In this document: piece after piece, positions 1 through 64,000 of the stretch
How the letters are laid out: each line of letters opens with the position of its first letter
Position numbering within the stretch: the first letter of the stretch is position 1
DNA from: Peptococcaceae bacterium UBA4068
Lineage (GTDB): Bacteria > Bacillota > Dehalobacteriia > UBA4068
Assembly: GCA_002382665.1 (NCBI GenBank)
Contig: DFZA01000009.1
Span: forward strand, 294,495 to 358,494
Length of the DNA stretch: 64,000 nucleotides
Direction of reading: 5' to 3'
Translations under genes and position numbers: made by a program
The notes under the pieces: model-generated
What the model was told of the DNA's origin: nothing
Databases searched by the model: none
Seen by the model: the letters and a program-made list of their open reading frames with translations, nothing else

Positions 1-112
1 ACCACAGCTAATACACTTGCTACGCTGCTTCACCGCTACGCGTCGTATTAAAGATACGTCGAGGAGACGGTGATGGCCTGGGCGAAGTATCACGAAGTTT
101 ATCGACACGCTG
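1..112 (+). repeat. Partial copy of the multi-copy intergenic element (3' portion), cut by the window edge
   Basis: Shares the modules GATACGTCGAGGAGACGGTG and CGAAGTTTATCGACACGCTG with copies at 6279-6536, 51116-51257, 57492-57633 and 58942-59082. It ends at CACGCTG and is followed by a T7 run. Confidence 0.7.
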
Positions 113-123
113 TAGGCGTTTTT

Positions 124-1329
124 TTATTGCTCTTGTTTCATAGCGTTCTTAAATGCAGAGCGGCTGCGCCGGCCCCAAAACAAATAGAGCAGCAACGATA
201 TAGCAGCAGCACCGACCATTAGCGTAAACATATTGCTGTAACCATAAGTTTTAACCAATATGCCACTGATAATACCGCCCATGCCGATACCGATATCAAA
301 AGCGCAGAGTATAGTACTGCTAGCGGCGCCGCGCTGCTCCGGTTCCGCCACCCGCAGCGCCATTGTCTGCATGGTGGGAACCAATGTACCAAATCCGATA
401 CCGTAAAGCAATGCCGCGCAAATAAATAACGATAAGCTATGACCATAAGCGATCAACAGCAGAGAGGCAGCAATTGCCCCATTACAGACAAAAATCAGTA
501 CGCTTTCACCACGCCTGTCTGCAACACGTCCACTTATCAGCCGCGCAAACGCAACGCTAATCGCCATAGCTGCAAAAAATATACCGCCGCTGCCAACTTT
601 TGTCTCCACCGCATAAAGCGCAACAAATGCCTGTACCGCGCCGTATGTCAAAAGGGCCGCTAAAGTAATTGCCGCCGCAGGTAACGAGTCTTTGTTAAGC
701 AAAGTTCTGATATTTGGACGCAGACTGGCACTGTTTGCGGTAATTTCAATGTTGGGGAAACGCATCTGTAAAGATAAAACAAAAGCAACCACCGCCAGCG
801 AGCAAGAAGTATAAAATAAAGGGATAAAACCAAGATTATTCATTAAAGCAAAACCAATGGCCGGGGAAATCGCCATTGAGAGAGTATTGGTTAGCCCGAA
901 GTATGAGAGGCCTTCACCAAGCCGCGCACGGGGGATGATATCACAAGCGGCCGTATTGACCGAGGTTGTGGTGCAGGACCAGGCAACACCGTGAAGCAGT
1001 CGCAGCAATATCACTATCGCAATTAGTTTTACCCACGGGTAGACGGCAACAATTGCGATAATCGCTGCTGCGCCGACATATAACAGCAAACGCCGGCTCT
1101 TGTGATCAAGAAACCAACCGATGAACGGTCTGACAATCACCGAAGATACTGAAAAAATTCCCACTACAAACCCAACTACGGCTTCGTCGCCACCCAAACT
1201 TTTGACAAAGAAAGAAAACGTCGGTACCAACATATAAAAGCCAAAAAAAAGCAGCATATTCAGCATACAAACCATTATAAACGGTTTATTCCAAATCGAT
1301 TGCTTCTTTGTCTCAAATTTGTCGGACAT
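124..1329 (-). CDS. MFS family transporter
   Basis: 401 aa with about 12 predicted TM helices and MFS-like motifs (GRVADRRGE-type loop). Tandem paralog of the next gene. Confidence 0.75.
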   Translation of the reverse strand: MSDKFETKKQSIWNKPFIMVCMLNMLLFFGFYMLVPTFSFFVKSLGGDEAVVGFVVGIFSVSSVIVRPFIGWFLDHKSRRLLLYVGAAAIIAIVAVYPWVKLIAIVILLRLLHGVAWSCTTTSVNTAACDIIPRARLGEGLSYFGLTNTLSMAISPAIGFALMNNLGFIPLFYTSCSLAVVAFVLSLQMRFPNIEITANSASLRPNIRTLLNKDSLPAAAITLAALLTYGAVQAFVALYAVETKVGSGGIFFAAMAISVAFARLISGRVADRRGESVLIFVCNGAIAASLLLIAYGHSLSLFICAALLYGIGFGTLVPTMQTMALRVAEPEQRGAASSTILCAFDIGIGMGGIISGILVKTYGYSNMFTLMVGAAAISLLLYLFWGRRSRSAFKNAMKQEQ

Positions 1330-1368
1330 ATCCAGCCTCCGCGGTTATTGGCATTAAAGCTGTTTAAA

Positions 1369-2643
1369 CTATACTTGCAGATTTTGGGCATTTTTATAAG
1401 CCGATGGCGTTTTGCGCGCCCATAACATGTATGTGAATATGGAGATTATGGTGCTGATACCCATTAAAGCATACATCGTACGGTAACCAAAAGCGGTAAT
1501 CAGTATACCGGCGATAATACCTCCCAAACCGATGGCAATATCGAACGAGCAGAGAAAGGTACTCATGGCCGCACCGCGTCTATGCACCGGCACTATCCGT
1601 ACCGCCATAGCCTGCAGGGCAGGAATACTGGTACCAAACCCCAAACCAAAACAAACTGCCGCGGAATAATATGTAATAAGGTTATGACCAAGTGCAATCA
1701 GTAATAATGCGGCGAGATAAGCAAGGTTGGCAAAATACACCATCAGCGCTTCACCATGCCTGTCGGTCAATTTGCCGCTGAATAGTCTGGTGGATGCCGA
1801 AAAAACTGCCATAATCGTAAAAAAAAGGCCCCCGGAACCCAGTCCGGTTGCGGTGGCATAAAGCGCTATAAACGAATTAATGCTGCCATAACTGATAATA
1901 GAGAAAAATTCTACAACCGAGGCCGGAAGCGCATCAACATTAAACAAACGATGAAATAAGTTACCGCCTCTTTCGGTAACCATATCTTTGTTAATCGGCT
2001 GGTAGTTTAGACGCCGCGCCACCAAAAAACTGACAATGGTCATGCCTGCTGAAGCAACAAAAAGGATATGAAAACCGAGCGCTTTCATGACCACCAGTCC
2101 CAAAGCCGGTGCAATCGCCATAGAGATCGAGTTGGTCATACCAAAAAATCCCATCCCTTCCGCAAAACGAGTGCGCGGTATGATATCACAAGCAGCGGTA
2201 TTGGAAGCCGTGGTAGCTCCCGACCAGATAAAGCCATGCATTACCCTCAACATAATTGCAATAGCCAATACGGGAATAAAATTATAAGCGACAATAATAG
2301 AACCGACTATCGGCAGACCGCATATTAACAGCTTACTGCGGCTTTTAGTATCAAGAATCCAACCGGCCAAAGGCCGCATCGCTAAAGCGGCAAAAGCATA
2401 AGCGCCTGCGACAAAGCCGACGATAAGTTCATTACCGCCCAGGCTTTTAATATAAAATGGGAAAGTCGGCATCAGCATATGCGACGATATATAGATCAAG
2501 AATTCCAATAAACATATATAGCAGAAAGAACGTGTCCAAAGCTGTTCTGTCAGTATAGCGGCAGAACCGGCATCTTTATTTTCATTTGGTTGATACAAGT
2601 GTTTGACTGCAAGCGGCGAATGCATTAATAAGACCTCAATCAA
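1369..2643 (-). CDS. MFS family transporter (paralog)
   Basis: 424 aa, clearly homologous to 124..1329 (GW.LD.KSR, HG..WS..TT..NTAACDIIPR.R motifs shared). Confidence 0.75.
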   Translation of the reverse strand: MIEVLLMHSPLAVKHLYQPNENKDAGSAAILTEQLWTRSFCYICLLEFLIYISSHMLMPTFPFYIKSLGGNELIVGFVAGAYAFAALAMRPLAGWILDTKSRSKLLICGLPIVGSIIVAYNFIPVLAIAIMLRVMHGFIWSGATTASNTAACDIIPRTRFAEGMGFFGMTNSISMAIAPALGLVVMKALGFHILFVASAGMTIVSFLVARRLNYQPINKDMVTERGGNLFHRLFNVDALPASVVEFFSIISYGSINSFIALYATATGLGSGGLFFTIMAVFSASTRLFSGKLTDRHGEALMVYFANLAYLAALLLIALGHNLITYYSAAVCFGLGFGTSIPALQAMAVRIVPVHRRGAAMSTFLCSFDIAIGLGGIIAGILITAFGYRTMYALMGISTIISIFTYMLWARKTPSAYKNAQNLQV

Positions 2644-2711
2644 AAGTATGATTTAACTGTATGAGTATAAAATGGCTATTACTATAAACAAAACTTGGGC
2701 AGATAATCAGT

Positions 2712-3944
2712 TTAACGGTTGAGCATATCGGTAATAAATTGTTTGGCAGTTCTGCCGCTACGTGAATTATAGCGACGTTCCCATTTAATTGCCTCCGCAC
2801 GCAGAACATCCGGTTCAATCTGCAAACCGGCGGCAGCTGCCAGACCGTCAACAATCTGTAAATATTCTTCCTGTGTCGGCGGCGGGAAAGTAATGGTGAT
2901 GCCAAAACGTTCGGCCAATGACAGTTTTTCGGCAACAGTATCGCCGATATACATATCCTCGCTGCGCTGCAGCCGGTCAGCCCAGCTTTCGCTTATCAGA
3001 TGGCGGCGGTTTGATGTGGCGTAAATAACGGTATTCACTGGAGCTGCCGTAACTCCGCCCTCTATCAATGTTTTTATTTCCCGGTAAACGTTATCGTCGG
3101 CATCGAACGAGAAATCATCAAGAAAAATGATAAATCTTTGACGATAACCAGCTAAAACACGCATTATCTCCCCTAAGCTACTCCAATAGCGGCAATCCAC
3201 GGCAACCAGCTTTAATCCCTGTGCGGCAAAACTGTTGACAGCAGCTTTAATCAGCGAAGATTTTCCTGTGCCCTTTTCACCGTAAAGCAAGAGGTTATTA
3301 ATAATGCCGCCGTTAACAAACGTATTTGTATGCTCTTTGATTAGCTGTTTTTGACGGTCATAAACAAACAATTGCTCAAAAGAAACCGTATCATTATTAT
3401 CGACGCCTCGGAGTCCGTCCTGCCAAATAAAGAAATTATGACGACAGATATTTCCAAAACCGCAATGGTAATAAAAATCAGCCAGCATTCTTACTGCGGC
3501 AGAGCCATCGCCTTTACGGAAAATACCAGCAAATTCACTGTGAAAGTTGTTATAGTAGTTATTGTTGTTAACCGATAATTGAGTAGGCGGCAATTCCGTT
3601 AACAAATTTTGCCAGCTTTGATTGGGAGCATGCGGCACCATATCTGTCTTAGCTGCCAAAGTATTTAATTCATCAGCAACAATAGCCAATAATGTATCAG
3701 GCAACTCGGCAAACGGTACTGCTGCAGCAGCGCGGCTAAAAATATTATCATCACAAATAATGGCGTCAAGCAACCAAATATCGAAAACATTACCTGATAT
3801 CTGTTTATTTACAGCTCGCGCCAATAACATTTGACAAAAATCATTCCAATTATTTTGATCATCAATGGCTGCCTGATATACACGCATTAATTGGTCATCG
3901 GTTATGTTGCGATATATAATAAGGTTGGCAATATTATTATTCAT
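2712..3944 (-). CDS. AAA+ ATPase, DUF815-like
   Basis: Walker A GEKGTGKSS and a Walker B-like IIFLDDFSFD motif. The overall layout is typical of the DUF815 ATPase family. Confidence 0.55.
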   Translation of the reverse strand: MNNNIANLIIYRNITDDQLMRVYQAAIDDQNNWNDFCQMLLARAVNKQISGNVFDIWLLDAIICDDNIFSRAAAAVPFAELPDTLLAIVADELNTLAAKTDMVPHAPNQSWQNLLTELPPTQLSVNNNNYYNNFHSEFAGIFRKGDGSAAVRMLADFYYHCGFGNICRHNFFIWQDGLRGVDNNDTVSFEQLFVYDRQKQLIKEHTNTFVNGGIINNLLLYGEKGTGKSSLIKAAVNSFAAQGLKLVAVDCRYWSSLGEIMRVLAGYRQRFIIFLDDFSFDADDNVYREIKTLIEGGVTAAPVNTVIYATSNRRHLISESWADRLQRSEDMYIGDTVAEKLSLAERFGITITFPPPTQEEYLQIVDGLAAAAGLQIEPDVLRAEAIKWERRYNSRSGRTAKQFITDMLNR

Positions 3945-4080
3945 ATTCTATATTACTCCCAAGCATTATTGGCGAATCACTATTTTTTATATTCGTATTA
4001 GTATAACATATTATCTTTTGTTATGACAGTCAATTGAAGGAAAAATCGCGAACAATGCAGAAAAATACTCAGGAATAATA

Positions 4081-4626
4081 ATGAAACTTGAGGATATGAT
4101 AATGAAGAGCTATTCCAACATTAATGATTTGTTGGCTGATGATAGCGATCGCGTCATTTTAACTGATTCACCAAAACAGCAAAATCAACAAAGAAAACAA
4201 GCTGCCTCATATAGGCAACGAAAATCCCGAAAACGGTACCGTATCGTACCTCTTGTTTTATTTGGACTTATTTGTTGTGCGCTGTTTATTGTCATTGGTT
4301 GTTTTATTTGGAGTATCATCGCTTACTTCACTCAAACAGATGTTGCTCTGTCAGTCGGACAACCATTGTTAATCTTTTTCATTGCCGTCCTGCTTTCCTC
4401 GGCGCTGATTACCTTAATGATTCGTGGCGGCAAAGTCTTTCCCGTATTGGCGTTAGCAGTTATTGCTTTTATTACCAACATGATCATAACCAATTATTTA
4501 GGAGTCAATATCAACATCACCAGCGCCCTGCTCAAATTACTGATTATATTGTTGGCAGCCGTTTTTGGTTTTTCATCCGGCAAAACACTTAGTATTTTGT
4601 TATATAAAAAGAAGCCAAACAGATAA
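4081..4626 (+). CDS. hypothetical membrane protein
   Basis: 181 aa with a basic N-terminal region followed by 4 hydrophobic helices. Confidence 0.5.
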   Translation: MKLEDMIMKSYSNINDLLADDSDRVILTDSPKQQNQQRKQAASYRQRKSRKRYRIVPLVLFGLICCALFIVIGCFIWSIIAYFTQTDVALSVGQPLLIFFIAVLLSSALITLMIRGGKVFPVLALAVIAFITNMIITNYLGVNINITSALLKLLIILLAAVFGFSSGKTLSILLYKKKPNR

Positions 4627-4710
4627 ATTAAATATAAAAACAATCAATAGCTAGTTTGAATAACCGCACTACCGATTCGAAACATAAATAAATTATAAGG
4701 GGTATTCGGT

Positions 4711-6249
4711 ATGCGGCAAAAATGGTTAGGCAGTATCTTCCGCCATCGTTTTGTGGTAGTATTACTGCTGATTATTCAAATAGCTATTTTAGTTTATATC
4801 ATAATAAGCACCAGTGCAGCTTCTTCCTGGATTAACTTGGCACTGACCATTTTCAGTTTTTTTGCGGCGCTATATATTGTCGGCAGTCCCAGAGAAAAGA
4901 ATCCCTATAAACTAACCTGGATTTTTTTAATACTGATCTTCCCTGTATTTGGCGGTCTATTATATTTGCTGTACCGAATACAATCATCCTTCCATCACTT
5001 TGGTCGGCGCTTTAAAACCATGCTGGAAGAAAGCAAATCTCTGTTAAACGATAGCGACTATGCCCTGGAGATGGCTGTAAAGGAAACACCGGAATTAGCC
5101 ACTCAGATAAATTTTTTACAGAGCTACGCCGGTTTTCCCATTTACAACCACACTGAATATGAGTATTATACCCAGGGCAAAACCATGTTCAAAAGCTTGA
5201 TAGACGAGCTGTATAAAGCTGAAAAATATATATTTATGGAATACTATATAATCGAAGAAGGCGTGATGTGGAACTCCATACTCGATATTCTGCGTCAAAA
5301 AGCCGCCAGTGGCATTGAGGTACGCGTCCTCTACGATGATTTTGGCTGTTTTAAGCGTCTGCCTGCCGACTATCCGCAGCAATTAAATGCCATGGGTATA
5401 AAATGCCATGTTTTTAATCCCTTTCGTCCTTTTCTAAGCGTTGTACAAAACAACCGAGATCACCGAAAAATAACCGTTATTGACGGGAAAGTAGCCTTTA
5501 CCGGCGGTATCAATTTAGCTGACGAATATATAAATCTTAAATCGTCACTGGGATATTGGAAGGATATTGGCATAATGGTTAAAGGACTGGCTGTACGCAG
5601 TTTTGTGCTGATGTTCCTGCAAATGTGGAATTTCAGCCAAAACAGTTCCGAGCAGCTAAACACTTACCTCCCGTCTAATAACGATTTTAAAGAATGTCCG
5701 GATGACGGTTTTATTCAGCCATTTTGTGACAACCCGATTAACGAGGATAATATCGGAGAGCAAGTCTACCTTCAAATAATCAATAACGCCAAACAGTACG
5801 TATATTTGACTACGCCATATTTATTACCCGACGACAATATGTTAACCGCATTAAAATTGGCGGCGAAAAGCAATGTAGATGTTCGTATTATCACGCCAGG
5901 ACACTGGGATAAATATTTAGTCCACATTGCCAACCGCGCCTATTACAGGGAATTGATCAGAGGCGGTATTAAGGTGTACGAATATAAAAAAGGTTTTGTT
6001 CACGGTAAATCAATTATTGCCGATGACAAAACAGCGGTTGTTGGCACAATTAATCTTGATTATCGCAGTTTTTATTTGCATTTCGAATGCGGCGTTCACC
6101 TTTATAACAGCAGAGTAATACCGGAAATAAAGAAAGATATATTAGAAACGATCAGTAATTCGTATCTGGTACAAAGAGAGGATTGTATTCACAATGCATT
6201 TACGCGTCTGATTCAGGAAATAGCCCGTTTAATATCCCCTCTTATGTAA
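4711..6249 (+). CDS. cls: cardiolipin synthase
   Basis: Two PLD HKD motifs (HRKITVIDGK and HGKSIIADDK), N-terminal TM helices, 512 aa. Confidence 0.9.
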   Translation: MRQKWLGSIFRHRFVVVLLLIIQIAILVYIIISTSAASSWINLALTIFSFFAALYIVGSPREKNPYKLTWIFLILIFPVFGGLLYLLYRIQSSFHHFGRRFKTMLEESKSLLNDSDYALEMAVKETPELATQINFLQSYAGFPIYNHTEYEYYTQGKTMFKSLIDELYKAEKYIFMEYYIIEEGVMWNSILDILRQKAASGIEVRVLYDDFGCFKRLPADYPQQLNAMGIKCHVFNPFRPFLSVVQNNRDHRKITVIDGKVAFTGGINLADEYINLKSSLGYWKDIGIMVKGLAVRSFVLMFLQMWNFSQNSSEQLNTYLPSNNDFKECPDDGFIQPFCDNPINEDNIGEQVYLQIINNAKQYVYLTTPYLLPDDNMLTALKLAAKSNVDVRIITPGHWDKYLVHIANRAYYRELIRGGIKVYEYKKGFVHGKSIIADDKTAVVGTINLDYRSFYLHFECGVHLYNSRVIPEIKKDILETISNSYLVQREDCIHNAFTRLIQEIARLISPLM

Positions 6250-6257
6250 TAAAAAAA

Positions 6258-6278
6258 CAAGCCGCTAAAAGCGGCTTG
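6258..6278. terminator. Terminator hairpin CAAGCCGC-TAAAA-GCGGCTTG preceded by A7 (left copy of a duplicated bidirectional terminator)
   Basis: Perfect 8 bp stem directly after the cls stop. An identical 21-mer recurs at 6537-6557 followed by T7. Confidence 0.8.
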
Positions 6279-6536
6279 TGAAACTGTCAAAAAGTATCAG
6301 CGAGCTGAGAAACAAGCGAGACCAGGCGTCGTCGAAACCGGCGACCTAGCTGACTTTTACCTTGCGGAAAAACAGCAGCTAATGTCTTCGCATCGTGTAA
6401 AAGATACGCCGAGGAGACGGTGATGATCTGAACGACGACCTAGCTGGCTTTTAACTTGCGGTAAAACCGCAGCTAATGCACTAGCTGCGCTGCTTCGCTG
6501 CTTCGCGTCGTATCGCGAAGTGTATCGGCACGCTGA
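6279..6536 (+). repeat. Multi-copy intergenic element, long mosaic copy with an internal approximately 40 nt duplication
   Basis: 5' module AACTGTCAAAAAGTATCAGCGAGCTGAGAAACAAGCGAGACCAGGCG and 3' module TCGCGAAGTGTATCGGCACGCTGA. Internal duplicated block ACCTAGCTG(A/G)CTTTTA(C/A)CTTGCGG(A/T)AAAAC(A/C)GCAGCTAATG. Flanked by a 21 bp direct repeat. Confidence 0.8.
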
Positions 6537-6557
6537 CAAGCCGCTAAAAGCGGCTTG
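6537..6557. terminator. Second copy of terminator hairpin CAAGCCGCTAAAAGCGGCTTG followed by T7
   Basis: Identical 21-mer to 6258-6278. Overlaps the last codons (KKTSRF*) of the minus-strand gene 6544..7062. Confidence 0.8.
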
Positions 6558-7062
6558 TTTTTTTAGCTGCCTTACGACAGGCATACTGCAAACCAAACAC
6601 AGTTATCAGCAATGCCGCTGCAATACCCCAGATACCCAAACCAATACCGTTGGCATTCCCCTGTGCTGTTGTAATCATACCATAGCCGATATAGTAAAAC
6701 ATACCTACGCAGATTAGTTTGACCAAAGACAGTCCGGCAAATATAACCGCCAAGACAGGGACGGCATTCTCTTTGGTAATCGTCACGTTGAGATTAACCA
6801 TTTTGGGGAAAAAACGCACTAACGATATAACTATGTAAACTAAAATCATTATGCCGGCAAAAAATAAGATACTGTTTTTATTGCTCCAACTATCCGGCAT
6901 ACCGTTCGCGCCAAAATGGCTGGGAATCACATCAGGTAATGCGGCATATTTACTAAAAATTAATACTAAAGTAAGAATTAATCCAACAGCAGCCAATACT
7001 TCGCAGATAATTTCCATTTTGCTGCGAGGGATTTGCGGTAATTCGAAATCAATTTTGAGCAT
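6544..7062 (-). CDS. DUF1648-family membrane protein
   Basis: IPSHFGANGMPDSWSNK motif typical of DUF1648 (SdpI/YhfL-like), 4 TM helices. Confidence 0.6.
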   Translation of the reverse strand: MLKIDFELPQIPRSKMEIICEVLAAVGLILTLVLIFSKYAALPDVIPSHFGANGMPDSWSNKNSILFFAGIMILVYIVISLVRFFPKMVNLNVTITKENAVPVLAVIFAGLSLVKLICVGMFYYIGYGMITTAQGNANGIGLGIWGIAAALLITVFGLQYACRKAAKKTSRF

Positions 7063-7082
7063 ACCAACAACCTCTTTCTTTA

Positions 7083-7829
7083 TTATTCAATAGTCAGAAT
7101 GATCGGCTCTCCATCAGTTACTACAACAGTATGCTCAAATTGTGCAACTCTGTTATTGTGAGGTGTTTTAAGCGTCCAGCCGTCATTTTCCTCTAACACA
7201 TAATCGTCCCCTTCGGAAACAAACGGCTCTATCGCCAATACCATACCTGATTTGAGCAAGCGTTTATCCCGCTTTTCATGATAATTGTATATACTCTCAG
7301 GATCATCGTGAAGCGAATGACCAACGCCGTGTCCGCATAAATTGCGGATAGTTTTATAACCTTGCTTATGAGCTTCTTTTTCAACAATTAAACCCAGTTC
7401 ATTTAAGGGGAAACCATCACGGGCTGCCGCGATAGCTTTATCAAGAGCCGTCAGGCAACATGCAAATAATTTCTCGGTATTGTGCTTAACAGGCGGCACG
7501 GCGAAAGTTGACGCGGTATCGCTAAAGAAACCATCTTTAACCGCTGAGACATCAATATTTACTGTATCTCCGGCCTGAATAACCCTTTCGGATGGAATAC
7601 CATGAGCTACCACCTCATTTACGCTGATGCAGGTATGGCCGGGAAAATCGTAGCAGAAAATCGGCGCCGATTTTGCGCCGTAACTCTCCATTATCTGGCG
7701 TCCATATTCATCCAATTCTTTTGTAGTAATGCCAGGTTTTACTGCTTCGCCCATTTTACGCAGCGTAATTGCCGCGATCCGGCCAATTTCTCTCATTGCG
7801 TCCATTTCTGCAGCAGTAGTAATTATCAT
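7083..7829 (-). CDS. map: methionine aminopeptidase type I
   Basis: Pita-bread fold motifs (FCYDFPGH, HGVGHSLHDDP, LAIEPFVSEG), 248 aa. Confidence 0.9.
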   Translation of the reverse strand: MIITTAAEMDAMREIGRIAAITLRKMGEAVKPGITTKELDEYGRQIMESYGAKSAPIFCYDFPGHTCISVNEVVAHGIPSERVIQAGDTVNIDVSAVKDGFFSDTASTFAVPPVKHNTEKLFACCLTALDKAIAAARDGFPLNELGLIVEKEAHKQGYKTIRNLCGHGVGHSLHDDPESIYNYHEKRDKRLLKSGMVLAIEPFVSEGDDYVLEENDGWTLKTPHNNRVAQFEHTVVVTDGEPIILTIE

Positions 7830-7910
7830 TAATAGCCTCCTGAATGATTTATTTTAACATATAATATCACATTTCTACATTTGATGCAAAAATCCGCATC
7901 AGATATATAA

Positions 7911-8110
7911 GAGAACGGTCATTTACGACCGTTCGAGCCTGTAGACAAAGTATAAGGCTCCTAGACTGAGATAAAAGGCCAAGTCCTAGGCGGCAGCCAA
8001 GGCCAGGCCGGGAGCGTATACGGTAATACGTGACCAGCCTGGACTTTAGGCTGCCAACAACGGAATTGGCCTTTTATCTACGGTCTGGAACGGTCATTTA
8101 TGACCGTTCC
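7911..8110. repeat. Structured intergenic element: 154 nt long imperfect palindrome (7934-8087) bracketed by two direct copies of a 22 bp hairpin (GAACGGTCATTTA(C/T)GACCGTTC)
   Basis: Outer stem GATAAAAGGCC/GGCCTTTTATC; inner stems GGCAGCC/GGCTGCC, CCAGGC/GCCTGG and CGTAT/ATACG. The 22 bp bracketing hairpins are at 7911-7932 and 8088-8110. Confidence 0.65.
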
Positions 8111-8268
8111 TTATGCTTCGGCAGTCTACCTGACTTTTTTAAAGCTTCCCGTAATAAATACTCAATATGCCCATTAACACTGCGCAGCTCATCAGCGGCC
8201 CAACCTTCGAGAGCTTTATAAATATCGCCGTCTATACGCAGCGGAAAGCTCTTACGTTCGCTCATCGT

Positions 8269-9198
8269 TTAATACATGCTCCCAACATTGATTACGGGCT
8301 GTGACGAACGATCAGCGATGATGGCAACCATAATGTTATTAATCATGTTGAACTTGCGCTCATCGTCCAACTCAATAGAACTAATCTTTTGTAAATCATC
8401 AATAGCCATTGTCGCCATACCAACCGCACCGTCAACAATAATCCGCCTTGCCGCCAATATTGCCGAGGCTTGCTGCCGCTGAAGCATTGCACTGGCAATC
8501 TCGGTCGCATACGCCAGATGGGTCAACCGTGCTTCCAAAACCTCAACTCCCGCCTGTCCCAGGCGTGCAGAGGTTTCCTGCATTAATTGCGCCGATACTT
8601 CATCGGCATTGGCGCGCAGCGAAAATCCCTGCTCATCAAAATTATCATACGGATATTGGGCAGCAACATGACGCAACGATGTTTCGCTTTGGATCTCTAC
8701 AAATTCTTCATAGTTGTTAACGTCAAGTAAAGCTTTGGCGGCATCAACTACCCTGAATACAATAACAGCGGCTATTTCTATGGGATTACCGTTTATATCA
8801 TTTACTTTTAGCTTTTCACTGTTAAAGTTGCGTATCCGCAGCGATACTTTTTTAGATGTTGAAAAAGGTACCGTTAACCAGATACCGTTTTGGCGGATAC
8901 AACCGATATACCGTCCAAAAAAAATCACTACCGCAGCGGTATTAGGTTGAACAATCACCATTCCGGTCGCTAAAATTACAAATATAATTATACTAATAAC
9001 CGCAACAGTAATATAAAGGTTAGTATGCAGCATGACCCCGCTTCCAAGCAAATAAAAGCAATAGATACTTAACCCCAGAAAAATAATAATCAAAAGTAAT
9101 CCAATAAAGCCGTTGATTTTCCAAACAGGTTTTTCCGCGATTTGTTTATTTTCCTTGTCCATTAAAATCCTCCTAATTTGTTTCAAGAATAGCTTCAT
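8269..9198 (-). CDS. SPFH/band-7 domain membrane protein (stomatin/flotillin-like)
   Basis: N-terminal TM helices followed by an SPFH-like core with a C-terminal coiled-coil/Ala-rich region. Confidence 0.6.
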
Positions 9199-9285
9199 GT
9201 CTGATATATATATGATATCACATACATATCACTATTTCAAGTATATTGTATTAAATTATAATTTTTTTTAAAAAATAGCCTTCTG

Positions 9286-9714
9286 CTAAATTTTTTCCAC
9301 AATATTGATTTGCCAGTTTATATGATTAATATCATGCTGGGTTTGTTGTACTTGTTTTATTAAATCTGCGGCAGTTGCATAATCACCCTTTCCGGTATAA
9401 TAATTACTTAACGCTATTGATAATTGTTGTTGTTGATCTGATAATGTTTGTATTTGGTTTTGACGACGTAGGTAAAGCTGGCTGCAGCAATATTCGGAGC
9501 CGCCGGCAAAGAACCAGACCGCCGAAAAAACAAAAATTACAACCACTACTCCGCCGACAATTCTTAATAATACACGTCTTTTCAGCATTATTTTTAACCT
9601 CCGCAACAATCGTTTGCTGAGGTTTTTCTCTGCCAAAACAGCCAATACCTTTACACAAATACCAACAAATACCCCAGTAACAATACTATATCCGACAGAT
9701 TCTTTATGTCGCAT
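9286..9714 (-). CDS. hypothetical membrane protein
   Basis: 142 aa, one or two TM helices and a Q-rich C-terminal half. Immediately upstream of the SPFH gene. Confidence 0.4.
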   Translation of the reverse strand: MRHKESVGYSIVTGVFVGICVKVLAVLAEKNLSKRLLRRLKIMLKRRVLLRIVGGVVVVIFVFSAVWFFAGGSEYCCSQLYLRRQNQIQTLSDQQQQLSIALSNYYTGKGDYATAADLIKQVQQTQHDINHINWQINIVEKI

Positions 9715-9921
9715 TTATGCTTGTTTTCCAATCCTTAACGTCATCTTTATCGGAAAGCAATTATAATAAAGTAAACGGATGAGCCCATATAATCATTGAC
9801 ATACTAGGATCAAGGGCTTACCGGAAAAAGGATGGAGTGATCTATAATGGGAGTCATGCTGGCGGTTTCAGCAATTATTGCTCTGGCATAGTAAAATATC
9901 TGTTTTACGTCTTATTCAGGG

Positions 9922-10246
9922 GTGAGAATTTATTATCCAGATCATCTTATTTTTTTTACTGTTGCTGGTAGTGATCTACATACCCCTGGGGATATATTAG
10001 TTATAACAGACCAAAAAGTAATGCTTTCTGAATTATTATGCCCATCGAAACAGGCATTTATAAACGGCCATTTAACGCCAATCAAGTACGATTTGGGGAC
10101 TTTACGGAAACGATGCTTATAAAAGCGGGATATAAGCTTTGCGGTTCAATATGGCAAATATCCGCAGAAAACTGGAAATAAATCCCGGCGAGCCCAAATA
10201 TATCGTAACAGAAGTCGGCATCGGCTACCGTATGATCGAACAATAA
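9922..10246 (+). pseudogene. Decayed OmpR-family response regulator, winged-helix C-terminal fragment with frameshift and stop
   Basis: The frame ending at 10246 encodes RFNMANIRRKLEINPGEPKYIVTEVGIGYRMIEQ*, the OmpR wing signature. Just upstream, ...WGLYGNDAYKSGI* is interrupted by a stop. A further upstream frame reads LTPIKYDLGTLRK (helix alpha2-like). No receiver domain is present. Confidence 0.6.
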
Positions 10247-10341
10247 ATAGTATAAATATTATCCTAAAAAAAAGATGATATAGTTTTTTACTATATCATC
10301 TTTTTTTATTATTGAATATTACCTTTAAGTTTATTTGCAAT

Positions 10342-10617
10342 TTATGAAGTACGTCGCACGTTGACAATAGGAATATTAGCCAGTAGTGCCACTCCGTCAA
10401 CTTCCCTGCTTAATGACACCTCAAGTGCGCTCGTGTCTATTTCCATATACTTACCAATCGTTGCGATCAAATCCTCGCGGAGGTTTTCCATAATACTTTC
10501 AGATATATCAAGGCGGTCATGAACCAGCACCAGACGTAACCGTTCTTTTGCTATGTTTTTGCTGCTTAACTCGTCATCCTTGCCAAAAAAGTGAGCGAGA
10601 AAGCTGACAATACTCAT
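10342..10617 (-). CDS. minE: cell division topological specificity factor MinE
   Basis: MSIVSFLAHFFGK...AKERLRLVLVHDR. ATG at 10617 is preceded by a GGGGG Shine-Dalgarno. The longer tracker ORF to 10641 lacks an RBS. Confidence 0.85.
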   Translation of the reverse strand: MSIVSFLAHFFGKDDELSSKNIAKERLRLVLVHDRLDISESIMENLREDLIATIGKYMEIDTSALEVSLSREVDGVALLANIPIVNVRRTS

Positions 10618-10630
10618 ATCTTTTCCCCCT

Positions 10631-11428
10631 TTATTCTCCACTGAATAAGCTCTTGAGACGACTAAAGAAACTGTTTTTCTTAGGCGTCAAAGTCATTAAC
10701 GGCACCTCTTCACCACAGAGGCGATGGGCAATATTGCGATACGCCTGTCCGGGTAACGACGCGTCATCCATGACTGTCGGTTCACCGCGATTGGTTGAGA
10801 TAATAATCGCATCATCATCAGGAACGATGCCGAGCAGCTCCACTGCCAGAATACTAAGTATATCGTCAACACTCATCATATCACCGGTTTGGACCATATT
10901 GGTACGAATACGGTTAATGATCAAGCGCGGCGAACGAACTTCGGCTGCTTCCAGTAAACCAATGATTCTGTCGGCGTCACGCACAGCAGATACTTCAGGC
11001 GTTGTAACAACGATTGCTTCTTCAGCGCCGGCTATAGCATTTCTGAAACCATGTTCAATACCGGCAGGGCAATCGATAATCACAAAGTCAAATTCATCTT
11101 TAAGCTTATCGCAAAGCTCAACCATCTGATCTTCAGTAACAGCCGTTTTATCCTTGGTTTGCGCCGCTGGTAACAGAAACATATTCTCAAAACGCTTATC
11201 CTTAATTAGCGCTTGGTTAAGACGGCAATTTCCGCGCACCGCATCGACTATATCATAAACGATACGGTTCTCCAACCCCAAAACAACATCAAGATTACGC
11301 AGGCCGATATCAGTATCAACCATTACAACTTTTTTATCAAACATGGCTAGTGCCGTACCTAAATTAGCAGTCGTGGTAGTTTTACCAACGCCGCCTTTAC
11401 CGGAAGTAATAACTATTACTTTTCCCAT
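10631..11428 (-). CDS. minD: septum site-determining ATPase MinD
   Basis: Deviant Walker A GKGGVGKTT. Start MGKVIVITSGKGG at 11428 is preceded by AAGGAGG. Confidence 0.9.
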   Translation of the reverse strand: MGKVIVITSGKGGVGKTTTTANLGTALAMFDKKVVMVDTDIGLRNLDVVLGLENRIVYDIVDAVRGNCRLNQALIKDKRFENMFLLPAAQTKDKTAVTEDQMVELCDKLKDEFDFVIIDCPAGIEHGFRNAIAGAEEAIVVTTPEVSAVRDADRIIGLLEAAEVRSPRLIINRIRTNMVQTGDMMSVDDILSILAVELLGIVPDDDAIIISTNRGEPTVMDDASLPGQAYRNIAHRLCGEEVPLMTLTPKKNSFFSRLKSLFSGE

Positions 11429-11464
11429 CTCGTGTCCTCCTTGCAAATGAGCTAATTCCGCCAA

Positions 11465-11842
11465 TTATTTGGGTGTGTTATATTCTTCGATAATTACTTC
11501 GTCATCTTTAATCCTTGCCGTCTCCGGTCGATAAGATCTGTCTTTACTACAGCCGTCGGGAGGACGGGTTATGTGGGTAGCGATCCTCAATTGTGTCGGT
11601 ATCAATTCCAACGCCGTTATGGTAGCATCCTCATTACCGGTAGAACCGGCATGTACAACTCCACGCAATGTACCCATAACAACTATATGACCTACTGCCG
11701 CAACCTCTGCCCCAGGGTTAACATCACCTAATACTACTACATTACCATCAGAATTAATACTCTGACCGGAACGCAGTGTATGGTTAACCATTGTTGTCGG
11801 CAGATTGGTTAATCTATCCGGCCATTCCATTAAAAAATTCAC
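11465..11842 (-). CDS. minC: septum site-determining protein MinC, short form with the C-terminal beta-helix domain only
   Basis: 125 aa with the C-terminal MinD-binding region (VVVLGDVNPGAEV...). Located upstream of minDE. Confidence 0.7.
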   Translation of the reverse strand: MNFLMEWPDRLTNLPTTMVNHTLRSGQSINSDGNVVVLGDVNPGAEVAAVGHIVVMGTLRGVVHAGSTGNEDATITALELIPTQLRIATHITRPPDGCSKDRSYRPETARIKDDEVIIEEYNTPK

Positions 11843-11966
11843 TCCTCATATTTATATCATAACAGTTAGTTTTCTATATCCAATATCTTTTTCCTGCCGA
11901 TTATCAGGCTTTAATGATATTTAAAATCTTATAGCAGCTATTCTTCATAAGATATAACTTATTACA

Positions 11967-12178
11967 GCTTCCGCTTCCGCTTCCGCTTCCGCTTCCGCTT
12001 CCGCCTCCGTCTCAGTCTCAGTCTCAGTCTTAGCCCCAGCCTCTACCTCAGTTCCAGCCTCCGCCTTAGCCCCAGCCTCTATCTCAGTTCCAGCCTCCGC
12101 CTTAGCCCCAGCCTCGATCCCAGCCTTAGACTCCGCGTACGTGGATGTTACTGTTGTTGCTGCTGTTGCTGTTCTGCG
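11967..12178. repeat. Tandem-repeat tract: (CTTCCG)x7, (CTCAGT)x3 and a 36-mer x2, running into the poly-Gln codons of mrdA
   Basis: Direct reading of the sequence. Lies between the mrdA stop (12148-12150) and the minC start. Confidence 0.9.
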
Positions 12179-14004
12179 CCAAAGTATGCCTTAGCCACAT
12201 TGACAAATACTTTACCGGCGCTGGTACTGCCGTGGCCGCCATATTCGACAACGCAGGCAAAAGCAATTTCCGGATTATCATAAGGTGCAAAAGCAACAAA
12301 AACGCCATGGTTATCGTTCTCATCTGAAGACAAACCGGTCTGAGCAGTACCTGTTTTGGCGCCAAAACTGATGTCAAGCTGCCGGGCAAGACTGTAGGCA
12401 GTACCGCCCTTTTGCGTCACCATATACATACCTTTACGAACAGTTGCAAAAATTTGCGGATCAAGATCTATTTTTTGGGCCACTGTCGGTGTCGCTTCAT
12501 AAAGCAATTTACCAGAGCTGTCATAGGCCTCTTGAACCAGATAGGGTTTCATTCGCGCGCCGTTATTGGCCAGTGCTGCAATGTATGCTGCCAATTGTAT
12601 GGGCGTTGCTGAAGTATATCCTTGACCCATGCCGGTATAGTAACTGTCATAATCATGCCAATCTTTTTCCCAACCAGTAAATTTTGACGCTTTCCATTCA
12701 GCGGAAGGCATCAGTCCTGCTACCTCGCCTGGCAATTCAATACCAGTCTTACTGCCAAGTCCGAACACTGTACCGATTTCATGTAGTTTATCAATGCCAA
12801 CCCTATAGCCCATCTCTTGAAAGTAACTATTACAGGACACTGCCATTGCCTGATAGAAGTTTACATAACCATGCACGCCAGTACAAGCAGCGCGCCCATT
12901 TTTTCCCCAGTTCTTTGGATTACAATCCACCGTCTCCGAAGTACTTATCCCTGACGCCAACAGCGCCACAGCTGTTATTGGCTTAAATGTAGAACCGGTT
13001 GGATACGATGAAGCAATCGCACGATTAACGGTCGGCGTCAAATCTTCATCCCAATAGTATTTTGCTTTTTCAGTTGTTAAGCCATTAGCAAAATCATTGG
13101 AATCAATAAAAGGATAACTGGCCATAGCAATTACCGCGCCGGTTTTAACATTTATTACAACAGCAGCCGCTGCATCACATTTGGGTTGATCTTTCGCAAT
13201 CTGTTTCACGACATCTGACATTGAATCCTCCAATACTTTTTGAATACTGGAATCAATCGTTAACACCAATGTATCGCCCGCAACCGGCTCCGCGCTATAT
13301 ATAGTATCAACCTTACGGAAATTTGCCGTCACCTCTACCTCTTCAACGCCAGCTTCTCCACGTAATGAAACGGTTTTCCCATCAAAATCGGTTGTTTCCA
13401 TGGTTTTTTCCAATCCGGATTTGCCGATCCAGTCATTTACTAGATAACCGCTGTCGGAATTTTTCTTAAGTTCGCTTTCACTGATTTTACCAACTGTACC
13501 TAAAATATGTCCGGCCAAAGTACCTAAAGGATAATTACGCATTGGTTCTTCGGTAATTGTAACGCCAGGAAGCTCGTCACGCTTTTCCTCAATTGTATTG
13601 ATAATCTCCAAGCCCTCATCATAGCTATAACGTTTAAGTACTATCGGTTCATAGCTTGGATAATGGCTATCAATTGTTTTTTTAATAACATCCGCCGTTA
13701 ATTCCGGATCATTAATAATACCGGCAAGTTTTTTCGCCAAAGCTTTACTGTCATCAACATCACCGGCTGAAATAGAAATAGCAAACACCACTTCATTGTT
13801 GGCTAATAACACACCCTTAGAATCATAAATCAGTCCGCGGGGGGCAGCTACTGATAAAATCCTAACGCTATTTTGCTCAGAGACATCGGCCATAGCTTTG
13901 CCTTCAACAATCTGCAGATAAAATAGACGGCAAACTAAAATAATAAATAATATTATAATGAAAATAGTTAATATTTTTTTACGATGCTGAAACAACTTAT
14001 TCAT
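12148..14004 (-). CDS. mrdA: penicillin-binding protein 2 (elongation transpeptidase) with a poly-Gln C-terminus
   Basis: PBP dimerisation and transpeptidase domains (STFK, SCN, KTGT motifs). Position after mreBCD. Ends ...GAEQQQQQQQ*. Confidence 0.85.
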   Translation of the reverse strand: MNKLFQHRKKILTIFIIILFIILVCRLFYLQIVEGKAMADVSEQNSVRILSVAAPRGLIYDSKGVLLANNEVVFAISISAGDVDDSKALAKKLAGIINDPELTADVIKKTIDSHYPSYEPIVLKRYSYDEGLEIINTIEEKRDELPGVTITEEPMRNYPLGTLAGHILGTVGKISESELKKNSDSGYLVNDWIGKSGLEKTMETTDFDGKTVSLRGEAGVEEVEVTANFRKVDTIYSAEPVAGDTLVLTIDSSIQKVLEDSMSDVVKQIAKDQPKCDAAAAVVINVKTGAVIAMASYPFIDSNDFANGLTTEKAKYYWDEDLTPTVNRAIASSYPTGSTFKPITAVALLASGISTSETVDCNPKNWGKNGRAACTGVHGYVNFYQAMAVSCNSYFQEMGYRVGIDKLHEIGTVFGLGSKTGIELPGEVAGLMPSAEWKASKFTGWEKDWHDYDSYYTGMGQGYTSATPIQLAAYIAALANNGARMKPYLVQEAYDSSGKLLYEATPTVAQKIDLDPQIFATVRKGMYMVTQKGGTAYSLARQLDISFGAKTGTAQTGLSSDENDNHGVFVAFAPYDNPEIAFACVVEYGGHGSTSAGKVFVNVAKAYFGAEQQQQQQQ

Positions 14005-14023
14005 ATAGATCCCTTATTAATTT

Positions 14024-14542
14024 CTAAAACTGGTTGTGAGTAGGTTGAACAAATACCAAATATACAAATAGAAAGATCAATGGTGCTGGAATTGCAATAT
14101 AAATAGACCGCGGTAAAACAATACAAAAGAAGCTATATAAAAAGGGTAAATTTAATCCAACCAGATACGAAAATAATATATAAACAAAACCGGATCCTAA
14201 TGAAGCTAAGAATACTGCAATCATCGGTAAGAGATAATTCTCTTTATAAAATTTACTTCCAATATAACTGGCCATTAAAGCCATAGCTGCCTTGGCAAGC
14301 AAAAATAACCCGATATATTTACCGATAAACAAGCCTTCGATTAAACCAATCCCGGCACCCACGGCCATAGCCGGGATTGGCCGCATATATAATGCGGTAA
14401 ATACCACAAAATAGGCTAATAAATCGGGCACAATACCGTTGATGGCAATTTTATGGATTAAGGTGTTCTGCCAAATTACTGCAACGATGAATAAAAAGAC
14501 CAGTAAGACGCGTTGCTTGACAGATAACATTTGATAATTCAT
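14024..14542 (-). CDS. mreD: rod shape-determining protein MreD
   Basis: 172 aa polytopic membrane protein downstream of mreC. Confidence 0.75.
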   Translation of the reverse strand: MNYQMLSVKQRVLLVFLFIVAVIWQNTLIHKIAINGIVPDLLAYFVVFTALYMRPIPAMAVGAGIGLIEGLFIGKYIGLFLLAKAAMALMASYIGSKFYKENYLLPMIAVFLASLGSGFVYILFSYLVGLNLPFLYSFFCIVLPRSIYIAIPAPLIFLFVYLVFVQPTHNQF

Positions 14543-14578
14543 AGTTTCATCCTTGTTTTATTCCACGCCGGCTGCGGT

Positions 14579-15460
14579 TTAATCGTTTGCATCATTAGTT
14601 GACTCTTTGCCGCTATCTTTTGTGTCAATGTTAGCTCCGGAATTAAGTAATACCAGTACACTCTCGACTTTATTAAAGTCGACAAAAGGTATTATTTCCG
14701 CTTGCAGCGTCAGACTGCCGTTGCTTTTCTTAATCTTACCGATAGTACCAATTCGTAGACCAGGAGGATAATAACTTCCCAACCCTGAGCTGATAATAAT
14801 CTGGCCCTTGACGACTTTTGATTCGGCAGGGATATGAACCATTAATAATTTGTTACTGCGTCCGCCTTCAACAATACCGGCATCACGGGTAATTTCCGCA
14901 ATGGCGGCTACGGCGCTTTCCGCATCGGTAATCAATAACACTTCCGCAGTATTATCCGTAACTTGCCAAATCCTGCCAATCAAACCGTCGCCGCTGATCA
15001 CTGGCATTCCCACAGCAAAACCATCTTTACTGCCGCCGTCAATGGTAATAGTTTCATACCACCCTTGAGAGGAGCGGCCAATTACCGTAGCACCTTTCGG
15101 TTGCCAATCTTGAACAGTTTCGGCCATATTCAAAAGACCTCTAAGACGTTTGTTTTCCTGAGCAACCTCGGTCATATATGTATTTTTTGATTGAAGGTCG
15201 CCAACTTCTTCTTTTAGCTTTTCGTTTTCATCAACCAAACCATTCACGGCTGAAAAATATTTTGGTAACAGGGCAATTTTCTCGGAAAGAGTTAAAGTAG
15301 AGCTTTGCAGCGGCGATGCGCTCTCACGCAATATTTTCTCAACCAGAGAAAGACCGCCTCTACTCATTGACGTAGTAGCAGCTAAAATTAATGCGGCTGA
15401 GATTAACAAGATGATTATTAATATTCGGCCTTGAAATCTGAATCTTCGCAACTGCTTCAC
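14579..15460 (-). CDS. mreC: rod shape-determining protein MreC
   Basis: N-terminal TM helix, coiled coil, then beta domains (GLIGRI...). Position between mreB and mreD. Confidence 0.85.
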   Translation of the reverse strand: MKQLRRFRFQGRILIIILLISAALILAATTSMSRGGLSLVEKILRESASPLQSSTLTLSEKIALLPKYFSAVNGLVDENEKLKEEVGDLQSKNTYMTEVAQENKRLRGLLNMAETVQDWQPKGATVIGRSSQGWYETITIDGGSKDGFAVGMPVISGDGLIGRIWQVTDNTAEVLLITDAESAVAAIAEITRDAGIVEGGRSNKLLMVHIPAESKVVKGQIIISSGLGSYYPPGLRIGTIGKIKKSNGSLTLQAEIIPFVDFNKVESVLVLLNSGANIDTKDSGKESTNDAND

Positions 15461-15469
15461 CTATCCCCA

Positions 15470-16498
15470 CTAATAACGAGGTCTACCTAGACGCAATACT
15501 CTTTTGGTCGCCTCAAAATTTTCTAAAACTTTTCCGGTGCCCAATACTACGCTATTTAAAGGTTTCTCGGCATAATGAACGCACAAATCCGTTTCATCTG
15601 CTATTACTTTGTCTAGTCCATAGATCAACGAGCCGCCGCCGGTTAATATGATACCTCTGTCCATGATATCCGACATCAACTCCGGCGGTACTTTTTCCAA
15701 ACATGACTTGACCGCATCGATTATCTGTTCAGTTGTTTCCGATAAGGCTAAACAAATTTCCCGGGCGCTGATCACAGCGGTACGCGGCAAGCCATTGGTA
15801 GTATCGCGTCCACCGATCTCAATATGCTTATCGAGATAGTGGCTGTCCAGCTTGGCGCCGCCAATGTTTATTTTGATATCCTCAGCCGTCCTTTCGCCAA
15901 TATGCAAATTATAAGTCCGGCGAACATGGTTGATAATTGCCGTATCCATGGCATCGCCGGCAACACGGATTGACCGTAAGGCAACAACGCCACCCAAAGA
16001 AATAATAGCTACCTCTGTAGTACCGCCGCCGATATCAATGACCATATTGCCATGAGGCTCCATAACATCAATATTGGCTCCCAGAGCGGCCGCCATCGGT
16101 TCTTCGATCAAATAAGCTTCATGGGCGCCGGCGGAAAGTGTCGATTCTCTGACTGCTCGCTCTTCAACAGCAGTAACGCCAGAAGGGACACATACCACGG
16201 CGCGCACGCGTTTGAAAAAGCGGTTGCCGCCACTGGCTGTCTTGCTGATTACATACTTGATCATGCTTTGAGTATAATCATAGTTGGCGATAACACCTTC
16301 TTTTACCGGACGAATGGCACTAATGTTGCCAGGAGTTCGGCCAATCATGTGTTTTGCCTCTAAACCAACAGCCAATACGTTGCCGTTTTTACTATCAACC
16401 GCTATAACTGACGGTTCGTCTAAAACAATTCCTTTGCCTTTAAGATAAACCAATATATTAGCAGTTCCTAAATCGATGCCGATCTCTGTAGAAATCAT
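15470..16498 (-). CDS. mreB: rod shape-determining protein MreB
   Basis: Actin-fold motifs (IGIDLGTAN, DIGGGTTE). ATG at 16498 is preceded by GGAGGG. Confidence 0.9.
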   Translation of the reverse strand: MISTEIGIDLGTANILVYLKGKGIVLDEPSVIAVDSKNGNVLAVGLEAKHMIGRTPGNISAIRPVKEGVIANYDYTQSMIKYVISKTASGGNRFFKRVRAVVCVPSGVTAVEERAVRESTLSAGAHEAYLIEEPMAAALGANIDVMEPHGNMVIDIGGGTTEVAIISLGGVVALRSIRVAGDAMDTAIINHVRRTYNLHIGERTAEDIKINIGGAKLDSHYLDKHIEIGGRDTTNGLPRTAVISAREICLALSETTEQIIDAVKSCLEKVPPELMSDIMDRGIILTGGGSLIYGLDKVIADETDLCVHYAEKPLNSVVLGTGKVLENFEATKRVLRLGRPRY

Positions 16499-16555
16499 CC
16501 TTGCTTTCCCTCCGTTTAAAATATATAAAACCAATCTACAACCAGCTTAATTTTA

Positions 16556-17176
16556 CTATTTATTTGTTTTCCTGAGATTGGCTGCCAATTCTCTTAACAG
16601 CGGCAATGACAAGCCAACCACAGTTCCGTAATCGCCGTCAATTTTCTCTACAAACATACCGCCAAGTCCTTGAATGCCGTAAGCACCGGCCTTATCCAGC
16701 GGCTCACCAGTTTCTATATAAGCGTTAATATCCTCATTATCAATCTCACCGAAAGTAACCAAACTGGTTCTTTGACCGCAAGTCATGGCACCAGTAGCAG
16801 TATCAATCAAACATACCGCCGTATATACCGAGTGAGTTATACCGGAAAGCTGGCGCAACATTGAGGCAGCTTCAACCGCATCGGCGGGCTTACCCATCAG
16901 TCGATTGTCAATTGCTACTACCGTATCGGCAGCAATAATAACAGCGTCGCCACATTCGTTTGCCGCTGCCCAGGCCTTGAGCATAGCGTTTTCTCTGACT
17001 AAAACAGCCGGTGACATTTGCGGATCGTCAATCTCTTCAACTGCAACAGGATGTACCAGCGGATTAATTCCTATTTGCTCTAATAATTGCAATCTTCTTG
17101 GACTGGCGCTGGCTAACACAACTTGTCTACTATCAAACATATCAAACATTATTATATCCCTTCGTTGCTTAAACAT
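16556..17176 (-). CDS. maf: Maf-like nucleoside triphosphate pyrophosphatase
   Basis: LASASPRR motif, about 200 aa, upstream of mreB as in Bacillus. Confidence 0.85.
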   Translation of the reverse strand: MFKQRRDIIMFDMFDSRQVVLASASPRRLQLLEQIGINPLVHPVAVEEIDDPQMSPAVLVRENAMLKAWAAANECGDAVIIAADTVVAIDNRLMGKPADAVEAASMLRQLSGITHSVYTAVCLIDTATGAMTCGQRTSLVTFGEIDNEDINAYIETGEPLDKAGAYGIQGLGGMFVEKIDGDYGTVVGLSLPLLRELAANLRKTNK

Positions 17177-18459
17177 TTGCGTACTTCGGCAATCAAATAC
17201 AACGAACCGGTCGCCAAGAGCATTGAATTGTCAGTTTCATTTACCAGTTTTAACGCCATCTGACATGATTTTAAAACATCTTGCTCTTGCCAAACAGCTA
17301 GTTTACCTCGGTCTCTGCAATAAGCGGCAATACGCTGCCAGTCGCCGGCGCGCGCTGAAGGCGGAGGACATACAATTATTTTTTCCAAATGCGGCAGCAA
17401 TATATCAAGAGCTCGCTCCCTCTCCTTATCGGCAAGCATTCCTATCAAAGCAACTACTTTTTTGTTTGGCCACAATTTTGACAATGCTACCGCTAAAGAT
17501 TGCATACCCTGACAATTATGAGCGCCGTCAAGTACTATCAAAGGTTGCCGACTGATGATCTCTAACCGTGCCGGCCATTTTACGGTTGCCATACCATTAC
17601 GGATCGATTGCTCACTGCAGCCTGCTAATTGGCAGGCTGCAACGGCTAAAGCAGCATTGGCAGCCTGGTGATCGCCTAATAGCGGCAGCTTTAAATCACT
17701 ATAGTGATGATTGCTGGCAGTAATATCTATTACCTGTGAAACATCATTATAATTCTTAATATAAAAACGGATATCCTGTCCTAAAATTCTTAATGAAGCT
17801 TGCTGCTCTGCTACCTTTTTCTTGATTACATCCAAAGCTACGCCATCAGCTCCACTGATTACAGCTGCGCCCTGTTTGATAATGCCAGCTTTAACAGTAG
17901 CAATTTCCTCGATAGTATTACCAAGATACTGCATATGATCCCAATCGACATTGGTGATCACGGCAATTTCCCCGTCAATTATATTAGTCGAATCAATAGC
18001 CCCGCCTAAGCCGGTCTCCATAATCGCCCAATCAACGCCTGATGCCGCAAAATAACAAAGCGCCAAAGCTGTGCTGACTTCGAATTCGGTAGGCTGTTCA
18101 AAACCATCGTCGGTCATTTTTCGTACCACAGGGAAAATATCACTCATGTGATACGCCAATGTCTCTTCACTGATCGGCTGACCACAAAGACAGAACCTTT
18201 CTCTATAACTATAAAGATGTGGTGAAGAGAAAAAGCCTGTCCGATATCCTTGAGATCGCAAAATCGACTCACTAATCGCCGCAACTGATCCTTTGCCGTT
18301 AGTACCTGCAATATGAATGTAGTGATTTATACGCTGTTGCGGATTTCCTAAACGTTTGAGTAACTCAGCTATTCTCTGTAATCCAAGATTGATACCAAAT
18401 TTACTTAAATTCTTTAATTCGTTAATACTTTGTTGGTAATTCATATCTATTAATCTCAA
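17152..18459 (-). CDS. folC: folylpolyglutamate synthase / dihydrofolate synthase
   Basis: Mur ligase family motif HIAGTNGKGS. 435 aa, downstream of valS as in B. subtilis. Confidence 0.85.
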   Translation of the reverse strand: MRLIDMNYQQSINELKNLSKFGINLGLQRIAELLKRLGNPQQRINHYIHIAGTNGKGSVAAISESILRSQGYRTGFFSSPHLYSYRERFCLCGQPISEETLAYHMSDIFPVVRKMTDDGFEQPTEFEVSTALALCYFAASGVDWAIMETGLGGAIDSTNIIDGEIAVITNVDWDHMQYLGNTIEEIATVKAGIIKQGAAVISGADGVALDVIKKKVAEQQASLRILGQDIRFYIKNYNDVSQVIDITASNHHYSDLKLPLLGDHQAANAALAVAACQLAGCSEQSIRNGMATVKWPARLEIISRQPLIVLDGAHNCQGMQSLAVALSKLWPNKKVVALIGMLADKERERALDILLPHLEKIIVCPPPSARAGDWQRIAAYCRDRGKLAVWQEQDVLKSCQMALKLVNETDNSMLLATGSLYLIAEVRKCLSNEGI

Positions 18460-21105
18460 TTATGCTTTAAATATATTCAAGTGTTCCTGCAGTGACTCTT
18501 TCTTTTGCTGATACTGCTCCGCCTTCTCTTTTTCCTTGGTAACGACTTCCGGCGGCGCTTTGGCAATAAAGTTCTGATTGTTTAGTTTTGCTTCCAGCCT
18601 CGCCAGTTCATTATCACAATTGGCGATTTCTTTAGTAATTCTTTCTATCTCTTTGGTGATATCAATTAAACCGGCCAACGGTAAATAGATGTCAACTCCT
18701 CTGACGTGAGCTTTGGCCGCCTGTGAAGGTACATTATCTGGAGAAGTAATATCGACGCTCTCGCCGGAGGCAAGAGAATTAATATAGCTGATACCCTCAT
18801 GCAAAACATCGGCATCAGCACCATCAGCGGCAAGAATGATTGCCGCCTTTTTGCCCAGCGGCACCTTCATCTCGGCACGGATATTGCGGATAGCCCGCAC
18901 GCAATCCATGATCAGACGCATTTGTTCGGCTTCCGTACTATAGTTCTCCATGCCCACGCCATCGGGATAATGCGCCAGCATGATCGTTTCCCCCTGATGA
19001 GGTAAATACTGCCATAGTTCTTCGGTAATAAAAGGGATGAACGGATGCAGTAATTCCAATATCTGTTTGGCAACCGTCACCAAGACCGTCTGAGCCGTGT
19101 ACTTTTCGATAGGAGTACCGCGATAAAGACGCGTTTTGGCTATTTCAACATACCAATCGCAGAACTCATCCCAGGTAAAATCATAAGCGACGCGAGCCGC
19201 CTCTCCCAGCTCATATTTGTCTAAATTGGCATTCATGGTAATGGCAGTCATACGCAATTGCTCTAAAATCCATTTATCGGCCAATGTTAATTGTAAAGTT
19301 TGATTATCATTTGGCTGATAATCTTCAAGATTCATCAGTACAAAGCGGCAGGCATTCCAGATTTTATTGATGAAATTGCGGCAAGCCTCCAACCGATCAT
19401 AATTAAAGCGCAAGTCATTTCCTGGTGAATTGCCGGTCAACAACATAAACCGCAGACTGTCGGCACCGACTTTATCGATCACTTCGATCGGATCGATACC
19501 ATTATTTAATGATTTGGACATTTTCCGTCCTTGCGCATCACGAACGATACCATGAATAAACACATCGTCAAATGGCTTTTGCCCCATATGCTCCAGACCG
19601 GAGAAAATCATTCGCGCCACCCAGAAGAAAATAATATCATATGCCGTAACCAGGACATCGGTCGGATAGAACGTATTCAGCAGTTCGGTTTTATCGGGCC
19701 AACCGAGTGTGGAAAACGGCCACAATGCCGATGAAAACCAGGTATCAAGCACATCCGGATCTTGTCTCAGCTTATGGCTGCCACATTTGGGGCAAGCGGT
19801 GGGATCTTCTTTGGCGCAAATAACTTCACCGCACTCGTTGCAATACCAAACCGGAATCCGATGGCCCCACCATAATTGGCGGGAAATACACCAGTCGCGA
19901 ATATTTTCCATCCAACTAATATAAGTTTTAGAAAAGCGTTCAGGTACAAATCTGATATCGCCACCTTTAACCGCATCTATCGCAGGAGCAGCCAAAGGAC
20001 CCATCTTAACAAACCACTGAGGTGAAATCAAAGGCTCAATGACAGTACCGCAACGGTAGCATTCACCAACAGAGTGCTCAAGATCTGTAATATCTTCCAA
20101 CAGCCCTAAGGAGCGGAATTCTTCTATGAGCTTTTCGCGGCATTCCAGACAATCCATACCAGCATATTTGCCAGCAGACTCATTCATCTTATTATCCTTA
20201 CCGATAACGGTAATCTGTTCGAGATTATGGCGCAGGCCTATTTCAAAGTCATTGGGGTCATGAGCCGGAGTAATTTTGACCGCGCCGGTACCAAATTCCA
20301 TATCACAATATTCATCGGCAATCAACGGTATTTCGCGACCGACGACCGGCAATATCAGTTTTTTACCAACTTTATCACGATAACGTTCGTCATCAGGATG
20401 AACAGCCACGGCTGTATCTCCAAGGATTGTCTCGGGACGGGTTGTGGCAATTACTATATAGCCGCTGCCGTCGGCGTAAGGATAGCGCAAATGCCAAAGA
20501 TGCCCCGCATGAGTGTTATGCTCAACTTCGATATCGGAAATAGTCGTCTGGCAATGACTGCACCAGTTTACGATAAAACTGCCGCGATAAATCAAACCTT
20601 TATTATATAACTCCACAAACACTTCTCTGACAGCACGAGAACAGCCCTCGTCAAAGGTAAAGCGTTCCTTGCTCCAGTCACAGGAAGAACCGATTTTGCG
20701 CAATTGTTTGGTTATCCTGTCGTGATAGGTGTCCTTCCACTGCCATACTTTATCTAAAAAGGCCTCTCTGCCAATATCGTATTTATTGATACCTTGCTTG
20801 GCCAGTTCCTCTTCAACACGGGCTTGCGTGGCAATACCAGCATGATCGGTGCCGGGTAGCCAAAAGGCGCGACGACCCTGCATCCGCCGCCAGCGCGTCA
20901 ATATATCCTGGATAGCGTTATCAAGAGCATGTCCCATATGCAACTGGCCTGTTACATTAGGAGGAGGCATGACAATACAAAAATGTTCCCCATCAGGGTT
21001 TACATCACAACTAAAATAACCGTTGTCCTCCCAATATTTATACCACTTGTCCTCAACTGCCGCCGGATCATAGGCAGTCGCCAGTGCAGGTTTTTGTTGT
21101 TCCAC
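18460..21105 (-). CDS. valS: valine--tRNA ligase
   Basis: Class I aaRS HMGH (HIGH) and KMSKS motifs, C-terminal coiled coil, 881 aa. Confidence 0.95.
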   Translation of the reverse strand: MEQQKPALATAYDPAAVEDKWYKYWEDNGYFSCDVNPDGEHFCIVMPPPNVTGQLHMGHALDNAIQDILTRWRRMQGRRAFWLPGTDHAGIATQARVEEELAKQGINKYDIGREAFLDKVWQWKDTYHDRITKQLRKIGSSCDWSKERFTFDEGCSRAVREVFVELYNKGLIYRGSFIVNWCSHCQTTISDIEVEHNTHAGHLWHLRYPYADGSGYIVIATTRPETILGDTAVAVHPDDERYRDKVGKKLILPVVGREIPLIADEYCDMEFGTGAVKITPAHDPNDFEIGLRHNLEQITVIGKDNKMNESAGKYAGMDCLECREKLIEEFRSLGLLEDITDLEHSVGECYRCGTVIEPLISPQWFVKMGPLAAPAIDAVKGGDIRFVPERFSKTYISWMENIRDWCISRQLWWGHRIPVWYCNECGEVICAKEDPTACPKCGSHKLRQDPDVLDTWFSSALWPFSTLGWPDKTELLNTFYPTDVLVTAYDIIFFWVARMIFSGLEHMGQKPFDDVFIHGIVRDAQGRKMSKSLNNGIDPIEVIDKVGADSLRFMLLTGNSPGNDLRFNYDRLEACRNFINKIWNACRFVLMNLEDYQPNDNQTLQLTLADKWILEQLRMTAITMNANLDKYELGEAARVAYDFTWDEFCDWYVEIAKTRLYRGTPIEKYTAQTVLVTVAKQILELLHPFIPFITEELWQYLPHQGETIMLAHYPDGVGMENYSTEAEQMRLIMDCVRAIRNIRAEMKVPLGKKAAIILAADGADADVLHEGISYINSLASGESVDITSPDNVPSQAAKAHVRGVDIYLPLAGLIDITKEIERITKEIANCDNELARLEAKLNNQNFIAKAPPEVVTKEKEKAEQYQQKKESLQEHLNIFKA

Positions 21106-21215
21106 TAACTACCCCTCGTTTCACGTTAAAAGTTTAAACAAAATATGACTTATTTTCTACTTATATCAATTAATTATATATAATATAGCAACCGATTTCC
21201 ACCTTTTTTAAAAAA

Positions 21216-21614
21216 TTATCCAGGATCATCGGGTGGCGGGTATAATGTTATGTAAGTTCGATATAATGATGCGCCGAACAAACTGCCACCTACACTTAAA
21301 ACAACGATAGCCGCAGATGCAATCAGCAGTAAAGGCAGATTAAGTAAGGGTGGAGCAAACCATATCAGCAAGAATAACATCAGTAAGATCAGCATAAACG
21401 ATAAATAGCAACCTGCCTTGAGCGGAGGCATTGACGCGGTAGTCCGCCAACTGCCAACAATTGCGGCAACCGGCGGTAAAGCGATTAACCAAATAAACAC
21501 AAATGTCGCGGCATTAAACGTCTGTACAATATTCGCAACCCCATAGATTACCGCTATCCCTACCGCCAACCAAATTATCATGGCAACCAAAGAGTTAAAT
21601 AAAAATCTTGTCAT
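21216..21614 (-). CDS. hypothetical membrane protein
   Basis: 132 aa with 4 hydrophobic helices. Confidence 0.45.
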   Translation of the reverse strand: MTRFLFNSLVAMIIWLAVGIAVIYGVANIVQTFNAATFVFIWLIALPPVAAIVGSWRTTASMPPLKAGCYLSFMLILLMLFLLIWFAPPLLNLPLLLIASAAIVVLSVGGSLFGASLYRTYITLYPPPDDPG

Positions 21615-21736
21615 TTGTCTCCCCTCCTTAATATACTTTACTAGTCAAGGGGTAAAAAAATAACTTGTGCGACAATTGATATTAATATCTTCTTATTATA
21701 TAATCTTTTTGATAATATAATTATGAGGTTATAAAA

Positions 21737-22648
21737 ATGGCTGAGAAACCAGCATTCTTTGAACAATTGATAGCTTCACTGGCGATATTGCTAGCCACGG
21801 CTATTTGGGGACTTTCATTCGTCTTTAGCAAAACGGCGTTTAATGATTTATCCCCGTTCTGGTTCCTGATCTGCCGTTACGGTTTAGCGGCATTTGTACT
21901 GCTAATTGTCGCCCATAAAAAAATTAACTTACTTAACCGTAAAATATTTATGCAGGCTATTCCTGTAGGTTTAGCTTTATTTGTAGCTAATGCTCTACAA
22001 ACCTCTTCACTATACCGCGGTGATGTTGGAAATACCGCTTTTATCACCTGTACATACGTCGTCTTTGTCCCTTTGGTCGCTTGTTTTTTCGGCAACAAAC
22101 TCTATCGCTCTCAGATGGCCATTACGCTGCTGACTTTTGTCGGATTAGCTATCTTCTCCTATAATCCGGGGCAAGGATTCACTAACGGCGAATATTTTGC
22201 CTTAGCAAGTTCTTTTGTTTATGCACTGCATTTCGTATTACTTGGCAAATACACCCGTGGTATTGACTCTCTGCTGCTTTCCTTTATGCAAATAATAATC
22301 TGCTTTGTCTGTTATATACCTACCGCGTTAATCTTTGAACCTTTACCCTCGTTGGTGAACTTCACTCCGTCGGTATTCACCTCTTTGGCCTATACGGCTA
22401 TTTTATCCACAGCCGTAGCCTTTTTTCTGCAAACAGCGGCGCAAAAACATCTCTCACCCCAGCAAACGTCAGTTTTATTCACGGCTGAATCATTGTTCAG
22501 CGCTTTCTTTGGCTGGCTGATTTTAAATGAAATGTTTACGTCCCGCCAATTTCTCGGCGGGACGATACTGATTTGTTGTATGATCGCTATTTTGGTTGTG
22601 CCCAACATGTTAAATAAAAAAAGGATAAATATAGAACAATCAAGTTAA
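21737..22648 (+). CDS. DMT-family (EamA-like) permease
   Basis: 303 aa with 10 TM helices in two EamA-like halves. Confidence 0.7.
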   Translation: MAEKPAFFEQLIASLAILLATAIWGLSFVFSKTAFNDLSPFWFLICRYGLAAFVLLIVAHKKINLLNRKIFMQAIPVGLALFVANALQTSSLYRGDVGNTAFITCTYVVFVPLVACFFGNKLYRSQMAITLLTFVGLAIFSYNPGQGFTNGEYFALASSFVYALHFVLLGKYTRGIDSLLLSFMQIIICFVCYIPTALIFEPLPSLVNFTPSVFTSLAYTAILSTAVAFFLQTAAQKHLSPQQTSVLFTAESLFSAFFGWLILNEMFTSRQFLGGTILICCMIAILVVPNMLNKKRINIEQSS

Positions 22649-23242
22649 GTAGTTTTCGACAGCTCTTAATAGCTGTTGTTTCCCATCATTGTTTTCAGAA
22701 GAAAAGGCGATGATCTCAGCAGGATTGATCTGCAGGGCTTCGCCAATCACTTTAAGTTGGCTCGGTCTGGCGCCGCGGCTGACTTTATCAGCTTTATTAG
22801 CTATCACCAAAATCCGGTAGCCGGCATCGACCAATATCCGGTGCATAATTAAATCCTGTTCCGAAGGCTTATGGCGGATATCTACCACCTGCCAGCAATA
22901 TTTATCATCTGTACGGGATGACAAGAATTCCTCTATCATCTCCAGCCAGCGGCTGCGTTCACTCTGCGATACTTTGGCGTAACCGTAACCGGGCAAATCA
23001 ACAAAATAGAATTCGCGCTGATTACTGGCAATTTCTGACTCAACCAAATAAAAATTAAGCAAGCGCGTTTTACCGGGGCTGCCAGAGGTGCGTGCTAAAT
23101 TTTTACGGTTAACCAAACTGTTAATCAACGATGATTTTCCGACATTGGAGCGTCCTAACAACACTATCTCCGGCAATTTTCGTTCGGGATATTGTTGTTT
23201 TTTTACAGCGGAAGCCAACAGTGAAGCTTGTTTAATTTTCAT
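22640..23242 (-). CDS. engB: ribosome biogenesis GTP-binding protein EngB/YsxC
   Basis: G1 motif GRSNVGKSS, DLPGYG. Position downstream of lon as in B. subtilis (lonA-ysxC). Confidence 0.9.
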   Translation of the reverse strand: MKIKQASLLASAVKKQQYPERKLPEIVLLGRSNVGKSSLINSLVNRKNLARTSGSPGKTRLLNFYLVESEIASNQREFYFVDLPGYGYAKVSQSERSRWLEMIEEFLSSRTDDKYCWQVVDIRHKPSEQDLIMHRILVDAGYRILVIANKADKVSRGARPSQLKVIGEALQINPAEIIAFSSENNDGKQQLLRAVENYLT

Positions 23243-23275
23243 AGTTTACTCTCATTACCCGACGCTATATTTGGT

Positions 23276-25660
23276 TTAGGGAAGCAAAGCAATGTCTAAA
23301 ACATCGTCCATAGTTTCGACGAGATTAAATTTCATTTTAGAACGGATTTTTGACGGCAGGTCTTCCAAATCCTTCTCGTTATCAAGCGGCAATATTATTT
23401 CTTTAATACCGCTGCGATAGGCGGCCAGCAGTTTTTCTTTGATACCGCCTACCGGCAACACGCGACCACGCAGCGTTACCTCGCCCGTCATAGCTAAATC
23501 GGAACGTACTCTGCGCCCGCTCAACTGAGAGGCAATGGCCGTCGCCATGGTAATGCCAGCCGAAGGACCGTCTTTGGGTATCGCACCTTCCGGCACATGG
23601 ATATGAAAGTCGGTTGTATCTTCGATATTATCGGCAATACCCAGCTTCTTACCTATGGAACGAATATAGGTATAACCTGCTTGCACGCTTTCTTTCATTA
23701 CGTCGCCTAACTGACCGGTAATGGTAATTTTACCTTTACCTGTAAGAGTCTGTACTTCAATCTCCAAGAGTTCGCCGCCAACCTGAGTCCAAGCCATACC
23801 GATGGCCACGCCGACCTGCGGGCGTTGTCTTTTGCTGCCGTAATGGAAGCGATGCATACCCAAATAATCCTCAATGTTAGCTTCGGTAACTTTAAAAGGC
23901 GGTTCGACGCCGCCTACGATATCACGGCTGACATGGCGGCAAATACGGGCGATTAGGCGTTCTAATTCACGGACGCCGGCCTCGCGGGTATAATAGCGAA
24001 TAATAGCTCTCAAAGCGTTTTCTGAAACAGACAGTTGTTTCTTATCAAGCCCATGCTCCGCCAATTGTTTGGCAACCAGATGGCGGGCAGCAATTTTTAC
24101 TTTTTCCTCTTCGGTATAGCTGGAGATTTCAATGATCTCCATGCGGTCTTGCAGAGGTTTGGGAATATCATATCTGACATTGGCGGTGGTAATAAACAAT
24201 ACATTGGAGAGATCATAAGGAACTTCGAGATAATGATCCACAAAAGTATTATTCTGTTCCGGATCGAGCACTTCCAACAGCGCGCTGGAAGGGTCGCCGC
24301 GAAAATCATTGCTTAATTTATCGATTTCATCCAAAAGGAATAACGGGTTGCAGCTTTTAGCTTGCTTAATATTTTGCATTATCCTGCCCGGCATGGCGCC
24401 AATATATGTACGCCTGTGGCCACGGATTTCCGCCTCATCATGGACGCCGCCTAACGACATGCGCACAAAATTACGATCCATAGCGCGGGCAACGGAACGC
24501 GCCAGTGAAGTTTTACCGACGCCGGGGGGCCCCACCAAACAAAGAATCGGACCTTTGAGGTTGTTAGTCAATTGGCGGCTGGCCAAATACTCTAAAATGC
24601 GTTCTTTGGGCTTTTCTAAGCCATAATGATCCTGATTAAGTATCTTTTCCGCGCGGTGGATATCAAGATTATCTTTAGTTTGCTGATTCCACGGCACGTC
24701 TAACAACCAATTAATATATGTGCTTATCACTGACCCTTCGGCCATTTGCGACGGCATTTTCAACAAACGGTCAAGCTCTTTTTCAATTTGTTCCATGACA
24801 TGATCGGGAACCTTTTGCTCCAGCGCCCGCGCCCGCAACTCCTCTACCTCGGCAGTGCGTTCATCTTTTTCTCCCAGCTCCTGCTGAATTGCTTTCATCT
24901 GTTCGCGCAAGTAGTATTCTTTTTGATGTTTCTCCATCTGCTGGCGCACACGATCAACGATCTTCTTCTCAATATCAATGATTTGTGTTTCTTTATCAAG
25001 CATACTTATGATCATTTCCATACGCTTGTAGATATCAGTTTCTTCAAGCAAACGCTGGCGGTCCTCGTATTTGAGGTTAAGCTGCGCCGCTACGATATCG
25101 GCGAACCGCTCCGGCTCTTCGATACCGTTGATCGAAATCAGCGCCTCAGGTGTGATCTTCTTGCTGCTGCTAGCATAATCTTCGAAGCATTTACGGGTAA
25201 TGCGGATTATCGCTTCCATTTCCAATTCATCGGCGCCAAGAGTTTCGTCAAGCGATTCTATTTCAACGGCATAATAGGGGTTGTGGCGGGTGTAGGCAAG
25301 AATGTGAGCGCGGTATAAACCTTCAACCAGTAAGCGTACAGTACCGCCCGGTAATTTTAATAACTGGCGAATTTGCACAACGGTGCCTATATTATAGATT
25401 TCATCTTCGATCGGGTCGTCTGTTTGTGGATTTTTTTGCATTGCTAAAAAAAGCAAGCGGCTGTCATCGAGCATTGCTTCATCAATAGCTTTTATGGAAC
25501 GTTCGCGACCGACATCAATATGAATAATCATATAGGGATAAACCAGCATCCCTCGAAGCGGCATCATCGGCAACACCATTGGCTCTTTTTCGTCCCGATA
25601 GTCGGGAGTAAAATCTTTGCTGATAGGCAGAGTGCTGTTTTCGTTACTTTTTTCTATCAT
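23276..25660 (-). CDS. lon: ATP-dependent Lon protease
   Basis: Lon N-terminal domain, AAA+ GPPGVGKTS, protease Ser-Lys dyad region PKDGPSAG. Confidence 0.95.
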
Positions 25661-25909
25661 ATCAGTACCTCATTTAAATTTATCTAAGTTAGCAATTATC
25701 TTTTGTATTAATTAAGCTGCAACCGACTTTTGCTAAAAATATTTGGTTCATTGCTTCCTAATTTGTGACAATTTAAGCATAACTCTTGATTATTATAGCA
25801 TACAATATTATTTCTGCAAAGGGTCAGCGCATGCCAATAATATACAGTTTATTGATCAAAGATAACGTCGGTGCTTGCTTAAAAAGCATATTCATGCTAT
25901 TATATCTTC

Positions 25910-26362
25910 ATGGAAAAAATAGCGAGTTTCTGTGTAAATCATGATACGCTCCAAAAGGGCATGTACCTCTCCCGCGTCGACGGCGATATCTCTACCTGGG
26001 ATATCAGGATGTGTTTGCCTAACAGCGGTAATTATCTTGATATGGCCGCCTGCCATAGCTTTGAACATCTATTTGCCACTATCGTCCGTAATTCCAGACG
26101 GCGTGATCAGATCATCTATGTCGGACCAATGGGCTGTCGGACCGGCTTTTATTTCCTCACCCGCAATATGACGGCAGAGGCAGCGCTTAATCTGTTTCGT
26201 GACACTTTGCATCAGATCGCCGGTTATGATGGTGCAATTCCCGGTGTCTCACATCAGGAGTGCGGCAACTATTTGGAGCATGACTTGGACGGAGCAAAAA
26301 AAATAGCCGCCGATATGGCCGATGTATTGGCTACTTGGACGGCAGAGAAAATGCATTATTAA
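25910..26362 (+). CDS. luxS: S-ribosylhomocysteine lyase
   Basis: HSFEHL metal-binding motif, 150 aa. Confidence 0.9.
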   Translation: MEKIASFCVNHDTLQKGMYLSRVDGDISTWDIRMCLPNSGNYLDMAACHSFEHLFATIVRNSRRRDQIIYVGPMGCRTGFYFLTRNMTAEAALNLFRDTLHQIAGYDGAIPGVSHQECGNYLEHDLDGAKKIAADMADVLATWTAEKMHY

Positions 26363-26373
26363 CTAATGAAGAC

Positions 26374-26407
26374 AAAAAAATCCGTGGCTTTGCCACGGAT
26401 TTTTTTG
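26374..26407. terminator. Bidirectional rho-independent terminator between luxS and the lipoprotein gene
   Basis: A7-TCCGTGGC-TTTG-CCACGGA-T7. Confidence 0.85.
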
Positions 26408-26408
26408 T

Positions 26409-26978
26409 CTATTGTTTTATTTGAGCATACATATCTTCTTCACCGGCTGTAACTTTGAAGCTGTTAATGATATCATCGATCAGCAGACTGTTTTCCTGAT
26501 AATTGTTAGTACCGCTGGTAAAAATCAAAAAGTAGCGCAAAGAATTGTATGGGTGGATAATCGAAATATCATAGGTCACACCCCTGCCCTGATCATCGAC
26601 GCAAGCAAACACTTCTCGGTATTGTTTTTGATCATCGTCCTTGGTCGAGACAACTTCGGAGTTTTTCATGCCTTTTGCCAGCTGATCTTCTAACAACTGG
26701 GCGACTTCCGCCAGCGAATAATACTCTACACCGCCAAGCTCACAGACAATATCAAGTTTAATCGAACCATCATCTGAGAGGAAAGAGGTGGTTTTTTCGT
26801 CTTTGGTTTGCTGCTGCTGCCAGTTTTCCGGTAATGTCAAAGAATACCCCTGTTCTTTCAGCGCAAAATCCTTGGCTGACTGGCCGACAAGACCTTCCCC
26901 GCCGTAATTGGCCGAACATGAACACAATAGCAAGCAAATGAGCAATAATATCAGTAATTTATTTGCTTTTTTCATCAA
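26409..26978 (-). CDS. hypothetical lipoprotein
   Basis: Signal peptide with a lipobox (LLLCSCSA), 189 aa. Confidence 0.55.
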   Translation of the reverse strand: MMKKANKLLILLLICLLLCSCSANYGGEGLVGQSAKDFALKEQGYSLTLPENWQQQQTKDEKTTSFLSDDGSIKLDIVCELGGVEYYSLAEVAQLLEDQLAKGMKNSEVVSTKDDDQKQYREVFACVDDQGRGVTYDISIIHPYNSLRYFLIFTSGTNNYQENSLLIDDIINSFKVTAGEEDMYAQIKQ

Positions 26979-27484
26979 ATGTTTTCTTCCTCCAAATAGT
27001 CTCCGACCATATTTAAAGCCGCTTCCACACTGCTGCGCCGGACCTTTATACGCATACCATGAAAAAAGAATTGTTTAACCACCCGGTAATCAGCAGAAAT
27101 AACTGCAATGAAAACTAGGCCGACAGGTTTACTCGCACTACTGCCGCCCGGTCCGGCAATACCTGTAATACTGACTGCTATATCTGCTCCTGAGAGAAGC
27201 AACAGGCCTTCTGCCATAGCAGCGGCCGTTTCAGCGCTGACAGCGCCATGCTGATTTATTGTTGAAGCCGGCACGTTGAGCAGTTTTTGCTTTGCCTCAT
27301 TGCTATACGTCACTAAACCATAGCCAAAGCAACGGGAAGCACCTGTTATATCAGTTATGGCGGCAGCCAGACCTCCGCCGGTACAGGATTCTGCACAAGC
27401 TATTGTCTGATTACGCTCAATTAAGCGTTCTACAACGGTCTTTGCATCCATATAATACACTCCTCTGTTGACCGGGTAAAACAT
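26975..27484 (-). CDS. pncC: CinA C-terminal domain protein (nicotinamide-nucleotide amidohydrolase PncC-like)
   Basis: ACAESCTGGGLAA signature of the CinA C-terminal domain. Confidence 0.8.
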   Translation of the reverse strand: MFYPVNRGVYYMDAKTVVERLIERNQTIACAESCTGGGLAAAITDITGASRCFGYGLVTYSNEAKQKLLNVPASTINQHGAVSAETAAAMAEGLLLLSGADIAVSITGIAGPGGSSASKPVGLVFIAVISADYRVVKQFFFHGMRIKVRRSSVEAALNMVGDYLEEENI

Positions 27485-27490
27485 ATGTTA

Positions 27491-28042
27491 TTATTTTCTA
27501 CTACCTATCAGAAAAGGCCAACCTTTGATAATGTAATCAGCACCGGAAAACACCGTCATAATCAACGCAATATATGCGATCACCTGTGCAAAAATCACAA
27601 AGAACGGCTGCGGCCAAATCGACATTTGTTGGACAAGCAGCAATAAAATAGCTACCATCTGGCTGGTGGTCTTAAGCTTGCCCCAGAAAGATGCGGCAAT
27701 AACCTCGCCTTGCTCAGCGGCTAATATACGCAGGCCGTTGACAGCAAATTCGCGGCAAATAATGATAATTACTATCCAAGCCGCCAGTCTATTCATATTT
27801 ACTAACACAATAAAGGCGCTGCTTACTAATATTTTATCGGCCAACGGATCAATAAACTTACCCAAAGTGGTCACAAGATTATATTTGCGGGCGATTTTAC
27901 CATCAACCATATCGCTGAGTGAGGCGATAATAAAGACCACGGCAGCCCAAATATCGCCGTGGGGGATGGGGCAAAGAGCTAAAATCACAAACAGCGGCAC
28001 CATACAAATACGAGCAAAGCTTATTTTATTGGGCAAATTCAT
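27491..28042 (-). CDS. pgsA: CDP-diacylglycerol--glycerol-3-phosphate 3-phosphatidyltransferase
   Basis: CDP-alcohol phosphatidyltransferase motif D...DG...AR....T..G...D...DK. Confidence 0.85.
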   Translation of the reverse strand: MNLPNKISFARICMVPLFVILALCPIPHGDIWAAVVFIIASLSDMVDGKIARKYNLVTTLGKFIDPLADKILVSSAFIVLVNMNRLAAWIVIIIICREFAVNGLRILAAEQGEVIAASFWGKLKTTSQMVAILLLLVQQMSIWPQPFFVIFAQVIAYIALIMTVFSGADYIIKGWPFLIGSRK

Positions 28043-29364
28043 AGTAACTCTCCTATCAGATCATAAGTATCGGCAGCGGTAATTTTTACGGATACAAAAT
28101 CTCCGGCTGATATTGGGGTTTTAGATTGGAAATAGACCTGCCCGTCTACTTCCGGCGCCTGAAAGCTGCTGCGTCCTTTGTACCAACCATCGCCAAATTC
28201 TTCCTCAGCAGTTTCTTCACAAAGAACCTGCAACTGACGGCCGATATAACTACTTTGTATCCCGGTGCTGATGTCGGCTGACAGCTCCATCAGTTGTTTA
28301 AGACGCCGCTGTTTGGTAGCTTCACGCACCTGATGCGGTAATTGTGCCGCAACTGTATCTTCTTCGCGGCTATAGCTGAAAGCACCCAACCAATCAAAGC
28401 GAGTATCTTTAACAAAACACAGCAAATGCCGAAAGTGTTGTTCCTGCTCGCCGGGGAAACCAACCATCATCGTTGTCCGTAGCGCCACATCGGGCAAGTA
28501 GCGGCGAATCATAGTAATCTTTTCGCGAATTTGCTGTTGATTGGAACGTCTGTTCATCGATTTAAGTATCTGGTCGTCGGCGTGCTGCAGCGGTATATCG
28601 AGGTAATGGCATATGTTATCATGAGCCGACATTACCTCCAGTAACCGTTGATTGATCTCATCCGGGTAAACATAGAGCAGGCGCAGCCAGGCAAATGGCA
28701 ATGATGCCAACTGCTCAAGCAATTCCGGTAAATGCGGTTTACCATCGATATCTTTACCGTAAGCGGTTGTATCCTGAGCAATAATTACCAGCTCTTTAAT
28801 ACCACGTTCAAGTAATTGCCGAGCTTCTTCAATGATTTCCGTCTCGGGACGGCTGACCAACTGTCCGCGCAGTTGAGGGATAAGACAATAACTGCAACGG
28901 TTATTACACCCCTCGGCAATCTTTAAATAAGCTGTGGCGCTTGTGGGAGCCAATTCCCTTAATAAATAATTGTTAGCAGGCAAAGACTTGGCAGCCTGCT
29001 TCAGATAGTCAGCTATTAGTTGTCCGATACTATGATATTCGTGAGTACCTAAAAATAAATCAATTTCCGGAATCTCTTGTGTTAGTTCATCACGGTACTT
29101 TTCCACAAGACAACCGACCACGATTAGCAGTTGGCAACTACCTTGCTCTTTATATGAAGCAGCATCGAGAATTGCAGCGATACTTTCCTCTTTAGCCGGT
29201 TTTATAAAACCGCATGTATTAATAATGATGACCTGCGCCTGACGCGGATCATCGGTTAATTGCCAACCTTGTAAGCGGATAATACCGCTCATCAGTTCAC
29301 TATCAACCAAATTTTTGGCGCAACCTAAACTTAACAAATAGATATTTGCTACAGTAGCTGTCAT
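28039..29364 (-). CDS. rimO: ribosomal protein S12 methylthiotransferase RimO (MiaB-family radical SAM)
   Basis: N-terminal MTTase Cys triad, radical SAM CNNRCSYC, C-terminal TRAM domain. Confidence 0.8.
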   Translation of the reverse strand: MTATVANIYLLSLGCAKNLVDSELMSGIIRLQGWQLTDDPRQAQVIIINTCGFIKPAKEESIAAILDAASYKEQGSCQLLIVVGCLVEKYRDELTQEIPEIDLFLGTHEYHSIGQLIADYLKQAAKSLPANNYLLRELAPTSATAYLKIAEGCNNRCSYCLIPQLRGQLVSRPETEIIEEARQLLERGIKELVIIAQDTTAYGKDIDGKPHLPELLEQLASLPFAWLRLLYVYPDEINQRLLEVMSAHDNICHYLDIPLQHADDQILKSMNRRSNQQQIREKITMIRRYLPDVALRTTMMVGFPGEQEQHFRHLLCFVKDTRFDWLGAFSYSREEDTVAAQLPHQVREATKQRRLKQLMELSADISTGIQSSYIGRQLQVLCEETAEEEFGDGWYKGRSSFQAPEVDGQVYFQSKTPISAGDFVSVKITAADTYDLIGELL

Positions 29365-29386
29365 AGTAATCCTTTTATTATTAATA

Positions 29387-29869
29387 TTATTTTAGATAAA
29401 TGATCGCGCCTACGATAAGACCGGCGACCACAATCAAAATCAATAACAAATATATCCCTTGACGCCGATTTTTGACTTGTTCGTCAGCCGGCAGTTCGCT
29501 ATAATCTTCAACCGGCTCCAGATAATCTTCGCTCAAATCCATTTCCGCTTCAACTTCGCCGACATCTTTATGATTATCGAATACTACCGGTCGGCGGGCG
29601 CCTTTCTTGTGCGGTTTGTTTAAAAGCATTTCCTCATCGGGATAATCCTCACTTAAAGCGTCTATTAAAGCCTTTTCATCACCGTCAAGAAAACGGATAT
29701 AACTACGCAGAAAACCAAAGGCATATGCACGACCCGGTAATGCCTTAAAATCTCCTGCCTCCATTGATTTAAGGTAACGAGTGGAAATATGGGTTGCTTT
29801 GGCTGTGTCCTCGATGCTATAACCGCGATATTCGCGCATTTTACGCAAATATTCTCCGATATCCTGCAT
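29387..29869 (-). CDS. rodZ: RodZ-like HTH (XRE) cytoskeleton protein
   Basis: N-terminal XRE HTH, then a TM helix, short form. Position between ftsK and pgsA as ymfM in B. subtilis. Confidence 0.6.
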   Translation of the reverse strand: MQDIGEYLRKMREYRGYSIEDTAKATHISTRYLKSMEAGDFKALPGRAYAFGFLRSYIRFLDGDEKALIDALSEDYPDEEMLLNKPHKKGARRPVVFDNHKDVGEVEAEMDLSEDYLEPVEDYSELPADEQVKNRRQGIYLLLILIVVAGLIVGAIIYLK

Positions 29870-29942
29870 GCTATTACCTCCTGATAAAAATTACCTTAAT
29901 TTAGGTAATCCCATTTACAAGCAAATCTATGATGCCCAATAA

Positions 29943-32348
29943 TCACGCACCGGATCCAAATAAACTTTCAAATTGATCTTCGCTCATCAATACTTCGCGC
30001 GGCTTGGAACCGTTTGGTCCTCCAACAACACCTTTGCTCTCAAGTATATCCATCAGCCGCGCCGCACGCGGATTGCCAATCGCCAAACGCCGCTGCAGAT
30101 ACGATGTTGAGGCCTGTTTGCTGGCAATAATCAGCGCGCCCGCCTTGTAAAACAGATCGTCCAAATCCTCGTCAAGTTCATCCATGCGGTTGCTGACAGC
30201 AGCGGCAGTCGCCTGCTCGGAAAAGTTTTGCGAAGCTTGTTCGGAGCAGTAATCAACTAATTTGGCAATATCTTTTTCGCTAATAAAAGTGCCTTGAATA
30301 CGCATTGGCTTATTAGCGCCAATCGGGTAATATAGCATATCTCCACGGCCCAGAAGTTTTTCGGCTCCGGCCATATCAAGTATCGTACGTGAATCAGTAT
30401 TTGAAGAAACGGCAAAAGCTATTCTTGAAGGGATATTTGCTTTAATCAAACCGGTAATAACGTCAACAGAAGGACGTTGTGTAGCCACTACCAGGTGAAT
30501 ACCTGCGGCACGCGCCAACTGGGCGATACGACAGATCGATTCTTCAACATCTCTTTTTGCAACCAGCATCAAATCAGCAAGCTCATCAATAATAACCACT
30601 ATATAAGGCAGCGGATTATCCGGATTCGCAGCGTTATAACCTGCGAAATCCTTGGTTGCGGAAGCAGCAAACAGCGTATAACGGTCTTCCATCTCCGTAA
30701 CTATCCATTTGAGAGAATTTGCGGCTTTTTTACAATCCGTAACAATCGGTATTAACAAATGCGGCAGTTGGCGGTAGGCGGTCATCTCAACTTTTTTAGG
30801 ATCTACCAGCATCAACTTAACTTCATCAGGTTTGGCTTTAAAAAGAAGGCTGCAGATGATCGAATTAAGACAGATGCTTTTACCGCTGCCGGTAGCGCCG
30901 GAAATCAGCAGATGTGGCATCTTTGCCAAATCGCCAACAATTGATTCTCCGCCGATATTTTTGCCGAGCGCAAACGAAAGCTTGGCCGAACTGTCTATAA
31001 ACTCTTTACTTTCAAGAACCTCGCGAAAATATACCGTATCGGTAACACGGCGCGCAACTTCAATACCTATCGCCGACTTGCCGGGAATAGGCGCTTCAAT
31101 TCGCACTGCCGGAGCTGCCAGTGTTAAGGCTATATCATCCGCCAAACTGGTTATACGCGCAACTTTAACGCCTGGGGCCGGTTGCAGCTCATAACGAGTT
31201 ACTGCCGGACCGGGCACTACCTGAACTACCTCAGCTTTAACACCAAAATCGGCTAATGTCGTCTCTAAAATCTCAATTGATTCGGCAATGGCTTTTTTCA
31301 TATTAACGTCACTGCGATGTTCTCCGTGGCTGATTAAGGACGGTTCAGGCAATACATATGATTCTGCTGCCGGTAACGGTTGAGCAACAGGCACATTATC
31401 AACTACTGCCTCTGTTCTAGAAACTGCAACCGTAGCCGCGGCTGTTTTTGCTGCTTTGGCAACACCAGGTTTAGCAACAGGATCATTGCCAGCTTTTGCT
31501 TGCGATTGATCAACATCCTGTAAGAACTCGCGGGAAAAATTATTTTCTGTCGGTGGTGGCGAGATAAGGGCATCCTTGTTGCTGATTAACGGCGCGGGGT
31601 CATAAGTATTACGAATCAGCGAATGTCTGCGCTGATCTTCAACAGCTTCCAACATCAAGGCCGCGGTATTATTTTGTAATGCCGCTTTGGTCACAGTATC
31701 ATCCGCCGGATGATCTTCTTCGCCCGAATTGATTATGCCTAGCAACGAACGAAAAGCCTGTACAATCATCGCAAAAAAAGAAACGATTGAAGTTCTGCTA
31801 GATATTAAAATCCCAATCAGCATAACCGCCAGCAAAATAATCACTGCACCCGCCATGCCAAATCCGGAAACTAAAGCAAAGGCAAACAAGCCGCCAATAA
31901 TACCGCCGCCTTCAGACATGGCGTCCAGCAGATATGCCCCAAAACTCTGCAAAGGCATCCCGAGATTAATCAACCCTAACAAAGCGGCAAATAACATCAG
32001 TAAACCGACCATCCTTTTACTGTTGCTTTCTGTTTGGTTTCTGTTAAGCAGTACCAGAATCCCAAAAACCAACAGTAAAAACGGCAGGGCGATAGCCGCA
32101 CTGCCGGCAAAGAAACGCATCAGATTAACCAATAACAGACTTATTGCGCCTATACCGGCTGTCTGGGCATCAGTCGGGGTCAAAATATAGCTTACTAACA
32201 ATAACAGTGCGACAGCGATAATGACAATACCGAGTATTTCCTTTTCACGCGCCGTCTGGGCAGCAGTAATTCTATCGCCCTTACTACGTGAGGAGCTGTT
32301 AGTTGCAGTTTTTCTTTTTTTGCGCTTGGTTTTAGCCGCAGCCATCAA
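29943..32348 (-). CDS. ftsK: DNA translocase FtsK/SpoIIIE
   Basis: N-terminal TM helices, linker, motor domain with Walker A GATGSGKS, C-terminal gamma domain. Confidence 0.9.
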   Translation of the reverse strand: MMAAAKTKRKKRKTATNSSSRSKGDRITAAQTAREKEILGIVIIAVALLLLVSYILTPTDAQTAGIGAISLLLVNLMRFFAGSAAIALPFLLLVFGILVLLNRNQTESNSKRMVGLLMLFAALLGLINLGMPLQSFGAYLLDAMSEGGGIIGGLFAFALVSGFGMAGAVIILLAVMLIGILISSRTSIVSFFAMIVQAFRSLLGIINSGEEDHPADDTVTKAALQNNTAALMLEAVEDQRRHSLIRNTYDPAPLISNKDALISPPPTENNFSREFLQDVDQSQAKAGNDPVAKPGVAKAAKTAAATVAVSRTEAVVDNVPVAQPLPAAESYVLPEPSLISHGEHRSDVNMKKAIAESIEILETTLADFGVKAEVVQVVPGPAVTRYELQPAPGVKVARITSLADDIALTLAAPAVRIEAPIPGKSAIGIEVARRVTDTVYFREVLESKEFIDSSAKLSFALGKNIGGESIVGDLAKMPHLLISGATGSGKSICLNSIICSLLFKAKPDEVKLMLVDPKKVEMTAYRQLPHLLIPIVTDCKKAANSLKWIVTEMEDRYTLFAASATKDFAGYNAANPDNPLPYIVVIIDELADLMLVAKRDVEESICRIAQLARAAGIHLVVATQRPSVDVITGLIKANIPSRIAFAVSSNTDSRTILDMAGAEKLLGRGDMLYYPIGANKPMRIQGTFISEKDIAKLVDYCSEQASQNFSEQATAAAVSNRMDELDEDLDDLFYKAGALIIASKQASTSYLQRRLAIGNPRAARLMDILESKGVVGGPNGSKPREVLMSEDQFESLFGSGA

Positions 32349-32397
32349 ACTTCTATCCTTTCTTATCCAAGAAACCGAATATCAAATCAGCCTGATC

Positions 32398-33165
32398 TTA
32401 AACAATTTGTAATATTAAAACAACAATTGCCAACGCCCAAACATAATAGGAAAAAACGCGTAAGCTTTTTCTGGCCAATAAGCGCAGAAAAATACGTATG
32501 GCCAGATAACCGCTGACAGCTGCTACAATAGCACCTACTATGTAGCTCGGTTGAAAAACAAAAGCACTGTCGCCAGCAACATCATGCAGTTGTTTTACTG
32601 CGGCTCCGAGGATAACCGGTATCGATAATATGAACGAAAGTTTGGCCGCTTCCGACCGCTTGAGGCCACAAAGCAAGGCTCCAAAAATCGTTGAACCGCT
32701 GCGAGAGAGACCGGGCGTAATGGCAATACCTTGGAATATACCGACAAGCAAGGCATCCTTTAAAGTCATATCATTGACACTTTTTGTGCCGGAAAAATGG
32801 TCGGAGATCCATAATAATACCCCGGTTACTATCAGCGCACAGCAAACAGCAGTAATAGACGAAAACAGCATTTCGAAAAAATCATTAAGCAAAAAACCCA
32901 TAATTGCCGCCGGTATAGTACCGGCAATTATCATAACTGTGAACCGGCAAAATGGTCTACGTAATAAAGCGGCAATATCCGACCAAAAAGCCACGAAAAC
33001 AGCTACCAGTGTCCCTAAATGGACAAATATGTCAAAAGTGATCATATTACCACTGATCTGCATAAATGACTGAACAATTGTTAAATGACCGGAACTGGAA
33101 ACGGGGAGAAATTCGGTCAAGCCTTGAATTAGGCCAAGAATTACCGCTTGCCAAAAAGAAATCAT
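32398..33165 (-). CDS. uppP: undecaprenyl-diphosphate phosphatase
   Basis: BacA family signature (GLTEFLPVSSSGHL). Confidence 0.9.
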   Translation of the reverse strand: MISFWQAVILGLIQGLTEFLPVSSSGHLTIVQSFMQISGNMITFDIFVHLGTLVAVFVAFWSDIAALLRRPFCRFTVMIIAGTIPAAIMGFLLNDFFEMLFSSITAVCCALIVTGVLLWISDHFSGTKSVNDMTLKDALLVGIFQGIAITPGLSRSGSTIFGALLCGLKRSEAAKLSFILSIPVILGAAVKQLHDVAGDSAFVFQPSYIVGAIVAAVSGYLAIRIFLRLLARKSLRVFSYYVWALAIVVLILQIV

Positions 33166-33307
33166 GTATCCTCCTAAAATGACTATTTGTCAAATAATTC
33201 CAGACTAATCTAGTATAATTATAGAACATTTAATCACTGCATACAAGAGGCAATTGCTATATATATGTAAAAAGGCCAAGCTGTACACTAAATATCTTGC
33301 TCGACCT

Positions 33308-33511
33308 TTAATTTATTTTTATTTTACTTCCTAAAGCAAATCGTTGATCAAGATAGTCAGCCGGATTGCTGCTGACCAAGGCTACTATTTCGCCACCGCC
33401 TTGATCATCAGCTATGACCGTCACTTGCCTTCCCAAATAAGTTATCTGCCGGTAATCCGGTTGCTGCTGGGAAGCAAAAATCACATCTTCTGGGATGATA
33501 CTCCAGATCAC
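33308..33511 (-). CDS. YlzJ-like small protein
   Basis: 67 aa, overlaps the tepA stop by 4 nt. Same position as ylzJ after tepA in Bacillus. Confidence 0.5.
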
Positions 33512-34338
33512 TGAACCACCTCCCCCGGACTCTGTTCACAGCGAGCTTGATTAATATTTACATGACTAGCTTCCACCGGCTGATTATGATTGGCTTCAAT
33601 CTGCTGATTAAGATAGCCGATAGCTTCGCTTAAACCGCCGACCCTATCAATCAGACCACAATTAACGGCATTCTGGCCAACTACAATTGTACCGACATCA
33701 CGCGCCAACTCACCGGTTGTCATCATTAACTCTCTGAATTTATCAGCGCTGATATTAGAGTGACTGGTAACAAAACTGACCACTCGCTCTTGCATCCGTT
33801 CGAGATAATCAAAGCTCTGCTGCACTCCCACCACCATGCCGGTTAGTCTGATCGGATGAATTGTCATAGTGGCTGTAGGTGCAATAAACGACGTGTCGGC
33901 CGCTACCGCAATCGGCACACCGATGCTATGGCCGCCACCTAAAACCAATGACACTGTCGGTTTGGAAATAGAGGCGATAATTTCAGCTATCGCTAAACCG
34001 GCCTCAACATCGCCGCCGACGGTATTTAATATCACGATCAGGCCCTCAATATCGTGACATTGCTCAACAGCCACCAATTGGGGAATGATATGCTCGTATT
34101 TAGTCGCCTTATTCTGCGGCGGCATTACCAAATGACCCTCAACCTGTCCTATAATAGTAATAACATGGACATTACTTTTAAATTGAGGAAGGCTGAGTTG
34201 GCCAAAATCATTAAGCGCAGCTTCCTGATCTTTAGTTGGTTCGCTACCATCTTCAGGTGGAAATAACTCGGGATTGATCTCATTGCGTATAAATGCTGTT
34301 GCATTCAATAATGAAAAATTATATTTATCGATGGGCAA
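33508..34338 (-). CDS. tepA: ClpP-fold serine protease, TepA/SDH family
   Basis: ClpP/crotonase fold region ([15 protein letters not shown]). Downstream of rnj as ymfB/tepA. Confidence 0.7.
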
Positions 34339-34394
34339 ATGTTAGACCTCCTTGGAGGTGTGTCCCAAACGCAACTTTAGCAATGCAGAACTAT

Positions 34395-36344
34395 TTATAC
34401 TTTAGTAATAATTGGGATTATTACTGGACGACGGCCGATTCTCTCGATAAACAGTTTACCTAATGTCGTACGCATCGCACCACGTAATTCATTAATATTA
34501 ACTTCTGCAAGGCTTTCCGGCGTACATAGGCTCAACACCTTTTCTTTTGCTTCATCAATAATATGCTCATATTCCTTTTCAAATATGAATCCTTTGGAGA
34601 TAATTTCCGGCCCGGCTAATATTTTGCTGTTCTTTCTGGTTGTAAAAACCAGATTAACCAATAATATGCCATCTTCTGACAATATACGGCGTTCCTTCAA
34701 AATAGTATTGCCAACATCACCGACACCCAGACCGTCGACGAGAACTCTGCCTGAATGAACGGCACCGTTAACGCGGGCGCTATTGTTCGTAAGCTCCAAT
34801 ACTTGTCCATTTTCCATCACAAAAGTGTTCTCAGCATCAATACCAAGCTCTTGCGCCAATTGCGCATGCTTAACCAGCATACGATATTCGCCATGAATTG
34901 GCATAAAATACTTGGGTTTAACCATATTCAGCAGAACCTTTAATTCTTCACGGCTGGCATGTCCGGAAACATGAATGGCATCTCCCTTCTCATGATAAAC
35001 CGTAGCGCCCTGACGGAAGAGATTATCAATTGTACGACCGACTGTTCGCTCGTTTCCAGGAATAGGACTGGCGGAAACCACCACCACATCACCGGGTATA
35101 ATATGCACTTGTTTGTGTTCACCGCTGGCCATCCGCGTCAGGCCGGATAAAGGCTCTCCCTGACTGCCGGTAGTAATAATCAAAACTTTATTGGCAGGCA
35201 GATTGTTGATCTTTTCAATATCAATCAATATATCGTCATCCATATCCAAATAACCCAATTCTCGGGCAATTGTCGTTACATTTTGCATGCCGCGACCAAC
35301 GATGGCAACTTTACGCCCACAATGAGCGGCAGACCAAATTACCTGTTGTACACGGTGGACATTGGAAGCAAATGAGGTAACAATAATCCTGCCTTTGGCG
35401 GCAAAAAATATTTTATCAAAGGTATAGCCAACACTTTTTTCAGATTCGGTAAAACCTTTCTTTTCTACGTTAGTGCTATCAGCCATCAGTAATAGCACAC
35501 CCTTTTCACCTAGTGCAGATATGCGGCCAAAATCCATCAACTGACCATCGATCGGCGTCATATCCATTTTAAAGTCGCTTACCATTAAGACAGTTCCTAC
35601 CGGCGTGTGAATAGCTAAAGCCATTGAATCCGGGATACTGTGAGAAACCCTGATGAATTCCGCTTTAAAAGGACCGATATTAACCACTTGACGTGGTTTT
35701 ACCGTATGAAGATCGCCGGGCAATTTTCGCTCCTGGAGCTTTGCCTTAAGCAAGCCTAGCGTTAGCGTTGAGCCATATACCGGCATTTGCATATCATTAA
35801 GCAAGAACGGTACGCCGCCGATATGGTCCTCATGGCCATGCGTCAGTAGGCAGGCTTCGATATTTTCTTTCTTTTCCAGCAAATAACTATAATCAGGTAT
35901 TATAAAGTCAATCCCTGGAAGGCTGTCTTCCGGAAACATAATACCAACATCGACAATAATAATACTGTTATTGTACTCAAAGGCGGTCATGTTTTTGCCA
36001 ATTTCACCCAAACCACCTAAGGGAATAATCTTTAATTTATAGTTGCCGCTGCCAGAATTACGGCGACGAGTCTCTCCTGTAGTTGCAACCGGCGGTTTAT
36101 CAATCTTTTGTTTTAGTTTTATTGGTAATGTTTTAATTTGCTGCGACTTGTTAACAACAGTCTTCTGCTGCGGCTGTTTAGGCATTTGTGTCTTGCTATC
36201 CGCAGCTTCTGTCTTGTTTTCAACTTTTACCGCAGATGCATTTTTTGGCGGACGCCGACGACGGTGCTTGTTTGCAGGCAATTTGTCATTTTTTGTTTCT
36301 GACTTGTCGTTTTTTTCAAACCCATTGGTATTTGTTTGTGTCAT
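34395..36344 (-). CDS. rnj: ribonuclease J with a K/Q-rich N-terminal extension
   Basis: Metallo-beta-lactamase HGHEDHIGG, beta-CASP and C-terminal domain. About 100 aa of low-complexity basic sequence before the conserved KIIPLGGLGEIGKNM start. Confidence 0.9.
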   Translation of the reverse strand: MTQTNTNGFEKNDKSETKNDKLPANKHRRRRPPKNASAVKVENKTEAADSKTQMPKQPQQKTVVNKSQQIKTLPIKLKQKIDKPPVATTGETRRRNSGSGNYKLKIIPLGGLGEIGKNMTAFEYNNSIIIVDVGIMFPEDSLPGIDFIIPDYSYLLEKKENIEACLLTHGHEDHIGGVPFLLNDMQMPVYGSTLTLGLLKAKLQERKLPGDLHTVKPRQVVNIGPFKAEFIRVSHSIPDSMALAIHTPVGTVLMVSDFKMDMTPIDGQLMDFGRISALGEKGVLLLMADSTNVEKKGFTESEKSVGYTFDKIFFAAKGRIIVTSFASNVHRVQQVIWSAAHCGRKVAIVGRGMQNVTTIARELGYLDMDDDILIDIEKINNLPANKVLIITTGSQGEPLSGLTRMASGEHKQVHIIPGDVVVVSASPIPGNERTVGRTIDNLFRQGATVYHEKGDAIHVSGHASREELKVLLNMVKPKYFMPIHGEYRMLVKHAQLAQELGIDAENTFVMENGQVLELTNNSARVNGAVHSGRVLVDGLGVGDVGNTILKERRILSEDGILLVNLVFTTRKNSKILAGPEIISKGFIFEKEYEHIIDEAKEKVLSLCTPESLAEVNINELRGAMRTTLGKLFIERIGRRPVIIPIITKV

Positions 36345-36590
36345 ATTATTCTCCTATTAAATGATCTTTTAAAGGCAAACTAAATTAGAATGATTTAATA
36401 ATCAAACGAAATTTTTTCATGTAATAAAGTTCCAAGCATTTATTTCATAATAATATATATGTTATATATTAAACCTTCTGTTATTTTCCCCATAATAATA
36501 GAATATTATATCACACATATAATCAAAATGTAAAATATTTATTTACAATTTAAAAAGGCGTAACAAAAAACTGTTACGCCTTTTTGATTG

Positions 36591-36848
36591 CTAACCGCCA
36601 AATTTGAGAAAATCGAGTATCATCAGTGAACTGCCTTCCTCAAGCACATCCTCGCGCTCAACTTTGTGGTTGTTACACAAAGTATATGCGGCCAAGTCCA
36701 TTTGCAGCGTATCAATTACATTCTGAAGTGTAATACCCGAGAAATACTTGACAGTATAATGCTGCTCGCCCTCATGGAATATTTCCTGCTGATAACCTTG
36801 AGGATAATCTTCCACAGTGATATTTTTTACTGTAACATAGGTAAGCAT
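36591..36848 (-). CDS. MoaD/ThiS-like beta-grasp small protein ending in Gly-Gly
   Basis: 85 aa with a C-terminal ...FGG. Lies immediately downstream of the AOR gene. Confidence 0.5.
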   Translation of the reverse strand: MLTYVTVKNITVEDYPQGYQQEIFHEGEQHYTVKYFSGITLQNVIDTLQMDLAAYTLCNNHKVEREDVLEEGSSLMILDFLKFGG

Positions 36849-36876
36849 TGTAAAAACCTCTCGTTACGAATAAATA

Positions 36877-38739
36877 CTATTTAACATACTTGATCATATT
36901 CGCATATTCAGCACTCAGATCAATAGCATCCATGCCTTCCTTTGTGGGCACGCCATCTGGCGTGCAGCCACGCATCTCATAGTATTTATCAAGCATTTCA
37001 TTAAATTTATCTTTATCTAAAAATTGGCCTTCGGCTTCGCCGCCAGCAATCGGATCATTGAAATGGCGTTCAGGTAAATCATCATTTATACGTCTTAAGC
37101 CTTCACGAACGTTAAACATACGTGCCAGCATAGTAACGCGTGCGCCACACTCCATGTATGATTCTTTAGTATAGCCGATACCGGTAATAGCGTTGACCAT
37201 ATTGGTTGTCATATCCTCGCCATAAACACCGAGGAATGCCGGGAAGTTGCAAGTGCCGGCGCAATCGGCAACCGCCGTACCATAATTCTGGGTATAGATA
37301 GTCATTTCCGGTTTACCCTCATAAGAGAAACGGTCGCACATACCAAAGTTTTCCGGAGGAGTATAACATTTATTATGGTCGCCGCCGGTAAAGCAAGTAG
37401 CCATCGACAGAGCCATAGATTTCATGCCTCTGACATCATATGCGGCATGCTCAAGACCCTTACTTTGAATAGCGAAATATTCGCTGCCCTTACCTACCTT
37501 TTTGGAGGCAATCTTAACACCGTCAGTCAGTAAAGCGCCAAGACCTTCCTTATAGGCTATGTCATGGATTAACTGTATTAAAGCATCGGCATTACCAAAG
37601 TGTAAATCCAGGCCAAATGTATCTTCTTTGGTGAAGATGCCTTTTTCATAGCATTCCATTGCCCAGCCAATTGATACACCTGTAGACACTGTATCAAGTC
37701 CCAGCTCATCGCAAAGTCTGTCGGCGGCAATCTGAGCACCGATATCTTTGTTACCGACTTCTCCGCCCAAAGCAAACATCGATTCATATTCAACAACAGA
37801 CATCGCACCGGCATATTTGCCGTTTTTGACTAATTTTAATTGCGCACAAGTCATCGGGCAACGATAACAACCTTCTTTACCGACATTGAGTTCGGAATGG
37901 GGTTTTTCTCCGACATAATCGACATAATCAGGAATACCGCTGGTCTGCCAGTTTTTAGAAGGATAGACGCCGCGTACCTGATAACCGTCTGAGCCCACCA
38001 ATGTACCTGAAGCTTTAAAACCTTGACAGAACGGATTTTCTGAGAAAGTTTTAACTGTTTGTTTGACCAAATCATTAAAAGTCTCGGGATCAGCAACTTC
38101 TACTTCCTGTTTATTGGCTGCATGAAGCGCAACGCCTTTCAAGTTTTTGGAACCCATTACGGCACCGAAACCACGACGGGCAAATGCACGCATCATATCA
38201 TCACAAAAAACTCCCGCCAAATTACTTAAATTTTCACCGGCTGGGCCAATTACAGCTGATTTAATATCTTCATCATGAAGTTCTTGTTTCATTAAACGCA
38301 TTGCATCCGGTGTTTTGCTACCCCAAATAACAGCAGCAGGCTTAAACTGGACTTTGCCATCTTTAATATACAGATATGTAGGTTCTTCAGCTTTGCCTTC
38401 GATTATGATCATATCATAACCAAGCATTTTGAGTTCTGTCGGGAAATAACCGCCGGCAGTTGCAACACCAATGGTACCGGTAGCAGGAGACTTACTGGTC
38501 AGTGAGCAGCGGGATGAATAAATAGCTTTTGATCCGGTAATCGGACCGACTGCAAAAATTAGCTTATTTTCCGGACCAAGCGGATCAATACCCGGTTCTA
38601 ATTCATCATACAGATACTTAATTGCCAAGCCACCGCTACCGATGAATTTTACAAAATATTCATCAGGTATTACTTCTTCACGGTAGCTCTTGTCCGACAG
38701 ATTGATACGTAGCAGCTTACATTTAACTCCTTTTAACAT
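36877..38739 (-). CDS. tungsten-type aldehyde:ferredoxin oxidoreductase
   Basis: AOR N-terminal and alpha domains. Probable start MLKGVKCKLLRINLS is preceded by GGGAGGG. The tracker ORF extends to 38841. Confidence 0.85.
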   Translation of the reverse strand: MLKGVKCKLLRINLSDKSYREEVIPDEYFVKFIGSGGLAIKYLYDELEPGIDPLGPENKLIFAVGPITGSKAIYSSRCSLTSKSPATGTIGVATAGGYFPTELKMLGYDMIIIEGKAEEPTYLYIKDGKVQFKPAAVIWGSKTPDAMRLMKQELHDEDIKSAVIGPAGENLSNLAGVFCDDMMRAFARRGFGAVMGSKNLKGVALHAANKQEVEVADPETFNDLVKQTVKTFSENPFCQGFKASGTLVGSDGYQVRGVYPSKNWQTSGIPDYVDYVGEKPHSELNVGKEGCYRCPMTCAQLKLVKNGKYAGAMSVVEYESMFALGGEVGNKDIGAQIAADRLCDELGLDTVSTGVSIGWAMECYEKGIFTKEDTFGLDLHFGNADALIQLIHDIAYKEGLGALLTDGVKIASKKVGKGSEYFAIQSKGLEHAAYDVRGMKSMALSMATCFTGGDHNKCYTPPENFGMCDRFSYEGKPEMTIYTQNYGTAVADCAGTCNFPAFLGVYGEDMTTNMVNAITGIGYTKESYMECGARVTMLARMFNVREGLRRINDDLPERHFNDPIAGGEAEGQFLDKDKFNEMLDKYYEMRGCTPDGVPTKEGMDAIDLSAEYANMIKYVK

Positions 38740-38888
38740 TAAAAAATTCCCTCCCTGCATATTTTTGTTTAACAAATAGGATATATCCACATAACCAATA
38801 CTATTAAATGGTATTGTTACTAAATGGCAGTCTAATAACAAATCATATGCAGATATACCCTATTCATAAACTTTATAATTAATTATAT

Positions 38889-38972
38889 ATTACCAGAAAA
38901 GATTGTGTTTTACCACAAAAATTTTTGTTTTACCACAAAATATTTTTGTTTTACCAGAAAATGTTGGGTAAT
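38889..38972. promoter_or_regulatory. Four tandem approximately 21 bp direct repeats (TTACCAsAAAAnnTTTTTGTT-like) upstream of the AOR gene
   Basis: Units at 38891, 38911, 38931 and 38952, phased at two helical turns. The last unit overlaps the ecfT stop codon. Confidence 0.6.
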
Positions 38973-39748
38973 CTAACATCCAGAATGACAAAGAAGTAAG
39001 TGAACACAGCCATACCGATTGCAATAATAGCTATGGCAATCCAATCTCTTGAATGCATTGAAAAGTCGCTGTAATATGTTCTATTCTCAACAGATGCACC
39101 AAAAGCACGTGTTTCCAGAGCATTCGACATATTATCACTATTACGCAAACCTGCAATCAGCATTGCAGTCAAAATTGGCATGTAAGATTTAAGCTTTTTC
39201 AAAATGTTCTTTTTGGGGATATCAAGACCACGAGCATATTGGGCTTCGGTTACCATGGTGATGATTCCGAAAAAGACAGGCAGATAACGCAAGGCGATAG
39301 CAAGAGTTAAACCGTATTTGTAAGGCATGCCCAATTTGACGCAAGCTCTGACGATCTTTGCCTGGTCAGTAGCAAACAGCAGAGAGCAGCATGCAAAGCA
39401 CAATGAAATGATTCTGAACGCCATAGCGACACCGTCAATAAGGCCACCTAAAGTGATGGGCAGCGGCCCAACATAGAAGAAACACGGTCCGCTATGATAA
39501 AAAAATGGCCACAAAATAACAATCATTATCGTTACCGGCACAGTCAGTTTAAAGACCCACTGAAAACGGTTGGCAGGAATCTGAGCAGAAGCTAACATTA
39601 GCAGCATGCCAACTAAAAGAAATAAATTGAGCCAAAAATCTCTGACTAACATCGCTGCAACCATCAAAACTACGGCAAGCACGAGCTTAACCCGCGGATC
39701 CAAGCGATGCATCCATGAATCTCTTTTAACATAAAAGTCTAAAGTCAT
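38951..39748 (-). CDS. ecfT: ECF transporter transmembrane (T) component
   Basis: CbiQ-family TM protein, downstream of two ECF ATPase genes. Confidence 0.85.
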   Translation of the reverse strand: MTLDFYVKRDSWMHRLDPRVKLVLAVVLMVAAMLVRDFWLNLFLLVGMLLMLASAQIPANRFQWVFKLTVPVTIMIVILWPFFYHSGPCFFYVGPLPITLGGLIDGVAMAFRIISLCFACCSLLFATDQAKIVRACVKLGMPYKYGLTLAIALRYLPVFFGIITMVTEAQYARGLDIPKKNILKKLKSYMPILTAMLIAGLRNSDNMSNALETRAFGASVENRTYYSDFSMHSRDWIAIAIIAIGMAVFTYFFVILDVRLPNIFW

Positions 39749-39775
39749 AACTTTTCCTCCTTGAATTAAGCTATA

Positions 39776-40621
39776 TTACATCGCCTTTTTTGTCTTGATA
39801 AATTCATTAATGAATTCATCAACATTTAACGGGAATTCCGCGACATCAGGCGCGCTAAGTTCCTTGGATAATTCAATTACTTGCGGCGGTCTGATCTGCG
39901 TTTGTCTAAGCACTTCAATATTACTCATTACTTCTCTGGTAGTACCGTCAAGTATTAGTTTACCGTTACGTAAAACTATGCCACGTTTGGTGTTTTCGCA
40001 GATAACACGCATATCATGTGTAATAAGAATAATAGTATCACCGTTTCCATTCAATTCTCCGATAATATCCAGCAGCTCTCTGGCACTTCTGTGATCCAAA
40101 CCGACAGTCGGCTCATCCATAATAAATACGGTAGGACGGCACGAATATACCGCTGCCAATGAAACCTTGCGGCGTAAACCGAAACCGAGAATCGCCGGCG
40201 GATGCTCGGCAAACTCAGTAATTCTAAAGCTCTCTAAAGCGTCTTCCACGGCGTCTTTCATTTCACCGGGAGACATACCACAGTTTTTAGGTCCAAATGC
40301 CAACTCTTCCCTCACGGAAGGGCAGAAAATCTGATGGTCGGGATTCTGAAAAACAAAACCTACTTGCTTAGCAATTTTGCCGACCGTCAAAGTGGTGGCA
40401 TCGGCGCCATTTATCAATATCTTACCTTTGGTTGGACGCAATAGTCCATTAAAGTGTTTGATCATTGTCGTCTTACCGGAACCGTTTTGGCCGATCAGGC
40501 CAACATAGTCGCCCTTATAAATTGTTAAATCGATACCTCGTAATGCCTGAAAACCATTATCGTAAGTATGTTCTAAATCAATAGCCTGTATGACCGGCTC
40601 TCTTGTTGCGTCAATACTCAT
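39776..40621 (-). CDS. ecfA2: ECF transporter ATPase A2
   Basis: ABC ATPase Walker A GQNGSGKTT, signature and Walker B motifs. Confidence 0.85.
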   Translation of the reverse strand: MSIDATREPVIQAIDLEHTYDNGFQALRGIDLTIYKGDYVGLIGQNGSGKTTMIKHFNGLLRPTKGKILINGADATTLTVGKIAKQVGFVFQNPDHQIFCPSVREELAFGPKNCGMSPGEMKDAVEDALESFRITEFAEHPPAILGFGLRRKVSLAAVYSCRPTVFIMDEPTVGLDHRSARELLDIIGELNGNGDTIILITHDMRVICENTKRGIVLRNGKLILDGTTREVMSNIEVLRQTQIRPPQVIELSKELSAPDVAEFPLNVDEFINEFIKTKKAM

Positions 40622-40665
40622 AATAATTCTGACCTTCTTTCTCTAAGAAATATATAATAGAGCAT

Positions 40666-41574
40666 TTATTTCTTTAGGACGTCCAATGCTTCATCCATGG
40701 TGATGAAACGATGGTTTGTGCCATTAACTTCGTTGTAACGGAGAGCAATTTCCGAAACTTGGGGCGTCGAGATGCCGCACTCACGCAAACCTTCTTCATT
40801 AGCGAATATTTCACGGGGAGTACCGTCGGCAACTATATGACCATTGTTCAGTAAAATTACTCTATCGGAGAATTCAGCAATACGTTCACTCTCCTGCTCT
40901 ATCATTAAAATCGTCATGTTTCTTTCCCTCTTCAACCGGTCAACAACACTGAAGACCTCTTTTTTGCCAATCGGGTCTAGGCCTGAAGTTGGTTCATCAA
41001 GAATCAATATCGACGGTTCCATTGATAATATTGAGGCAATTGCAACACGCTGTTTTTGGCCGCCCGAAAGATGGAATGGATTCGTGTCATCACGACCGGT
41101 CATGCCGACCTCTTTCAGCACCTCTTGCACTTTTTGATGCATAATATCAGTCGGTACGCCTTGGTTTTCCATACCAAAAGCAACTTCGTCGGCAATTGTC
41201 ATGCAGAATAACTGACTTTCTGGATCCTGAAAGACAATACCCAAAACTTTTGCTATTTCGGAAATTGTAACTTCCTTGGTGTTCATTCCGTTAATTAAAA
41301 TATCACCAATAAATTTACCACCGCATACATGAGGTATAATACCATTCAAAGCAAGACATAGTGTTGTTTTACCTGCTCCTGTCGGACCCATAATGGAGAC
41401 GAACTCACCTTTTTTGACAGTCAGGTTAAGATTGTCAAATATTTTCGGTGCAACTTCTCCTTCCTTGTAGGCAGGGTATGAATAGGTCAAATTTTTGATC
41501 TCAATTATGTTATCGCTCAAATCCTGAGTTGCGCTTTCTGTACTAGTACTCATTGCAAATCCTACCTTTCGCAA
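40666..41574 (-). CDS. ecfA1: ECF transporter ATPase A1
   Basis: ABC ATPase Walker A GPTGAGKTT, LSGGQKQRVAIA signature. Confidence 0.85.
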   Translation of the reverse strand: MRKVGFAMSTSTESATQDLSDNIIEIKNLTYSYPAYKEGEVAPKIFDNLNLTVKKGEFVSIMGPTGAGKTTLCLALNGIIPHVCGGKFIGDILINGMNTKEVTISEIAKVLGIVFQDPESQLFCMTIADEVAFGMENQGVPTDIMHQKVQEVLKEVGMTGRDDTNPFHLSGGQKQRVAIASILSMEPSILILDEPTSGLDPIGKKEVFSVVDRLKRERNMTILMIEQESERIAEFSDRVILLNNGHIVADGTPREIFANEEGLRECGISTPQVSEIALRYNEVNGTNHRFITMDEALDVLKK

Positions 41575-41857
41575 TTTATATTCTATTTTGCCGATTCAGC
41601 ATGCAATACTACCGTCCCAAAACCCACACCACATTAGATAAATCCATAGAGTCTTTTTGATGCCAGTGGCGTTCAAATTAAAATATCATACACATATAAG
41701 AGCAATAAGTACTGCAATTAATATCCCAGTCAGTGAATCCATATTGATTAAACTATTTTTTCCATATTAGACTTACTACATTAGTATTTTGGTTTAATTA
41801 ATAATAGTACTGTTACGCAACAAATCATGTCCTGCTATTATGATATTAAAATATAAA

Positions 41858-41900
41858 TAAAGGGAAACAAATGCTCGGTCCGAGCATTTGTTTCCGTTCC
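41858..41900 (-). terminator. Rho-independent terminator of aminotransferase paralog 1
   Basis: Minus-strand RNA CAAAUGCUCGG-ACCGAGCAUUUG followed by UUUCCCUUUAUUUAU. Confidence 0.7.
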
Positions 41901-41910
41901 TCAATCAACT

Positions 41911-43095
41911 TTAAATTAGTCTTAAGACAGCAGCTTCGCCAACTGCTATATCCAGCTTTATACCGAAGTGCGCAAAAGCTTTTCCAATCATCGCCAGATA
42001 CGTAGGAACCATAATCGGGTTTGCTGCATTACCCATATGTTCAAATCCAATGATAATTTTCGCATGTTCGCCAATTCCGGTAATCATGAACAAACCATAT
42101 TTTTCATTTACGTAGTGACAGAATTCATCTGTATCAACGCCTGCGGGGCATTTAAAGGTTGTGCAGCTATTGGCAGCGATATCTTCCGTTGCCGCCCAAG
42201 TCTCCAAACCCATCGCCCGTAATCCGGCACGAAAAGCTTTGGCGCATTGCGCATGACGTGCGACAACATTATCTATTCCTTCCGCCAATATCTCATCGGC
42301 AGCAACACTGATGGCATAAACCAGTGAAACAGATGGGGTGCAAGGAAAAGTAGCCCTGTCGGCATCGATCCACATTTCTTTCCAATCCAACAGGCACATT
42401 TCGCTCCATCTGGGCGGATTTTTCTTCTTCATTTTATCCCAAGCTCTATCGCTAACAGCAACCATGCTTAATCCCGGAGGAGCTCCGATACATTTCTCAG
42501 AAGCGGCAACCACGACATCAGCTTTCCATTCATCAATATTTACATCAGTACTGGCAACGCCGGAAGCGCTATCAACAATAGTGATAACCCCTCTTTGATA
42601 TGCCAATTGACAAATTTCTTTTGCGGGATTTATTGTTCCCGAAGGAGTTTCGGATTGAACTATCGACAGAACTTTGATATCCGGATTTTCATTAAGCGCT
42701 TTTTCTACCGCTTCTACTGGTACAGCTTGATTGTATTCAACGGCTATTTCTATTGTCTTTCCGCCATAAGTATTAATCCAGCCTTCATATCCCTTACCAT
42801 AGTATCCGGACACAACATTTAGGCATTTGTCCCCTGGAGCAATCAGTCCATATGCAGCAGCTTCCAGAGCTAACAGAGCATCTCCTTGAACAATAACAAC
42901 ATCATTCTTAGTTTTCATGATTTGCTGATACTTTTTCACTGTATCCGCAAAATATTCAATAAAAGCAGAGCTGTGATAATGCAATAACGGCTGGCTTCCG
43001 GCCGCTAAAACATACGGGGATACTATACTCGGAGCAGCAGTTTTTTCAAACATTGGCCATCCATTACCTAGAACAGGCTGTCCAGTCTTATTCAT
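41911..43095 (-). CDS. class V (AGXT-family) PLP-dependent aminotransferase, paralog 1
   Basis: Fold-type I class V pattern (HSETPSGT, KC.GAPPG). Start MNKTGQP is preceded by AGGGAG. About 75 percent identical to 43511..44695. Confidence 0.75.
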   Translation of the reverse strand: MNKTGQPVLGNGWPMFEKTAAPSIVSPYVLAAGSQPLLHYHSSAFIEYFADTVKKYQQIMKTKNDVVIVQGDALLALEAAAYGLIAPGDKCLNVVSGYYGKGYEGWINTYGGKTIEIAVEYNQAVPVEAVEKALNENPDIKVLSIVQSETPSGTINPAKEICQLAYQRGVITIVDSASGVASTDVNIDEWKADVVVAASEKCIGAPPGLSMVAVSDRAWDKMKKKNPPRWSEMCLLDWKEMWIDADRATFPCTPSVSLVYAISVAADEILAEGIDNVVARHAQCAKAFRAGLRAMGLETWAATEDIAANSCTTFKCPAGVDTDEFCHYVNEKYGLFMITGIGEHAKIIIGFEHMGNAANPIMVPTYLAMIGKAFAHFGIKLDIAVGEAAVLRLI

Positions 43096-43446
43096 ATTTA
43101 CATCTCCCTTATTTATTGGCATTAAATCATTAACCGAGTAAACAAACTACAAAATATATATATGTTAATAAATTCCCCGACATAACATTACTCAAAAAAA
43201 AGAAAAGTTCTTCTCGCATATAAACCTTCAAACAAACACTCTCCCAACCCCTGCAGGGGTACTCGTATTTTTTCGCACGCGAATAGAGCGTGGTTGTATT
43301 TACGCGTCGGCTTTGCTCGACGCATATAATAAAAATCGAGAAGTCGTAATTTACGACTTCCCGATTAACATCATTTTTAGGTTGTTCTTAAAATTCAACT
43401 ATAATCAAGGACTATGCTAACAGCTCATAAAATAATTAACGAGAAT

Positions 43447-43490
43447 ACCTAAAGGTTTGAAGTCAAATGCTCGTTACTAGAGCATTTGAC
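43447..43490 (-). terminator. Terminator hairpin of aminotransferase paralog 2 (14 bp stem)
   Basis: GAAGUCAAAUGCUC-uaguaac-GAGCAUUUGACUUC directly after the stop, with a weak U tail. Confidence 0.6.
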
Positions 43491-43510
43491 TTCTTCTCCT
43501 CAATCTAATC

Positions 43511-44695
43511 TTATAACAGCTCTAAAGCTGCGGCTATGCCAGCTGCGGTATCGTATTTCTTACCAAAGTCCTCAAATGTTTTCCCGATCATTCCCAATAC
43601 GGCAGGAACCATGATCGGGCGGGCAGTATAGCCCATATGACCTATTCTAAGTATCAGTTTGGCATGGTCGCGCAATCCAGCTGCAATAAATAAACCATAC
43701 TTTTCACGCAGATGATAACGGAATTTAAGAGTATCAATGCCTTCAGGACATTTAAAGGTCGTGCAGGCGTTGGCAGCAATATCATCAGTAGCAGCCCAAG
43801 TCTCCAGACCCATCGCACGCAGGCCGACACGATATGCTTTTGCGACTTGAGCATGACGCGCAATAACATTATCAAGGCCTTCAGCCAACATTTCATCGGC
43901 GGCAGCGCTGATACCATATACCAGTGATACGGAAGGAGTGCAAGGATAGCCAGCGCAGTCGGTATCAATCCACATTTCTTTCCAATCCAACAGGCACATT
44001 TCGCTCCATCTGGGCGGATTTTTCTTTTTCATTTTATCCCAAGCTCTATCGCTTACGGCTAACATGCTCATTCCGGGAGGTGCGCCAACACATTTCTGAG
44101 AACCGGTTACCAGAACATCGGTTTTCCAATCATCAACATTAACATCATAACCGCCAACTCCGGAAACGCTATCAACAATAGTGATAACTCCTCTTTCATG
44201 AGCTAATCGGCAGATATCTCTTGCGGGGTTTAGAGTGCCGGAAGGAGTTTCGGAATGCACCATTGAAAGAACCTTAACATCAGGATTTTCGTTCAGTGCC
44301 TTTTCTACGGCTTCAACAGGTACGGCCTCGTTATATCCAACGCCAACTTCGATTGTTTTACCACCGTAAGCATCAATCCAGCCTTCGTATCCTTTGCCAA
44401 AGTAACCTGAGACAACATTGATGCATTTGTCTCCAGGGGCAATCAAACCATATGCAGCAGCTTCTAAAGCAAGTACAGCATCACCCTGTACTAAAACAAT
44501 ATCATTTTTGGTTTTCATGATTTCTTGATACTTTTTGGTAGTATCCTCGAAATATTTCATGAAAGCAGGGTCATAGTGATGCAGTACCGGCTGACCGGTT
44601 GCCGCCAAAACATATGGCGAAACCTCGGTCGGGCCAGCGGCCATGGTGAACATCGGCCATCCCTTTGTCGGAACAGGCTGTCCAGTCTTACTCAT
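43511..44695 (-). CDS. class V (AGXT-family) PLP-dependent aminotransferase, paralog 2
   Basis: Same family as the paralog above. Start is preceded by AAGGAGAG. Confidence 0.75.
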   Translation of the reverse strand: MSKTGQPVPTKGWPMFTMAAGPTEVSPYVLAATGQPVLHHYDPAFMKYFEDTTKKYQEIMKTKNDIVLVQGDAVLALEAAAYGLIAPGDKCINVVSGYFGKGYEGWIDAYGGKTIEVGVGYNEAVPVEAVEKALNENPDVKVLSMVHSETPSGTLNPARDICRLAHERGVITIVDSVSGVGGYDVNVDDWKTDVLVTGSQKCVGAPPGMSMLAVSDRAWDKMKKKNPPRWSEMCLLDWKEMWIDTDCAGYPCTPSVSLVYGISAAADEMLAEGLDNVIARHAQVAKAYRVGLRAMGLETWAATDDIAANACTTFKCPEGIDTLKFRYHLREKYGLFIAAGLRDHAKLILRIGHMGYTARPIMVPAVLGMIGKTFEDFGKKYDTAAGIAAALELL

Positions 44696-45441
44696 AGTTA
44701 CACTCTCCTTTTGTTTTTACTTATAATTAAATGCTTGCTTAATAAGAAGCAAATAATCACTAAAAATATTAATATTTCGGTATATATAAATAAAAATTTC
44801 TGTTAATTGTGATTATTACTAAGAATATTGTATGTTTTTATCAGTAATAAATAATGACATGCTGAAAGTCCTATATAATCTGAGTTACATTTAAATTTTT
44901 ATTAGCTTGATCAACTTCCTACTAATAGATGTTATCACGCAGTAGCCTGTTTAGTCAAGATTAGCGCATGCTAATAATGCAATTTTCTGTATTTAATAAA
45001 TATTCTTAAATAAAGACAACTTCTGTATAAAAATATTATGCATTATTGATTATTTTTAAACGAAAATTTCATATCTTTAATCATATTATTGCATTTCTAT
45101 TGCAATATTAAGCGGTTTGATTATTATTTATGCATCGAATTAAATAAATCGTTAATGTATATTTACCTTAAACACTTATCATTATGAATAATTTAGAATT
45201 ATAATTAATCATAATAAAGAAAATTTCTAAAAAATAATTTAAAATTAATATTTAAAAAGCTAAAAAATGCTTGCCAACCCTTTTTATTTTAGGTCAACAA
45301 GCATTGTTATTTTATTGATACTAAATTATTGACAATTTGAGTGAGATAAATAAAGCAAGGATATGAAATAATTGAATTAACAAAGAAGTAGATAAAGCTT
45401 TTTATATTTTTAATACTATATCAAATTAATCATATGCACAG

Positions 45442-46002
45442 CTAAATTGACTTCACCTCTCTACCTTTTTGTTTTTTACCAAATTGGGAAATTTGAGGAT
45501 AAGCTTTTTTAACAACAAAGACGAGCGGGATAGCAATAATCGCAGCAACTACCTGCTGAACGATCTGACTTGGAAAGTCAACAAGCGCGGGGCCAAAGCC
45601 ATACAATACTAACATTGCGAGAAAGTAACCACTGGCGTCAACAATACTACCCCATATCCAGCCTATAAAAATCCATTTAAGTGTGTAACCACCGGCGCGG
45701 GCAATCAAGCCGGCAACAAGCCCCTGAGAACCATGAATAATCATTGAAAAGATTATCCACTGAGGATAACCCGTAACCAAGTCACCAATACCTGTACCAG
45801 CAGCGGCTGCGATCATACTGATCCACGGTCCAAATGTAAATGAAACCCAATAAATACCAACATTAGACAAATTCATATAACCTTTTGTGGGTGCCAACGG
45901 TATTCTCAGAGCGATTGTCAAAAAACAGACCAGAGCAATAAGCACCGCAACCAAAATTACCATACGCAAATTCAATTTTCTTGCAAAATTTTCTTTTGCC
46001 AT
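45442..46002 (-). CDS. putative ECF transporter substrate-specific (S) component, paralog 1
   Basis: About 186 aa with 5-6 TM helices and an S-component-like N-terminus (VILVAVLIALVCFLTIALRIPL). Start MAKENF is preceded by GAAGGA. Confidence 0.5.
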   Translation of the reverse strand: MAKENFARKLNLRMVILVAVLIALVCFLTIALRIPLAPTKGYMNLSNVGIYWVSFTFGPWISMIAAAAGTGIGDLVTGYPQWIIFSMIIHGSQGLVAGLIARAGGYTLKWIFIGWIWGSIVDASGYFLAMLVLYGFGPALVDFPSQIVQQVVAAIIAIPLVFVVKKAYPQISQFGKKQKGREVKSI

Positions 46003-46215
46003 ATATCCTTCTTTCTCTATGCCGGCAAATAAAAATAAAAATCTATAGGTTATTTTTGCAAAAATCATGCTATGTTATACCTCAAATATTAAGAATCAAT
46101 AATGATTTTGTAATATGAATCTTATTTATAGCCCAAGTAGGTAGTTTGCCAATAAAATTAAACAAGAAGCTGTAACCATGTACCGCTCAAAGAAAAAATA
46201 GATATTGAAAGAAAA

Positions 46216-46251
46216 GGACCTCCCATTGCAGAATAAAACAATGGGAGGTCC
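46216..46251 (-). terminator. Rho-independent terminator after S-component paralog 2
   Basis: 13 bp stem GGACCUCCCAUUG, followed by a U-rich tail on the minus strand. Confidence 0.8.
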
Positions 46252-46398
46252 TACTATCGGCATTCGGTAAAAGTAATAAATAATTGCCAAATAATTTATG
46301 TTTTTCTGTTGCACATATGAAATATTACATATTATCAATCTTATATGCTTGATACGCCGTTAAATTACAAATTTATCGCATGTATAATTAAATTTGAC

Positions 46399-46950
46399 TT
46401 ACTGCTCTTCCCATTTCTGGGTTTTGCCGAGTTGAGAAATCGGAGGGTAAGCTTTTTTAACAGCATATACGAGCGGGATACCAATAATCACAGCAACAAT
46501 CTGTTGAATTACCTGTCCCGGGAAGTCAACAACTGCGGGGCCCCAACCATACATCCAAGCTGTTGCGCCGAAGTAGCCAAGACAGTCTACGATGCTGGCA
46601 ATAAACCAACCTAATAACATCCATTTAAGTCTATAACTACCTGCTCGGGCAATCAAGCCGGCAACTAGACCCTGGGCACCATGAATGATCATTGAGAAGA
46701 CCATCCACTGAGGATAACCCATAACAGCGTCAGCAATACCAGTACCAATACCACCTGCGATCATGCTGATCCACGGACCAAATGTAAATGAAGCCCAATA
46801 AATACCAACATTAGACAAATTCATATAACCTCTTGTGGGCGCCAGCGGTATTCTGACAACAATTGTCAAAACACAGATCAAAGCAATAAGTACCGCAATC
46901 AGAGTAACCGTACGTGAATTCAAAGTATTTGCTGATTTTTCTTTTACCAT
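46399..46950 (-). CDS. putative ECF transporter substrate-specific (S) component, paralog 2
   Basis: Paralogous to 45442..46002. Start MVKEKS is preceded by AAAGGAGG. The tracker ORF extends to 46989. Confidence 0.5.
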   Translation of the reverse strand: MVKEKSANTLNSRTVTLIAVLIALICVLTIVVRIPLAPTRGYMNLSNVGIYWASFTFGPWISMIAGGIGTGIADAVMGYPQWMVFSMIIHGAQGLVAGLIARAGSYRLKWMLLGWFIASIVDCLGYFGATAWMYGWGPAVVDFPGQVIQQIVAVIIGIPLVYAVKKAYPPISQLGKTQKWEEQ

Positions 46951-47336
46951 AAAAACAACCTCCTTTTTTTTCTTTTTTGATCTGGACAATTATAAAACGA
47001 GTTCTTCGGTCATAATTAAGGACTGGGAACAAACGCTCGGTACTAGCATTCATTCTCCGTTCCCTCATCAACATAATAATATTTGCGAGCGTTCAACTTT
47101 ATGCAAACGTTTCTGAATAACAACCCCTTAAAAAATAAAATATAATTAAAAGCAAACTATGATACGATTCAGTATTATAGTCTGCTTTATTTAAGGGATG
47201 TTATTAAATAGGCGATCATTATCAAAATGAGGAATTAAAGCTCCATCATGGCAAATCGGTGAAAGAAATGAAGGCATTTATTGTAATACATACATTACTA
47301 CAATTATGAGCCGGCCTTTGCATGAGTTAAAAAAAC

Positions 47337-47372
47337 TGACTCCGACTGAATATCAGCGAAGTCAGTTGAAAG
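47337..47372 (-). terminator. Rho-independent terminator of dapA
   Basis: Minus-strand hairpin UGACUUCG...CGGAGUCA followed by U7. Confidence 0.7.
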
Positions 47373-47437
47373 CCTACTTTTAAGTTATCCGTTTTTCTTG
47401 ACACTCTTCATTTTAGCGGCTCTTTTTGTTCTTTCAG

Positions 47438-48319
47438 CTATAAAAGCTGATAATCTTTTAACATATTATCTAAGATTTGTTTTTGCTCATTTGTTGGTTC
47501 CGTCAGAGGCAGGCGGCAATTTCCTAGATCCCAACCAATACGATTCAAGCAATATTTAAGTGGTAGCGGACTACTGGTGATAAACAATTTACGCATCAGC
47601 GGGAAGAGATCGAAATGTGCACGGCGCGCGGCCTGCCAATTGTCTGCAAAACAATCATCAATCATTTTCTTCATTTGATTTCCGACCAGATGAGAAGCAA
47701 CGCTAATCACACCGACGGCTCCTAACGACAGCATTGGCAATGTTAATGAATCGTCGCCGCAATAAATCTTAAAGTCATCATCGCTGATTCTGATCAGCTC
47801 GCTGACCTGATCCATACTGGAGCAAGCCTCTTTTAAGGCTACTATATTACTGTAATCAGCGGCCAACTGCAGCGCTGTATTTGGTTCCATATTAAGATTG
47901 GTGCGCGAAGGCACATTATATAAAATAACCGGTAAAGAGACAGACTCGGCAATTGCTGCAAAATGAGCATAAATGCCATCCTGAGGCGGTTTATTGTAAT
48001 ATGGGGTAACCGCCAAGACTGCATCGACACCTAGTGACTCAGCTTTTTTGCTCAATTCTACTGAAAGAGCTGTTTCATAACATGAGGTTCCAGCGATAAT
48101 TTTTGCTCTTGCACCGACATGATGCTTGATCTCGGCAAACAAACGCAATTTTTCTTCACTGCTTAACGTTGGACTTTCTCCGGTAGTACCGCAAACCACA
48201 AGGCTATCGGAACCATTGTCAAGCAAAAAATCAGCCAATTCACATGCTTTTTTATAATTAACACGATAATCAGCATCGAACGGTGTTACCATCGCCGTTA
48301 TTAATCGCCCAAATTCCAT
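47438..48319 (-). CDS. dapA: 4-hydroxy-tetrahydrodipicolinate synthase
   Basis: DapA/NAL family with catalytic Lys region (ALKEA). Position after asd. Confidence 0.9.
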   Translation of the reverse strand: MEFGRLITAMVTPFDADYRVNYKKACELADFLLDNGSDSLVVCGTTGESPTLSSEEKLRLFAEIKHHVGARAKIIAGTSCYETALSVELSKKAESLGVDAVLAVTPYYNKPPQDGIYAHFAAIAESVSLPVILYNVPSRTNLNMEPNTALQLAADYSNIVALKEACSSMDQVSELIRISDDDFKIYCGDDSLTLPMLSLGAVGVISVASHLVGNQMKKMIDDCFADNWQAARRAHFDLFPLMRKLFITSSPLPLKYCLNRIGWDLGNCRLPLTEPTNEQKQILDNMLKDYQLL

Positions 48320-48369
48320 AATCAGTTTCCTCCGTGCAATATGTTAAAGAGAGTTTCTCCATCAATTTA

Positions 48370-49389
48370 TTATATCAGTTTTTCGGCAACTAATAACTGA
48401 GCAATTTGCACCGCATTGGTTGCCGCGCCTTTTCTCAACTGATCCGCAACAACCCATAAGCATAATCCGTTATCAACGGAAATATCCCTGCGAATACGGC
48501 CGACATAAACTTCGTCTGTATCGCTGCTGATTATAGGCATCGGATAAACCTTGTTTGCCACATCGTCCAAGACGATTACACCGGGCGCCCTCGACAGTAT
48601 TTCCCGCGCCTGACCCGGCGTCATTTCCCGCACGAACTCAATATTGACAGCCTCAGAGTGGCTGCGATAAACCGGCACGCGTACTGCCGTAACGCTGATT
48701 TTGATTTCCGGCGCATGAAACATTTTCTGCGTTTCCCAAACCATCTTCATCTCTTCTTTGGTATAATCATTTTCCTTGAATATGTCAATATGAGGAATAA
48801 CATTAAAAGCAATCTGACAAGGAAAGATATTCGTCTCGACTTGGGCGTTTGGGTCATTGCTCAACAGCCTGGACTGGGTGGCCAACTCATTAATACCTTC
48901 CGCGCCGGCGCCGGACACAGCCTGATATGTAGACGCAACAATACGGGTAATCTGTGCAGCATCATGCAACGGCTTTAACGCCGTAACCATCTGAATCGTA
49001 GAACAATTGGGATTAGCAATAATTCCTTTATGCCAGCGAACATCTTCAGGGTTAACTTCCGGAACTACCAGCGGAACATCGTCATCATAGCGGAAGGTGC
49101 TGCTGTTATCAATGACAATAGCTCCTACAGCCACTGCTGCCGGAGCAAATGTCTTTGAAGCGGAACCACCGGCAAAAAGGACTATATCAATACCGGTAAA
49201 ACTATTGTCGGTTGTTTCACTAACCGTATATTCCTTACCCATAAAGTTAAGTTTTTTACCATGGGAACGCTCACTGGCCAATAAGCGGAGGTCTCCTATC
49301 GGAAAATCTCTCTCAGCTAAAACTTTTAATATTTCCTGACCGACTGCACCTGTTGCGCCCACCACAGCAATATTATATCTCTTACTCAA
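48370..49389 (-). CDS. asd: aspartate-semialdehyde dehydrogenase
   Basis: NAD-binding VVGATGAVG and active-site Cys region (NPNCSTI). Confidence 0.9.
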   Translation of the reverse strand: MSKRYNIAVVGATGAVGQEILKVLAERDFPIGDLRLLASERSHGKKLNFMGKEYTVSETTDNSFTGIDIVLFAGGSASKTFAPAAVAVGAIVIDNSSTFRYDDDVPLVVPEVNPEDVRWHKGIIANPNCSTIQMVTALKPLHDAAQITRIVASTYQAVSGAGAEGINELATQSRLLSNDPNAQVETNIFPCQIAFNVIPHIDIFKENDYTKEEMKMVWETQKMFHAPEIKISVTAVRVPVYRSHSEAVNIEFVREMTPGQAREILSRAPGVIVLDDVANKVYPMPIISSDTDEVYVGRIRRDISVDNGLCLWVVADQLRKGAATNAVQIAQLLVAEKLI

Positions 49390-49473
49390 CTTTACAACCT
49401 CCAGATAATCAAGTTAGCTATATAAGCTATACTTAAATATTATACATCTGGAAAACCATTATTTGCAAGAGTT

Positions 49474-50076
49474 TTAATCAGTCTGTTGGCAAAATATCGG
49501 CTGTATTTGATGCCCTTTAAGCGCGGCGGCAATGGTTGGCGCCAACAGTTGCCAATCGGCAATTAGCGAATTGGGCTTTAATTCCGTGTCGTCCTGAACA
49601 AACGGTACAAAATATAAATGTTTGCGGTTTAGCAGCGTTCCGATGTTGCTGAAATTTGCAGCTAAGGCATCATTACTCGAAACGGCAATTACCAAAGGCC
49701 TGTTGTTGCGTAAATGAGCTTTAGCGGCCATCAATACCGGCGTATCGGCAATACCGGCAGCCAATTTGGCTAAACTATTACCGGAACAGGGTGCAATCAC
49801 CATAATATCGAGTAATGCCCGAGGACCGATCGGCTCTGCGGCAGCAATCGTATCAATAATCTCAATCGTGGCCGCGGCTCTGCTAACCTGATCACGCCAA
49901 TAGTTTCTATCGCCAAACCGGGTATTATAATCACGTACCGAAAATGATAATATCGGGGTGATAATTGCTCCGCCTTCACGCAATTGTGCTATTTGCGGCA
50001 CAACTTTGGATAATGTACAAAATGAACCGGTAAGGGCAAAACCAATTCTTATGCCTAAAAAAGGTTGCTGATTCAT
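49474..50076 (-). CDS. dpaB: dipicolinate synthase subunit B (flavoprotein)
   Basis: Flavoprotein fold GFALTGSFCT. Overlaps the dpaA stop. spoVFB position. Confidence 0.8.
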   Translation of the reverse strand: MNQQPFLGIRIGFALTGSFCTLSKVVPQIAQLREGGAIITPILSFSVRDYNTRFGDRNYWRDQVSRAAATIEIIDTIAAAEPIGPRALLDIMVIAPCSGNSLAKLAAGIADTPVLMAAKAHLRNNRPLVIAVSSNDALAANFSNIGTLLNRKHLYFVPFVQDDTELKPNSLIADWQLLAPTIAAALKGHQIQPIFCQQTD

Positions 50077-51005
50077 AATTCACTCCCCTTTTCTGCTAAA
50101 AGCTGCTCTAATAAACAGGGGTAAACGGTTGCCAGAATTTCACCCATCGTCTGCGCCGCATAACGTCCCGGTAAGCCAAAAGCAGGAGTGGCTTTAATAC
50201 CTAAGCTACGGGCAGCCTCAAAGTCACAACCGCCTGGCGCTGCCGATACATCTATAATCAGGCAATCTTTCTTCAGTTTAGCCAGCAGCTCTTGATCAAT
50301 TACTAACGCCGGAGCGGTATTAAATATCAAATCGGCCGCGGATGCCTCAACAGCTAAATTCTGCCATTCGGCAACAGTCCATCCATCTTCCACCGCTTTT
50401 TCACGTCGTCGGCTGGAGCGATTGATAATCGTTACCGTCATGCCTAACCCTTGCAGACGCGGCGCCAGCGCATTGCCAATACGACCATAACCGATAATCA
50501 AAGCTCTTCTGCCCCAAAGATAGCGTTGGTCGGCGGCTATAGCAATTGCCAACGCTGCCTCAGCAGTGGCAATTGCGGCAGGCCCGGCAATTTCTTCCAT
50601 TTCGGCGGTTTCAATTAGTCTCAGGTCTGCTGCAGTAGTTAATTCACGCAGCTGATGAGAGATCACTCCTGCTAAAACCGGCGCCTGCGCAGGAAGTACT
50701 AAAAAATCTTCCGTTGTCAATCCTGGCGATAAAAGCTCTCCGCAATAGAGTTTTCCTCCCTCGCGTAAGCCAGGTATTGGCATTATTACAGCATCAACGC
50801 CCGTCATAGCCTCAGCTGCCGTTTCACAAAAATAAGCGCCATTGGGCAACAATTCCGGCGGTCGGGCAAAACAACGCAACCGCCAGCCGCGCTGATCCAG
50901 AACAGTTATTAATTGCTGCTCACGGGCATCGCCGCCTAAAATAGCAACCGTAAAAGGAGACGTATGATGAAGGCGCTGCTCAACTATTTTTGCAAAGACA
51001 GCCAT
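50073..51005 (-). CDS. dpaA: dipicolinate synthase subunit A
   Basis: NAD-binding Rossmann region IIGYGRIG. spoVFA position upstream of dpaB-asd-dapA. Confidence 0.8.
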   Translation of the reverse strand: MAVFAKIVEQRLHHTSPFTVAILGGDAREQQLITVLDQRGWRLRCFARPPELLPNGAYFCETAAEAMTGVDAVIMPIPGLREGGKLYCGELLSPGLTTEDFLVLPAQAPVLAGVISHQLRELTTAADLRLIETAEMEEIAGPAAIATAEAALAIAIAADQRYLWGRRALIIGYGRIGNALAPRLQGLGMTVTIINRSSRRREKAVEDGWTVAEWQNLAVEASAADLIFNTAPALVIDQELLAKLKKDCLIIDVSAAPGGCDFEAARSLGIKATPAFGLPGRYAAQTMGEILATVYPCLLEQLLAEKGSEL

Positions 51006-51096
51006 AGCATCACCTCAAAATAGAGATTTATATAACAGTATATGGATTAACCAGAAACGGTGTGTCAGAAAAACACGCAAATAGAACCAATAAAAA

Positions 51097-51275
51097 AAGC
51101 CGCTAGTTGCGGCTTCAGACTGTCAAAAAAGTGTTCAGCGGGCCGAGAAACGAGCGAGACCAGGCGCGTTCGAAACCGGCGACGCAGGCGCATAAAAGAT
51201 GCGTCGAGGAGACGGGGACGGACACAACGACGTATCGCGAAGTTTATCGACACGCTGAAGCCACTAGTTGCGGCT
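51097..51275 (+). repeat. Multi-copy intergenic element (core 51116-51257) flanked by a 19 bp direct repeat of the terminator hairpin AAGCC(G/A)CTAGTTGCGGCTT
   Basis: 5' GACTGTCAAAAAAGTGTTCAGCGGGCCGAGAAACGAGCGAGACCAGGCG ... 3' ACGACGTATCGCGAAGTTTATCGACACGCTGA. The hairpin copy at 51097-51115 carries the A7 run (a U run on the minus strand). Confidence 0.85.
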
Positions 51276-51301
51276 TGGTGTTATCGGGTTTATTGGGTTA
51301 A

Positions 51302-52249
51302 TTAATTACTTATGATACTCTGGTAAGCATTGATAGCAAATGAATCTGTCATACCGGCAATATAATCTACCGTGTTATCATACTCATCGGAAGGTACTAC
51401 CGGTAATGTTGCATAGTAATCATAAAGGGCATTTATAATCTGCCAAATCTTCTTTTCTTCTTTTTGCGCCTCAGGCCGAAAATAAACAGCATCAAAAAGA
51501 AACTCTCTGAGTTGATCCATGGCAAAAGCCACTGGTTCGGTCATGGTTATCTTTTGTTTACCCGAACTGGCCATTATTACATCGGTAACCATGCTGTTAA
51601 TCCGTGAACTGTGATTATCCCCCAACAGTACTGTCGGTACAGTCGGCAGTTGGGTTCTGGCAATAATTCCGGCGCGCAGCGCATCATCAATATCATGATT
51701 GATATAAGCAATGCGATCGGAGAGGCGCACTACTTCACCCTCAAGAGTTGAAGGCTCATCGCTGCCGCTATGATTTAAAATACCGTCGCGTACTTCGAAA
51801 CTAAGATTAAGGCCTTTGCCATTGCGTTCTAAAACATCTACAACCCGCAGGCTTTGTTGATTATGAGTAAACCTAGGAACTAAAGCTGCCAGCGCTCTTT
51901 CACCGGCGTGACCAAAAGGTGTATGCCCCAAATCATGACCCAGCGCGATTGCTTCAGTTAAATCTTCATTAAGGCTTAAAGCGCGGGCAATAGTACGAGA
52001 GATCTGCGATACCTCAAGCGTATGAGTCAAACGAGTACGGATATGGTCGCGAGCCGGATTGATAAAAACCTGTGTTTTGTGTTTGAGCCGGCGAAAAGCA
52101 TTTGAATGAATAATACGGTCACGGTCTCGCTGAAAAACAGTGCGGATTGGGCATTCGTCTTCGGGAATAACTCTCCCCTTGCTTTGAACACTTTTAGTCG
52201 CATAGGGGGAGAGGATTTGCTGCTCTATACGCTGCCAGTCTTCACGCAA
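51302..52249 (-). CDS. dGTPase-like HD-domain phosphohydrolase
   Basis: HD motif (HDLGHTPFGHAGE). 315 aa, short form of the Dgt family. Confidence 0.75.
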   Translation of the reverse strand: MREDWQRIEQQILSPYATKSVQSKGRVIPEDECPIRTVFQRDRDRIIHSNAFRRLKHKTQVFINPARDHIRTRLTHTLEVSQISRTIARALSLNEDLTEAIALGHDLGHTPFGHAGERALAALVPRFTHNQQSLRVVDVLERNGKGLNLSFEVRDGILNHSGSDEPSTLEGEVVRLSDRIAYINHDIDDALRAGIIARTQLPTVPTVLLGDNHSSRINSMVTDVIMASSGKQKITMTEPVAFAMDQLREFLFDAVYFRPEAQKEEKKIWQIINALYDYYATLPVVPSDEYDNTVDYIAGMTDSFAINAYQSIISN

Positions 52250-52275
52250 GTTGCTTCACCTCATTTAGTTTTTTA

Positions 52276-52689
52276 TCAGCTTTCTTCACTGATAACAACA
52301 TTCTGGCCTTGCAGTTTGCTATCAGCAATAAACTGATTTAGCGCCTGTTTAGGAATTATATAATGGCGACCGCATTTAACTGCGGGCAACTTACCGCTGC
52401 GTACCAAGTTAATTAAAAAAGCATAACTTAACGGCAATATTTCCATAATTTCTTTTATGGTATAGCCATCGGTCGGTTGGCGGTGTTGCTCAGCATAATC
52501 AGCGGCATCGTTGACATCAACCAAATATTTGCGCCCGACCCGGTAGGCATGAAGACGACCATTTTCTATTTCGCGCCTAACCGCGCCGTATGAATTACCG
52601 GCCAAGATTGCGACCTGTTTTAGGGTTAAATATTGTTCTTTCATATTCTCGCATCCCGCTATAATGACGTTATGCATTAGCATATGCAA
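52276..52689 (-). CDS. tandem excisionase/MerR-type HTH DNA-binding protein
   Basis: Two HTH_17-like repeats: LTLKQVAILAGNSYGAVRREIENGRLHAYRVGRKYLV and YTIKEIMEILPLSYAFLINLVRSGKLPAVKCGRHYII. The start may be the internal ATG at 52644. Confidence 0.6.
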   Translation of the reverse strand: MHMLMHNVIIAGCENMKEQYLTLKQVAILAGNSYGAVRREIENGRLHAYRVGRKYLVDVNDAADYAEQHRQPTDGYTIKEIMEILPLSYAFLINLVRSGKLPAVKCGRHYIIPKQALNQFIADSKLQGQNVVISEES

Positions 52690-52781
52690 ACAGGAAACGA
52701 AATAGACGCATATTAACAGATATTAGTATTAATAAACTAAACCCAGCAATCTCAGTATAAAACAAAGAACATCTTTCTTAA

Positions 52782-54323
52782 TTATTGGAGCAAGCGTGCT
52801 AACATAGCGGCAAATTCGCCTCTTGTGACATTACTATTGGGGCGATAACTTCTATCAGGGTAGCCTTGACAAATACCTTGGGAAGCTAAAATATCTATAA
52901 CATTTGTCGCCCAATAATTATCACTAATATCAGTAAAATTATATTTATTAATTCCCTTTGATAATTGGAAATAATTAACTAATATCTGCGCCAGTTCGGC
53001 ACGGGTTACCGGGTTGTCCGGGCGAAAACTACCGTCAGGATAGCCCTTAACCCAACCTGCAGCCTGGGCGACGCCAATCGCGTCGTACGCCCAATGATTA
53101 GTACTGACATCAGTAAAAGTGGAACTAAAGCTACTGTCAACACCTTTAATTCGTGATAACATGGCAACCAATTGAGCACGGGTTAACTTATTATCAACGC
53201 CAAATAGTCCGTCTCCGACGCCATTAATTGTTAGGTTAGGCAAATTATAAAGATACATTATCGACGATTCTGCCCAATGACCTTCAATATCGTTAAATGG
53301 TACGGCGTCGCTGCCAAAACTTAAACTGGCCGTAAAATCTATCGCTAAATCACTACCATATGAAGAATAACTGATCGTATCGGGTGATTCCTGACCTTGC
53401 CGATAGAAAATATAACGGCGTTCACTGGAAACATTGGCAAAATAATCCCAATCAATATAACGGTTAGTCTGGTCACCAACTGTAAACGAATAGGTAAAAG
53501 TCGGGTCGCAAACAATCCAGCCAATATCCTTTATATAAAACTCGACCCAGGTATGTCGCAAAGTATTGAGCATTACTCTGCCCTGGTCATCAATATAATC
53601 ATTATTCAGATGCTCAGAGGGTATATAAAGATATCCGCTAAGCAGACGCGCCGGAATTCCTTGCGTACGCAGACAGGCAACTAATAATTCACTGTAATCT
53701 TCGCAAACACCACGACCGCTAAGCAGAGCATTAAGCGCTCCTTTATTGGCGTTTTCATCATTAGCGTAAGTCATATGGAGATTGACAGCAGAAAAGAGCT
53801 TTTTTGCCATCAGATAAGGATTGGTTTCACTACCAACTGCTTGTTTGGCGAAACTGATTATCTGTTTGTTATCGCTTTCAATACCGGTTTCCGGTTCAAG
53901 ATATTTACTTAGCGTCTCACTTGGCTGCAAAATATTTATAGCTGACGTATCTATATTATAACTAATGCTATAAGTAGATAGAGCATGTTTCTGGATAATG
54001 GTGACGCTTTGTCCGGCGGCTAGTGAATCAATATAATAAACAGCTTCCCTATGACCATTTTTATCAACCTTAATCTTAGATGGCCAGGGAGATAATTGCT
54101 CGATTTGCAGATTAATGTAGTCAGGCGTCGTCTCGTCCATCAGCGGCACAGAAACTGTGATATCAAAAGCAGTAAGTTTTCCGTTGTTGCTGACTTTGAT
54201 TTCATGGTTGAGAGTATAGACCCATTCGTTGTTGTAATTTATATGAGCATTATCAGCCGCCGATGCCGGTACCGACATCAGTAAGATTAGTCCCATAATA
54301 AATAAAAATATTTTTTTCGGCAT
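52782..54323 (-). CDS. secreted transglutaminase-like cysteine protease domain protein with three C-terminal SLH domains
   Basis: Signal peptide, TGase core GVCEDYSELLVACLR...H...D, and three SLH repeats (FNDIEGHWA..., FTDVSTNHWA..., FTDISDNYWA...). Confidence 0.75.
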   Translation of the reverse strand: MPKKIFLFIMGLILLMSVPASAADNAHINYNNEWVYTLNHEIKVSNNGKLTAFDITVSVPLMDETTPDYINLQIEQLSPWPSKIKVDKNGHREAVYYIDSLAAGQSVTIIQKHALSTYSISYNIDTSAINILQPSETLSKYLEPETGIESDNKQIISFAKQAVGSETNPYLMAKKLFSAVNLHMTYANDENANKGALNALLSGRGVCEDYSELLVACLRTQGIPARLLSGYLYIPSEHLNNDYIDDQGRVMLNTLRHTWVEFYIKDIGWIVCDPTFTYSFTVGDQTNRYIDWDYFANVSSERRYIFYRQGQESPDTISYSSYGSDLAIDFTASLSFGSDAVPFNDIEGHWAESSIMYLYNLPNLTINGVGDGLFGVDNKLTRAQLVAMLSRIKGVDSSFSSTFTDVSTNHWAYDAIGVAQAAGWVKGYPDGSFRPDNPVTRAELAQILVNYFQLSKGINKYNFTDISDNYWATNVIDILASQGICQGYPDRSYRPNSNVTRGEFAAMLARLLQ

Positions 54324-54450
54324 ACATCCCTCCGGTTTTGTTTTATTCTATTAAGACGGTTACATTCCTGCTGGTGTTCCATTATTGGTAAAAATGTCCA
54401 AAATGGCAAAAAAATGACGAAGCCAAGGCTCCGTCATTTTGGTATTGAAT

Positions 54451-55878
54451 TTATACCGGGCAATAGTCGACTTTCTCTTTACTTGCAGTATCACCGCTAT
54501 TAACAAGATCGTACTCTACTTTTGTTTTTCCAGCCATTCTATCTTTGAGGAATTTAGTGCCAATCGGCGGAAACATAATATACAAAAGCAGATCTTCAGG
54601 TGACTCTATCCAATTGCCGATCTCTTTCTTTGCTTCTTCAAGCTGCGGCGGAATCAAATCAGCCGGACGGCAGGTGATGTATTCGTTATCGCCCAAAATC
54701 TTGGCTTTAACTTCCGGATCCATCTCTCCGGGCGGCTGGCCGTAATGTCCGGCCACATAGCTTTTAACTTCGTTAATTACCTGACGGTAGCGCTCGCCCG
54801 TTAAAACATTCATCAACGCCTGAGTACCAACAATCTGGCTGCTGGGGGTTACCAGCGGCGGATAACCTAAGTCTTTTCGTACCCGCGGTACTTCAGCCAT
54901 AACTTCATCAAGTTTATCAATTGCATTGGCAGCTTCCAACTGTGAAATGAAGTTGGATATCATGCCACCAGGGATTTGATAAGTAAGAACATGTGGATCG
55001 ACACGAGGATCGGTATGGTCGAAAGATGCATACTTACTGCGAATGGCTTTCATTTGGGAAGCAATCGGCGAAATTTTCGCCAAATCGAGACCGGTGTCAT
55101 ATTTGGTGCCTTTGAAAGCGGCGACCATCGTTTCGGAAGCCGGCTGAGAAGTAGCCAAGGCCATGCTGGAAACAGAGCAATCTATAATATCGCAACCGGC
55201 TTCAACAGCTTTCAAATAAGCCATTGAGGCCATACCGGTAGTATAGTGGCAATGCAGCTCGATTGGCAGACCTGTCGCTTCTTTAATGCCTTTAACAAGA
55301 TCGTAAGCCCCATAGGGGAAGATGATTCCGGCCATATCTTTGATGCAGATTGAGTCAGCGCCCATATCACGTAACCGAACGCATTTTTTGATATACGCAT
55401 CAATATTGTGAATCGGACTGTTGGTATAAGAAATAGCTGCCTGAGCATGCGCGCCCTCTTTCTTAGTAGCTTGCAGCGCCCGTTCGATATTGCGAATATC
55501 GTTAAGTGCATCAAAAATACGAATGATATCAATACCGTTTCCTACCGAACGTTTAACAAATTCATCAACAACATCATCGGCATAGTGACGATAACCAACC
55601 AAGTTTTGGCCGCGTAAAAGCATCTGCAGCTTGGTGTTGGGTATCGCCTTGCGTATTTTCCGTAAACGTTCCCATGGATCCTCATTGAGATAACGCATGC
55701 AAGAGTCAAAAGTAGCTCCGCCCCATACCTCAAGCGAATGATAGCCGACTTTATCCATCTGGCCTGCTACCGATAAAATATCCTCCGTGGTTAAACGAGT
55801 GGCAAACAACGACTGGTGGGCATCACGGAATGTTGTATCGCAAATTAAAACCTTATGTCCGGTTGTTTCAACCATCAA
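54451..55878 (-). CDS. carboxyltransferase 5S-type subunit (oxaloacetate decarboxylase alpha / pyruvate carboxylase subunit B family) without a biotinyl domain
   Basis: TIM-barrel HMGL-like N-terminus (ICDTTFRDAHQS) plus the conserved C-terminal domain. No AMKM biotinylation motif. Confidence 0.75.
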   Translation of the reverse strand: MMVETTGHKVLICDTTFRDAHQSLFATRLTTEDILSVAGQMDKVGYHSLEVWGGATFDSCMRYLNEDPWERLRKIRKAIPNTKLQMLLRGQNLVGYRHYADDVVDEFVKRSVGNGIDIIRIFDALNDIRNIERALQATKKEGAHAQAAISYTNSPIHNIDAYIKKCVRLRDMGADSICIKDMAGIIFPYGAYDLVKGIKEATGLPIELHCHYTTGMASMAYLKAVEAGCDIIDCSVSSMALATSQPASETMVAAFKGTKYDTGLDLAKISPIASQMKAIRSKYASFDHTDPRVDPHVLTYQIPGGMISNFISQLEAANAIDKLDEVMAEVPRVRKDLGYPPLVTPSSQIVGTQALMNVLTGERYRQVINEVKSYVAGHYGQPPGEMDPEVKAKILGDNEYITCRPADLIPPQLEEAKKEIGNWIESPEDLLLYIMFPPIGTKFLKDRMAGKTKVEYDLVNSGDTASKEKVDYCPV

Positions 55879-56043
55879 ATTACCTCCTTAAGTCGATATG
55901 AAATTTCACAAGAAAAAGCGCGGCGGCGTTAATATGAAATTAACGCATACCGGCGTCGTTTAGACTATAACATATATACTGTAAAAAGAAAAATTATAAT
56001 TATAATCAAACAATTTGAAATATTATGAGCGATTTTAGCATGA

Positions 56044-56526
56044 TTATATAAATCCGAATTTTTTATTTAGCGCTTCCATAACAACCGGTGGCACCATGTC
56101 ATCAATGCAGCCTTTTAAAGCCGCGCTGCGTTTGATTAAACTGGAGCTGATATACAGATATTCAGCAGCGCTCATCAAGAAAACGGTTTCGATTGCCGGC
56201 TGCATTTTTTTATTGAGCAACGCCATCTGGAACTCTTTTTCAAAATCTGATACAGCGCGCAGACCACGGACGATAACGCTTGCTTTCTTTTCCATACAAA
56301 AATCCACAAGCAGACCTTCAAAAGGCTCTACGCTGACATTAGGCAGATGGTTTACGACCTGCCTGACTAAATTGCAGCGTTCCTCAAGAGTAAATAAAGG
56401 TTCTTTATAGTTATCCTCGGCAACGGCGACTATTACATTACTGAAAATATGAGAGGCGCGTTCCGCGATGTCCAAATGGCCGTAGGTAATCGGATCGAAA
56501 GTTCCCGCGTATACGACAGTTTTCAT
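56044..56526 (-). CDS. coaD: phosphopantetheine adenylyltransferase
   Basis: GTFDPITYGH nucleotidyltransferase motif, 160 aa. Confidence 0.9.
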   Translation of the reverse strand: MKTVVYAGTFDPITYGHLDIAERASHIFSNVIVAVAEDNYKEPLFTLEERCNLVRQVVNHLPNVSVEPFEGLLVDFCMEKKASVIVRGLRAVSDFEKEFQMALLNKKMQPAIETVFLMSAAEYLYISSSLIKRSAALKGCIDDMVPPVVMEALNKKFGFI

Positions 56527-56580
56527 AATTATTACTCCTTTAAAAACACTATGATACAGTATGTTGTCTGCAATAGTCTG

Positions 56581-57153
56581 TTATAAGAGTTTATTGACAA
56601 GATCTCTCAACAATTCAAGATCTTGCCGGTAAACATCGTTCAACTTTTGATTGTAGATTACAGCAGCCGGATGATAAAGCGGAAACAATGTTATTTTTTC
56701 CCGTTCAACCGATAATATCCGCCCATGATAATCGCCAAGACGGGGGTTTCGGCCAACAAAGTGAGTTAACGGAACCGCTCCCAATGTCACTATTAAACGC
56801 GGCTTTATTAAAGCCAGCTCCTGTTCCAGCCATTTGCGACATAATGCAATCTCGGTCTGCAAAGGTTTACGGTTGATCAGGCCGCGTTTGCCGACGGCAG
56901 TCGGCCGGCATTTGACAGTATTAGTGATATAAAGCTGATTCCTATTAATTCCCGTTGCTGAAAAAAACTGATCAAGCTGCTGACCGGCCTTACCGACAAA
57001 GGGCCTCCCGAGTTTATCCTCTTCCCCTCCAGGGGCTTCGCCGATTAAGAAAACAGGAGAATAAATATCTCCGGCGCCGCAAACCACTTGCGTACGGTTT
57101 TGGCAAAGACCGCAACCTTTACAGGCCGTCAGTTGTCTGCGCAGCTCATCCAT
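56581..57153 (-). CDS. uracil-DNA glycosylase family 4
   Basis: Fe-S cluster Cys motif C.GC.LC, GEAPG and F.GKAG motifs. Confidence 0.85.
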   Translation of the reverse strand: MDELRRQLTACKGCGLCQNRTQVVCGAGDIYSPVFLIGEAPGGEEDKLGRPFVGKAGQQLDQFFSATGINRNQLYITNTVKCRPTAVGKRGLINRKPLQTEIALCRKWLEQELALIKPRLIVTLGAVPLTHFVGRNPRLGDYHGRILSVEREKITLFPLYHPAAVIYNQKLNDVYRQDLELLRDLVNKLL

Positions 57154-57268
57154 TAAATTTCTCCGATTTTCTCATTTATTGTTAATTAATGTCCCCTGAA
57201 CAAAACAAAAACTAAAGCAAATCGAAGCATGCGTGAGCATCTTTCAAGTTTAGGCGTTTTTGATTTTT

Positions 57269-57418
57269 CCAAGTGCAAAACTTTGCACTTGGTGGGGCGT
57301 TTTTTTAAAAGCGCCGGTTCAGTGAGACATCAATGAGTGCTGCACAGATTGAAAACGGTACGTTTTCAATCTTTTACGCGGCTTCTGCCGCGTGAACAAA
57401 CCGAAAATCGGTTTGTTC
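57269..57418 (-). other. Cluster of five consecutive perfect hairpins in the udg 5' leader
   Basis: Minus-strand order: GAACAAACCG-N5-CGGTTTGTTC (57394-57418), CGCGGC-N4-GCCGCG (57377-57392), TTGAAAACG-N3-CGTTTTCAA (57349-57369), GGCGC-UUUUAAAAAAA-GCCCC (57291-57315), CCAAGTGCAAA-N2-TTTGCACTTGG (57269-57292). Confidence 0.6.
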
Positions 57419-57429
57419 AGTAGACACTC

Positions 57430-57458
57430 ATTATATTATAATAGCAAGAGCAAGTCAA
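57430..57458 (-). promoter_or_regulatory. Consensus sigma-A type promoter TTGACT-17-TATAAT reading toward udg
   Basis: Minus strand TTGACTtgctcttgctattataaTATAAT. Perfect -10, near-perfect -35, 17 nt spacer. Confidence 0.6.
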
Positions 57459-57491
57459 AATTTAAAGTGGGATGTTTTATCACCTCACTAA

Positions 57492-57633
57492 GACTGTCAA
57501 AAAACGCACAGCGAGCCGAGAAACAAGCGAGACCAGGCGGCAGGGAGAGCCTGCTAGGGGACGCACTAAAACGTACGTGACCAACGCCGGGGCTTCCGAC
57601 AACGACGTATCGCGAAGTTTATCGACACGCTGA
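57492..57633 (+). repeat. Multi-copy intergenic element with a divergent core, downstream of argG
   Basis: 5' GACTGTCAAAAAACGCACAGCGAGCCGAGAAACAAGCGAGACCAGGCG, 3' CGACAACGACGTATCGCGAAGTTTATCGACACGCTGA. The core is replaced by unrelated GC-rich sequence. Confidence 0.8.
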
Positions 57634-57656
57634 GTGGGGCGTTTTTAACGCCCCAC
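57634..57656 (-). terminator. argG 3' hairpin GTGGGGCGTT-N3-AACGCCCCAC without a U tail, abutting the element
   Basis: Perfect 10 bp stem directly after the argG stop. A degenerate similar sequence (AAAGTGGGATGTTTTATCACCTCACT) lies on the other side of the element at 57465-57490. Confidence 0.5.
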
Positions 57657-57673
57657 TTTATTAATAGTTGCTA

Positions 57674-58870
57674 CTACTTACCCTGCATTAAAGCTCTTAC
57701 TTTGAGCGGTAAACCAAAGAGATTGATGAATCCTTCGGCATCCTTTTGATTATAAACATCGTCTTCATCAAAAGTCGCCATCTCTGCATTGTAAAGCGAA
57801 TAAGGACTTTTGATACCGGCAACGGTGCAACTGCCTTTATAGAGCTTCATCTTAACAGTACCGGTAACAGTCTCCTGAGTTTTAGCGACAAAAGCGTCAA
57901 GCGCTTCTCTTAAGGGCGAGAACCAAACGCCATCATAAACCAAATCGGCGTAACGCAAAGCAACTTCGGCCTTGAAATGAGATGTCACTCTGTCAAGGCA
58001 GATGGTTTCCAGAGACGAATGGGCGTCGTAAAGAATCGTTCCGCCGGGTGTTTCATAAACGCCGCGTGACTTCATACCCACGAGACGGTTTTCTACCATA
58101 TCAGCAATGCCAACGCCATTGGCCGCACCGATCTTATTCAGATAACCAAGTAACTTAGCGGCGGAAAGAGCTTGTCCGTCAACTTTGACCGGAGTTCCCT
58201 GTTCAAATTCGATTTCAACAAAGGTGGGTTTGTCGGGAGCTTGTTCCGGCGGCGTACAAATCAGGTATAACGAATCCTGAGGCATATTCCAGGGATCTTC
58301 AAGATCGGCGCCTTCATGAGAAAGATGCCAAATATTGCGGTCCATACTGTAAGGCACTTTTTTAGTTACCGGCACGGGAATGTTATGCGCGGCGGCATAA
58401 TCGATGGCCTGGTTACGGGAACGGATATCCCATTCACGCCAGGGAGCAATAATCTTCATCTGCGGCGCTAAAGCTTTGATCGCCAGCTCAAAACGAACCT
58501 GGTCGTTACCTTTGCCGGTGCAGCCGTGACATACGGCGTCACAGCCTTCCTGTTTGGCGATTTCCACCAGATAACGGGCTAGCAATGGACGGGCAAAAGA
58601 GGTGCCGAGCAGGTATTTGTCTTCATATATCGCACCGGCCTTTAAGGTCGGAAACACGAAATCGGAAACAAATTCCTCAACCAGATTGCCGATGAAGAAT
58701 TTCGAGGCTCCTGATGCCAACGCTTTTTTCTCCAGCGGTGCGGTCTCGTCGCCTTGGCCGACGTCACCGCAGACCGCGATAACTTCACAGCCGTAATTTT
58801 CTTTGAGCCACGGAATGATAATTGAGGTATCAAGACCGCCGCTATACGCTAATGCAACTTTTTTAACCAT
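57674..58870 (-). CDS. argG: argininosuccinate synthase
   Basis: N-type ATP pyrophosphatase motif AYSGGLDTS, 398 aa. Confidence 0.95.
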
Positions 58871-58941
58871 TACTGTAACCTCCTAATGATTTTGTTTATA
58901 TATCAAACTAAAAAACAACATCGAGAAACAAAATATATATT

Positions 58942-59082
58942 GAGACTGTCAAAAAGTGTTCAGCGTGCTGAGAAACGAGTGAGACCAGGCGCGGTCGAAA
59001 CCGGCGACGCAGGCGTATAAAGATACGTCGAGGAGACGGTGCTGACCGCAACGACGTATCGCGAAGTTTATCGACACGCTGA
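58942..59082 (+). repeat. Multi-copy intergenic element between argG and argF
   Basis: GAGACTGTCAAAAAGTGTTCAGCGTGCTGAGAAACGAGTGAGACCAGGCGCGGTCGAAACCGGCGACGCAGGCGTATAAAGATACGTCGAGGAGACGG...ACGACGTATCGCGAAGTTTATCGACACGCTGA. Flanked by ATATAT(T) on both sides. Ends 5 nt from the argF stop. Confidence 0.85.
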
Positions 59083-59086
59083 TATA

Positions 59087-60040
59087 TTATTTATCCTGCA
59101 TAATCAAGGCCATTACCGCCATTTGCGCAAACAGGCGGTTCTCCGCCTCATCGAACACTACCGACTGCGCGCCCTCTATTACTTCGTCGGTAATTTCCAA
59201 GCCGCGCTTGGCAGGCAGGCAGTGCAGCACAATTGCATCCTTCTTGGCGACGGACAACAACTTATCATTAAGCTGGTAAGATTGCAGCGCTTTGATCCTC
59301 TTTTCCGCTTCGGCTTCCTGCCCCATACTGGCCCAGACATCGGTATATAACACATCGGCGCCTTGGGCGGCCGCCAGCGGGTCGGCAATTACTTTAACGG
59401 AACCGCCGTTTGCTAATGCATCTTTAGTCGCCAGCTCAAAAATATGCTGATCCGGCTGATAACCTTCCGGAGAAGCAATCACAACCTCCATGCCAAGTTT
59501 GGCGCCGGCAAACATCAGTGAATGCGCCATGTTATTACCGTCGCCGAAATAGACCATTTTCAAGCCTTTGAGTTCGCCTTTGTGTTCACGAATCGTCTGC
59601 ACATCAGCTAAAGCCTGACAAGGATGCAACAAATCGGTGAGGCCGTTAATTACCGGGATATCGGCAAACTGTGCCAATTCCAAAACATCGTCATGACTAA
59701 AGGTCCGGATCATAATACCGTTTAGGAAACGCGATAGGGTACGCGCCGTGTCTTTGATCGGTTCACCGCGGCCAATCTGCAAATCGGCTGCGGAAAGGAA
59801 CAGACCGACGCCGCCCAGGTAATAAATGCCGGTCTCAAATGAAACACGGGTACGGGTTGAATTTTTTAGGAAAATCATTCCCAGCGTTTTGCCCTGCAAA
59901 TAATTAATCGCCTGACCGGCCTTTTTTTCTCGCTTTATATGATCGGCGACATCAAGCATATAGACGATGTCTTCATGGGAAAAGTCGTGCAGCGTGATAA
60001 AATCCTTGCCGGCAAATTTTTTGTCCAGTTTCATCATCAT
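59087..60040 (-). CDS. argF: ornithine carbamoyltransferase
   Basis: STRTR, HCLP and SMG motifs, 317 aa. Confidence 0.9.
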   Translation of the reverse strand: MMMKLDKKFAGKDFITLHDFSHEDIVYMLDVADHIKREKKAGQAINYLQGKTLGMIFLKNSTRTRVSFETGIYYLGGVGLFLSAADLQIGRGEPIKDTARTLSRFLNGIMIRTFSHDDVLELAQFADIPVINGLTDLLHPCQALADVQTIREHKGELKGLKMVYFGDGNNMAHSLMFAGAKLGMEVVIASPEGYQPDQHIFELATKDALANGGSVKVIADPLAAAQGADVLYTDVWASMGQEAEAEKRIKALQSYQLNDKLLSVAKKDAIVLHCLPAKRGLEITDEVIEGAQSVVFDEAENRLFAQMAVMALIMQDK

Positions 60041-60131
60041 AACGATAATCTCCTTTTGGGGTAATTCCTTTTTTTATAACAGTCAGCGGTTCACTATTTA
60101 AAACAACAACAATATTCAATATTGTGGATGA

Positions 60132-61325
60132 TTAGAAACCGCATTCCTGGAGCGCCTGATCTAATATTGCCACCGCTTCGTCGATCTCATCATTACTAAC
60201 AGTCAACGGCGGTACAAAACGCAGGACGCTGCCGGCGGTACAATTAATCAGTAAACCTTTACCCTGACAGGCTTCAACAACAGCTCCGGCAGGTTTGTTG
60301 GCAACTAATCCCAGCAGCAATCCCTGGCCCCTGACACTAAGCAGAGAGTCATATTTATCAACAAGCTGCTGCAGTTTACAAATAAAATATTCGCTTTTTA
60401 AAGTAACACCTTCAGGTATATCTTCAACAAGCATTTGATTGATCGCAGCAACAGCCGCTGCCGTCGCCAGGGGGTTACCGCCGAAGGTTGAGGCATGCTC
60501 GCCTGGTACAAACACGTCTGCGCGCTGGTTAACCAACATCGCGCCAATCGCCACGCCGCCGGCCAATGCTTTGGCCAATGTCATCACATCCGGCTTGACG
60601 CCGCTGTTCTGATAGGCAAACAGTTTGCCTGTACGTCCGCAGCCCACCTGCACTTCATCGAAAATCAACAGCAGGTCATGCTCATCACAGAGATGACGCA
60701 ACCCAGCCAGATAACCGGCATGCGCAACAATCACGCCGCCTTCGCCTTGGATCGGCTCGACAATGATTGCGCAGGTTTTATCGGAGATCGCATCCTCAAT
60801 AGCTGCCAGATCATTATAAGGAACAGATTTAAAACCGTCCAGCAACGGCTCAAAATTATGGTGAACCTTTTCCTGCCCGGTAGCATTTAATGTCGCCAAA
60901 GTCCTGCCATGAAAAGAATTAGCTGTGGAAATCACTTCATAGCGGTTCGTATAACCTTGCGCTTTGGCATATTTACGCGCCAGCTTAAAGGCGGCTTCAT
61001 TAGCCTCAGCGCCGCTGTTGCAAAAAAACGCCTTATCGAAACAGGAATGTTCCACTAGCATCTTGGCTAATTTGACCTGCGGTTCTATCCAATAGAGATT
61101 GGAACAATGAATTAATTTATGCGCCTGTTCGCTGATCGCTTCAACAACCGCCGGATGACAATGGCCCAGCGCATTAACAGCGATTCCAGCAACGAAATCA
61201 AGATAGCGTTTGCCGTCGGCATCCCAAACGTAGCTACCCTTGCCCTCAACCAAAGCTATCGGTAACCGGCCGTATGTATTCATGACATATTCCTGGCCTT
61301 CGGCAATTATTTCTTTATTATTCAT
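60132..61325 (-). CDS. argD: acetylornithine aminotransferase
   Basis: Class III aminotransferase (GNPLA, DEVQ.G.GRTG motifs). Confidence 0.9.
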   Translation of the reverse strand: MNNKEIIAEGQEYVMNTYGRLPIALVEGKGSYVWDADGKRYLDFVAGIAVNALGHCHPAVVEAISEQAHKLIHCSNLYWIEPQVKLAKMLVEHSCFDKAFFCNSGAEANEAAFKLARKYAKAQGYTNRYEVISTANSFHGRTLATLNATGQEKVHHNFEPLLDGFKSVPYNDLAAIEDAISDKTCAIIVEPIQGEGGVIVAHAGYLAGLRHLCDEHDLLLIFDEVQVGCGRTGKLFAYQNSGVKPDVMTLAKALAGGVAIGAMLVNQRADVFVPGEHASTFGGNPLATAAAVAAINQMLVEDIPEGVTLKSEYFICKLQQLVDKYDSLLSVRGQGLLLGLVANKPAGAVVEACQGKGLLINCTAGSVLRFVPPLTVSNDEIDEAVAILDQALQECGF

Positions 61326-62200
61326 GATGGGATCCTCCCTTCCCTAGTGTGCCGCATACTCCCAACCATTGTACCGATACCTTCGCGCGTAAACAACTCC
61401 AGCAACACGCTATGTTCGATTCGGCCGTCGAGAATATGGGTACTGCCGACGCCGCCAGCAATGGCGTCGACACAACAATTGACTTTAGGAATCATACCGC
61501 CGGTGATGATACCGCCCTCAATCAGTTGCGACACATCGGCAATATTAAGATAAGTAATATAGTCCTCTTTGCCCATAATGCCGGTCACATTTGTTAATAA
61601 AATCAGACGTTCGGCATTCAAGGCCGAGGCAATTTTGCTGGCAGCCTCATCGGCGTTAATATTGTAACTATGTCCCGCTTCATCAACACCTATCGGCGCA
61701 ATTACCGGCATATATCCGTTTTCTACCAATGTATACAGCAGTTCTGTATTAACTTCTTTGATTTGCCCAACCATTCCTAAATCTACTTCTGCTTGTTTCT
61801 TTTCGCAAAGCAGCAGCTTGCCGTCTTTACCGCTTAAACCAACCGCCTTACCGCCAATACTGTTGATATGGCGGATAATCTCGGGATTAACTTTACCGAC
61901 CAATACCATTTCTACTACTTCCATAATGTTTTCGTCGGTAATGCGCAAGCCGTCGACGAAACTGCTTTCAATCGATAGTTTTGCCAGCATTAAATTAATT
62001 TCAGGGCCGCCACCATGGACAATAACCGGCTTCATGCCGACCAGTTGCATCAATATCAAATCTTTGATAACGGCAGATTTAAGCTCCTCATCGATCATAG
62101 CGTTACCGCCGTATTTGACAACAATATACTTGCCATGGAAACGGCGAATATAGGGAAGCGCCTCAACAAGAACGCGTGCTTTATCTGTAGCTGAACTCAT
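61322..62200 (-). CDS. argB: acetylglutamate kinase
   Basis: Amino-acid kinase family (VVKYGG, VHGGGP). Confidence 0.9.
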   Translation of the reverse strand: MSSATDKARVLVEALPYIRRFHGKYIVVKYGGNAMIDEELKSAVIKDLILMQLVGMKPVIVHGGGPEINLMLAKLSIESSFVDGLRITDENIMEVVEMVLVGKVNPEIIRHINSIGGKAVGLSGKDGKLLLCEKKQAEVDLGMVGQIKEVNTELLYTLVENGYMPVIAPIGVDEAGHSYNINADEAASKIASALNAERLILLTNVTGIMGKEDYITYLNIADVSQLIEGGIITGGMIPKVNCCVDAIAGGVGSTHILDGRIEHSVLLELFTREGIGTMVGSMRHTREGRIPS

Positions 62201-62240
62201 TTTTTATAATCCTTTCTCCGTGGAAATAACTGTAATTTGT

Positions 62241-63470
62241 TTAGGTACGATAATCGCCGTTAATGCGCACATATTCGTAACTTAGATCGCAGCCCCAGGC
62301 AGTGGCCGAAAAAGCGCCACATTTCAAGTTAATATAAACTTTGATGTCTTTGGCAGATAAAATTTTCTTGGCCAATATCTCGTCAAAAACCAGGCCAACG
62401 CCATCCTGCATTACAGTAATACTACCACCATCGCTGCTGATAGTCATATCGGTTTTATTTTCCGGTAAAGTGATACCGGCATAACCAACAGCGCAGATTA
62501 TCCTGCCCCAATTGGCGTCTTCACCGAAAAAAGCCGACTTTACCAAATTAGATGCGGCTACCGCTTTAGCGGCCCGAGCGGCGTCTTCACGGCTGAAAGC
62601 ATTTACTACTTCTATCTCCAGCAAATGATTTGCGCCTTCGCCGTCAGCAGCCATCATCTTAGTCAAATCAATACTTATTGCCGTAAGAGCTTCGGTAAAC
62701 AGCTCAAAATCAGCAGTATTTTCCTCAATCATTTTGCCGCCGATTATGCCGTTGGCCATAACCAGCATCGAATCATTGGTGCTGGTATCGCCGTCAACCG
62801 TTAACATATTGAAACTGCGGTCGGCTGCATATTTAACTGCTGTTTGCAAAACAGCGCTGTTAATCGGCATATCTGTCGTAATAAAGCAAAGCAATGTCGC
62901 CATATTAGGATGGATCATCCCCGAACCTTTGGCCATACCGCCAATAGTGGCGACGCGGCCGTCGGAGAGCGTAATTTCCACTGCAACTTCCTTTGACACC
63001 GTATCAGTTGTCATAATCGCTTGCGCAGCGTCATTGCCGCCATCCGGCGAAAGAACGGGCGCAATGGCTTTTATTCCGGCCTTAATTACTTCCATCGGCA
63101 AATTCACACCGATTACGCCGGTAGAACAGACCAACACTTGATCAGCAGCAATATTTAATTCCGCAGCAACTGCAGCGGCCATTGATAAGGTGTCTTCTAC
63201 ACCTTGATCTCCGGTAACCGCGTTAGCATTACCGCTGTTAGCCACCAGGGCTGAAGCAGTTCCGCGTTCAACTACCTGCCTGCAATAATTAACCGGCGCG
63301 GCAGCATAAAGATTTTGGGTAAATACACCGCCGATTTTCGCTGGTTGTGCAGTATAAACAAGCGCTAAATCATTTTTTATAGAATTTTTTCTGATGCCGG
63401 CATGAATACCGGCGGCCATAAAACCCTTGGCTGCGGTAACTCCGCCGGAAATATATTTTAATTTTGTCAT
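62241..63470 (-). CDS. argJ: bifunctional glutamate N-acetyltransferase / amino-acid acetyltransferase
   Basis: ArgJ family with the autoproteolytic ATML site region (PNMATLLCFITTD). Confidence 0.9.
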   Translation of the reverse strand: MTKLKYISGGVTAAKGFMAAGIHAGIRKNSIKNDLALVYTAQPAKIGGVFTQNLYAAAPVNYCRQVVERGTASALVANSGNANAVTGDQGVEDTLSMAAAVAAELNIAADQVLVCSTGVIGVNLPMEVIKAGIKAIAPVLSPDGGNDAAQAIMTTDTVSKEVAVEITLSDGRVATIGGMAKGSGMIHPNMATLLCFITTDMPINSAVLQTAVKYAADRSFNMLTVDGDTSTNDSMLVMANGIIGGKMIEENTADFELFTEALTAISIDLTKMMAADGEGANHLLEIEVVNAFSREDAARAAKAVAASNLVKSAFFGEDANWGRIICAVGYAGITLPENKTDMTISSDGGSITVMQDGVGLVFDEILAKKILSAKDIKVYINLKCGAFSATAWGCDLSYEYVRINGDYRT

Positions 63471-63501
63471 ATTATCACCTTAATTCTTTGAAAATTAATT
63501 A

Positions 63502-64000
63502 TCAAGGATAGAGAGGCGCCATCTGTAATGCCGTATTTTCCGGATATCCGCTCATAACATTTAAATTCTGAATTGCTTGCCCCGCAGCTCCCTTAACCAG
63601 ATTGTCGATAACAGAGCAGACGATCGCTCTGCCGGTACGCTGATCAGCGGTTACGCCAACACAACAGAAGTTGCTTCCCAGCGTATATTTGCTCTCCGGC
63701 CATTTACCGTGGGGCTGAACATGAACAAAGTACTCTTGATTATACTCTTTTTTGTACAAATCGGTCAATTCCTCACCGGAAATTTCACTGATTAAATTTG
63801 CATAAGCAGTAATATATATACCACGTGTCATCGGAACCAAATGAGGGGTAAAGTTAAGCGTTATCGAACAACCTGCCAAGTCTGATAAGACCTGCTCAAT
63901 TTCAGGAGTATGCCGATGATTGGCAACGCCGTAAGCCTTAAAACTGCTGTTCACCTCAGAAAACAGAGAGCCTACTACAGGCTTACGCCCCGCACCGGAA
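63502..64000 (-). CDS. argC: N-acetyl-gamma-glutamyl-phosphate reductase, C-terminal part (gene continues beyond the window)
   Basis: The open frame runs to the window edge. Catalytic-Cys-containing C-terminal domain. Operon position argCJBDF. Confidence 0.8.
   Translation of the reverse strand, partial: SGAGRKPVVGSLFSEVNSSFKAYGVANHRHTPEIEQVLSDLAGCSITLNFTPHLVPMTRGIYITAYANLISEISGEELTDLYKKEYNQEYFVHVQPHGKWPESKYTLGSNFCCVGVTADQRTGRAIVCSVIDNLVKGAAGQAIQNLNVMSGYPENTALQMAPLYP

Follow-up and report, generated by a model that had tools for sequence, protein, structure and literature searches.

The closest documented relatives, in behaviour, of the element described here are IS1272 and the IS1182 family. 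In staphylococci, IS1272 and TnSha1 (IS1182 family) target terminator stem-loops just downstream of genes, and because these targets are unrelated in sequence, recognition is by structure (PMC5678879, PMC4923244). Wan et al. observed loss of the stem-loop as the product of IS1272 insertion and drew duplication of the whole hairpin as pathway b (PMC5678879); under that pathway of the cruciform model (Fig. 13, PMC5678879; PMC4923244), the whole stem-loop would be duplicated if the attack fell on its 5' feet. Furi et al. showed that TnSha1 and IS1272 strike terminator hairpins of unrelated sequence and that the hairpin is partly deleted (PMC4923244). Insertion of IS1272 or TnSha1 deletes the stem-loop wholly or partly and makes no target duplication, whereas the element in the present study duplicates the whole stem-loop.

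IS1397 and ISKpn1 insert specifically into extragenic palindromes. To our knowledge, these two elements, as well as ISPpu9, stay inside one palindrome sequence family with short or no duplications, and we know of no duplication of a whole palindrome and no use of arbitrary terminators among them. In spacer acquisition by Cas1-Cas2, both borders of a partly palindromic repeat are attacked and repair duplicates the whole repeat; however, neither cas genes nor a repeat array is present here. The homing sites of class C group II introns adjoin terminator stem-loops; these introns do not duplicate the hairpin, and they have RNA domains and usually a reverse transcriptase. The present locus has no intron RNA domains or reverse transcriptase, and such an intron was rejected as a candidate since there was no Rfam match, the copies are only 131-301 nt long, and the hairpin is duplicated. 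The specificity of ISPpu9 for extragenic palindromes has been described (PMC8450116). MITEPye1 of Paracoccus yeei is an intergenic MITE derived from the IS1182 family, with a long stem-loop fold and presumed mobilisation in trans (PMC11578231). It is small and non-coding and has terminal inverted repeats, as does the present element, but its direct repeats are fixed at 4 bp, no hairpin targeting is reported for it, and its ends clearly match those of the resident ISPye18. The duplications made by IS1634 and IS1549 (IS1634 family) range from 8 to 514 bp and vary from copy to copy, and no mechanistic model has been given for them (PMC2266710). These two elements have no reported link to hairpins; the usual duplications of the IS1634 family are AT-rich tracts of 5-6 bp, and its terminal pattern C-----YT does not fit the ends of the present element.

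The insertion between cls and the DUF1648 gene

The window, that is, the whole 64,000-nt stretch of DNA that was analysed, comes from an uncultured Bacillota bacterium, and the element is known from sequence alone. Reading of positions 6100-6700 showed that the stop codon TAA of cls ends at 6249 and is followed by A7 (6251-6257), a hairpin, an insert, a second hairpin, and T7 (6558-6564), so that the A-run lies to the left of the insertion and the T-run to the right, as had been noticed originally. In a pattern search, CAAGCCGCTAAAAGCGGCTTG (21 nt) occurred exactly twice on the plus strand, at 6258-6278 and 6537-6557, with 258 nt between the copies; the chance expectation from shuffled sequence is 0 matches. 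The original observation of a 21-bp hairpin present twice around a 258-nt element was thus borne out, except that the direct repeat is really one base longer on each side. Including the closing A/T, it is the 23-nt sequence ACAAGCCGCTAAAAGCGGCTTGT at 6257-6279 and 6536-6558, and the inserted element is 256 nt long (6280-6535, plus strand; 258 nt with the flanking T and A). This element is a long form, with the 5' tail GAAACTGTCAAAAAGTA, the inner-left repeat TCAGCGAGCTGAGAAAC, the 3' end ...GTATCGGCACGCTG, and two internal stem-loop modules of about 43 nt, at 6345-6384 and 6439-6481.

The DUF1648 open reading frame (6544-7062, minus strand) ends in ...KKTSRF*. As noticed originally, this end is encoded by the right hairpin copy: the final codons and the stop codon lie within its T-run, right arm, and loop. 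The reading frame is intact because the duplication regenerates the 3' end of the gene.

Exact-protein look-ups with the window genes led back to the same strain, in which the element is present, and orthologous loci were then obtained through homologues. Empty alleles were found for four sites, three of them hairpin sites and one a site without a hairpin. At the cls/DUF1648 junction, the relative L022 (loci outside the window are designated L with a number), whose DUF1648 protein is 94% identical, has ...ATATAAAAAAACAAGCCGCTAAAAGCGGCTTGTTTTTTTAGCTGCC..., in which one hairpin stands between A7 and T7, exactly the empty site that had been anticipated. L023 and L025 (67-70% identity) also have a single hairpin, and the element is absent from all three. 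Thus, the element was inserted here and the target hairpin was duplicated exactly.

On the minus strand, the U-tract of the terminator is formed by the A7 run, which is also present in L022, and on the plus strand by T7. A terminator scan called the left copy on the minus strand only and the right copy on the plus strand only. After the insertion, the left copy would therefore serve as a terminator for the minus strand alone and the right copy for the plus strand alone; that is, a single bidirectional terminator appears to have been split into two one-directional ones. If so, transcription of each of the convergent genes should run through the nearer hairpin, which lacks a U-tract, and across the element before ending at the farther copy, and the two genes may gain complementary 3' extensions of about 280 nt.

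The element family and its target duplications

Exact-pattern scans located further copies in a Bacillota MAG (L005, the sole match from the scan of species-representative genomes), in 15 metagenome stretches (L006-L021 except L012), and in a set of viral contigs (L031); the hosts are several uncultured Bacillota. Of the other matches, L012, considered as a possible IS end, was rejected because it lies inside an unrelated open reading frame and a chance match to a 20-mer is expected at the size of the database, and L029 and L030 (viral contigs) are chance matches in coding regions. Copies range from 131 to 301 nt. The termini NAGACTGTC...CACGCTG are constant across about 16 independent loci, and this conservation at both the 5' and 3' ends extends over at least six metagenomes and one MAG. 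The ends can be written 5'-NAGACTGTCAAAAAGTGG TCAGCGGGCYGAGAAAC ... GTTTATCGACACGCTG-3', or as the terminal strings TNAGACTGTCAAAAAGT... (left) and ...GTTTATCGACACGCTGA (right); the five copies in the window share the 5' part (N)AGACTGTCAAAAAGTGGTCAGCGNGCYGAGAAACRAGCGAGACCAGGCG and the 3' part CAACGACGTATCGCGAAGTTTATCGACACGCTG. The inner-left TCAGCGGGCYGAGAAAC and the right end GTTTATCGACACGCTGA form imperfect inverted repeats (28 pairs in the consensus fold), and the outer-left tail TNAGACTGTC forms a second copy, which is weaker. A tandemly duplicated left end is also known from IS1272L (PMC5678879, PMC4923244), comparable to the two repeat-like motifs at the left end of the present element. 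As a consensus, the element folds into a rod whose first 20 nt or so are unpaired, and pairing in the central stem is kept by compensatory changes at nine pairs. Long forms contain one to three stem-loop modules of about 43 nt and other modules, all confined to the interior of the element.

The element has no transposase open reading frame, and the frames that overlap it are spurious ones running across structured repeats. A search of the whole window against Rfam at the gathering threshold gave no match, and the element region at E<=1 gave sub-threshold, terminator-driven matches only. Being small and multicopy, without a transposase gene, and with inverted repeats, target duplication, and presence/absence polymorphism, the element has the properties of a MITE.

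Four further copies lie in the window, all on the plus strand. The one at positions 1-112, absent from the earlier reading, is the 3' part of a long form cut by the start of the window; the full copy and its left flank were completed from L032. On its right it is followed by the 9-nt duplication TAGGCGTTT (113-121), which covers a terminator from the end of its loop through the 3' arm into the T-run. A short form of 142 nt (51116-51257) lies between a left hairpin copy AAGCCGCTAGTTGCGGCTT (51097-51115), with an A-run to its left that would make it a minus-strand terminator, and a right copy (51258-51276) with one mismatch (G>A), by which one pair of the stem is lost, and with no U-tract. At this site L044/L045 (dGTPase 96% identical) contain AATAAAAAAAGCCGCTAGTTGCGGCTTGGGG once, with a single AAGCCGCTAGTTGCGGCTT identical to the left copy, and L042 (83%) likewise has one hairpin. 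A remnant of the element is present at this hairpin in L043, which is more distant than the empty L044; the site may have been reused independently, or the insertion may have been lost. A short form of 143 nt with a diverged central part (57490-57632) stands between a decayed left hairpin copy AGTGGGATGTTTTATCACCTCACT (57466-57489, -2.2 kcal/mol) and an intact right copy AGTGGGGCGTTTTTAACGCCCCACT (57633-57657, -13.6 kcal/mol) followed by a T-rich tract. L026/L027 (argG 97%) have one hairpin in the corresponding argG-udg spacer. The 57490 copy is an older insertion, since L028 (argG 98%) holds a decayed version at the same site from which the left hairpin and the 5' part have been deleted. Last, a short form of 140 nt (58942-59081) lies in the argF-argG spacer, antisense to the genes on either side, at a site without a hairpin (fold of the site, -1 kcal/mol). 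It is flanked by the 7-bp duplication ATATATT at 58935-58941 and 59082-59088, the right copy of which overlaps the stop codon of the argF ortholog (59087-60040); the element is absent from this spacer in L026/L027 and present in L028. The recurrences originally described at these three places, namely a 19-bp hairpin duplicated with one mismatch, a degenerate version, and ATATAT(T) flanks, were all found again. The occupied and empty alleles in relatives show that the insertions differ in age and are polymorphic among close strains, and polymorphism at 94-98% protein identity indicates that the element was active recently.

We catalogued the flanks of all copies using the element boundaries NAGACTG...CACGCTG. 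Nearly all full-length copies have a duplication, and at every locus with a detectable repeat the offset between the direct repeats and the element ends is zero. No clear flanking repeat was seen at L007, L008, or L016, and L005 has at most a weak 7-mer repeat. The duplications fall into three classes, 6-9 bp, a whole stem-loop of 19-27 bp, and 40-43 bp at one locus. Whole stem-loops are duplicated at nine independent loci: the copies at 6280 (23/23 nt), 51116 (19 nt, one mismatch), and 57490 (a 24/25-nt pair with an indel), and L006 (25 nt, three mismatches), L009 (21 nt, five mismatches), L015 (25-27 nt, one mismatch), L020 and L021 (26 nt and one mismatch each), and L010a (40-43 nt, two mismatches). 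These stem-loops are unrelated in sequence, and thus the target is independent of its sequence. With the exception of L010a, the centre of the repeat coincides with that of the palindrome within 1-2 nt. Most duplications run from an initial A to a final T, at the boundary between the stem and the T-run. The L010a repeat reaches 15-18 nt past the hairpin, and this copy has a truncated 5' end and TCAAAAA microhomology at one junction. The short repeats are ATATATT at the 58942 copy (7 nt; 6 in L028), AGAGC[A/C]T in L013/L018 (7 nt), and TAGGCGTTT at copy 1-112 (9 nt), the latter two consisting of the 3' arm of a hairpin and the first T's. The hairpin-length duplication pointed out originally therefore recurs widely but is not family-wide, as duplications are 6-9 bp at unstructured sites or inside a hairpin arm.

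A terminator stem-loop lies directly at the 3' end of the element in at least 12 of about 16 loci (in L005 it is 7 nt away). The 5'-truncated copies L010b, L011, L017, and L031 have no left hairpin; the L028 allele shows that 5' truncation can be a secondary deletion. Wherever the comparison is informative (five loci), it is the hairpin copy lacking a U-tract that has decayed, which fits the hairpins being functional terminators.

Mode of insertion

These observations are probably best explained by a family of small, non-coding, MITE-type elements whose movement in trans is due to a DDE transposase that acts on extruded palindromes. The precise and conserved termini, the inverted repeats, the short duplications at ordinary sites, and the occurrence of both orientations point to a staggered cut by a transposase followed by gap repair, and as the long duplications are whole stem-loops whatever their sequence, the two strand-transfer sites appear to be set by structure. 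In this model, a DDE-type transposase encoded elsewhere, most plausibly by an IS1182-family relative, would mobilise the element. On ordinary DNA it would make a staggered attack of 6-9 bp. At a G+C-rich palindrome, for example an intrinsic terminator, it would join both 3'-OH ends of the element to the two 5' feet of the palindrome, one on each strand. Most simply, the palindrome would extrude as a cruciform, by which both feet are brought together; the symmetry of the duplications suggests such extrusion. Repair of the gaps would then copy a complete stem-loop on each side of the element, so that the A-run stays on the left, the T-run stays on the right, and a gene end encoded in the hairpin remains intact. 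The origin of the internal modules lies outside this mechanism, as do the L010a duplication and the loci without duplication.

The preference for palindrome or hairpin targets, a property of the IS1182 family (PMC5678879, PMC4923244), is shared by the present element. We built an end profile from the 14 terminal repeats of IS1272, ISClbu1, IS1182, and four more IS1182-family copies from plasmids; the terminal consensus of the family is roughly AG(G/A)G(G/A)CTG(T/G)(G/C)(A/C)CA(A/T)AA(G/A)T. The left terminus TGAGACTGTCAAAAAGT was the best match to the profile in the whole window on both strands. This best match belongs to the 58942 copy, whose left terminus (TGAGACTGTCAAAAAGTG) scores 15.3 bits, and shuffled sequences reach 15.4-17.7 bits in 128 kb. 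In three of four copies, the left terminus gave an anchored P < 1e-3, although genome-wide its score did not exceed the best scores of shuffled sequence. The right terminus did not match the profile (score -3.9). No target duplication, and hence no duplication of a hairpin by a named member, was visible in seven full-length IS1182-family copies from plasmids. Direct repeats of 0-60 bp are given for the IS1182 family in ISfinder. A tblastn search with the IS1272 transposase found no match in the window or the fetched loci. As for a full-length parent element, one chance match was the only hit in the plasmid collection, and the viral contigs gave none, with one further MITE copy (L031). Searches of the window and the fetched loci by nhmmer with models of both ends returned MITE copies only. 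Compared with IS1272 and TnSha1, the present element is only 131-301 nt long and lacks a transposase, and its left end may fit the family profile while its right end does not. Because of the shuffle scores, the mismatch at the right end, the family copies without duplication, and the transposase searches without a match, we regard membership in the IS1182 family as a lead rather than a result.

One alternative, which we regard as unlikely, is that the transposase acts without extrusion. A symmetric dimer would read the junction between the G+C-rich stem and the A/T tract on B-form DNA, and the stagger would equal the length of the palindrome since the preferred motif occurs once per strand. 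The A...T form of most duplications, ending at the stem/T-run boundary, agrees with such a reading, and so do the short duplications within a hairpin (copy 1-112 and L013), which keep their right boundary at this junction. However, duplication takes the same form at hairpins where a T-run is missing from one or both sides: the right side of the 51116 site is GGTG, and L009 lacks both runs. Furthermore, we know of no structural precedent for a DDE synaptic complex that spans 19-27 bp of B-DNA.

The structure-targeted insertion proposed originally is supported by the unrelated hairpins, the exact abutment of repeats and element ends, and the empty alleles, but the single-stranded target or template switching that was suggested with it is not required by the data. 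In such a process, the element would insert into single-stranded DNA at a replication fork, or a polymerase stalled at the terminator hairpin would switch templates, and the nascent strand would take up an element copied from another place and return upstream of the hairpin, so that the hairpin is copied twice. All five copies in the window are on one strand, in a region of uniformly negative GC skew with genes mostly on the minus strand, as expected of a fork-linked process; however, five of five on the same strand gives a two-sided P of about 0.06, and at other loci the orientation relative to GC skew and neighbouring genes is mixed, with L006, L007, and L017 opposite. Given this mixed orientation outside the window, we do not claim a strand bias of insertion. 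The varying length of the duplications and the L010a junction, with its microhomology and truncated 5' end, would also suit template switching, but full-length copies are nucleotide-precise at both ends, and a 7-bp duplication was made at a hairpin-free site. Taken together, we consider this process quite unlikely. Elements of the IS200/IS605 type and REP/RAYT systems (HUH, single-stranded DNA) make no target duplication, have no terminal inverted repeats, and show a strict strand bias. They were rejected because nearly all full-length copies here have duplications, the element has inverted repeats, and its orientation is mixed.

It is very improbable that the element is SINE-like, a structured RNA copied back by target-primed reverse transcription. 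The constant 3' end together with several 5'-truncated copies (L010a, L010b, L011, L017, L031), duplications that span 6 to 43 nt, and the stem conserved by compensatory changes are features that such an RNA might have. However, at the sole checkable site (57490, in L028), the 5' truncation is a later deletion, full-length copies are equally precise at the 5' and 3' ends, the element has inverted terminal repeats, and neither a reverse transcriptase nearby nor an Rfam match was seen. The chance that tandem terminators were already present, or arose by local duplication or recombination with the element merely between them, is practically nil, since this is refuted by the empty sites, where relatives carry exactly one hairpin, and the same architecture occurs at many unrelated hairpins.

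Implications for terminator-directed transposition

The choice of terminators by structure is already known from IS1272 and TnSha1, in which the hairpin is lost; the present element provides natural data for the duplication branch that was hypothetical there. If a transposase does act on extruded palindromes, one and the same enzyme would make duplications of 6-9 bp on ordinary DNA and of a complete stem-loop at palindromes. We tentatively raise the possibility that this is the first natural mode of transposition in which the length of the duplication is determined by an extruded cruciform and not by a fixed spacing on B-DNA. The cruciform reading would also account concretely for variable duplication lengths, for which IS1634 and IS1549 have lacked an explanation.

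Short structured repeats standing between duplicated terminators form a signature that can be used in annotation to find such elements. In the host, the predicted long complementary 3' ends of the convergent genes could couple their expression. Furthermore, if the proposed mechanism is correct, insertion would be non-destructive by construction, as both sides would retain the terminators together with any gene ends that these encode, and the copies of the element would constitute a genomic record of the places at which cruciforms arise in living cells.

Duplicated hairpins and their flanks

At each of the five informative loci, the two copies of the duplicated hairpin differed: the one followed by a U-tract was intact, and the one lacking a U-tract contained stem-breaking substitutions. 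The substituted copies are those at 51258-51276 and 57466-57489 of the window, and the left copies at the metagenome loci L006, L009 and L015. At L015 (reverse strand), just upstream of the element, a 15-nt unit, AGAAAGCAGAATATT, is repeated in tandem at least four times immediately ahead of the left hairpin copy. At another metagenome locus, L010, a copy on the minus strand (1277-1413) lies between the gene for a SCIFF-like cysteine-rich peptide (MKHVKTINKTNLKKTATKGGCGECQTSCQSACKTSCTVANQDCEKKIR) and the next gene. Its duplication (40-43 nt) takes in the hairpin and T-run as well as the downstream gene's ribosome-binding site, and the 5' end of the element is truncated, at a TCAAAAA microhomology.

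Possible repeated use of insertion sites

In the more distant relative L043 (about 2445-2617, reverse strand), only the first approximately 35 nt of an element was found, adjoining the same hairpin as the window copy at 51116, and the junction differs by one base. The dGTPase of L043, with this partial element, is 88% identical to that of the window, whereas those of L044 and L045, where the site is empty, are 96% identical. The remnant, together with the empty sites, suggests either independent reuse of one hairpin or loss of an insertion.

Compared with the empty relative L026, the udg-argG spacer has approximately 250 extra nt (57183-57433), with imperfect inverted repeats (22 nt, 82%) at both borders and, inside, a partial third copy of the 5' arm of the terminator, GTGGGGCGTTTTT (57292-57304). 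A different small element, inserted earlier at the same hairpin, may account for this segment, of which no second copy was found among the sequences compared.

Internal modules and element ends

Long-form elements carry, at two distinct internal positions, one to three copies of a stem-loop module of about 43 nt, CCTAGCTGGCTTTTACCTTGCGGTAAAACCGCAGCTAATGCAC, which occurs at 6345-6384 and 6439-6481, in the viral-contig copy L031, in L007, L011, L013 and L017, and in L032, the locus that completes the window copy at position 1; no occurrence was found outside long-form elements. Possibly, the module arose by internal duplication or is a still smaller mobile unit. Further internal modules are common either to L007, L021 and the copy at position 1 or to L009 and L021.

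The left end of the element (58942-58960, and the equivalent in other copies) has on the minus strand an outwardly directed TTGACA, a -35-like hexamer of the type carried by many insertion sequences; no -10 sequence to match it was seen at the 58942 site.

At L016 (3309-3591), a diverged second element is apparently nested within the apical hairpin of another copy, with no clear duplication visible at the nested junction. If it is nested there, the element is able to target its own stem-loops. Several full-length IS1182-family elements from plasmids (L036-L038 and L040) have G+C-rich terminal repeats followed immediately by a T-run, and their ends themselves thus resemble a terminator stem. 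ISClbu1 and the Paenibacillus copy also have a separate subterminal hairpin at either end.

Follow-up and report, generated by a model that had tools for sequence, protein, structure and literature searches.

A MITE-like repeat of Peptococcaceae found at intrinsic terminators and flanked by duplicated terminator stem-loops

We found that five intergenic repeats in a 64-kb stretch of Peptococcaceae DNA (hereafter the window, meaning the whole stretch that was analysed) are copies of a non-coding, non-autonomous transposable element of MITE-like type. Its preferred target is the intrinsic terminator stem-loop, whatever the sequence of that stem-loop. At 13 insertions, three of them in the window and ten from other organisms, the whole stem-loop was duplicated, which is a rarely documented insertion outcome. 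Taken as a whole, these observations are probably best explained by a terminator-targeting, hairpin-duplicating MITE family that is moved in trans by a structure-reading transposase.

Copies in the window and architecture of the element

The original prediction listed five copies, all on the + strand, and we recovered all five at positions that agreed to within 1-3 nt. In the window we counted four occurrences of the 5' module (GAGAAACRAGYGAGACCAGGCG) and five of the 3' module (GTATCRCGAAGTTTATCGACACGCTG), with 0.00 expected for each in 100 dinucleotide shuffles. No - strand copies were detected in the window, and profile searches yielded no more diverged copies of the element. The copies are:

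Copy 1, positions 1-113, + strand: cut by the window edge; partial B module, second half of the type-I apex and 3' arm
Copy 2, positions 6280-6536, + strand: 257-nt long variant
Copy 3, positions 51116-51258, + strand: 143-nt canonical type-I element
Copy 4, positions 57490-57633, + strand: 144-nt element with the alternative type-II apex
Copy 5, positions 58941-59082, + strand: 142-nt canonical type-I element, within the arg operon

Copy 1 is located directly downstream of an MFS gene (124-1329, - strand). Copy 5 occupies the argF-argG gap, bounded by the argF stop at 59087 and the argG start at 58870, and runs antisense to both. Inspection of the neighbouring genes bore out the earlier remark that no transposase is adjacent to the copies. 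The copies are likewise not tRNA-like, as had been stated, with no tRNAs found and no Rfam matches.

The element measures 142-370 nt (typically ~142 nt) and is non-coding; behind a 5' tail of ~20 nt comes a long, imperfect hairpin whose interior is modular, with modules swapped. The mosaic core that had been described resolved into an apex of either of two types and a 'B' module of ~70 nt present 0-3 times; in copy 2, for instance, the 5' tail and 5' arm are followed by half of a type-I apex set between two B modules (at about 6345-6393 and 6439-6507), and then by the 3' arm. As claimed, no reading frame is open across copies: they share no common ORF of >=100 aa, and every frame is interrupted by swapped modules or indels. 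A mechanical ORF (59039-59350) touches copy 5, and the other four copies are untouched by such ORFs.

The element begins with GACTGTC on the left and ends with CACGCTGA on the right. The proposed inverted repeat between the two ends was confirmed and exceeds the length originally given, with ~26 nt of the 5' arm pairing with the 3' arm. A site lying 20 nt inside the left end recurs, inverted, as the right terminus (14/17 positions match, extending to 26-nt arms), and the similarity of the outermost left 20 nt to that terminus is weak (199/2000 shuffles score as well). In an alignment of the copies, the consensus hairpin comprises 39 pairs with 95.6% of cells paired; compensatory changes occur at 6 pairs, four of them in the interior helix, versus 2.1 in shuffles, and the observed value was reached by 0/500 shuffles.

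Duplicated stem-loops, empty sites and copies in other organisms

A locus-specific terminator hairpin, which had gone unnoticed in the first reading, flanks most copies in direct duplicate. The stem-loops at window copies 2 to 4 are:

Copy 2, left, 6258-6279: stem-loop CAAGCCGCTAAAAGCGGCTTGT, bidirectional terminator, target-site duplication
Copy 2, right, 6537-6558: stem-loop 22/22 identical to the left one, followed by a T-tract
Copy 3, left, 51098-51115: terminator stem-loop AGCCGCTAGTTGCGGCTT, target-site duplication
Copy 3, right, 51259-51276: stem-loop AGCCACTAGTTGCGGCTT, 17/18 identical to the left one, without T-tract
Copy 4, left, 57467-57489: stem-loop GTGGGATGTTTTATCACCTCACT, decayed copy of the argG terminator
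Copy 4, right, 57634-57657: stem-loop GTGGGGCGTTTTTAACGCCCCACT, intact copy of the argG terminator

Together with the preceding A-run, the left stem-loop of copy 3 is predicted to be the working terminator of the - strand HD-domain gene (terminator prediction placed a call at 51116-51096, - strand). Copy 5 is flanked by a short TATAT repeat alone (58936-58940 and 59083-59087), without a hairpin.

We compared these sites with a relative that is syntenic with the window at about 80% DNA identity (contigs L035/L036 and L039) and carries 0 element copies in 42 kb. All five window sites are empty in L035/L039, and a single hairpin stands at the sites of copies 1-4. Element-free sites with one hairpin were found for copy 1 (AAAAAACGCCCCAAAGGGCGTTATTTTTTT) and copy 2 in L039 and for copy 3 (AAGCCGTAATAACGGCTTTTTT) and copy 4 (AAAGTGGGGTGCTAAACGCGTCCCACTTTTT) in L035, where the copy 5 site between argF and argG is a 59-nt spacer with neither hairpin nor element. 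The copies inserted into the window lineage after its split from this ~80%-identical relative.

In all, we identified about 25 distinct insertions, ~20 of them outside the window; they come from two MAGs of Peptococcaceae, from several metagenomes whose hosts have 40-62% GC, and from one phage contig encoding a terminase and a portal. Related copies occupy unrelated loci in other organisms. A MITE/BIME-like mobile repeat had been one of the two original proposals. The mobile part of it stood, given the target duplications, the empty sites, the unrelated loci and the phage copy, and the BIME part did not hold beyond the description of a mosaic intergenic repeat.

Insertion rules and candidate mechanisms

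Across all copies, 19 of ~24 insertions lie at hairpins, whose sequences are unrelated, and the usual product is a stem-loop, the element, and a stem-loop with T-tract. Duplications are locus-specific direct repeats of 18-26 bp, with repeats of 4-6 bp at other insertions. The right repeat begins at +0 after GCTGA in 12/13 cases, this point being the 5' foot of the hairpin, and the left end ((T)NA-GACTGTC...) falls 0-3 nt beyond the 3' foot. Repeat length over hairpin span was 22/21, 18/17, 24/24, 26/24, 23/22, 26/23, 24/22, 25/24 and 25/24, so that the duplication equals the hairpin span plus 0-3 nt and tracks hairpin size. Hairpin duplication is absent at about a quarter of insertions. Rarer outcomes are an element beside a single hairpin, a split hairpin or a 4-6 bp duplication, and the nested copy of locus L026 is the sole case of partial hairpin loss. 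Orientation is uniform inside each multi-copy contig (5/5, 4/4 and 2/2).

Transposase-free spread, in which replication or repair would copy the element at hairpins through template switching or gene conversion, would be consistent with the hairpin loop that is inverted between the two flanking copies at L002 and with the microhomology between element end and hairpin at L010 and copy 1. The target hairpins, however, lack homology to each other and to donor flanks, and the junctions are exact at the hairpin feet in 12/13 cases, which makes this route very improbable.

CRISPR spacer acquisition duplicates the repeat, and the duplication of a whole palindrome of ~24 bp is formally equivalent to this. 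The integrase could accordingly be Cas1-like (casposase or CRISPR-adaptation-like) or of another ruler type, attacking a palindromic site at both its ends and so duplicating it. We nevertheless give this little credence: none of the examined loci shows cas1 or casposon features, and a duplication that varies with the hairpin (18-26 bp, or 4-6 bp where there is none) indicates no fixed ruler. Elements of the IS1202 family likewise make unusually long duplications, fixed by subgroup at 27-28, 15-17 or 5-6 bp (10.1101/2022.12.17.520857), but are autonomous with TGT ends. Several duplications here can be extended to 26-27 bp and one insertion has about 5 bp, as descent from such an element could give; the lengths of 18, 22, 23, 24, 25 and 26 nonetheless follow the hairpin, the element does not end in TGT, and IS1202 targets are not reported as palindromes, so we regard an IS1202 derivation as highly unlikely too.

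A derivative of a single-stranded-DNA transposon (IS200/IS605 PATE or RAYT/REPIN), moved by an HUH tyrosine transposase at the replication fork, would fit the hairpin-rich ends and asymmetric termini, the uniform orientation within contigs, and the + strand of the element being the C-rich strand in about 10/16 contigs; hairpins form readily in single-stranded DNA. Peel-and-paste transposition, however, makes no duplication, whereas identical, locus-specific 22-26-bp repeats are present here and are single in empty sites. There is moreover no conserved 4-5-nt target, no GTAG REP motif and no match in the Rfam search of the window, and we judge this reading improbable. A BIME/REPIN identity was rejected, as no REP unit is present here and BIMEs and REPINs make no target duplication.

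By layout, the element is like BOX of Streptococcus pneumoniae and enterobacterial BIMEs, which combine end modules with a variable number of internal modules, occupy intergenic positions and the 3' ends of genes, and fold into stable hairpins as RNA and as DNA. No sequence kinship with them is evident; BIMEs, moreover, consist of arrayed REP units that RAYT mobilises with no duplication, and no hairpin-duplicating insertion is reported for BOX. Classical MITEs (Correia, ERIC, RUP, Nezha, Chunjie and others) are also small, non-coding, multi-copy and intergenic, with a long-hairpin fold, target duplications and presence/absence polymorphism. Their duplications are short and fixed (2-9 bp), whereas the element duplicates a whole palindrome of variable length, and their inverted repeats stand at the very termini, whereas in the element the left repeat is set in from the end by 20 nt. 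Bacterial group II introns of class C home just 3' of intrinsic terminator stem-loops by recognising structure, but they are ribozymes of ~0.7-2 kb that encode a reverse transcriptase and make no duplication. A group II intron was discarded as a candidate (Rfam models unmatched; 5' end GACUGUC, not GUGYG; 142 nt). Terminator-duplicating families go unmentioned in a 2024 review of MITEs in prokaryotes (PMC10969869).

For the hairpin-duplicating MITE family that we favour, a transposase supplied in trans would recognise the structure of its target, be it a cruciform that has been extruded or hairpins laid bare at the replication fork, and gap repair would then copy the whole palindrome onto both sides of the element. 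Stems of 8-12 bp extrude poorly as cruciforms in duplex DNA, which counts against this reading and leaves the structure-recognition step putative. Such a route would be that of 'pathway b' in the model put forward for IS1272 (IS1182 family, DDE), whose behaviour is the closest known. IS1272 and TnSha1 of staphylococci, both of this family, insert without sequence specificity into terminator hairpins, at the stem base; their targets are mostly confirmed transcription terminators just downstream of genes (PMC5678879, PMC4923244). Structure-directed insertion at stem-loops or terminators of any sequence is thus common to both, but IS1272 deletes or replaces the stem-loop without duplication, whereas the element duplicates it whole; duplication of the stem-loop in its entirety is explicitly predicted by the IS1272 model if the 5' feet are attacked (PMC5678879). 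IS1272 is also autonomous (1.9 kb, 548-aa transposase), and the element is non-autonomous and non-coding. The outer tail and inner left repeat of the element resemble the tandem second copy of the left end in the variant IS1272L (PMC5678879, PMC4923244).

Compared with the element termini, the IS1272 repeat (GAGTCTGGGACATAAA, from L038), taken from the sole family member compared, scored no better than chance (its scores were equalled by 211 and 490 of 2000 shuffles), and tblastn revealed no relatives of the IS1272 transposase in the examined loci. The ~340 kb of loci examined yielded no autonomous copy, solitary arm or transposase gene, and pattern scans brought up no autonomous element with these ends either. 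The enzyme could be of IS1182 type with an attack polarity opposite to that of IS1272, or a new replication-coupled enzyme, the latter being considered because orientation is uniform within contigs. This uniformity is not predicted by a two-fold symmetric cruciform model.

Since insertion doubles the stem-loop instead of destroying it, the neighbouring gene would still be terminated and insertions would be tolerated, which suggests a way for an element to spread across terminators and leave them intact. Little is understood about transposons that recognise the shape rather than the sequence of DNA, and the IS1272 mechanism is still a drawn model; the family offers a natural data set that fixes where strands are joined, with exact hairpin-foot junctions, matched empty sites and several outcome classes. 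If the enzyme were found, structure-directed integration beside terminators would amount to a safe-harbour property of possible practical use. For annotation, twin terminators ~140 bp apart, long 3' UTRs and the arg-operon insert would otherwise be mistaken for regulatory RNAs.

The structured-RNA alternative and copy 5

The other original proposal was a multi-copy structured sRNA family. As a primary identity this was not supported: there is no Rfam match, the hairpin lies within 0-3 nt of the element and so leaves no space for a promoter, and both orientations relative to flanking transcription occur. In Rfam there were 0 matches at gathering score across the window and no family matched beyond chance even at E = 10, with chance-level matches alone (E about 1-9) for copy 5 and locus L008.

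In its wider form, the alternative is that the element acts first of all as a structured RNA, whether as sRNA, as stabiliser of a 3' UTR or as attenuator, and that its copies are kept for that function, with mobility incidental. The full length does fold into a conserved rod with compensatory changes, the + strand fold of copy 5 has z = -4.0, the + strand shows 23 G-U cells versus 9 A-C cells, a U-run follows the rod on the - strand, and copy 5 is conserved relative to its flanks. Against this, and beside the missing family match and promoter space, the copies at L010, L012, L016 and L029 are sense to flanking genes whereas copies 3-5 are antisense, copy 4 decays freely in the closer relative L037, and target duplications with empty sites mean insertion, not gene descent. 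We consider an RNA function as the primary identity unlikely, and retain the mobile-element reading.

Within the arg operon, the host may have co-opted at least one copy. The fullest version of our interpretation, that this is the first natural transposable element which normally duplicates an entire terminator stem-loop, with its end joined precisely to the hairpin foot, does so via a structure-reading transposase, and has at least one copy perhaps adopted by the host, is put forward tentatively and is rather doubtful. In L037, copy 5 is present and copy 4 is truncated and decayed. Copy 5 is identical at 140/142 positions between the window and L037, and the genes flanking it are 93-95% identical (83-87% at third codon positions). 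As copy 5 thus evolves more slowly than its flanks, host-level use of this copy or gene conversion between copies is possible, judging from these alignments.

Copies of the element and their fold

The element belongs to a genuine, MITE-like and apparently undescribed family whose insertion signature is unusual and well documented. We located it at five + strand loci of the window, within 1-3 nt of the coordinates in the original prediction:

Copy 1: 1-113, + strand, type I apex
Copy 2: 6280-6536, + strand, type I apex
Copy 3: 51116-51258, + strand, type I apex
Copy 4: 57490-57633, + strand, type II apex
Copy 5: 58941-59082, + strand, type I apex, inside the arg operon

Within the window we counted four occurrences of the 22-nt 5' module core and five of the 26-nt 3' module, against 0.00 expected for either from dinucleotide shuffles of the window, and profile searches with one profile per arm found no extra copies on either window strand. 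The mosaic core described from the sequence was borne out, with two unrelated apex types and a ~70-nt palindromic module ("B") present zero to three times per copy. Likewise, as predicted, the copies shared no reading frame (no ORF of at least 100 aa common to them) and were not tRNA-like (no tRNA or tmRNA genes found). We ran the proposed Rfam search on the whole window at the gathering score and, with permissive E-values, on copy 5, the spacer at 57.1-57.5 kb and the long variant from a phage contig (L008), yielding no credible family for the element even at E = 10. Exact element strings had no occurrence in the searchable literature, and a recent MITE review contains no terminator-duplicating family (PMC10969869).

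The element consists of a ~20-nt 5' tail (TGAGACTGTCAAAAAAGTGG) and, after it, a long hairpin with imperfect pairing. The fold on ten type I copies comprised 39 pairs, with 95.6% of cells paired. Two-sided changes were found at six pairs vs 2.1 in shuffles (observed value reached by 0 of 500), four of these six pairs being in the interior helix, outside the arms. Cells with G-U vs A-C numbered 23 vs 9, of which 8 came from one pair, too weak to indicate a strand of function. Read inward, the right terminus (TCAGCGTGTCGATAAAC) matched TCAGCGGGCCGAGAAAC, located 20 nt inside the left end, at 14 of 17 positions; its likeness to the outer left tail was weak, being equalled by 199 of 2000 shuffles. 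We ruled out an attC-like site, given that the R'/R'' consensus is absent, and a conserved small ORF, as the GTG following GAGGAGA in copy 5 is not kept in copy 3.

Hairpin duplication and empty sites in relatives

The original account of the copies overlooked a duplication of the stem-loop flanking them. Copy 2 is flanked on both sides by identical CAAGCCGCTAAAAGCGGCTTGT, and the A-run before the first and T-run after the second indicate that a bidirectional terminator was split there into two full stem-loops. Copy 3 has AGCCGCTAGTTGCGGCTT on one side and AGCCACTAGTTGCGGCTT on the other, and copy 4 is flanked by one decayed and one intact copy of GTGGGGCG-TTTTTAA-CGCCCCAC. The hairpin-element-hairpin pattern was also found in the Peptococcaceae MAGs UBA5757 and UBA5752 and in eight metagenomic insertions, with a different hairpin sequence in each of the eight. 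As the flanking hairpins are locus-specific, we ruled out a Xer/dif module.

Whole-hairpin duplication accounted for 13 of about 24 distinct insertions. In 12 of these 13 cases the right repeat starts at the base directly after ...CACGCTGA, that base being the hairpin 5' foot, and the repeat length equals the hairpin span plus 0-3 nt (repeat/span in nt: 22/21, 18/17, 24/24, 26/24, 23/22, 26/23, 24/22, 25/24 and 25/24). At the left junction the order is hairpin, 0-3 T, (N)A, GACTGTC. Four insertions had a one-sided hairpin (left in L020, L024 and L026; right in L029), two had a split hairpin with a short repeat (L011, in the loop; L017, GAGC), and L008, L016, L028 and copy 5 had no hairpin, copy 5 being flanked by a short TATAT repeat only. 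In locus L002 (- strand, about 5840-5870 and 6076-6105), the flanking hairpins have identical stems and a reverse-complemented loop (TAAATA vs TTATTTA), an inversion found at no other locus. At L011/L021, the start of a putative tRNA gene (GGTGTAGCTCAGTTGGTAGAGCAGC) follows the right end of the element within a few bases. The element there apparently interrupts a hairpin (GGGCAA ... TTGCCC) in its loop, and carries unrelated sequence in place of the 5' tail.

In L019 (about 6240-6360) and L026 (3312-3591), a second sub-family was nested within a host element, at its apex hairpin, with matched arm changes relative to the main family: GCGA/TCGC to GCCA/TGGC, and CAGCG.GCCGAG/TCGACACGCTG to CTGTCCAG/TGGACAG. 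Half of the host apex hairpin is gone in L026, a partial loss that recalls the hairpin deletion by IS1272.

We then reached contigs of relatives through ArgG homologues. Contigs L035 and L036 share synteny with window 47-64 kb, as does L039 with window 1-16 kb, all at about 80% DNA identity. A single JGI metagenome is the source of both L036 and L039, whereas L035, from ENA, matches L036 at 99.9% identity. These three contained no element copies in 42 kb, and the orthologous sites were as follows.

Sites orthologous to the five copies in the ~80%-identical relative
Copy 1: single hairpin, AAAAAACGCCCCAAAGGGCGTTATTTTTTT
Copy 2: single hairpin, AAAAAAGGCCGCTACTAGCGGCCTTTTTTT
Copy 3: single hairpin, AAGCCGTAATAACGGCTTTTTT
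Copy 4: single hairpin, AAAGTGGGGTGCTAAACGCGTCCCACTTTTT
Copy 5: argF-argG spacer of 59 nt, no element, no hairpin

A closer relative (L037, 93% DNA identity to the window) has copy 5 and a truncated, decayed copy 4. The empty or single-hairpin sites in this comparison show that the element copies are insertions and that the duplicated stem-loop is a target-site duplication. Separately, the cardiolipin synthase of L039 (10001-11540) was called as two overlapping ORFs of 358 and 174 aa, apparently through a frameshift or assembly error; it is a single intact gene of 512 aa in the window.

Candidate mechanism and known transposons

Because the direct repeat is locus-specific and single in empty sites, insertion requires staggered joining on both strands followed by gap repair. 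This rules out both intron homing and single-strand transposition of the HUH type. The length of the stagger equals the palindrome, and one element end lies exactly at the hairpin foot. Joining may proceed as in "pathway b" of the model of Wan et al. for IS1272 (PMC5678879), discussed there as one possible outcome, IS1272 itself taking the stem-loop out. IS1272/TnSha1 target terminator hairpins confirmed by RNA-seq, independently of sequence and with partial deletion and no duplication (Furi et al., PMC4923244). IS1272L has a tandem second left end, which we likened to the tail plus inner repeat of the present element. For the element, target recognition by structure, attack polarity and enzyme family are inferred by analogy with IS1272. 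ISfinder lists the IS1182 family with direct repeats of 0-60 bp, a range compatible with palindrome duplications by some of its members.

Using an IS1272 copy from a staphylococcal plasmid as reference (L038), we found that the likeness between its 16-bp repeat (GAGTCTGGGACATAAA) and the element termini was no better than for shuffled sequence, and that its transposase had no tblastn match in the collected element loci. Repeats of the IS1202 family are long but fixed (27-28, 15-17 or 5-6 bp), its ends are TGT, and palindromic target use is not reported (10.1101/2022.12.17.520857); the duplication of the present element, in contrast, tracks the hairpin. The element thus appears, by analogy, to act like an IS1272-type structure-targeting transposon, and we filed it under no IS family. 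Searches with separate arm profiles gave paired arms only and no autonomous copy, all-against-all BLAST found no other repeat shared among the collected loci, and Pfam detected no transposase in 20 flanking or large ORFs.

Distribution, orientation and host context

Pattern scans of the GTDB genome collection returned UBA5757 and UBA5752 plus one chance match, those of metagenomes about 20 true loci plus five chance coding matches (L009, L013, L015, L023 and L031), and three viral scans a single true locus, L008; BLAST against the plasmids of PLSDB and the phages of INPHARED found no match. Hosts span 40-62% GC. The L008 copy (209-575, - strand), a variant of 366 nt, carries three B modules and sits immediately behind the portal gene on a phage contig for which PHROGs confirmed a terminase large subunit and portal protein, making phage carriage a plausible vehicle for transfer between hosts.

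On contigs with several copies, orientation did not vary: 5/5 for the window, 4/4 on Ga0074197_1000130 (L014, L022, L024 and L032) and 2/2 on Ga0074197_1000322 (L020 and L026), with a chance of about 1 in 256. The element + strand runs against most genes and, in about 10 of 16 contigs, is the C-rich one. This bias hints at a tie to replication; a symmetric cruciform model does not predict uniform orientation.

Through the stem-loop duplication, the neighbouring gene retains a terminator: the T-tract stays with the distal hairpin copy, and the left repeat of copy 3 scored as a terminator. Copies are both sense and antisense to flanking genes (+,+ in L010, L012, L016 and L029; -,- for copies 3-5; many others between convergent genes), so that one shared RNA polarity is unlikely.

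Copy 5 is identical at 140 of 142 positions between the window (58941-59082) and L037 (2629-2770), with adjoining genes 93-95% identical (83-87% at third codon positions). This comparison indicates that copy 5 is either constrained at host level or homogenised with other copies by gene conversion; in copy 4 no such constraint is seen.

At window 57150-57465 (- strand), a further insert was noticed: the argG-UDG spacer is 520 nt long, its counterparts in L035 and L037 measuring 90 and 162 nt, and the window has about 280 extra nt besides copy 4. The extra sequence opens with a near-consensus promoter (TTGACT-17-TATAAT, 57458-57430, - strand) followed by four perfect hairpins (e.g. GAACAAACCGATTTTCGGTTTGTTC and CCAAGTGCAAAGTTTTGCACTTGG), had no credible Rfam match at permissive E-values over 57.1-57.5 kb, and may represent either an sRNA gene or some other small insert.

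Elsewhere, two tandem gene duplications lie on the - strand, with no riboswitch detected at either:

41911-44695 and 45442-46989, - strand, tandem gene duplications

One pair encodes class-V aminotransferases (403 and 394 aa) and the other ECF riboflavin-type S components (208 and 196 aa, 948-nt period, 77-81% DNA identity), the duplicated genes being set apart by long spacers.

Follow-up and report, generated by a model that had tools for sequence, protein, structure and literature searches.

A 153-nt MITE-like element flanked by a duplicated stem-loop at a gene end in a Peptococcaceae bacterium, and its relatives across bacterial phyla

The non-coding segment at 7935-8087 of the window—the whole 64-kb stretch of Peptococcaceae bacterium UBA4068 DNA that was analysed—is probably a non-autonomous element of the MITE type that was mobilised by a DDE transposase acting in trans and whose insertion duplicated a whole stem-loop at the end of a ribbon-helix-helix (RHH) gene. 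The insertion as such, the duplication of exactly the hairpin, the membership in a dispersed multi-copy family and the occurrence of two modes of target duplication in this family are established. The family consists of mobile elements of ~150 nt, spans phyla and is apparently undescribed.

Insertion site and architecture of the element

The locus comprises the following features:

7083-7829, minus strand: map, flanking gene
7913-7934, no strand assigned: left copy of the duplicated target hairpin, GAACGGTCATTTACGACCGTTC, composed of GAACGGTC-ATTTAC-GACCGTTC
7935-8087, plus strand: inserted non-coding element ("cargo"), 153 nt; matches model R1, which was built from outside the window, and is absent in locus L004 of a related species
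7935-7950, plus strand: outer left terminal inverted repeat, GAGCCTGTAGACAAAG
7935-7960, plus strand: small 5' hairpin GAGCC...GGCTC, which contains the outer left repeat (from the fold and the family alignment)
7962-7978, plus strand: inner left repeat, a second copy in tandem, TAGACTGAGATAAAAGG, which pairs with the right end
7986-7992, plus strand: 5' side of the conserved internal loop, CTAGGCG, near-invariant columns in the family alignment
8014-8031, plus strand: apical hairpin GCGTAT-ACGGTA-ATACGT, the apex of the family (GCGTAC...GTACGC), also present in the main element of the window
8055-8062, plus strand: 3' side of the conserved internal loop, CAACAACG, family consensus CAACRACG
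8070-8087, plus strand: right terminal inverted repeat, CCTTTTATCTACGGTCTG
8088-8109, no strand assigned: right copy of the duplicated target hairpin, GAACGGTCATTTATGACCGTTC
8098-8265, minus strand: RHH gene of 55 aa (Pfam RHH_5, E=1.8e-4, a match below the curated Pfam cut-off)
8269-9198, minus strand: SPFH gene, directly upstream of the RHH gene

The element lies between the SPFH gene and map, where the initial annotation had placed it, with the RHH gene additionally in between. The bracketing by two direct copies of a 22-bp hairpin was likewise described there and is present: the copies are identical in 21 of 22 positions and differ by a single loop base, and, compared as inverted repeats, they show 3 mismatches, every one of which falls into the loop. 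A match comparable to this pair was reached in 0 of 100 shuffles, and the 64-kb window holds no additional copies. The right hairpin carries the last codons of the RHH gene (..K E R S *), with the stop codon (8098-8100) in the loop, and the end of the protein, ...KERS*, is encoded identically by either hairpin copy. On the minus strand, the left hairpin (7934-7913) continues into TCTTATATAT and scores terminator-like. With a G+C-rich stem-loop, a T-rich tract and a position at a gene end, the target hairpin is a predicted intrinsic terminator.

The inserted segment folds, as noted initially, into one long imperfect hairpin; its length is 153 nt rather than the 154 nt given before. The 231-nt region reaches a folding energy of −122.6 kcal/mol (z=−12.3) on the plus strand and −116.4 kcal/mol (z=−12.2) on the minus strand, and the 153 nt alone reach −86.2 kcal/mol on the plus versus −77.6 kcal/mol on the minus strand. 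The base of the long hairpin is formed by the inner left repeat and the right end, which are 94% paired. The outer left repeat GAGCCTGTAGACAAAG agrees with the reverse complement of the right end, CAGACCGTAGATAAAA, in 11 of 16 positions. At the level of the whole region, an inverted repeat joins 7913-7949 with 8073-8109 at 81% complementarity. The small 5' hairpin is the counterpart of a left extension of 26-27 nt seen throughout the family, for example, CAGAG-TATTGACAAAGTCCG-CTCTG in Pseudodesulfovibrio. Read from left to right, the order is GAGCCTGTAGACAAAG plus 11 nt, then TAGACTGAGATAAAAGG…CTAGGCG…GCGTAT…ATACGT…CAACAACG…TTTTATCTACGGTCTG, which is exactly the architecture of the family. The likeness of the apex, GCGTATACGGTAATACGT, to the CGTAT/ATACG hairpin of the main element had been pointed out before; the two correspond, and the motif is the conserved apex of the whole family.

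Terminal inverted repeats of the kind expected of a MITE are thus present in the 153-nt element, and in the family they are ~20 nt long and co-vary. The element is small and has no coding frame of its own: the open reading frames at this position are a plus-strand frame of 63 aa (8030-8221), which overlaps only the 3' part of the element, and the RHH gene, whose end lies in the right hairpin. An integron attC site was rejected. Such a site is an imperfect palindrome that starts with RYYYAAC on its 5' side, closes with GTTRRRY on its 3' side and occurs in arrays after cassette genes; here, the order is reversed (GTT.. at the 5' and ..AAC at the 3' end), and the copies are dispersed singly and form no arrays. 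A hammerhead-like ribozyme, a fragment of a group II intron, 6S RNA and SRP RNA were rejected as well since neither sequence nor model supports them.

Empty and occupied sites in related genomes

The RHH protein is found in identical form on three other contigs (L001-L003). L001 and L002 have the same sequence as the window. L003 comes from a diverged strain with the same two-hairpin arrangement: its cargo is 91.6% identical to that of the window, the adjacent promoter spacer 88% and the coding regions 94-96%, and at least one compensatory change is found in the stem of the cargo. In L003, both flanking hairpin loops have the sequence ATTTAT, from which it follows that the original duplication matched in 22 out of 22 positions.

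A further comparison is with L004 (GCA_002419055.1), which belongs to a related species. Its SPFH gene is 86% identical, and the gene order is that of the window: valS, mreBCD, minCDE and SPFH-RHH-map-DUF1648-cls. At the orthologous spot, L004 has one hairpin, GGAACGGTCTTAATTGACCGTTCC, which encodes KERS*, with ATTTTAACC and the promoter spacer directly behind it; the cargo is missing. Because this site is empty and holds a single hairpin, the two-hairpin arrangement results from an insertion with duplication of the whole target hairpin. The initial annotation had read the bracket in this way, and the empty site, together with other family copies that are each flanked by their own locus-specific duplicated hairpins, bears it out. 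The target duplication is direct, with 21 of 22 positions in the window and 22 of 22 inferred for the ancestor. A comparison of the orthologous spacer in relatives, which had been proposed, reveals no conserved unit, given the single hairpin without insert in L004. The same locus provides a second empty site: at 12485-12510, a single bidirectional terminator stands where the window has a main element (6257-6558).

No other copy of the 153-nt segment was detected in the window by BLAST, and this subtype of cargo was seen at one locus only, namely, that of the window and L001-L003. A metagenome scan with a pattern specific for the cargo and the main element returned three matches, all of the main type; since the window's own contig was also not returned, the scan tells little about the copy number of the cargo in this genome.

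Relation to the main element and its copies in the window

Six copies of the family are present in the window, at 1-115, 6280-6535, 7935-8087, 51116-51258, 57490-57632 and 58942-59081. Four main-type copies with their flanks are as follows:

6257-6558, plus strand: sister insertion, main-type copy at 6280-6535 (256 nt) with an identical 23-bp bidirectional terminator hairpin on either side (6257-6279 and 6536-6558); the site is empty in L004
51098-51276, plus strand: main-type copy with a duplicated 18-bp hairpin, one mismatch (51098-51115 and 51259-51276); 42.9 bits with model R1
57466-57657, plus strand: main-type copy with the most cargo-like centre (z about 8) and diverged copies of the flanking hairpin; 34.9 bits with model R1
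58935-59088, plus strand: main-type copy with a 7-bp duplication, ATATATT, and no hairpin; 49.3 bits with model R1

The cargo had initially been regarded as unrelated to the main element and, hence, as a second, independent cargo with the same bracket. Judged by sequence comparison, it is instead a sister subfamily of the main element and stands nearer to the family consensus than the main element itself, which makes the two insertions members of two subfamilies of one kind of element. This relation escapes stricter searches: a profile HMM from four main copies did not reach the cargo, and stringent local alignment of the two is marginal. It emerges from end-free global alignment, in which the plus strand of the cargo scores z=8 with the copy at 57490, z=6 with that at 58942 and z=4 with that at 51117, versus z <3.5 for the minus strand of the cargo. 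The 3' ends of cargo and main element align over 33 nt without a gap at 20 identities. The covariance model R1, derived from 45 copies in other genomes and none from the window, has the cargo as its best match in the window, with 72.4 bits and E=5e-19 over model positions 1-151, that is, full-length—a score that is partly circular, as the pattern by which the family was fetched came from the window. The minus strand of the cargo reaches 19.8 bits only. Because of this circularity, an independent HMM was built from alignment columns 1-137 with the 33 patterned positions omitted; it ranks 7973-8033 first in the window at E=2.9e-5 and a main copy second.

Several features of the window copies stand on their own. 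The flank duplication of the copy at 58935-59088 consists of A and T only, so the main subfamily can also use short AT-palindromic sites. The copy at 6280-6535 is enlarged by two direct repeats of ~40 nt (6345-6384 and 6439-6478; CCTAGCTGRCTTTTAMCTTGCGG..CAGCTAATG), each of which is a hairpin, and a partial copy at the window start (1-35) carries the same ~40-nt module. All six copies lie on the plus strand; nearly all genes of the window lie on the minus strand, and the GC skew of the plus strand is negative throughout. Such placement on one strand is not what random DDE insertion would be expected to yield (two-sided probability about 0.03); it suggests that orientation is biased with respect to replication or transcription.

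Elsewhere in the window, three tandem 21-nt units (AAAAATTTTTGTTTTACCACA) at 38897-38958 lie just upstream of an ECF/CbiQ transporter operon and may be a binding array for a regulator. Tandem paralogues occur as class-V aminotransferases (41911-43122 and 43511-44695; about 70% DNA identity over 300 nt) and as riboflavin-type ECF S-components (45442-46068 and 46399-46989; about 80% identity). Rfam detected no riboswitch in any part of the window.

The family across phyla

The family was fetched with a pattern of 20 shared columns (CAACNACGNANNNNGNNNTTTNTCNACNNNCTG) in a scan of one genome per species, for which ~4 chance matches are expected. The scan yielded 87 loci in many phyla, most of which contain a clearly homologous element of ~150 nt, and model R1 found additional copies that the pattern had missed. 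The hosts belong to Desulfobacterota, Myxococcota, Negativicutes, Clostridia, Nitrospirota and others; they include Pseudodesulfovibrio, Maridesulfovibrio, Desulfovibrio, Myxococcales, Bdellovibrio, and Nitrospira and Binatia MAGs and, within Bacillota, Pelosinus, other Selenomonadales, Acidaminococcales, a Peptococcaceae MAG, other Clostridia and Bacillota MAGs, and Lederbergia. Often there are several copies per genome, and often they sit at contig ends; several contigs of Pelosinus UMGS495 end inside the element. With six copies in the window and 87 loci elsewhere, the family is dispersed and multi-copy, as is typical of MITEs. Its members share the following parts:

Left end: outer left repeat CAGGCTGTTGAAAAA plus about 11 nt
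Body: long hairpin of 124 nt, with a base formed by pairing of a tandem second left repeat and the right repeat (…CCTTTTTCAACAGCCTG)
Conserved internal loop: AGATGCTAGGCG / CAACGACGCAGAT
Variable stem, followed by the conserved apex GCGTAC…GTACGC
Pairs of terminal repeats, as alternatives: GAGCCTGTAGACAAAG/CAGACCGTAGATAAAA; GAGACTGTCAAAAAGT/CAGCGTGTCGATAAAC; CAGGCTGTTGAAAAA/TTTTTCAACAGCCTG

In the alignment of 45 copies, 96.5% of the cells are paired, and 17 of 29 pairs show changes on both sides; G-U pairs are common. None of 500 shuffles reaches any of five measures of structure conservation, and sliding the partners lowers the pairing to 29-44%. This covariation is no proof of an RNA since terminal repeats that are both bound by one protein must co-vary anyway. 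The plus strand folds better in 37 of the 45 copies, by −6.5 kcal/mol on average, with the copies being non-independent; this hints weakly at a role of the plus strand in single-stranded form. Some copies in Desulfobacterota (L013, L034, L045 and L085) carry an extra insert of 50-80 nt in the variable stem, indicating nested insertion or an expansion of the stem.

A conserved single-copy structured RNA—an sRNA or a 3' UTR, with both 22-nt hairpins as integral parts—would account for the very stable fold (z about −12), the compensatory changes seen in L003 relative to the window, the better plus-strand folding and a weak promoter-like site on that strand upstream of the element. However, the empty site of L004 with its one hairpin, the dispersal of the family in many copies with target duplications and its random orientation relative to genes contradict this reading, which the initial annotation had kept as an alternative. 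The cargo of L003 is also hardly more conserved than the neighbouring spacer, its identity being close to that of the latter. Rfam 15 gave no match for the window and 16 family loci at gathering and permissive thresholds, the permissive E-values yielding chance-level matches only. The structured RNA is accordingly extremely improbable. The motif strings of the family were not found in the literature searched, and publications on MITEs in Desulfovibrio, ISD1, reviews of IS1182 and the targeting of terminators contained nothing specific beyond PMC5678879.

Two modes of target duplication

Exact flank duplications of 4 bp (CTAA, CTAG, TTAA, TTAG or ATAA) are found for at least nine copies, with L027, L028, L044, L047, L054, L073, L078, L084 and L089 as the loci concerned; L029 has a TCAA/TCAA duplication, which falls outside YTAR. 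The 4-bp target is often the stop codon of a gene, at a distance of 0. A reading of these short duplications as the 2-bp TA of IS630-type elements was ruled out since, in 9 of 9 clean cases, the left and right flanks agree in both outer bases of the 4-mer.

The second mode is that of the window. In about 13 of 47 complete copies, a whole local stem-loop is directly duplicated and starts immediately at the right end of the element. The duplications measure 18, 25, 26, 26, 26, 27, 27, 30, 41 bp and so on (range 18-41), and L071, L096 and L097 are further cases of whole-hairpin duplication. The length of the duplication tracks that of the hairpin; hence, structure and no fixed distance determines the stagger. 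Both modes are present in Pseudodesulfovibrio pelocollis SB368, in different subfamilies, and the 5' hairpin of the cargo, GAGCC-TGTAGACAAAGTATAA-GGCTC, resembles CAGAG-TATTGACAAAGTCCG-CTCTG of the subfamily of P. pelocollis that uses the hairpin mode. Relative to neighbouring gene ends, 13 copies are co-oriented, 13 are convergent and 16 have gene ends on both sides. Such an even distribution is expected of a DNA transposon and not of an orientation-dependent RNA element.

Two observations concern the duplicated hairpins themselves. In L010 (3241-3428) and L096 (match 1066-1098, minus strand), the flanking hairpins have identical stems and loops that are reverse-complementary to each other, which a simple fill-in duplication does not predict. 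Among the duplicated hairpins in L010, L025, L033, L071, L091, L094 and L097, most have AG at their start and CT at their end, a hint that certain sequences are preferred at the stem feet; GAACGG..CCGTTC of the window deviates from this pattern.

Hairpins on both sides are also a property of elements that move as single strands. The left and right ends of IS200/IS605 elements carry hairpins, and the cargo might descend from such an element, or from one of the REPIN type, with a Y1 (HUH) transposase and with the flanking hairpins as its own subterminal ones. The direct-repeated hairpins at its ends resemble those at the left and right ends of IS200/IS605, a single strand carries all six copies of the window, and the plus-strand structure is favoured. 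However, neither IS200/IS605 elements nor REPINs are known to make a target duplication, and the relatives show clean 4-bp ones. A PATE or REPIN of this kind would bring identical hairpins of its own, but the flanking hairpins here vary by copy and match the local terminator, and one hairpin is kept at the empty site. The terminal inverted repeats of the element argue against this origin as well, and we consider it very unlikely.

Model of insertion

A MITE-type element mobilised in trans is the preferred reading. Its target would be the stem-loop overlapping the RHH stop codon, likely the terminator of the SPFH-RHH unit. This stem-loop probably took the form of an extruded cruciform. A DDE transposase provided in trans would join the 3' ends of the element to both strands, one at each of the opposite feet of the stem-loop, and repair of the two single-stranded gaps would leave the whole 22-bp stem-loop on both sides. 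As an alternative target, the same enzyme may make symmetric staggered cuts around a palindromic site of 4 bp. The insertion would be nearly harmless because each side regains a hairpin: the last codons and the stop codon are kept, and the distal copy stands before the T-rich tract. We infer the kind of enzyme (IS5- or IS1182-like DDE), the recognition of a cruciform and the mobilisation in trans.

The search for an autonomous parent was negative at several levels. No insertion sequence with matching ends was found in the window, in the 98 fetched loci or, by BLAST, in the PLSDB plasmids. Inverted-repeat pairs spaced 0.6-3.5 kb apart contained no parent and turned out to be separate small copies on either side of ordinary genes. 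Recurrent long ORFs and the YREK motif yielded no transposase candidate among 697 ORFs of the fetched loci, and solo ends led to no parent either. Pfam revealed no transposase, including those of the DUF772 and DDE_Tnp_1_6 type, in 18 ORFs of the window, and a viral scan returned one chance match in a coding region.

The lack of a transposase in the fetched loci that were searched leaves some room for another enzyme or process that duplicates a palindromic target: a Cas1- or casposase-like integrase, a recombinase that acts on folded hairpins, or template switching during replication. The unfixed length of the duplication, which tracks the hairpin over 18-41 bp, and the flipped loops of L010 and L096 would fit these. 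On the other side, the same family makes fixed duplications of the 4-bp YTAR type elsewhere, which is a DDE signature, its terminal inverted repeats are conserved and co-vary, and a DDE model of stem-loop duplication has already been published. Taken together, such a process is unlikely.

Three features are unexplained by the simple DDE model: the flipped loops, the six plus-strand copies and the conservation of the internal loop and apex across phyla. The latter, together with the better folding of the plus strand, exceeds the requirements of a plain MITE. Conceivably, the transposase picks its targets by DNA shape—a palindromic 4-bp YTAR site, often a stop codon, or the feet of any extruded stem-loop—so that duplications would equal the hairpin in length and spare stop codons and terminators, and the internal loop, the apex and the plus-strand folding reflect a single-stranded DNA or RNA intermediate or a module that binds a cofactor. 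We put this forward as a tentative extension, more doubtful than probable; an intermediate or cofactor module of this sort occurs in no known MITE.

Target choice by DNA structure and not by sequence is poorly documented for bacterial transposons, and structure targeting by the IS1182 family has so far been proposed from a handful of insertions. The locus and its relatives form a natural series of two empty sites and of occupied ones in which the duplicated hairpin measures 18 to 41 bp. Combined with the sister subfamilies of P. pelocollis that use 4-bp sites, this series makes a model of cuts at the cruciform feet directly testable. The family is, moreover, common at gene ends in many uncultured lineages, often at the ends of draft contigs, can be mistaken for structured RNA and has no entry in Rfam.

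Comparison with known systems

The direct repeats of the IS1182 family range from 0 to 60 bp according to ISfinder. IS1272, which belongs to this family, targets stem-loops of 22-30 bp just downstream of genes (Wan et al., PMC5678879). In the model of these authors, duplicating the entire stem-loop corresponds to pathway b, whereas IS1272 itself replaces the loop (PMC5678879). IS1272L features a 25-bp tandem duplication of its left end (PMC5678879), to which the tandem left end of 26-27 nt in the present family is comparable. The likeness extends to the choice of palindromic stem-loops that lie just downstream of genes, vary in sequence and length and are often terminators; in the present family, such targets are evident from the two empty sites of L004 and the hairpin duplications. 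In contrast, IS1272 is 1.9 kb long, encodes its transposase and makes no duplication, whereas the element described here has 153 nt, is non-coding and duplicated the stem-loop. The link to the IS1182 family would be one of behaviour only, as no transposase of that family and no matching terminal repeat were found.

IS5 prefers YTAR and generates a 4-bp duplication. Members of the present family in Desulfobacterota and Myxococcota resemble the IS5 group by their exact 4-bp duplications of CTAA, CTAG, TTAG or TTAA, often at a stop codon, whereas the window copy duplicates a 22-bp hairpin and not 4 bp. The ends of IS5 are not known to resemble the family repeats CAGGCTGTTGAAAAA.

REPINs and REP sequences with RAYT share the long imperfect hairpins, the multi-copy distribution and the position at gene ends. 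They are tied to a RAYT gene and make no target duplication; here, duplications are present and no RAYT was seen. Correia/NEMIS, ERIC, RUP and BOX elements are similar in being ~100-250 bp long, non-coding, intergenic and multi-copy and in having terminal inverted repeats and a long hairpin. However, they are confined to lineages and make short duplications of fixed length, whereas the present family spans phyla, duplicates whole hairpins of variable length and, in contrast to them, features a conserved internal loop and apex. In kind, the element is ordinary, that is, MITE-like; it is unusual in being apparently undescribed, in the breadth of phyla that carry its family and in a duplication whose variable length is defined by structure.

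Follow-up and report, generated by a model that had tools for sequence, protein, structure and literature searches.

In the survey of H. influenzae repeats, hexanucleotide SSRs, the units of which keep the reading frame, show no association with phase variation (PMC2651432), while in other bacteria intergenic SSRs are able to control expression via the promoter or the 5′ UTR (PMC12721329). The MIRUs, to the extent that the sources describe them, form a dispersed family of about 40–50 loci with units of 40–100 bp (Supply et al. 1997, in PMC3184786), and carry small ORFs that overlap the adjacent genes at their stop and start codons (PMC3184786). At the protein level, disordered extracytoplasmic tails of PBPs are known, such as the IDR of B. 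subtilis PBP1 (PMC9732909).

Here, we consider a repeat tract between mrdA, which codes for PBP2, and minC in a 64-kb stretch of DNA (hereinafter the window, meaning that entire stretch) from an uncultured lineage, to which Dehalobacterium and Formimonas are the closest named genera. With bacterial SSRs and VNTRs (PMC2651432) it shares short head-to-tail units, lineage-variable length, a probable origin by slippage and the lack of a frame switch. It differs from the usual bacterial hexamer SSR in its unusual length, with 28 units and a 36-nt higher-order structure, in abutting a poly-Q repeat that spans a stop codon, and in its location within a cell-shape/division operon. Like the contingency loci of Haemophilus, Neisseria and Campylobacter (PMC5084427, PMC12721329), it is a gene-adjacent repeat of a hypermutable type with length polymorphism between lineages; unlike them, it lies outside any ORF, −35/−10 spacer or 5′ UTR, has a unit that is a multiple of 3, and is flanked by housekeeping rather than surface-variation genes; no within-organism variation is seen in the consensus assemblies. 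It resembles the mycobacterial MIRUs, as far as PMC3184786 characterizes them, in its intercistronic tandem units some tens of nucleotides long, variable copy number and a frame open through the repeat; unlike the MIRUs of that account, it consists of hexamers and has neither a start codon nor an overlap with the flanking genes, and the 64-kb window contains it only once. Finally, the virtual peptide read through it would be an acidic low-complexity extracytoplasmic PBP tail comparable to the PBP1 IDR (PMC9732909); in contrast to that IDR, the tract is out of frame and lies behind one to three stops in a varying phase, and the real tail is a short poly-Q stretch. We posit that the tract is most likely a lineage-specific, non-coding intergenic hexanucleotide VNTR, (GARRCN)n, that arose in the mrdA–minC spacer by replication slippage.

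The mre–mrdA–min locus and the C-terminus of PBP2

The features of the locus are collected in Table 1. PBP2 matches the NCBIfam equivalog model TIGR03423 (pbp2_mrdA) with 533.9 bits against a cut-off of 455, residues 8–609 aligning with profile positions 2–592 of 593, and contains the Pfam domains PBP_dimer and Transpeptidase. Since the mrdA model is matched end to end, the protein is complete, with nothing missing; beyond the modelled part there are only nine residues, AEQQQQQQQ. PBP2 ends ...AYFGAEQQQQQQQ, and the TAA at 12150–12148 confirms the first-pass annotation's statement that PBP2 ends in poly-Q followed by a stop.

Downstream, the start of minC is the ATG at 11830 both in the gene calls and in the relatives, with a GTG further upstream at 11842. 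An earlier figure of 125 nt between the tract and minC holds for this GTG, the distance from the end of the hexamers to the ATG being 137 nt. MinC is also short in related loci, with 118–124 aa (L006 4976–5344, L008 2262–2627, L011 4575–4949, L012 4497–4853 and L013 4811–5185). The N-terminal FtsZ-inhibiting domain of MinC is absent not only in the window organism but also in the related loci studied, that of Dehalobacterium formicoaceticum among them; the short MinC keeps the C-terminal MinD-binding domain alone, and its mode of division inhibition is not obvious. The tract is not considered a relic of a lost N-terminal domain or linker of MinC, since the short MinC is also found in relatives without a tract.

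Table 1. Features of the mreC–minE region; positions are those of the window
Feature	Position	Strand	Basis or remark
mreC	14579-15460	minus	
mreD	14024-14542	minus	
PBP2 / mrdA, class-B PBP, 618 aa	12148-14004	minus	ORF
CAG/CAA poly-Q repeat ending in the TAA stop	12148-12173	minus	TRF period 6 and 9 at 12146-12173
Short unique linker CATCCACGTACGCG, from stop to hexamer array	12134-12147	minus	
Uninterrupted array of 28 hexamers, consensus GARRCN	11966-12133	minus	hexamer parse; TRF period 6
Higher-order 36-nt unit (6 hexamers) x3.4	12003-12123	minus	TRF, 87% matches, score 172
Sub-array AAGACT-GAGACT-GAGACT-GAGACG	12008-12031	minus	hexamer parse
Sub-array GAGGCG-(GAAGCG)5-GAAGCT	11966-12007	minus	TRF and hexamer parse
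TGA closing the virtual E/A frame (…AVISYIL*)	11945-11947	minus	phase differs in L008
Conserved non-repetitive block upstream of minC	11831-11950	minus	alignment of window, L010, L008 and L006
minC, 121 aa, C-terminal domain only	11465-11830	minus	Pfam MinC_C 4.8e-34; TIGR01222 positions 120-224 of 226
minD	10631-11464	minus	
minE	10342-10641	minus	

Anatomy of the hexamer array

The 36-mer, GAGACT and GAAGCG repeats that the first-pass annotation listed separately behind mrdA are all real as judged by TRF; however, they are better described as a single degenerate GARRCN microsatellite, whose 28 hexamers are all in phase without any indels. Read from 12133, hexamers 1–9 are GAGTCT AAGGCT GGGATC, GAGGCT GGGGCT AAGGCG GAGGCT GGAACT GAGATA; hexamers 10–15 repeat the 36-nt block GAGGCT GGGGCT AAGGCG GAGGCT GGAACT with GAGGTA as the last unit, and hexamers 16–28 are GAGGCT GGGGCT AAGACT GAGACT GAGACT GAGACG GAGGCG (GAAGCG)5 GAAGCT. 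Among the 27 hexamers tabulated by position (the 28th, GAAGCT, stands in phase behind them and is not counted), G occupies position 1 in 23, A occupies position 2 in 21 and C occupies position 5 in 24. T is confined to position 6 of the hexamer bar four exceptions. The sense strand is 73% purine, with 79 G versus 27 C and four GGAGG motifs, and reaches a G4Hunter maximum of 1.36 (25-nt window), which is borderline.

TRF reports (GCTTCC)7.2 at 11967–12009 (97% matches, score 79) and a period-6 array of 18.8 copies at 12003–12115. Within the latter, a 33-nt sequence occurs in two exact copies (12047–12079 and 12083–12115), for which the chance expectation is 0 matches. The nearly perfect, minC-proximal GAAGCG sub-array is presumably the youngest part. 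As had been anticipated from the letters alone, a change in the number of GAAGCG repeats stays in frame, the units being 6 and 36 nt. These are the strongest tandem repeats that TRF detects in the 64-kb window, and no second copy of them is found elsewhere in it. A DGR, a CRISPR array and a MITE were rejected as candidates: the units are contiguous without spacers, and there are neither inverted repeats nor a second copy in the 64-kb window.

Two further tandem repeats of the window are weak, namely a 16-mer x2.8 at 21676–21721 (score 50) and a 24-mer x2.3 at 33562–33617 (score 59). In addition, a direct repeat of 20–21 nt, TTACCA(C/G)AAAA..TTTTGTT, is present in about 3.6–4 copies at 38890–38962 (TRF score 104). 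It begins in the spacer upstream of the minus-strand ORF 36877–38841, and its last copy enters the 3′ end of the minus-strand ORF 38951–39748; it could be a candidate set of regulator binding sites.

Why the Glu/Ala-rich frame is open

The first-pass annotation had also drawn attention to a −1 frame that is open through the tract as a tail rich in E, A, G, K and T. We recover the same peptide, ...STYAESKAGIEAGAKAEAGTEIEAGAKAEAGTEVEAGAKTETETETEAEAEAEAEAEAEAVISYIL*, in the frame one base upstream of that of PBP2, which is open from within the mrdA 3′ end to 11948 (hereinafter the E/A frame). It had been noted that this frame lacks a start codon, and indeed, across all six frames, the tract is covered by no ORF of at least 20 aa that begins with ATG, GTG or TTG. 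The virtual frame stops 115 nt short of the minC ATG, with three further stops in between. A Pfam search with the virtual peptides returned nothing above cut-off, the only matches being low-complexity ones to PARP (16 bits, with the cut-off at 100) and Pilosulin (13.5, with the cut-off at 25).

The openness of this frame is automatic, as the length of every unit is divisible by 3 and T hardly occurs outside position 6 of the hexamer. Upon random reordering of the hexamers, the E/A frame stays open in 5000 of 5000 trials, as against dinucleotide-preserving shuffles of the same 200 nt, where any open frame is obtained in only 2.8%. With T in one phase and units that are multiples of 3, a GAR-GCN frame gains stops by transversion only. 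Single transitions instead convert GAG to AAG (K), GGG (G) or GAA (E), and GCN to ACN (T), GTN (V) or GCN (A); the two Ile codons of the virtual frame (ATA and ATC) each need a second change. No coding constraint needs to be invoked: the decay of a (GAGGCN)n array accounts for the open frame and its composition alike.

Agreement between independent assemblies

Five contigs carry the exact PBP2 sequence, and three of them (L003, L004 and L005) were examined. L004 (JGI 3300002446) equals the window at all bases of 7857 nt. L005 (Logan SRR636597) equals it over 4919 nt and covers only the start of the tract, ending within the first 36-mer; such a break is expected where a 33-nt exact repeat exceeds the assembler k-mer, and it is uninformative on heterogeneity. 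L003 (JGI 3300000032) departs from the window only by four single-T indels, of which three fall in the mreB region and the fourth at the margin of the stretch compared; its stop and whole tract are identical. Its private single-T insertions mark it as an assembly independent of that of the window. At L003 504–1535 (window about 15880–16145), mreB is broken into three ORFs by such insertions, which are seen neither in the window nor in L004 and L005 and are homopolymer-type assembly errors.

As the independent assemblies agree and the PBP2/tract junction (CAACAACAGTAACATCC) contains no homopolymer, a sequencing frameshift is unlikely. No length variation is observed among the assemblies of the window organism, all of them consensus assemblies that hide minor variants; this lack of within-species variation is weak evidence, as the assemblies may stem from related enrichment cultures.

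Comparison across related lineages

In a protein search of a 5.8-billion-cluster set, the only close relatives among the matches listed were P0001–P0003; the PBP2 of P0002 (89% identical) ends in ...QTQQQTQGQQQ and that of P0003 (88% identical) in ...QEQQQQQQQQQQ. A fourth lineage, L010, was found by a metagenome contig scan with MinC alignment and is compared in Table 2 with the window and the loci of P0002 and P0003. An exact-pattern scan of metagenome contigs with the downstream flank gave no matches, and a genome contig scan with the full-length PBP2, which was swamped by poly-Q, gave just L001 and L002, both 30% identical and proteobacterial.

Table 2. The mrdA end and the downstream tract in four related lineages
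Lineage	End of mrdA	Hexamer tract	E/A frame relative to PBP2
Window	poly-Q x7, TAA	28 hexamers	+2
L010	poly-Q x18, (CAGTAA)x3	about 11 hexamers	+1
L008	Q-rich variant end, TAATAG	about 21 hexamers, GAAGCG/GAAGCA, 42-nt higher order	+2
L006 / L007	poly-Q x10, TAA	no tract	not applicable

Across these lineages (Table 2), the stop stands directly behind the poly-Q in four of four, and the tract ranges from 0 to 168 nt in an otherwise conserved operon. The poly-Q codons lie at about 368–460 in L010 and at about 4840–4866 in L006. In L006/L007, the distance from stop to minC is just 109 nt. L010 is close to the window, with MinC 98%, minC 97% (nucleotide) and the mrdA 3′ end 93% (nucleotide) identical, and the triplication of its stop-bearing CAGTAA unit indicates that slippage copied the stop codon itself. 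Its linker contains two single-base indels, to which the change in the phase of the E/A frame is due; this is a 2.8x-coverage, partly chimeric contig. Positions 1–170 of this 1176-nt sediment contig are GC-rich, tRNA-like by eye and abruptly joined to mid-mrdA, so that its start is probably an assembly chimera and single-base details are to be taken with care. In L008, a single Logan contig whose single-base indels call for the same care, a TAAGCA hexamer places an in-frame TAA inside the array, and the E/A frame exits the array in a different phase relative to the conserved downstream flank.

The more distant relatives L011, L012 (Dehalobacterium formicoaceticum, CP022121) and L013, whose PBP2 is 51–55% identical, keep the order mreBCD–PBP2–minCDE with spacers of 103–300 nt, in none of which is a hexamer tract found. 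At its C-terminus, their PBP2 carries a conserved ...EPxPDxLPxxME* motif, in some cases together with a low-complexity insert in frame.

Two means of translating past the stop were considered and discarded. For programmed −1 frameshifting or stop read-through, no slippery heptamer is present at CAACAACAGTAAC. Moreover, simple read-through would bring the PBP2 frame to a TAG after 22 codons, and it would have to pass two stops in L008 and three in L010.

The minC upstream region and transcription

Between the tract and minC lies a conserved block with the elements CCTGATAATCGGCAGG (11908–11893), TTGGAT-N16-TATGAT (11883–11856), TGATATAAA (11859–11851) and AGGAG (11846–11842). In the window, L010 and L008, conservation of the flank spans about 11950 to minC, and in L006 it sets in at CCTGATRATYGGCAGG; this motif and the promoter-like elements are thus common to all four related lineages. 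The TTGGAT-N16-TATGAT, TGATATAAA and AGGAG elements are read as a probable internal promoter and ribosome-binding site, and their conservation suggests that minCDE may have its own promoter inside the mre–mrdA–min cluster. A strict sigma-70 promoter scan of the mrdA–minC interval gave no match.

No intrinsic terminator was detected on the minus strand from mrdA to minC, the single match of the scan being a weak plus-strand hairpin at 12132–12145. Because no terminator is visible, the tract is probably carried in an mreBCD–mrdA–minCDE read-through message. Neither a structured RNA nor a terminator is apparent in the tract: Rfam gives 0 matches at E<=1, and folding is not beyond that of shuffles, the z values of the tract (−0.84) and of the downstream block (+0.57) both being unremarkable.

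Weighing the alternatives

The first-pass annotation offered as one possibility that the E/A frame is a natural low-complexity tail of PBP2 truncated by a frameshift, either biological or due to sequencing. We consider it very unlikely that such a tail was lost to a recent frameshift, or to an error of sequencing, in or near the poly-Q codons. The frame is indeed open from the mrdA 3′ end to 11948, some distant homologs have in-frame acidic low-complexity tails (e.g., P0030, ...EEEAKAEEATGGQTNHGTETTT...) and disordered PBP tails are known elsewhere, as in B. subtilis PBP1 (PMC9732909). However, independent assemblies are identical at the stop and the tract, with no homopolymer at the junction; all four lineages stop behind the poly-Q, with double stops in L008 and triple stops in L010; the tract does not continue the frame of the PBP ORF, its relation to that frame varies among orthologs, a TAA interrupts it in L008 and L006 lacks it; the mrdA model is fully covered without it; and no fused PBP2–EA variant is found among the matches listed in the 5.8-billion-cluster search. 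The comparison with relatives, which had been set beforehand as the test of this idea, returned the same stop position and a downstream tract that behaves as non-coding, on which the tail reading fails, and the coding signature attributed to the tract is a by-product of its period-6 structure, as seen in the hexamer reorderings. On our reading, translation of PBP2 ends ahead of the tract. That it might encode a separate small E/A-rich peptide can scarcely be credited: a gene caller predicts a 56-aa GTG-start ORF over the L008 array, but the window tract is without an ATG, GTG or TTG start, the N-terminus, C-terminus and length vary among lineages, no Pfam match rises above cut-off and the frame is open by construction. 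The absence of a start codon and the end of the frame ahead of minC also set the tract apart from the ORF overlap that PMC3184786 describes for the MIRUs. We regard as unlikely, though less so, that a now non-coding array was seeded from a once-coding, ancestral Glu/Ala-rich tail of PBP2 or from the GCAGAA or CAG-CAA hexamers of the mrdA 3′ end and was stranded by a CAA-to-TAA change, a proposal that concerns the history of the array and not its present function. It draws on the location of the stop inside a CAG/CAA array, with the CAGTAA x3 of L010 attesting slippage across the stop, on the GCAGAA (Ala-Glu) preceding the poly-Q, which is a circular permutation of the L008 GAAGCA unit, and on the replacement in this clade of the usual ...EPxPDxLPxxME tail of the family. 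Against it, the array is in phase with PBP2 in no lineage, the tract is without sequence homology to the tails of relatives, and L006 has a poly-Q ending without an array; moreover, any short seed can yield hexamer arrays.

The remaining alternatives attribute a function to the tract. It was suggested to be a slipped-strand contingency locus, of which the variation in length between lineages stands. The placement does not suit a switch, as the units of 6 and 36 nt are multiples of 3 and the tract lies behind the mrdA stop, outside the ORF, and ends about 83 nt upstream of the putative minC −35, outside the putative promoter. Among the consensus assemblies of this organism, its length does not vary. 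A functional, length-tunable cis element that modulates minCDE expression or mrdA–minC read-through, whether via minC promoter spacing, via a purine-rich RNA that lacks structure and repeats the GGAGG motif, or via a Rho-loading antisense RNA rich in C and poor in G, seems to us quite improbable. It would be in keeping with the retention by three of four lineages of the tract, or at least of a GARGCN array, in one and the same place though at very different lengths, with the proximity of the tract to the putative minC −35 in a probable read-through transcript, with the strong strand asymmetry and the four GGAGG motifs, and with the control of expression by intergenic SSRs in other bacteria (PMC12721329). 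Yet, the tract is outside the −35/−10 spacer and the 5′ UTR, which are the sites of known SSR switches; it is absent in L006 and in all the more distant relatives with the same operon and short minC; its length does not vary among assemblies of this organism; its RNA structure is not unusual and its G4Hunter score is only borderline; and hexanucleotide SSRs were unlinked to phase variation in the H. influenzae survey (PMC2651432). Slightly more doubtful still is a selected intercistronic element that would set the coupling of Min and elongasome by repeat number, for which the route might be the read-through or stability of the mrdA–minC message or an antisense block by a C-rich antisense RNA; lineages would in that case tune their control of cell division through the number of repeats.

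The intergenic VNTR reading, which corresponds to the pure 3′ UTR repeat listed last in the first-pass annotation, is the one that the evidence favors: the copies are short and contiguous, their number varies between lineages with conserved flanks, and they lie outside coding sequence. We propose that a GAGGCN/GAAGCG seed would have expanded through replication slippage, with the older copies decaying chiefly by transitions; blocks of six hexamers may then have been duplicated again, and the GAAGCG run would have grown most recently. The tract adjoins a second repeat that is prone to slippage, namely the CAG/CAA poly-Q codons spanning the stop. The tract itself is probably near-neutral, with its length apparently under little or no constraint.

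Implications

For the annotation of PBP2 in this lineage, neither a re-annotation of the tail nor a frameshift flag is warranted. If the tract did tune minCDE expression, it would represent an unusual control of a housekeeping division system by repeat number, though nothing here points that way. The tract is a break point of short-read assemblies, as illustrated by L005, which ends inside it. More generally, a period-6 microsatellite can by itself give rise to a long Glu/Ala-rich frame free of stops behind a gene. For the uncultured lineage itself, the tract offers a possible VNTR marker for strain typing.

Follow-up and report, generated by a model that had tools for sequence, protein, structure and literature searches.

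Bacterial MITEs such as ERIC, Correia/NEMIS, RUP and bcr1 are non-coding sequences of ~100–200 nt that are dispersed in intergenic regions and carry inverted-repeat arms. They fold into long hairpins, are flanked by target duplications, occur as internal indel variants and can be nested in one another (PMC3184786, PMC10969869). The element that we describe here is alike in all these respects. However, the duplications generated by such MITEs are short and fixed (for example, TA or 5 bp), whereas our element usually duplicates a whole hairpin of 19–26 bp. Neither the MITE reviews nor a full-text literature search yielded a case of whole-hairpin duplication by a MITE. The kind of element is known, and what appears to be new is the structure-defined duplication of an entire target hairpin, together with the corresponding empty sites.

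The choice of targets by structure has been described for IS1272 and TnSha1, elements of the IS1182 family in staphylococci that insert at terminator hairpins (PMC4923244). By analogy with the element described here, their targets are hairpins with no common sequence, often confirmed terminators; insertion takes place in either orientation, and a cruciform model has been proposed (PMC4923244, PMC5678879). Nevertheless, both elements delete their target hairpins (PMC4923244), the stem-loop being removed or replaced without duplication by IS1272, in contrast with our element, which duplicates it. In pathway b of Fig. 13 in PMC5678879, a whole stem-loop would be duplicated if the element ends were joined at the 5′ feet of a cruciform. 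That pathway was drawn as a possibility for IS1272, and the authors did not document it (PMC5678879).

A palindrome is also duplicated by Cas1–Cas2, in that case a 28-bp repeat, which could reflect cruciform geometry (PMC4940900). As an analogy, Cas1–Cas2 and casposases would resemble our element in their double-ended integration at palindrome borders and in the duplication of the palindrome on both sides (PMC4940900). This likeness is one of geometry only: Cas1–Cas2 is sequence- and leader-specific and works on repeats of fixed length, whereas arbitrary hairpins of variable length are used here, and no cas genes or CRISPR arrays were found in the window, i.e. the whole 64-kb stretch of DNA that we analysed. 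Lastly, IS200/IS605-derived palindromic elements and REP/REPIN-RAYT systems are described as small non-coding repeats located at gene ends, with hairpins recognized as folded ssDNA and a strand bias tied to replication (PMC3333891), in which they appear to be similar to our element. Unlike the latter, IS200/IS605 and REP/RAYT systems produce no target duplication; they depend on a Y1 gene close by and on a short target or guide motif that is fixed, neither of which was seen here.

A family of small non-coding repeats

The window harbours five copies of the element, every one of them on the + strand. The copy that was the subject of the earlier note, wB, occupies positions 51117–51257 (141 nt, subfamily 1, 164.8 bits). 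Copy wA is found at 58943–59081 (139 nt), between argF and argG, and wC at 57491–57632 (142 nt); the latter belongs to subfamily 2 and had been missed in the earlier list of copies. With 255 nt, wD (6281–6535) is enlarged by two internal modules of ~50–70 nt at 6344–6388 and 6438–6507, and wE (1–112), cut at the window start, consists of the end of a module and the 3′ half of the element. The ends that a full-length partner of the element would share are NAGACTGTCAAAAA... and ...GTTTATCGACACGCTG. A 19-mer and a 22-mer motif of its ends occur five and four times in the window, as opposed to 0.02 and 0.00 expected occurrences, which puts this repeat family far beyond chance.

The element is thus small and multi-copy, with a typical length of 139–143 nt. 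It is also non-coding: the lengths of 139, 141 and 142 nt differ by numbers that are not multiples of three, which rules out a coding function, and no ORF is conserved across the copies. At all five window copies the flanking genes are antisense to the element. At the 5′ junctions, one variable base separates the left target duplication from AGACTG or AAACTG, namely C at 51116, A at 57490, and G at both 58942 and 6280. It agrees neither with the right flank nor with the empty site, and across the copies all four bases occur at this position.

Beyond the window, we recovered ~25 further copies by scanning public collections and then searching with nhmmer and a covariance model; they come from two MAGs, several metagenomes and one IMG/VR contig. 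Among the 13 matches to the 3′ 19-mer in genome contigs, only those of the two MAGs, Peptococcaceae UBA5757 (L001) and a Bacillota MAG (L012), are real, the others being at chance level. The metagenome scan gave 26 loci, including five chance matches within coding DNA (L014, L018, L020, L028 and L036), and the viral contigs contributed a single real copy, which is enlarged (L046), besides two chance matches. The G+C content of the host DNA ranges from 40% to 62% across the copies. For the analyses of structure below, we aligned 22 copies from the window, the two MAGs and several metagenomes.

Three subfamilies can be distinguished, with common arms and a different centre. Some copies are enlarged by internal modules of 50–90 nt, which are almost confined to the element and always lie in its orientation. 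In addition to the two modules of wD and the one at 1–42, modules are present in L021, L022, L034, L039 and L046; they are inserted after GNCG at several positions (for example, ACCTAGCTGGCTTTTACCTTGCGGTAAAACCGCAGCTAATGCAC...GCTTCGCG) and may represent expansion segments or, nested in the element, a mobile unit that is smaller still. Three modules are found in the 356-nt copy of L046 (positions 210–565 of IMGVR_UViG_3300000032_000251). Its terminal location on a contig that was classified as viral may indicate prophage carriage or a misclassified contig.

Copies are also found inside or next to each other. At L031 (3395–3535), a subfamily-3 copy has entered a subfamily-1 copy at the 3′ foot of the hairpin that forms the tip of its fold, with a duplication of ~3 bp and a deletion of 9 nt. 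At L024 (6149–6281), a subfamily-1 copy is broken off in the 5′ arm of its tip hairpin and immediately followed by a subfamily-3 copy. The element's own hairpin seems to attract further insertions. A different arrangement was observed on the − strand of L017 (1150–1420), where a hairpin similar to the first module, GCTGGCTTTTACC-TGCT-GTAAAACCACAGC, lies between two diverged copies of a unit comprising a terminator-like hairpin and GGTGCGGCAGAAGG; the latter corresponds to the 3′ end of a tRNA gene encoded on the opposite strand. The arrangement resembles a second small insert bounded by a long, hairpin-containing duplication.

Searches for a known identity or a partner of the element gave negative results. 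At the gathering thresholds of Rfam 15 the whole window had no match, and in E-value mode two copies gave only sub-threshold matches, mostly over the flanking terminator hairpins. There are no tRNA or tmRNA genes in the window, and a BLAST search with one copy against Escherichia coli genomes, plasmids and phages was negative. According to NCBIfam and Pfam searches with 20 proteins of the window, these are encoded by housekeeping genes only, with no transposase, and we found no integrase there and saw no Y1/HUH gene. No full-length partner carrying either end motif was detected in the genome, metagenome or viral contig scans. A parent IS with the same ends and a transposase was thus found neither in these contigs nor in the window.

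The host is a spore-forming member of the Bacillota, with dpaA and a strong gene-strand bias, and its close relatives come from metagenomes of hydrocarbon-degrading enrichments. The window also has other repeated features. Two pairs of tandem paralogues are found at 41911–44695 and 45442–46989, namely class-V aminotransferases with ~70% DNA identity and ECF riboflavin-type S components with a period of 948 bp and 77–81% identity. Three direct repeats at 38877–38969, with a unit of ~32 nt containing TTTTACCAGAAAA and spacings of 20 and 41 nt, lie just upstream of an aldehyde:ferredoxin oxidoreductase gene (36877–38841, − strand); they may form an array of regulator binding sites.

Empty sites and duplicated target hairpins

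We compared the window with syntenic contigs of close relatives. L041 and L042, with an ArgG protein 97% identical to that of the window, are devoid of the element at the positions of wA, wB and wC, and L047, from the same sample, is syntenic with positions 1–13000. Altogether, empty sites were found in close relatives at all five window positions. The closest relative has no copy in ~34 kb of syntenic DNA, as opposed to five in the window, and relatives whose ArgG is ~80% identical have no copies either. The five window copies thus represent recent, lineage-specific insertions. In L043, whose ArgG is 98% identical, the wA copy is present and the wC copy has been secondarily truncated.

At three of the sites, wB, wC and wD, a single terminator hairpin in the relative corresponds to two identical or nearly identical ones in the window. 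The flanks of wB carry two copies of AAGCC(G/A)CTAGTTGCGGCTT, where L041 has the single hairpin AAGCCGTTATTACGGCTT. The left copy, AAGCCGCTAGTTGCGGCTT at 51097–51115, forms with the A-run on its left the − strand terminator of the dGTPase gene, and the right copy, AAGCCACTAGTTGCGGCTT at 51258–51276, has one mismatch relative to it; only the left copy scores as a terminator, on the − strand. The hairpins bordering wC are AGTGGGATGTTTTATCACCTCACT at 57466–57489, which is decayed, and AGTGGGGCGTTTTTAACGCCCCACT at 57633–57657, versus a single AGTGGGACGCGTTTAGCACCCCACT at 11208–11232 in L041. The site of wD has a 23-bp hairpin of a bidirectional terminator, ACAAGCCGCTAAAAGCGGCTTGT, at 6257–6279 and an identical copy at 6536–6558, where L047 has one bidirectional terminator, AAAAAAGGCCGCTACTAGCGGCCTTTTTTT, with its hairpin at 7560–7576. 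In the terminator scans of wD, the − strand terminator falls on the left copy, and its + strand counterpart on the right copy.

At the two other sites, the element is likewise absent from the relatives. Copy wA is inserted at a non-hairpin target and flanked by a 7-bp duplication, ATATATT (58935–58941 and 59082–59088), and in L041 the corresponding intergenic spacer of 59 bp has no element. The left flank of wE is outside the window, and L047 has a single hairpin at the equivalent position. Next to wC, the window also contains ~250 bp between udg and the element that are missing in L041, where the entire spacer is 90 bp. This segment (57200–57430) comprises perfect or nearly perfect hairpins at 57269–57292, 57346–57372, 57373–57396 and 57393–57419, followed by a strong promoter-like site on the − strand (57458–57430).

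The same pattern holds for the family. In 14 of 21 copies, a duplication of 19–26 bp abuts both ends of the element and folds end to end as a hairpin. Longer hairpins go with longer duplications, and the duplicated sequence varies between loci: the duplicated flanks form hairpins of −6 to −24 kcal/mol that are unrelated in sequence, and no flank motif is shared across insertion sites. The A-run remains on the left and the T-run on the right of the duplicated hairpins. As the hairpin is duplicated to both sides, neither neighbouring gene loses its terminator, and the element extends both 3′ UTRs. The element is therefore an insertion absent from close relatives, with the whole target hairpin present on both sides afterwards. 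Nevertheless, the seven other copies have a duplication of ~5 or 7 bp, a one-sided hairpin or no recognizable duplication; hence, the stagger is not always set by a hairpin.

These data place the element relative to known systems. Like MITEs, it is bounded by target duplications, here of 7 bp or 19–26 bp, and has empty counterparts in relatives, at 5/5 sites in the window; like IS1182/IS1272 elements, it uses hairpin targets without a common sequence. Several other assignments were discarded. Deletion or replacement of the stem-loop, as for IS1272, does not agree with the duplicated target hairpin. An IS200/IS605-derived element, which would lie 3′ of a fixed motif of 4–5 nt and have subterminal hairpins in place of inverted repeats, is at odds with the target duplication, the variable 5′ junction and the lack of a shared flank motif. 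REP/REPIN-RAYT systems, with their GC-rich palindromes of 20–40 nt in inverted pairs and a RAYT gene in the genome, are at odds with the single 140-nt foldback bearing a 5′ tail and with a window in which no Y1 gene was seen. The variable duplication lengths, the 5′-defective copies and the 5′ junction base that looks untemplated led us to consider target-primed retrotransposition, which was rejected, as there is neither a reverse transcriptase nor a 3′ tail; moreover, the clearest 5′-truncated copy, the L043 orthologue of wC, is a secondary deletion. We also rejected an attC site, as GAGAAAC and GTTTATC do not fit RYYYAAC ... GTTRRRY and the copies are solitary at gene ends rather than in cassette arrays, as well as CRISPR, bridge-RNA and omega-RNA readings, for which the targets are unrelated and the defining boxes or neighbouring genes absent.

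A conserved rod-like fold

The earlier note had proposed that compensatory changes in an internal hairpin reveal a conserved nucleic-acid structure. In wB this hairpin, GGCGCAT-AAAAG-ATGCGTC, is found at 51187–51205 of the + strand, and in wA it reads GGCGTAT-AAAG-ATACGTC (59012–59029). As had been claimed, the T-to-C change on the 5′ arm of wB relative to wA is matched by an A-to-G change on the 3′ arm, so that C51191 pairs with G51201, and wD (6281–6535) has CGTGT-AAAAG-ATACG with a G.T wobble. Other details needed correction. The partial copy at 1–112 was said to carry GCGTAT-AAAG-ATACGT and actually reads TCGTAT-TAAAG-ATACGT, and the tip hairpin of wC, missing from the earlier comparison, is ACGCAC-TAAAAC-GTACGT. 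A CGGTCGAAACCG tetraloop hairpin described as conserved in three copies is exact only in the copy starting at 58943, those starting at 51117 and 6281 having CGTTCGAAACCG and TCGTCGAAACCG, respectively.

With RNAalifold, the 15 unexpanded copies fold into one rod, of which the earlier hairpin forms the tip. The rod consists of an unpaired 5′ tail of ~20 nt (AGACTGTCAAAAAAGTGGT), helix 1 (CAGCG..GAGAAAC with GTTTATC..CGCTG), helix 2 (GCGAGAC with GTATCGC), a variable helix 3 and the tip hairpin. In the MAFFT alignment of these copies, 94.7% of the cells are paired and 12 pairs are doubly changed, compared with 4.7±1.2 in shuffled alignments (0/500 as high) and 2–6 in slid controls. The figures for the model-based alignment of 22 copies are 94.0% and 14 pairs, versus 5.8±1.4 in shuffles (again 0/500 as high) and 5–8 in slid controls. 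Covariation along the whole rod thus bears out the view that the structure is conserved rather than neutral junk, and it holds when more copies are aligned.

The strongest covariation is in the central stem. Helix 3 alone, in the 22 copies, has 87.4% of its cells paired and 6/7 pairs doubly changed, a number reached in 3/500 shuffles, with 2–5 in slid controls. The tip hairpin alone is paired in 95.9% of the cells, and only two of its six pairs are doubly changed, which is within the range of shuffles (85/500) and slid controls (0–3), although its seven doubly changed cells exceed the 2.1±1.0 of the shuffles (0/500). Taken alone, the tip hairpin is only modestly supported. It is real and conserved, yet merely the tip of a larger conserved fold. 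The local CGGT-CGAA-ACCG hairpin fares no better than controls, with 50.0% of the cells paired in 15 copies, 1/4 pairs doubly changed, 488/500 shuffles as high and 2–4 in slid controls. We rejected it, as the same bases pair over a long range within helix 3.

The conservation is not evenly distributed along the rod. The arms of the element, invariant in sequence, show strong complementarity from position ~21 up to the 3′ end, and each has two CGAGA/TATCG boxes about one helical turn apart, with an invariant G.A mismatch at each box centre (22/22 and 21/22 copies). Subfamily 3 has CCAGA/TATGG in both boxes, the neighbouring G-C pair being flipped to C-G in parallel and the G.A mismatch kept. 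In the central stem, the sequence is free to vary while complementarity is kept. By eye, ~10 of the outermost 15 bases of wB and wA match as an inverted repeat, indicating weak outer TIRs. The invariant, mismatch-bearing arms and the variable, complementary centre look more like protein recognition sites combined with a structural need than like an RNA gene. Nevertheless, covariation alone is no proof of single-strand folding, as parallel changes in the two arms are also expected for protein-bound inverted repeats.

Strand bias and possible modes of movement

Copies on the same contig share one strand (5/5, 4/4 and 2/2), an outcome with a chance of ~2^-8 if orientation were random. Their orientation is independent of the polarity of the occupied terminators, which, judged by the A- and T-runs, are − strand-only in three cases, + strand-only in four and bidirectional in four. 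As both orientations occur relative to the terminator, host read-through would carry the + strand at some loci and the − strand at others. The GC skew in the orientation of the element is negative in 16/21 loci, the + strand being the C-rich strand, also in 8/9 loci of at least 7 kb; in the window, the genes and the GC skew indicate that the − strand is the leading strand. This suggests, from the skew and gene strands, that the insertion polarity is set by replication. Alternatively, the uniform orientation could stem from selection, e.g. linked to the dominant direction of transcription, instead of from the mechanism.

The functional strand of the element was to be read, according to the earlier note, from a G-U wobble as a marker of the transcribed strand. 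Paired columns do contain more G.T than A.C (46 vs 13), yet one conserved opposing position is C.A in 17/22 copies, and the RNA folding energies of the two strands are alike, the + strand being favoured in 13/22 copies (p=0.24). We thus rejected both pair counts and folding energies as indicators of the strand.

In our view, the most satisfactory explanation, with a probability of roughly 60%, is a ~140-nt non-coding, non-autonomous foldback MITE that is moved in trans and whose ends are joined to hairpin or cruciform targets at their feet. The targets it prefers are terminator hairpins, whatever their sequence. A trans-acting transposase would bind the conserved boxes of the arms, and each element end would be joined to a different strand of the target palindrome, at opposite feet. 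The palindrome is probably extruded as a cruciform or hairpin that brings these feet together. Gap repair would then duplicate the target hairpin. As the duplicated segment coincides with the palindrome at any length, the joining points are apparently set by the target structure. The foldback would have been kept because the mobile or recognized form is the folded strand, and a link with replication may explain why the copies of a contig all have one orientation. Against this reading, no partner or transposase was found in the contigs scanned or in the window, the outer inverted repeats are weak and preceded by a variable 5′ base, and seven of the 21 copies have no duplicated hairpin. We therefore favour a role of the structure at the DNA level, for mobility, given the mobile insertion, the empty sites and the duplication of target hairpins. 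The earlier note had left the choice between a functional RNA and a structured ssDNA intermediate; it is the DNA option that these data favour, and not the RNA one.

Movement as ssDNA at replication forks, with an HUH enzyme of the IS200/IS605 or REP/RAYT type that recognizes the folded element with its two G.A boxes and the terminator hairpins on the exposed template, seems unlikely to us, even though it would account for the single orientation per contig, which goes with GC skew and not with the polarity of the terminator, for targets defined by structure with no common sequence and for a foldback conserved over the whole element along with its mismatches. Folding with DNA parameters is also better for the + strand in 19/22 copies, but this asymmetry may be an effect of base composition. 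Moreover, the known HUH Y1 elements leave their target unduplicated and insert beside a fixed motif of 4–5 nt, in contrast with the motif-less duplications of up to 26 bp observed here; we could not build a simple single-strand insertion model that yields hairpin, element and hairpin in that order, and the window showed no HUH gene. It is improbable that the complementarity has no function of its own and is a by-product, either of ends co-evolving with a transposase that binds dsDNA or of mismatch correction from arm to arm. That all four boxes changed in parallel in subfamily 3 does resemble a shift in protein specificity, and many compensated cells are differences between subfamilies and thus correspond to few independent events. 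However, covariation is strongest in the central stem, far from the ends, where several pair types occur within one subfamily, and every subfamily retains the difference of G versus T that sets the left boxes apart from the right ones; correction between arms would erase this difference.

We also consider it rather improbable that the fold serves an RNA function, as a 3′-UTR stabilizer, an RNase III substrate or a small RNA, and that the element spread because this RNA was useful. Covariation with G.U-tolerant pairs would agree with such a role, as would the position of the element between a hairpin lacking a T-tract and one possessing it, which would lead to co-transcription into host 3′ UTRs; in addition, activity at the RNA level is described for other bacterial MITEs, such as ERIC, Correia and bcr1 (PMC3184786; PMC10969869). 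Nevertheless, nothing speaks specifically for the preference for a functional RNA expressed in the earlier note. Searches for promoter-like sites within the element and next to it were negative, as was the comparison with Rfam, and with either orientation relative to the terminator, the transcribed strand would depend on the locus. The five window copies, moreover, are antisense to their neighbours. The RNA folding energy does not distinguish the strands, and folding z-scores of only −1.85 (+ strand) and −1.25 (− strand) indicate an unremarkable stability. Furthermore, the best-conserved parts are the invariant mismatch boxes and not the helices, and the absence of the five copies from close relatives speaks against a conserved host function tied to these loci. 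A bolder and doubtful proposal is that the element is the footprint of an undescribed, structure-guided transposition, in which shape would be recognized both at the donor (the foldback with two G.A boxes) and at the target (any hairpin or cruciform), the ends would be joined at the feet of the target, the structure of the target and not the enzyme would set the length of the duplication, and the replication fork would set the polarity of insertion. The enzyme could then come from a family that has not so far been connected with such behaviour, e.g. be Cas1-like, RuvC-like or HUH, rather than a DDE enzyme of the IS1182 type.

If transposition of the foldback MITE is directed by the shape of the target, the filled and empty sites in hand represent a natural test of the cruciform-foot model proposed for IS1272, which CRISPR spacer integration mirrors. 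For the host, each flanking gene keeps a hairpin beside its own T-tract after insertion. The 3′ UTRs would gain ~165 nt of strongly structured RNA with termination preserved, and the insertion would be nearly harmless. A mobile element can thus settle in terminators nearly free of cost. Elements of this kind make terminators seem more numerous than they are, and they can pass for structured RNA genes in covariation screens.
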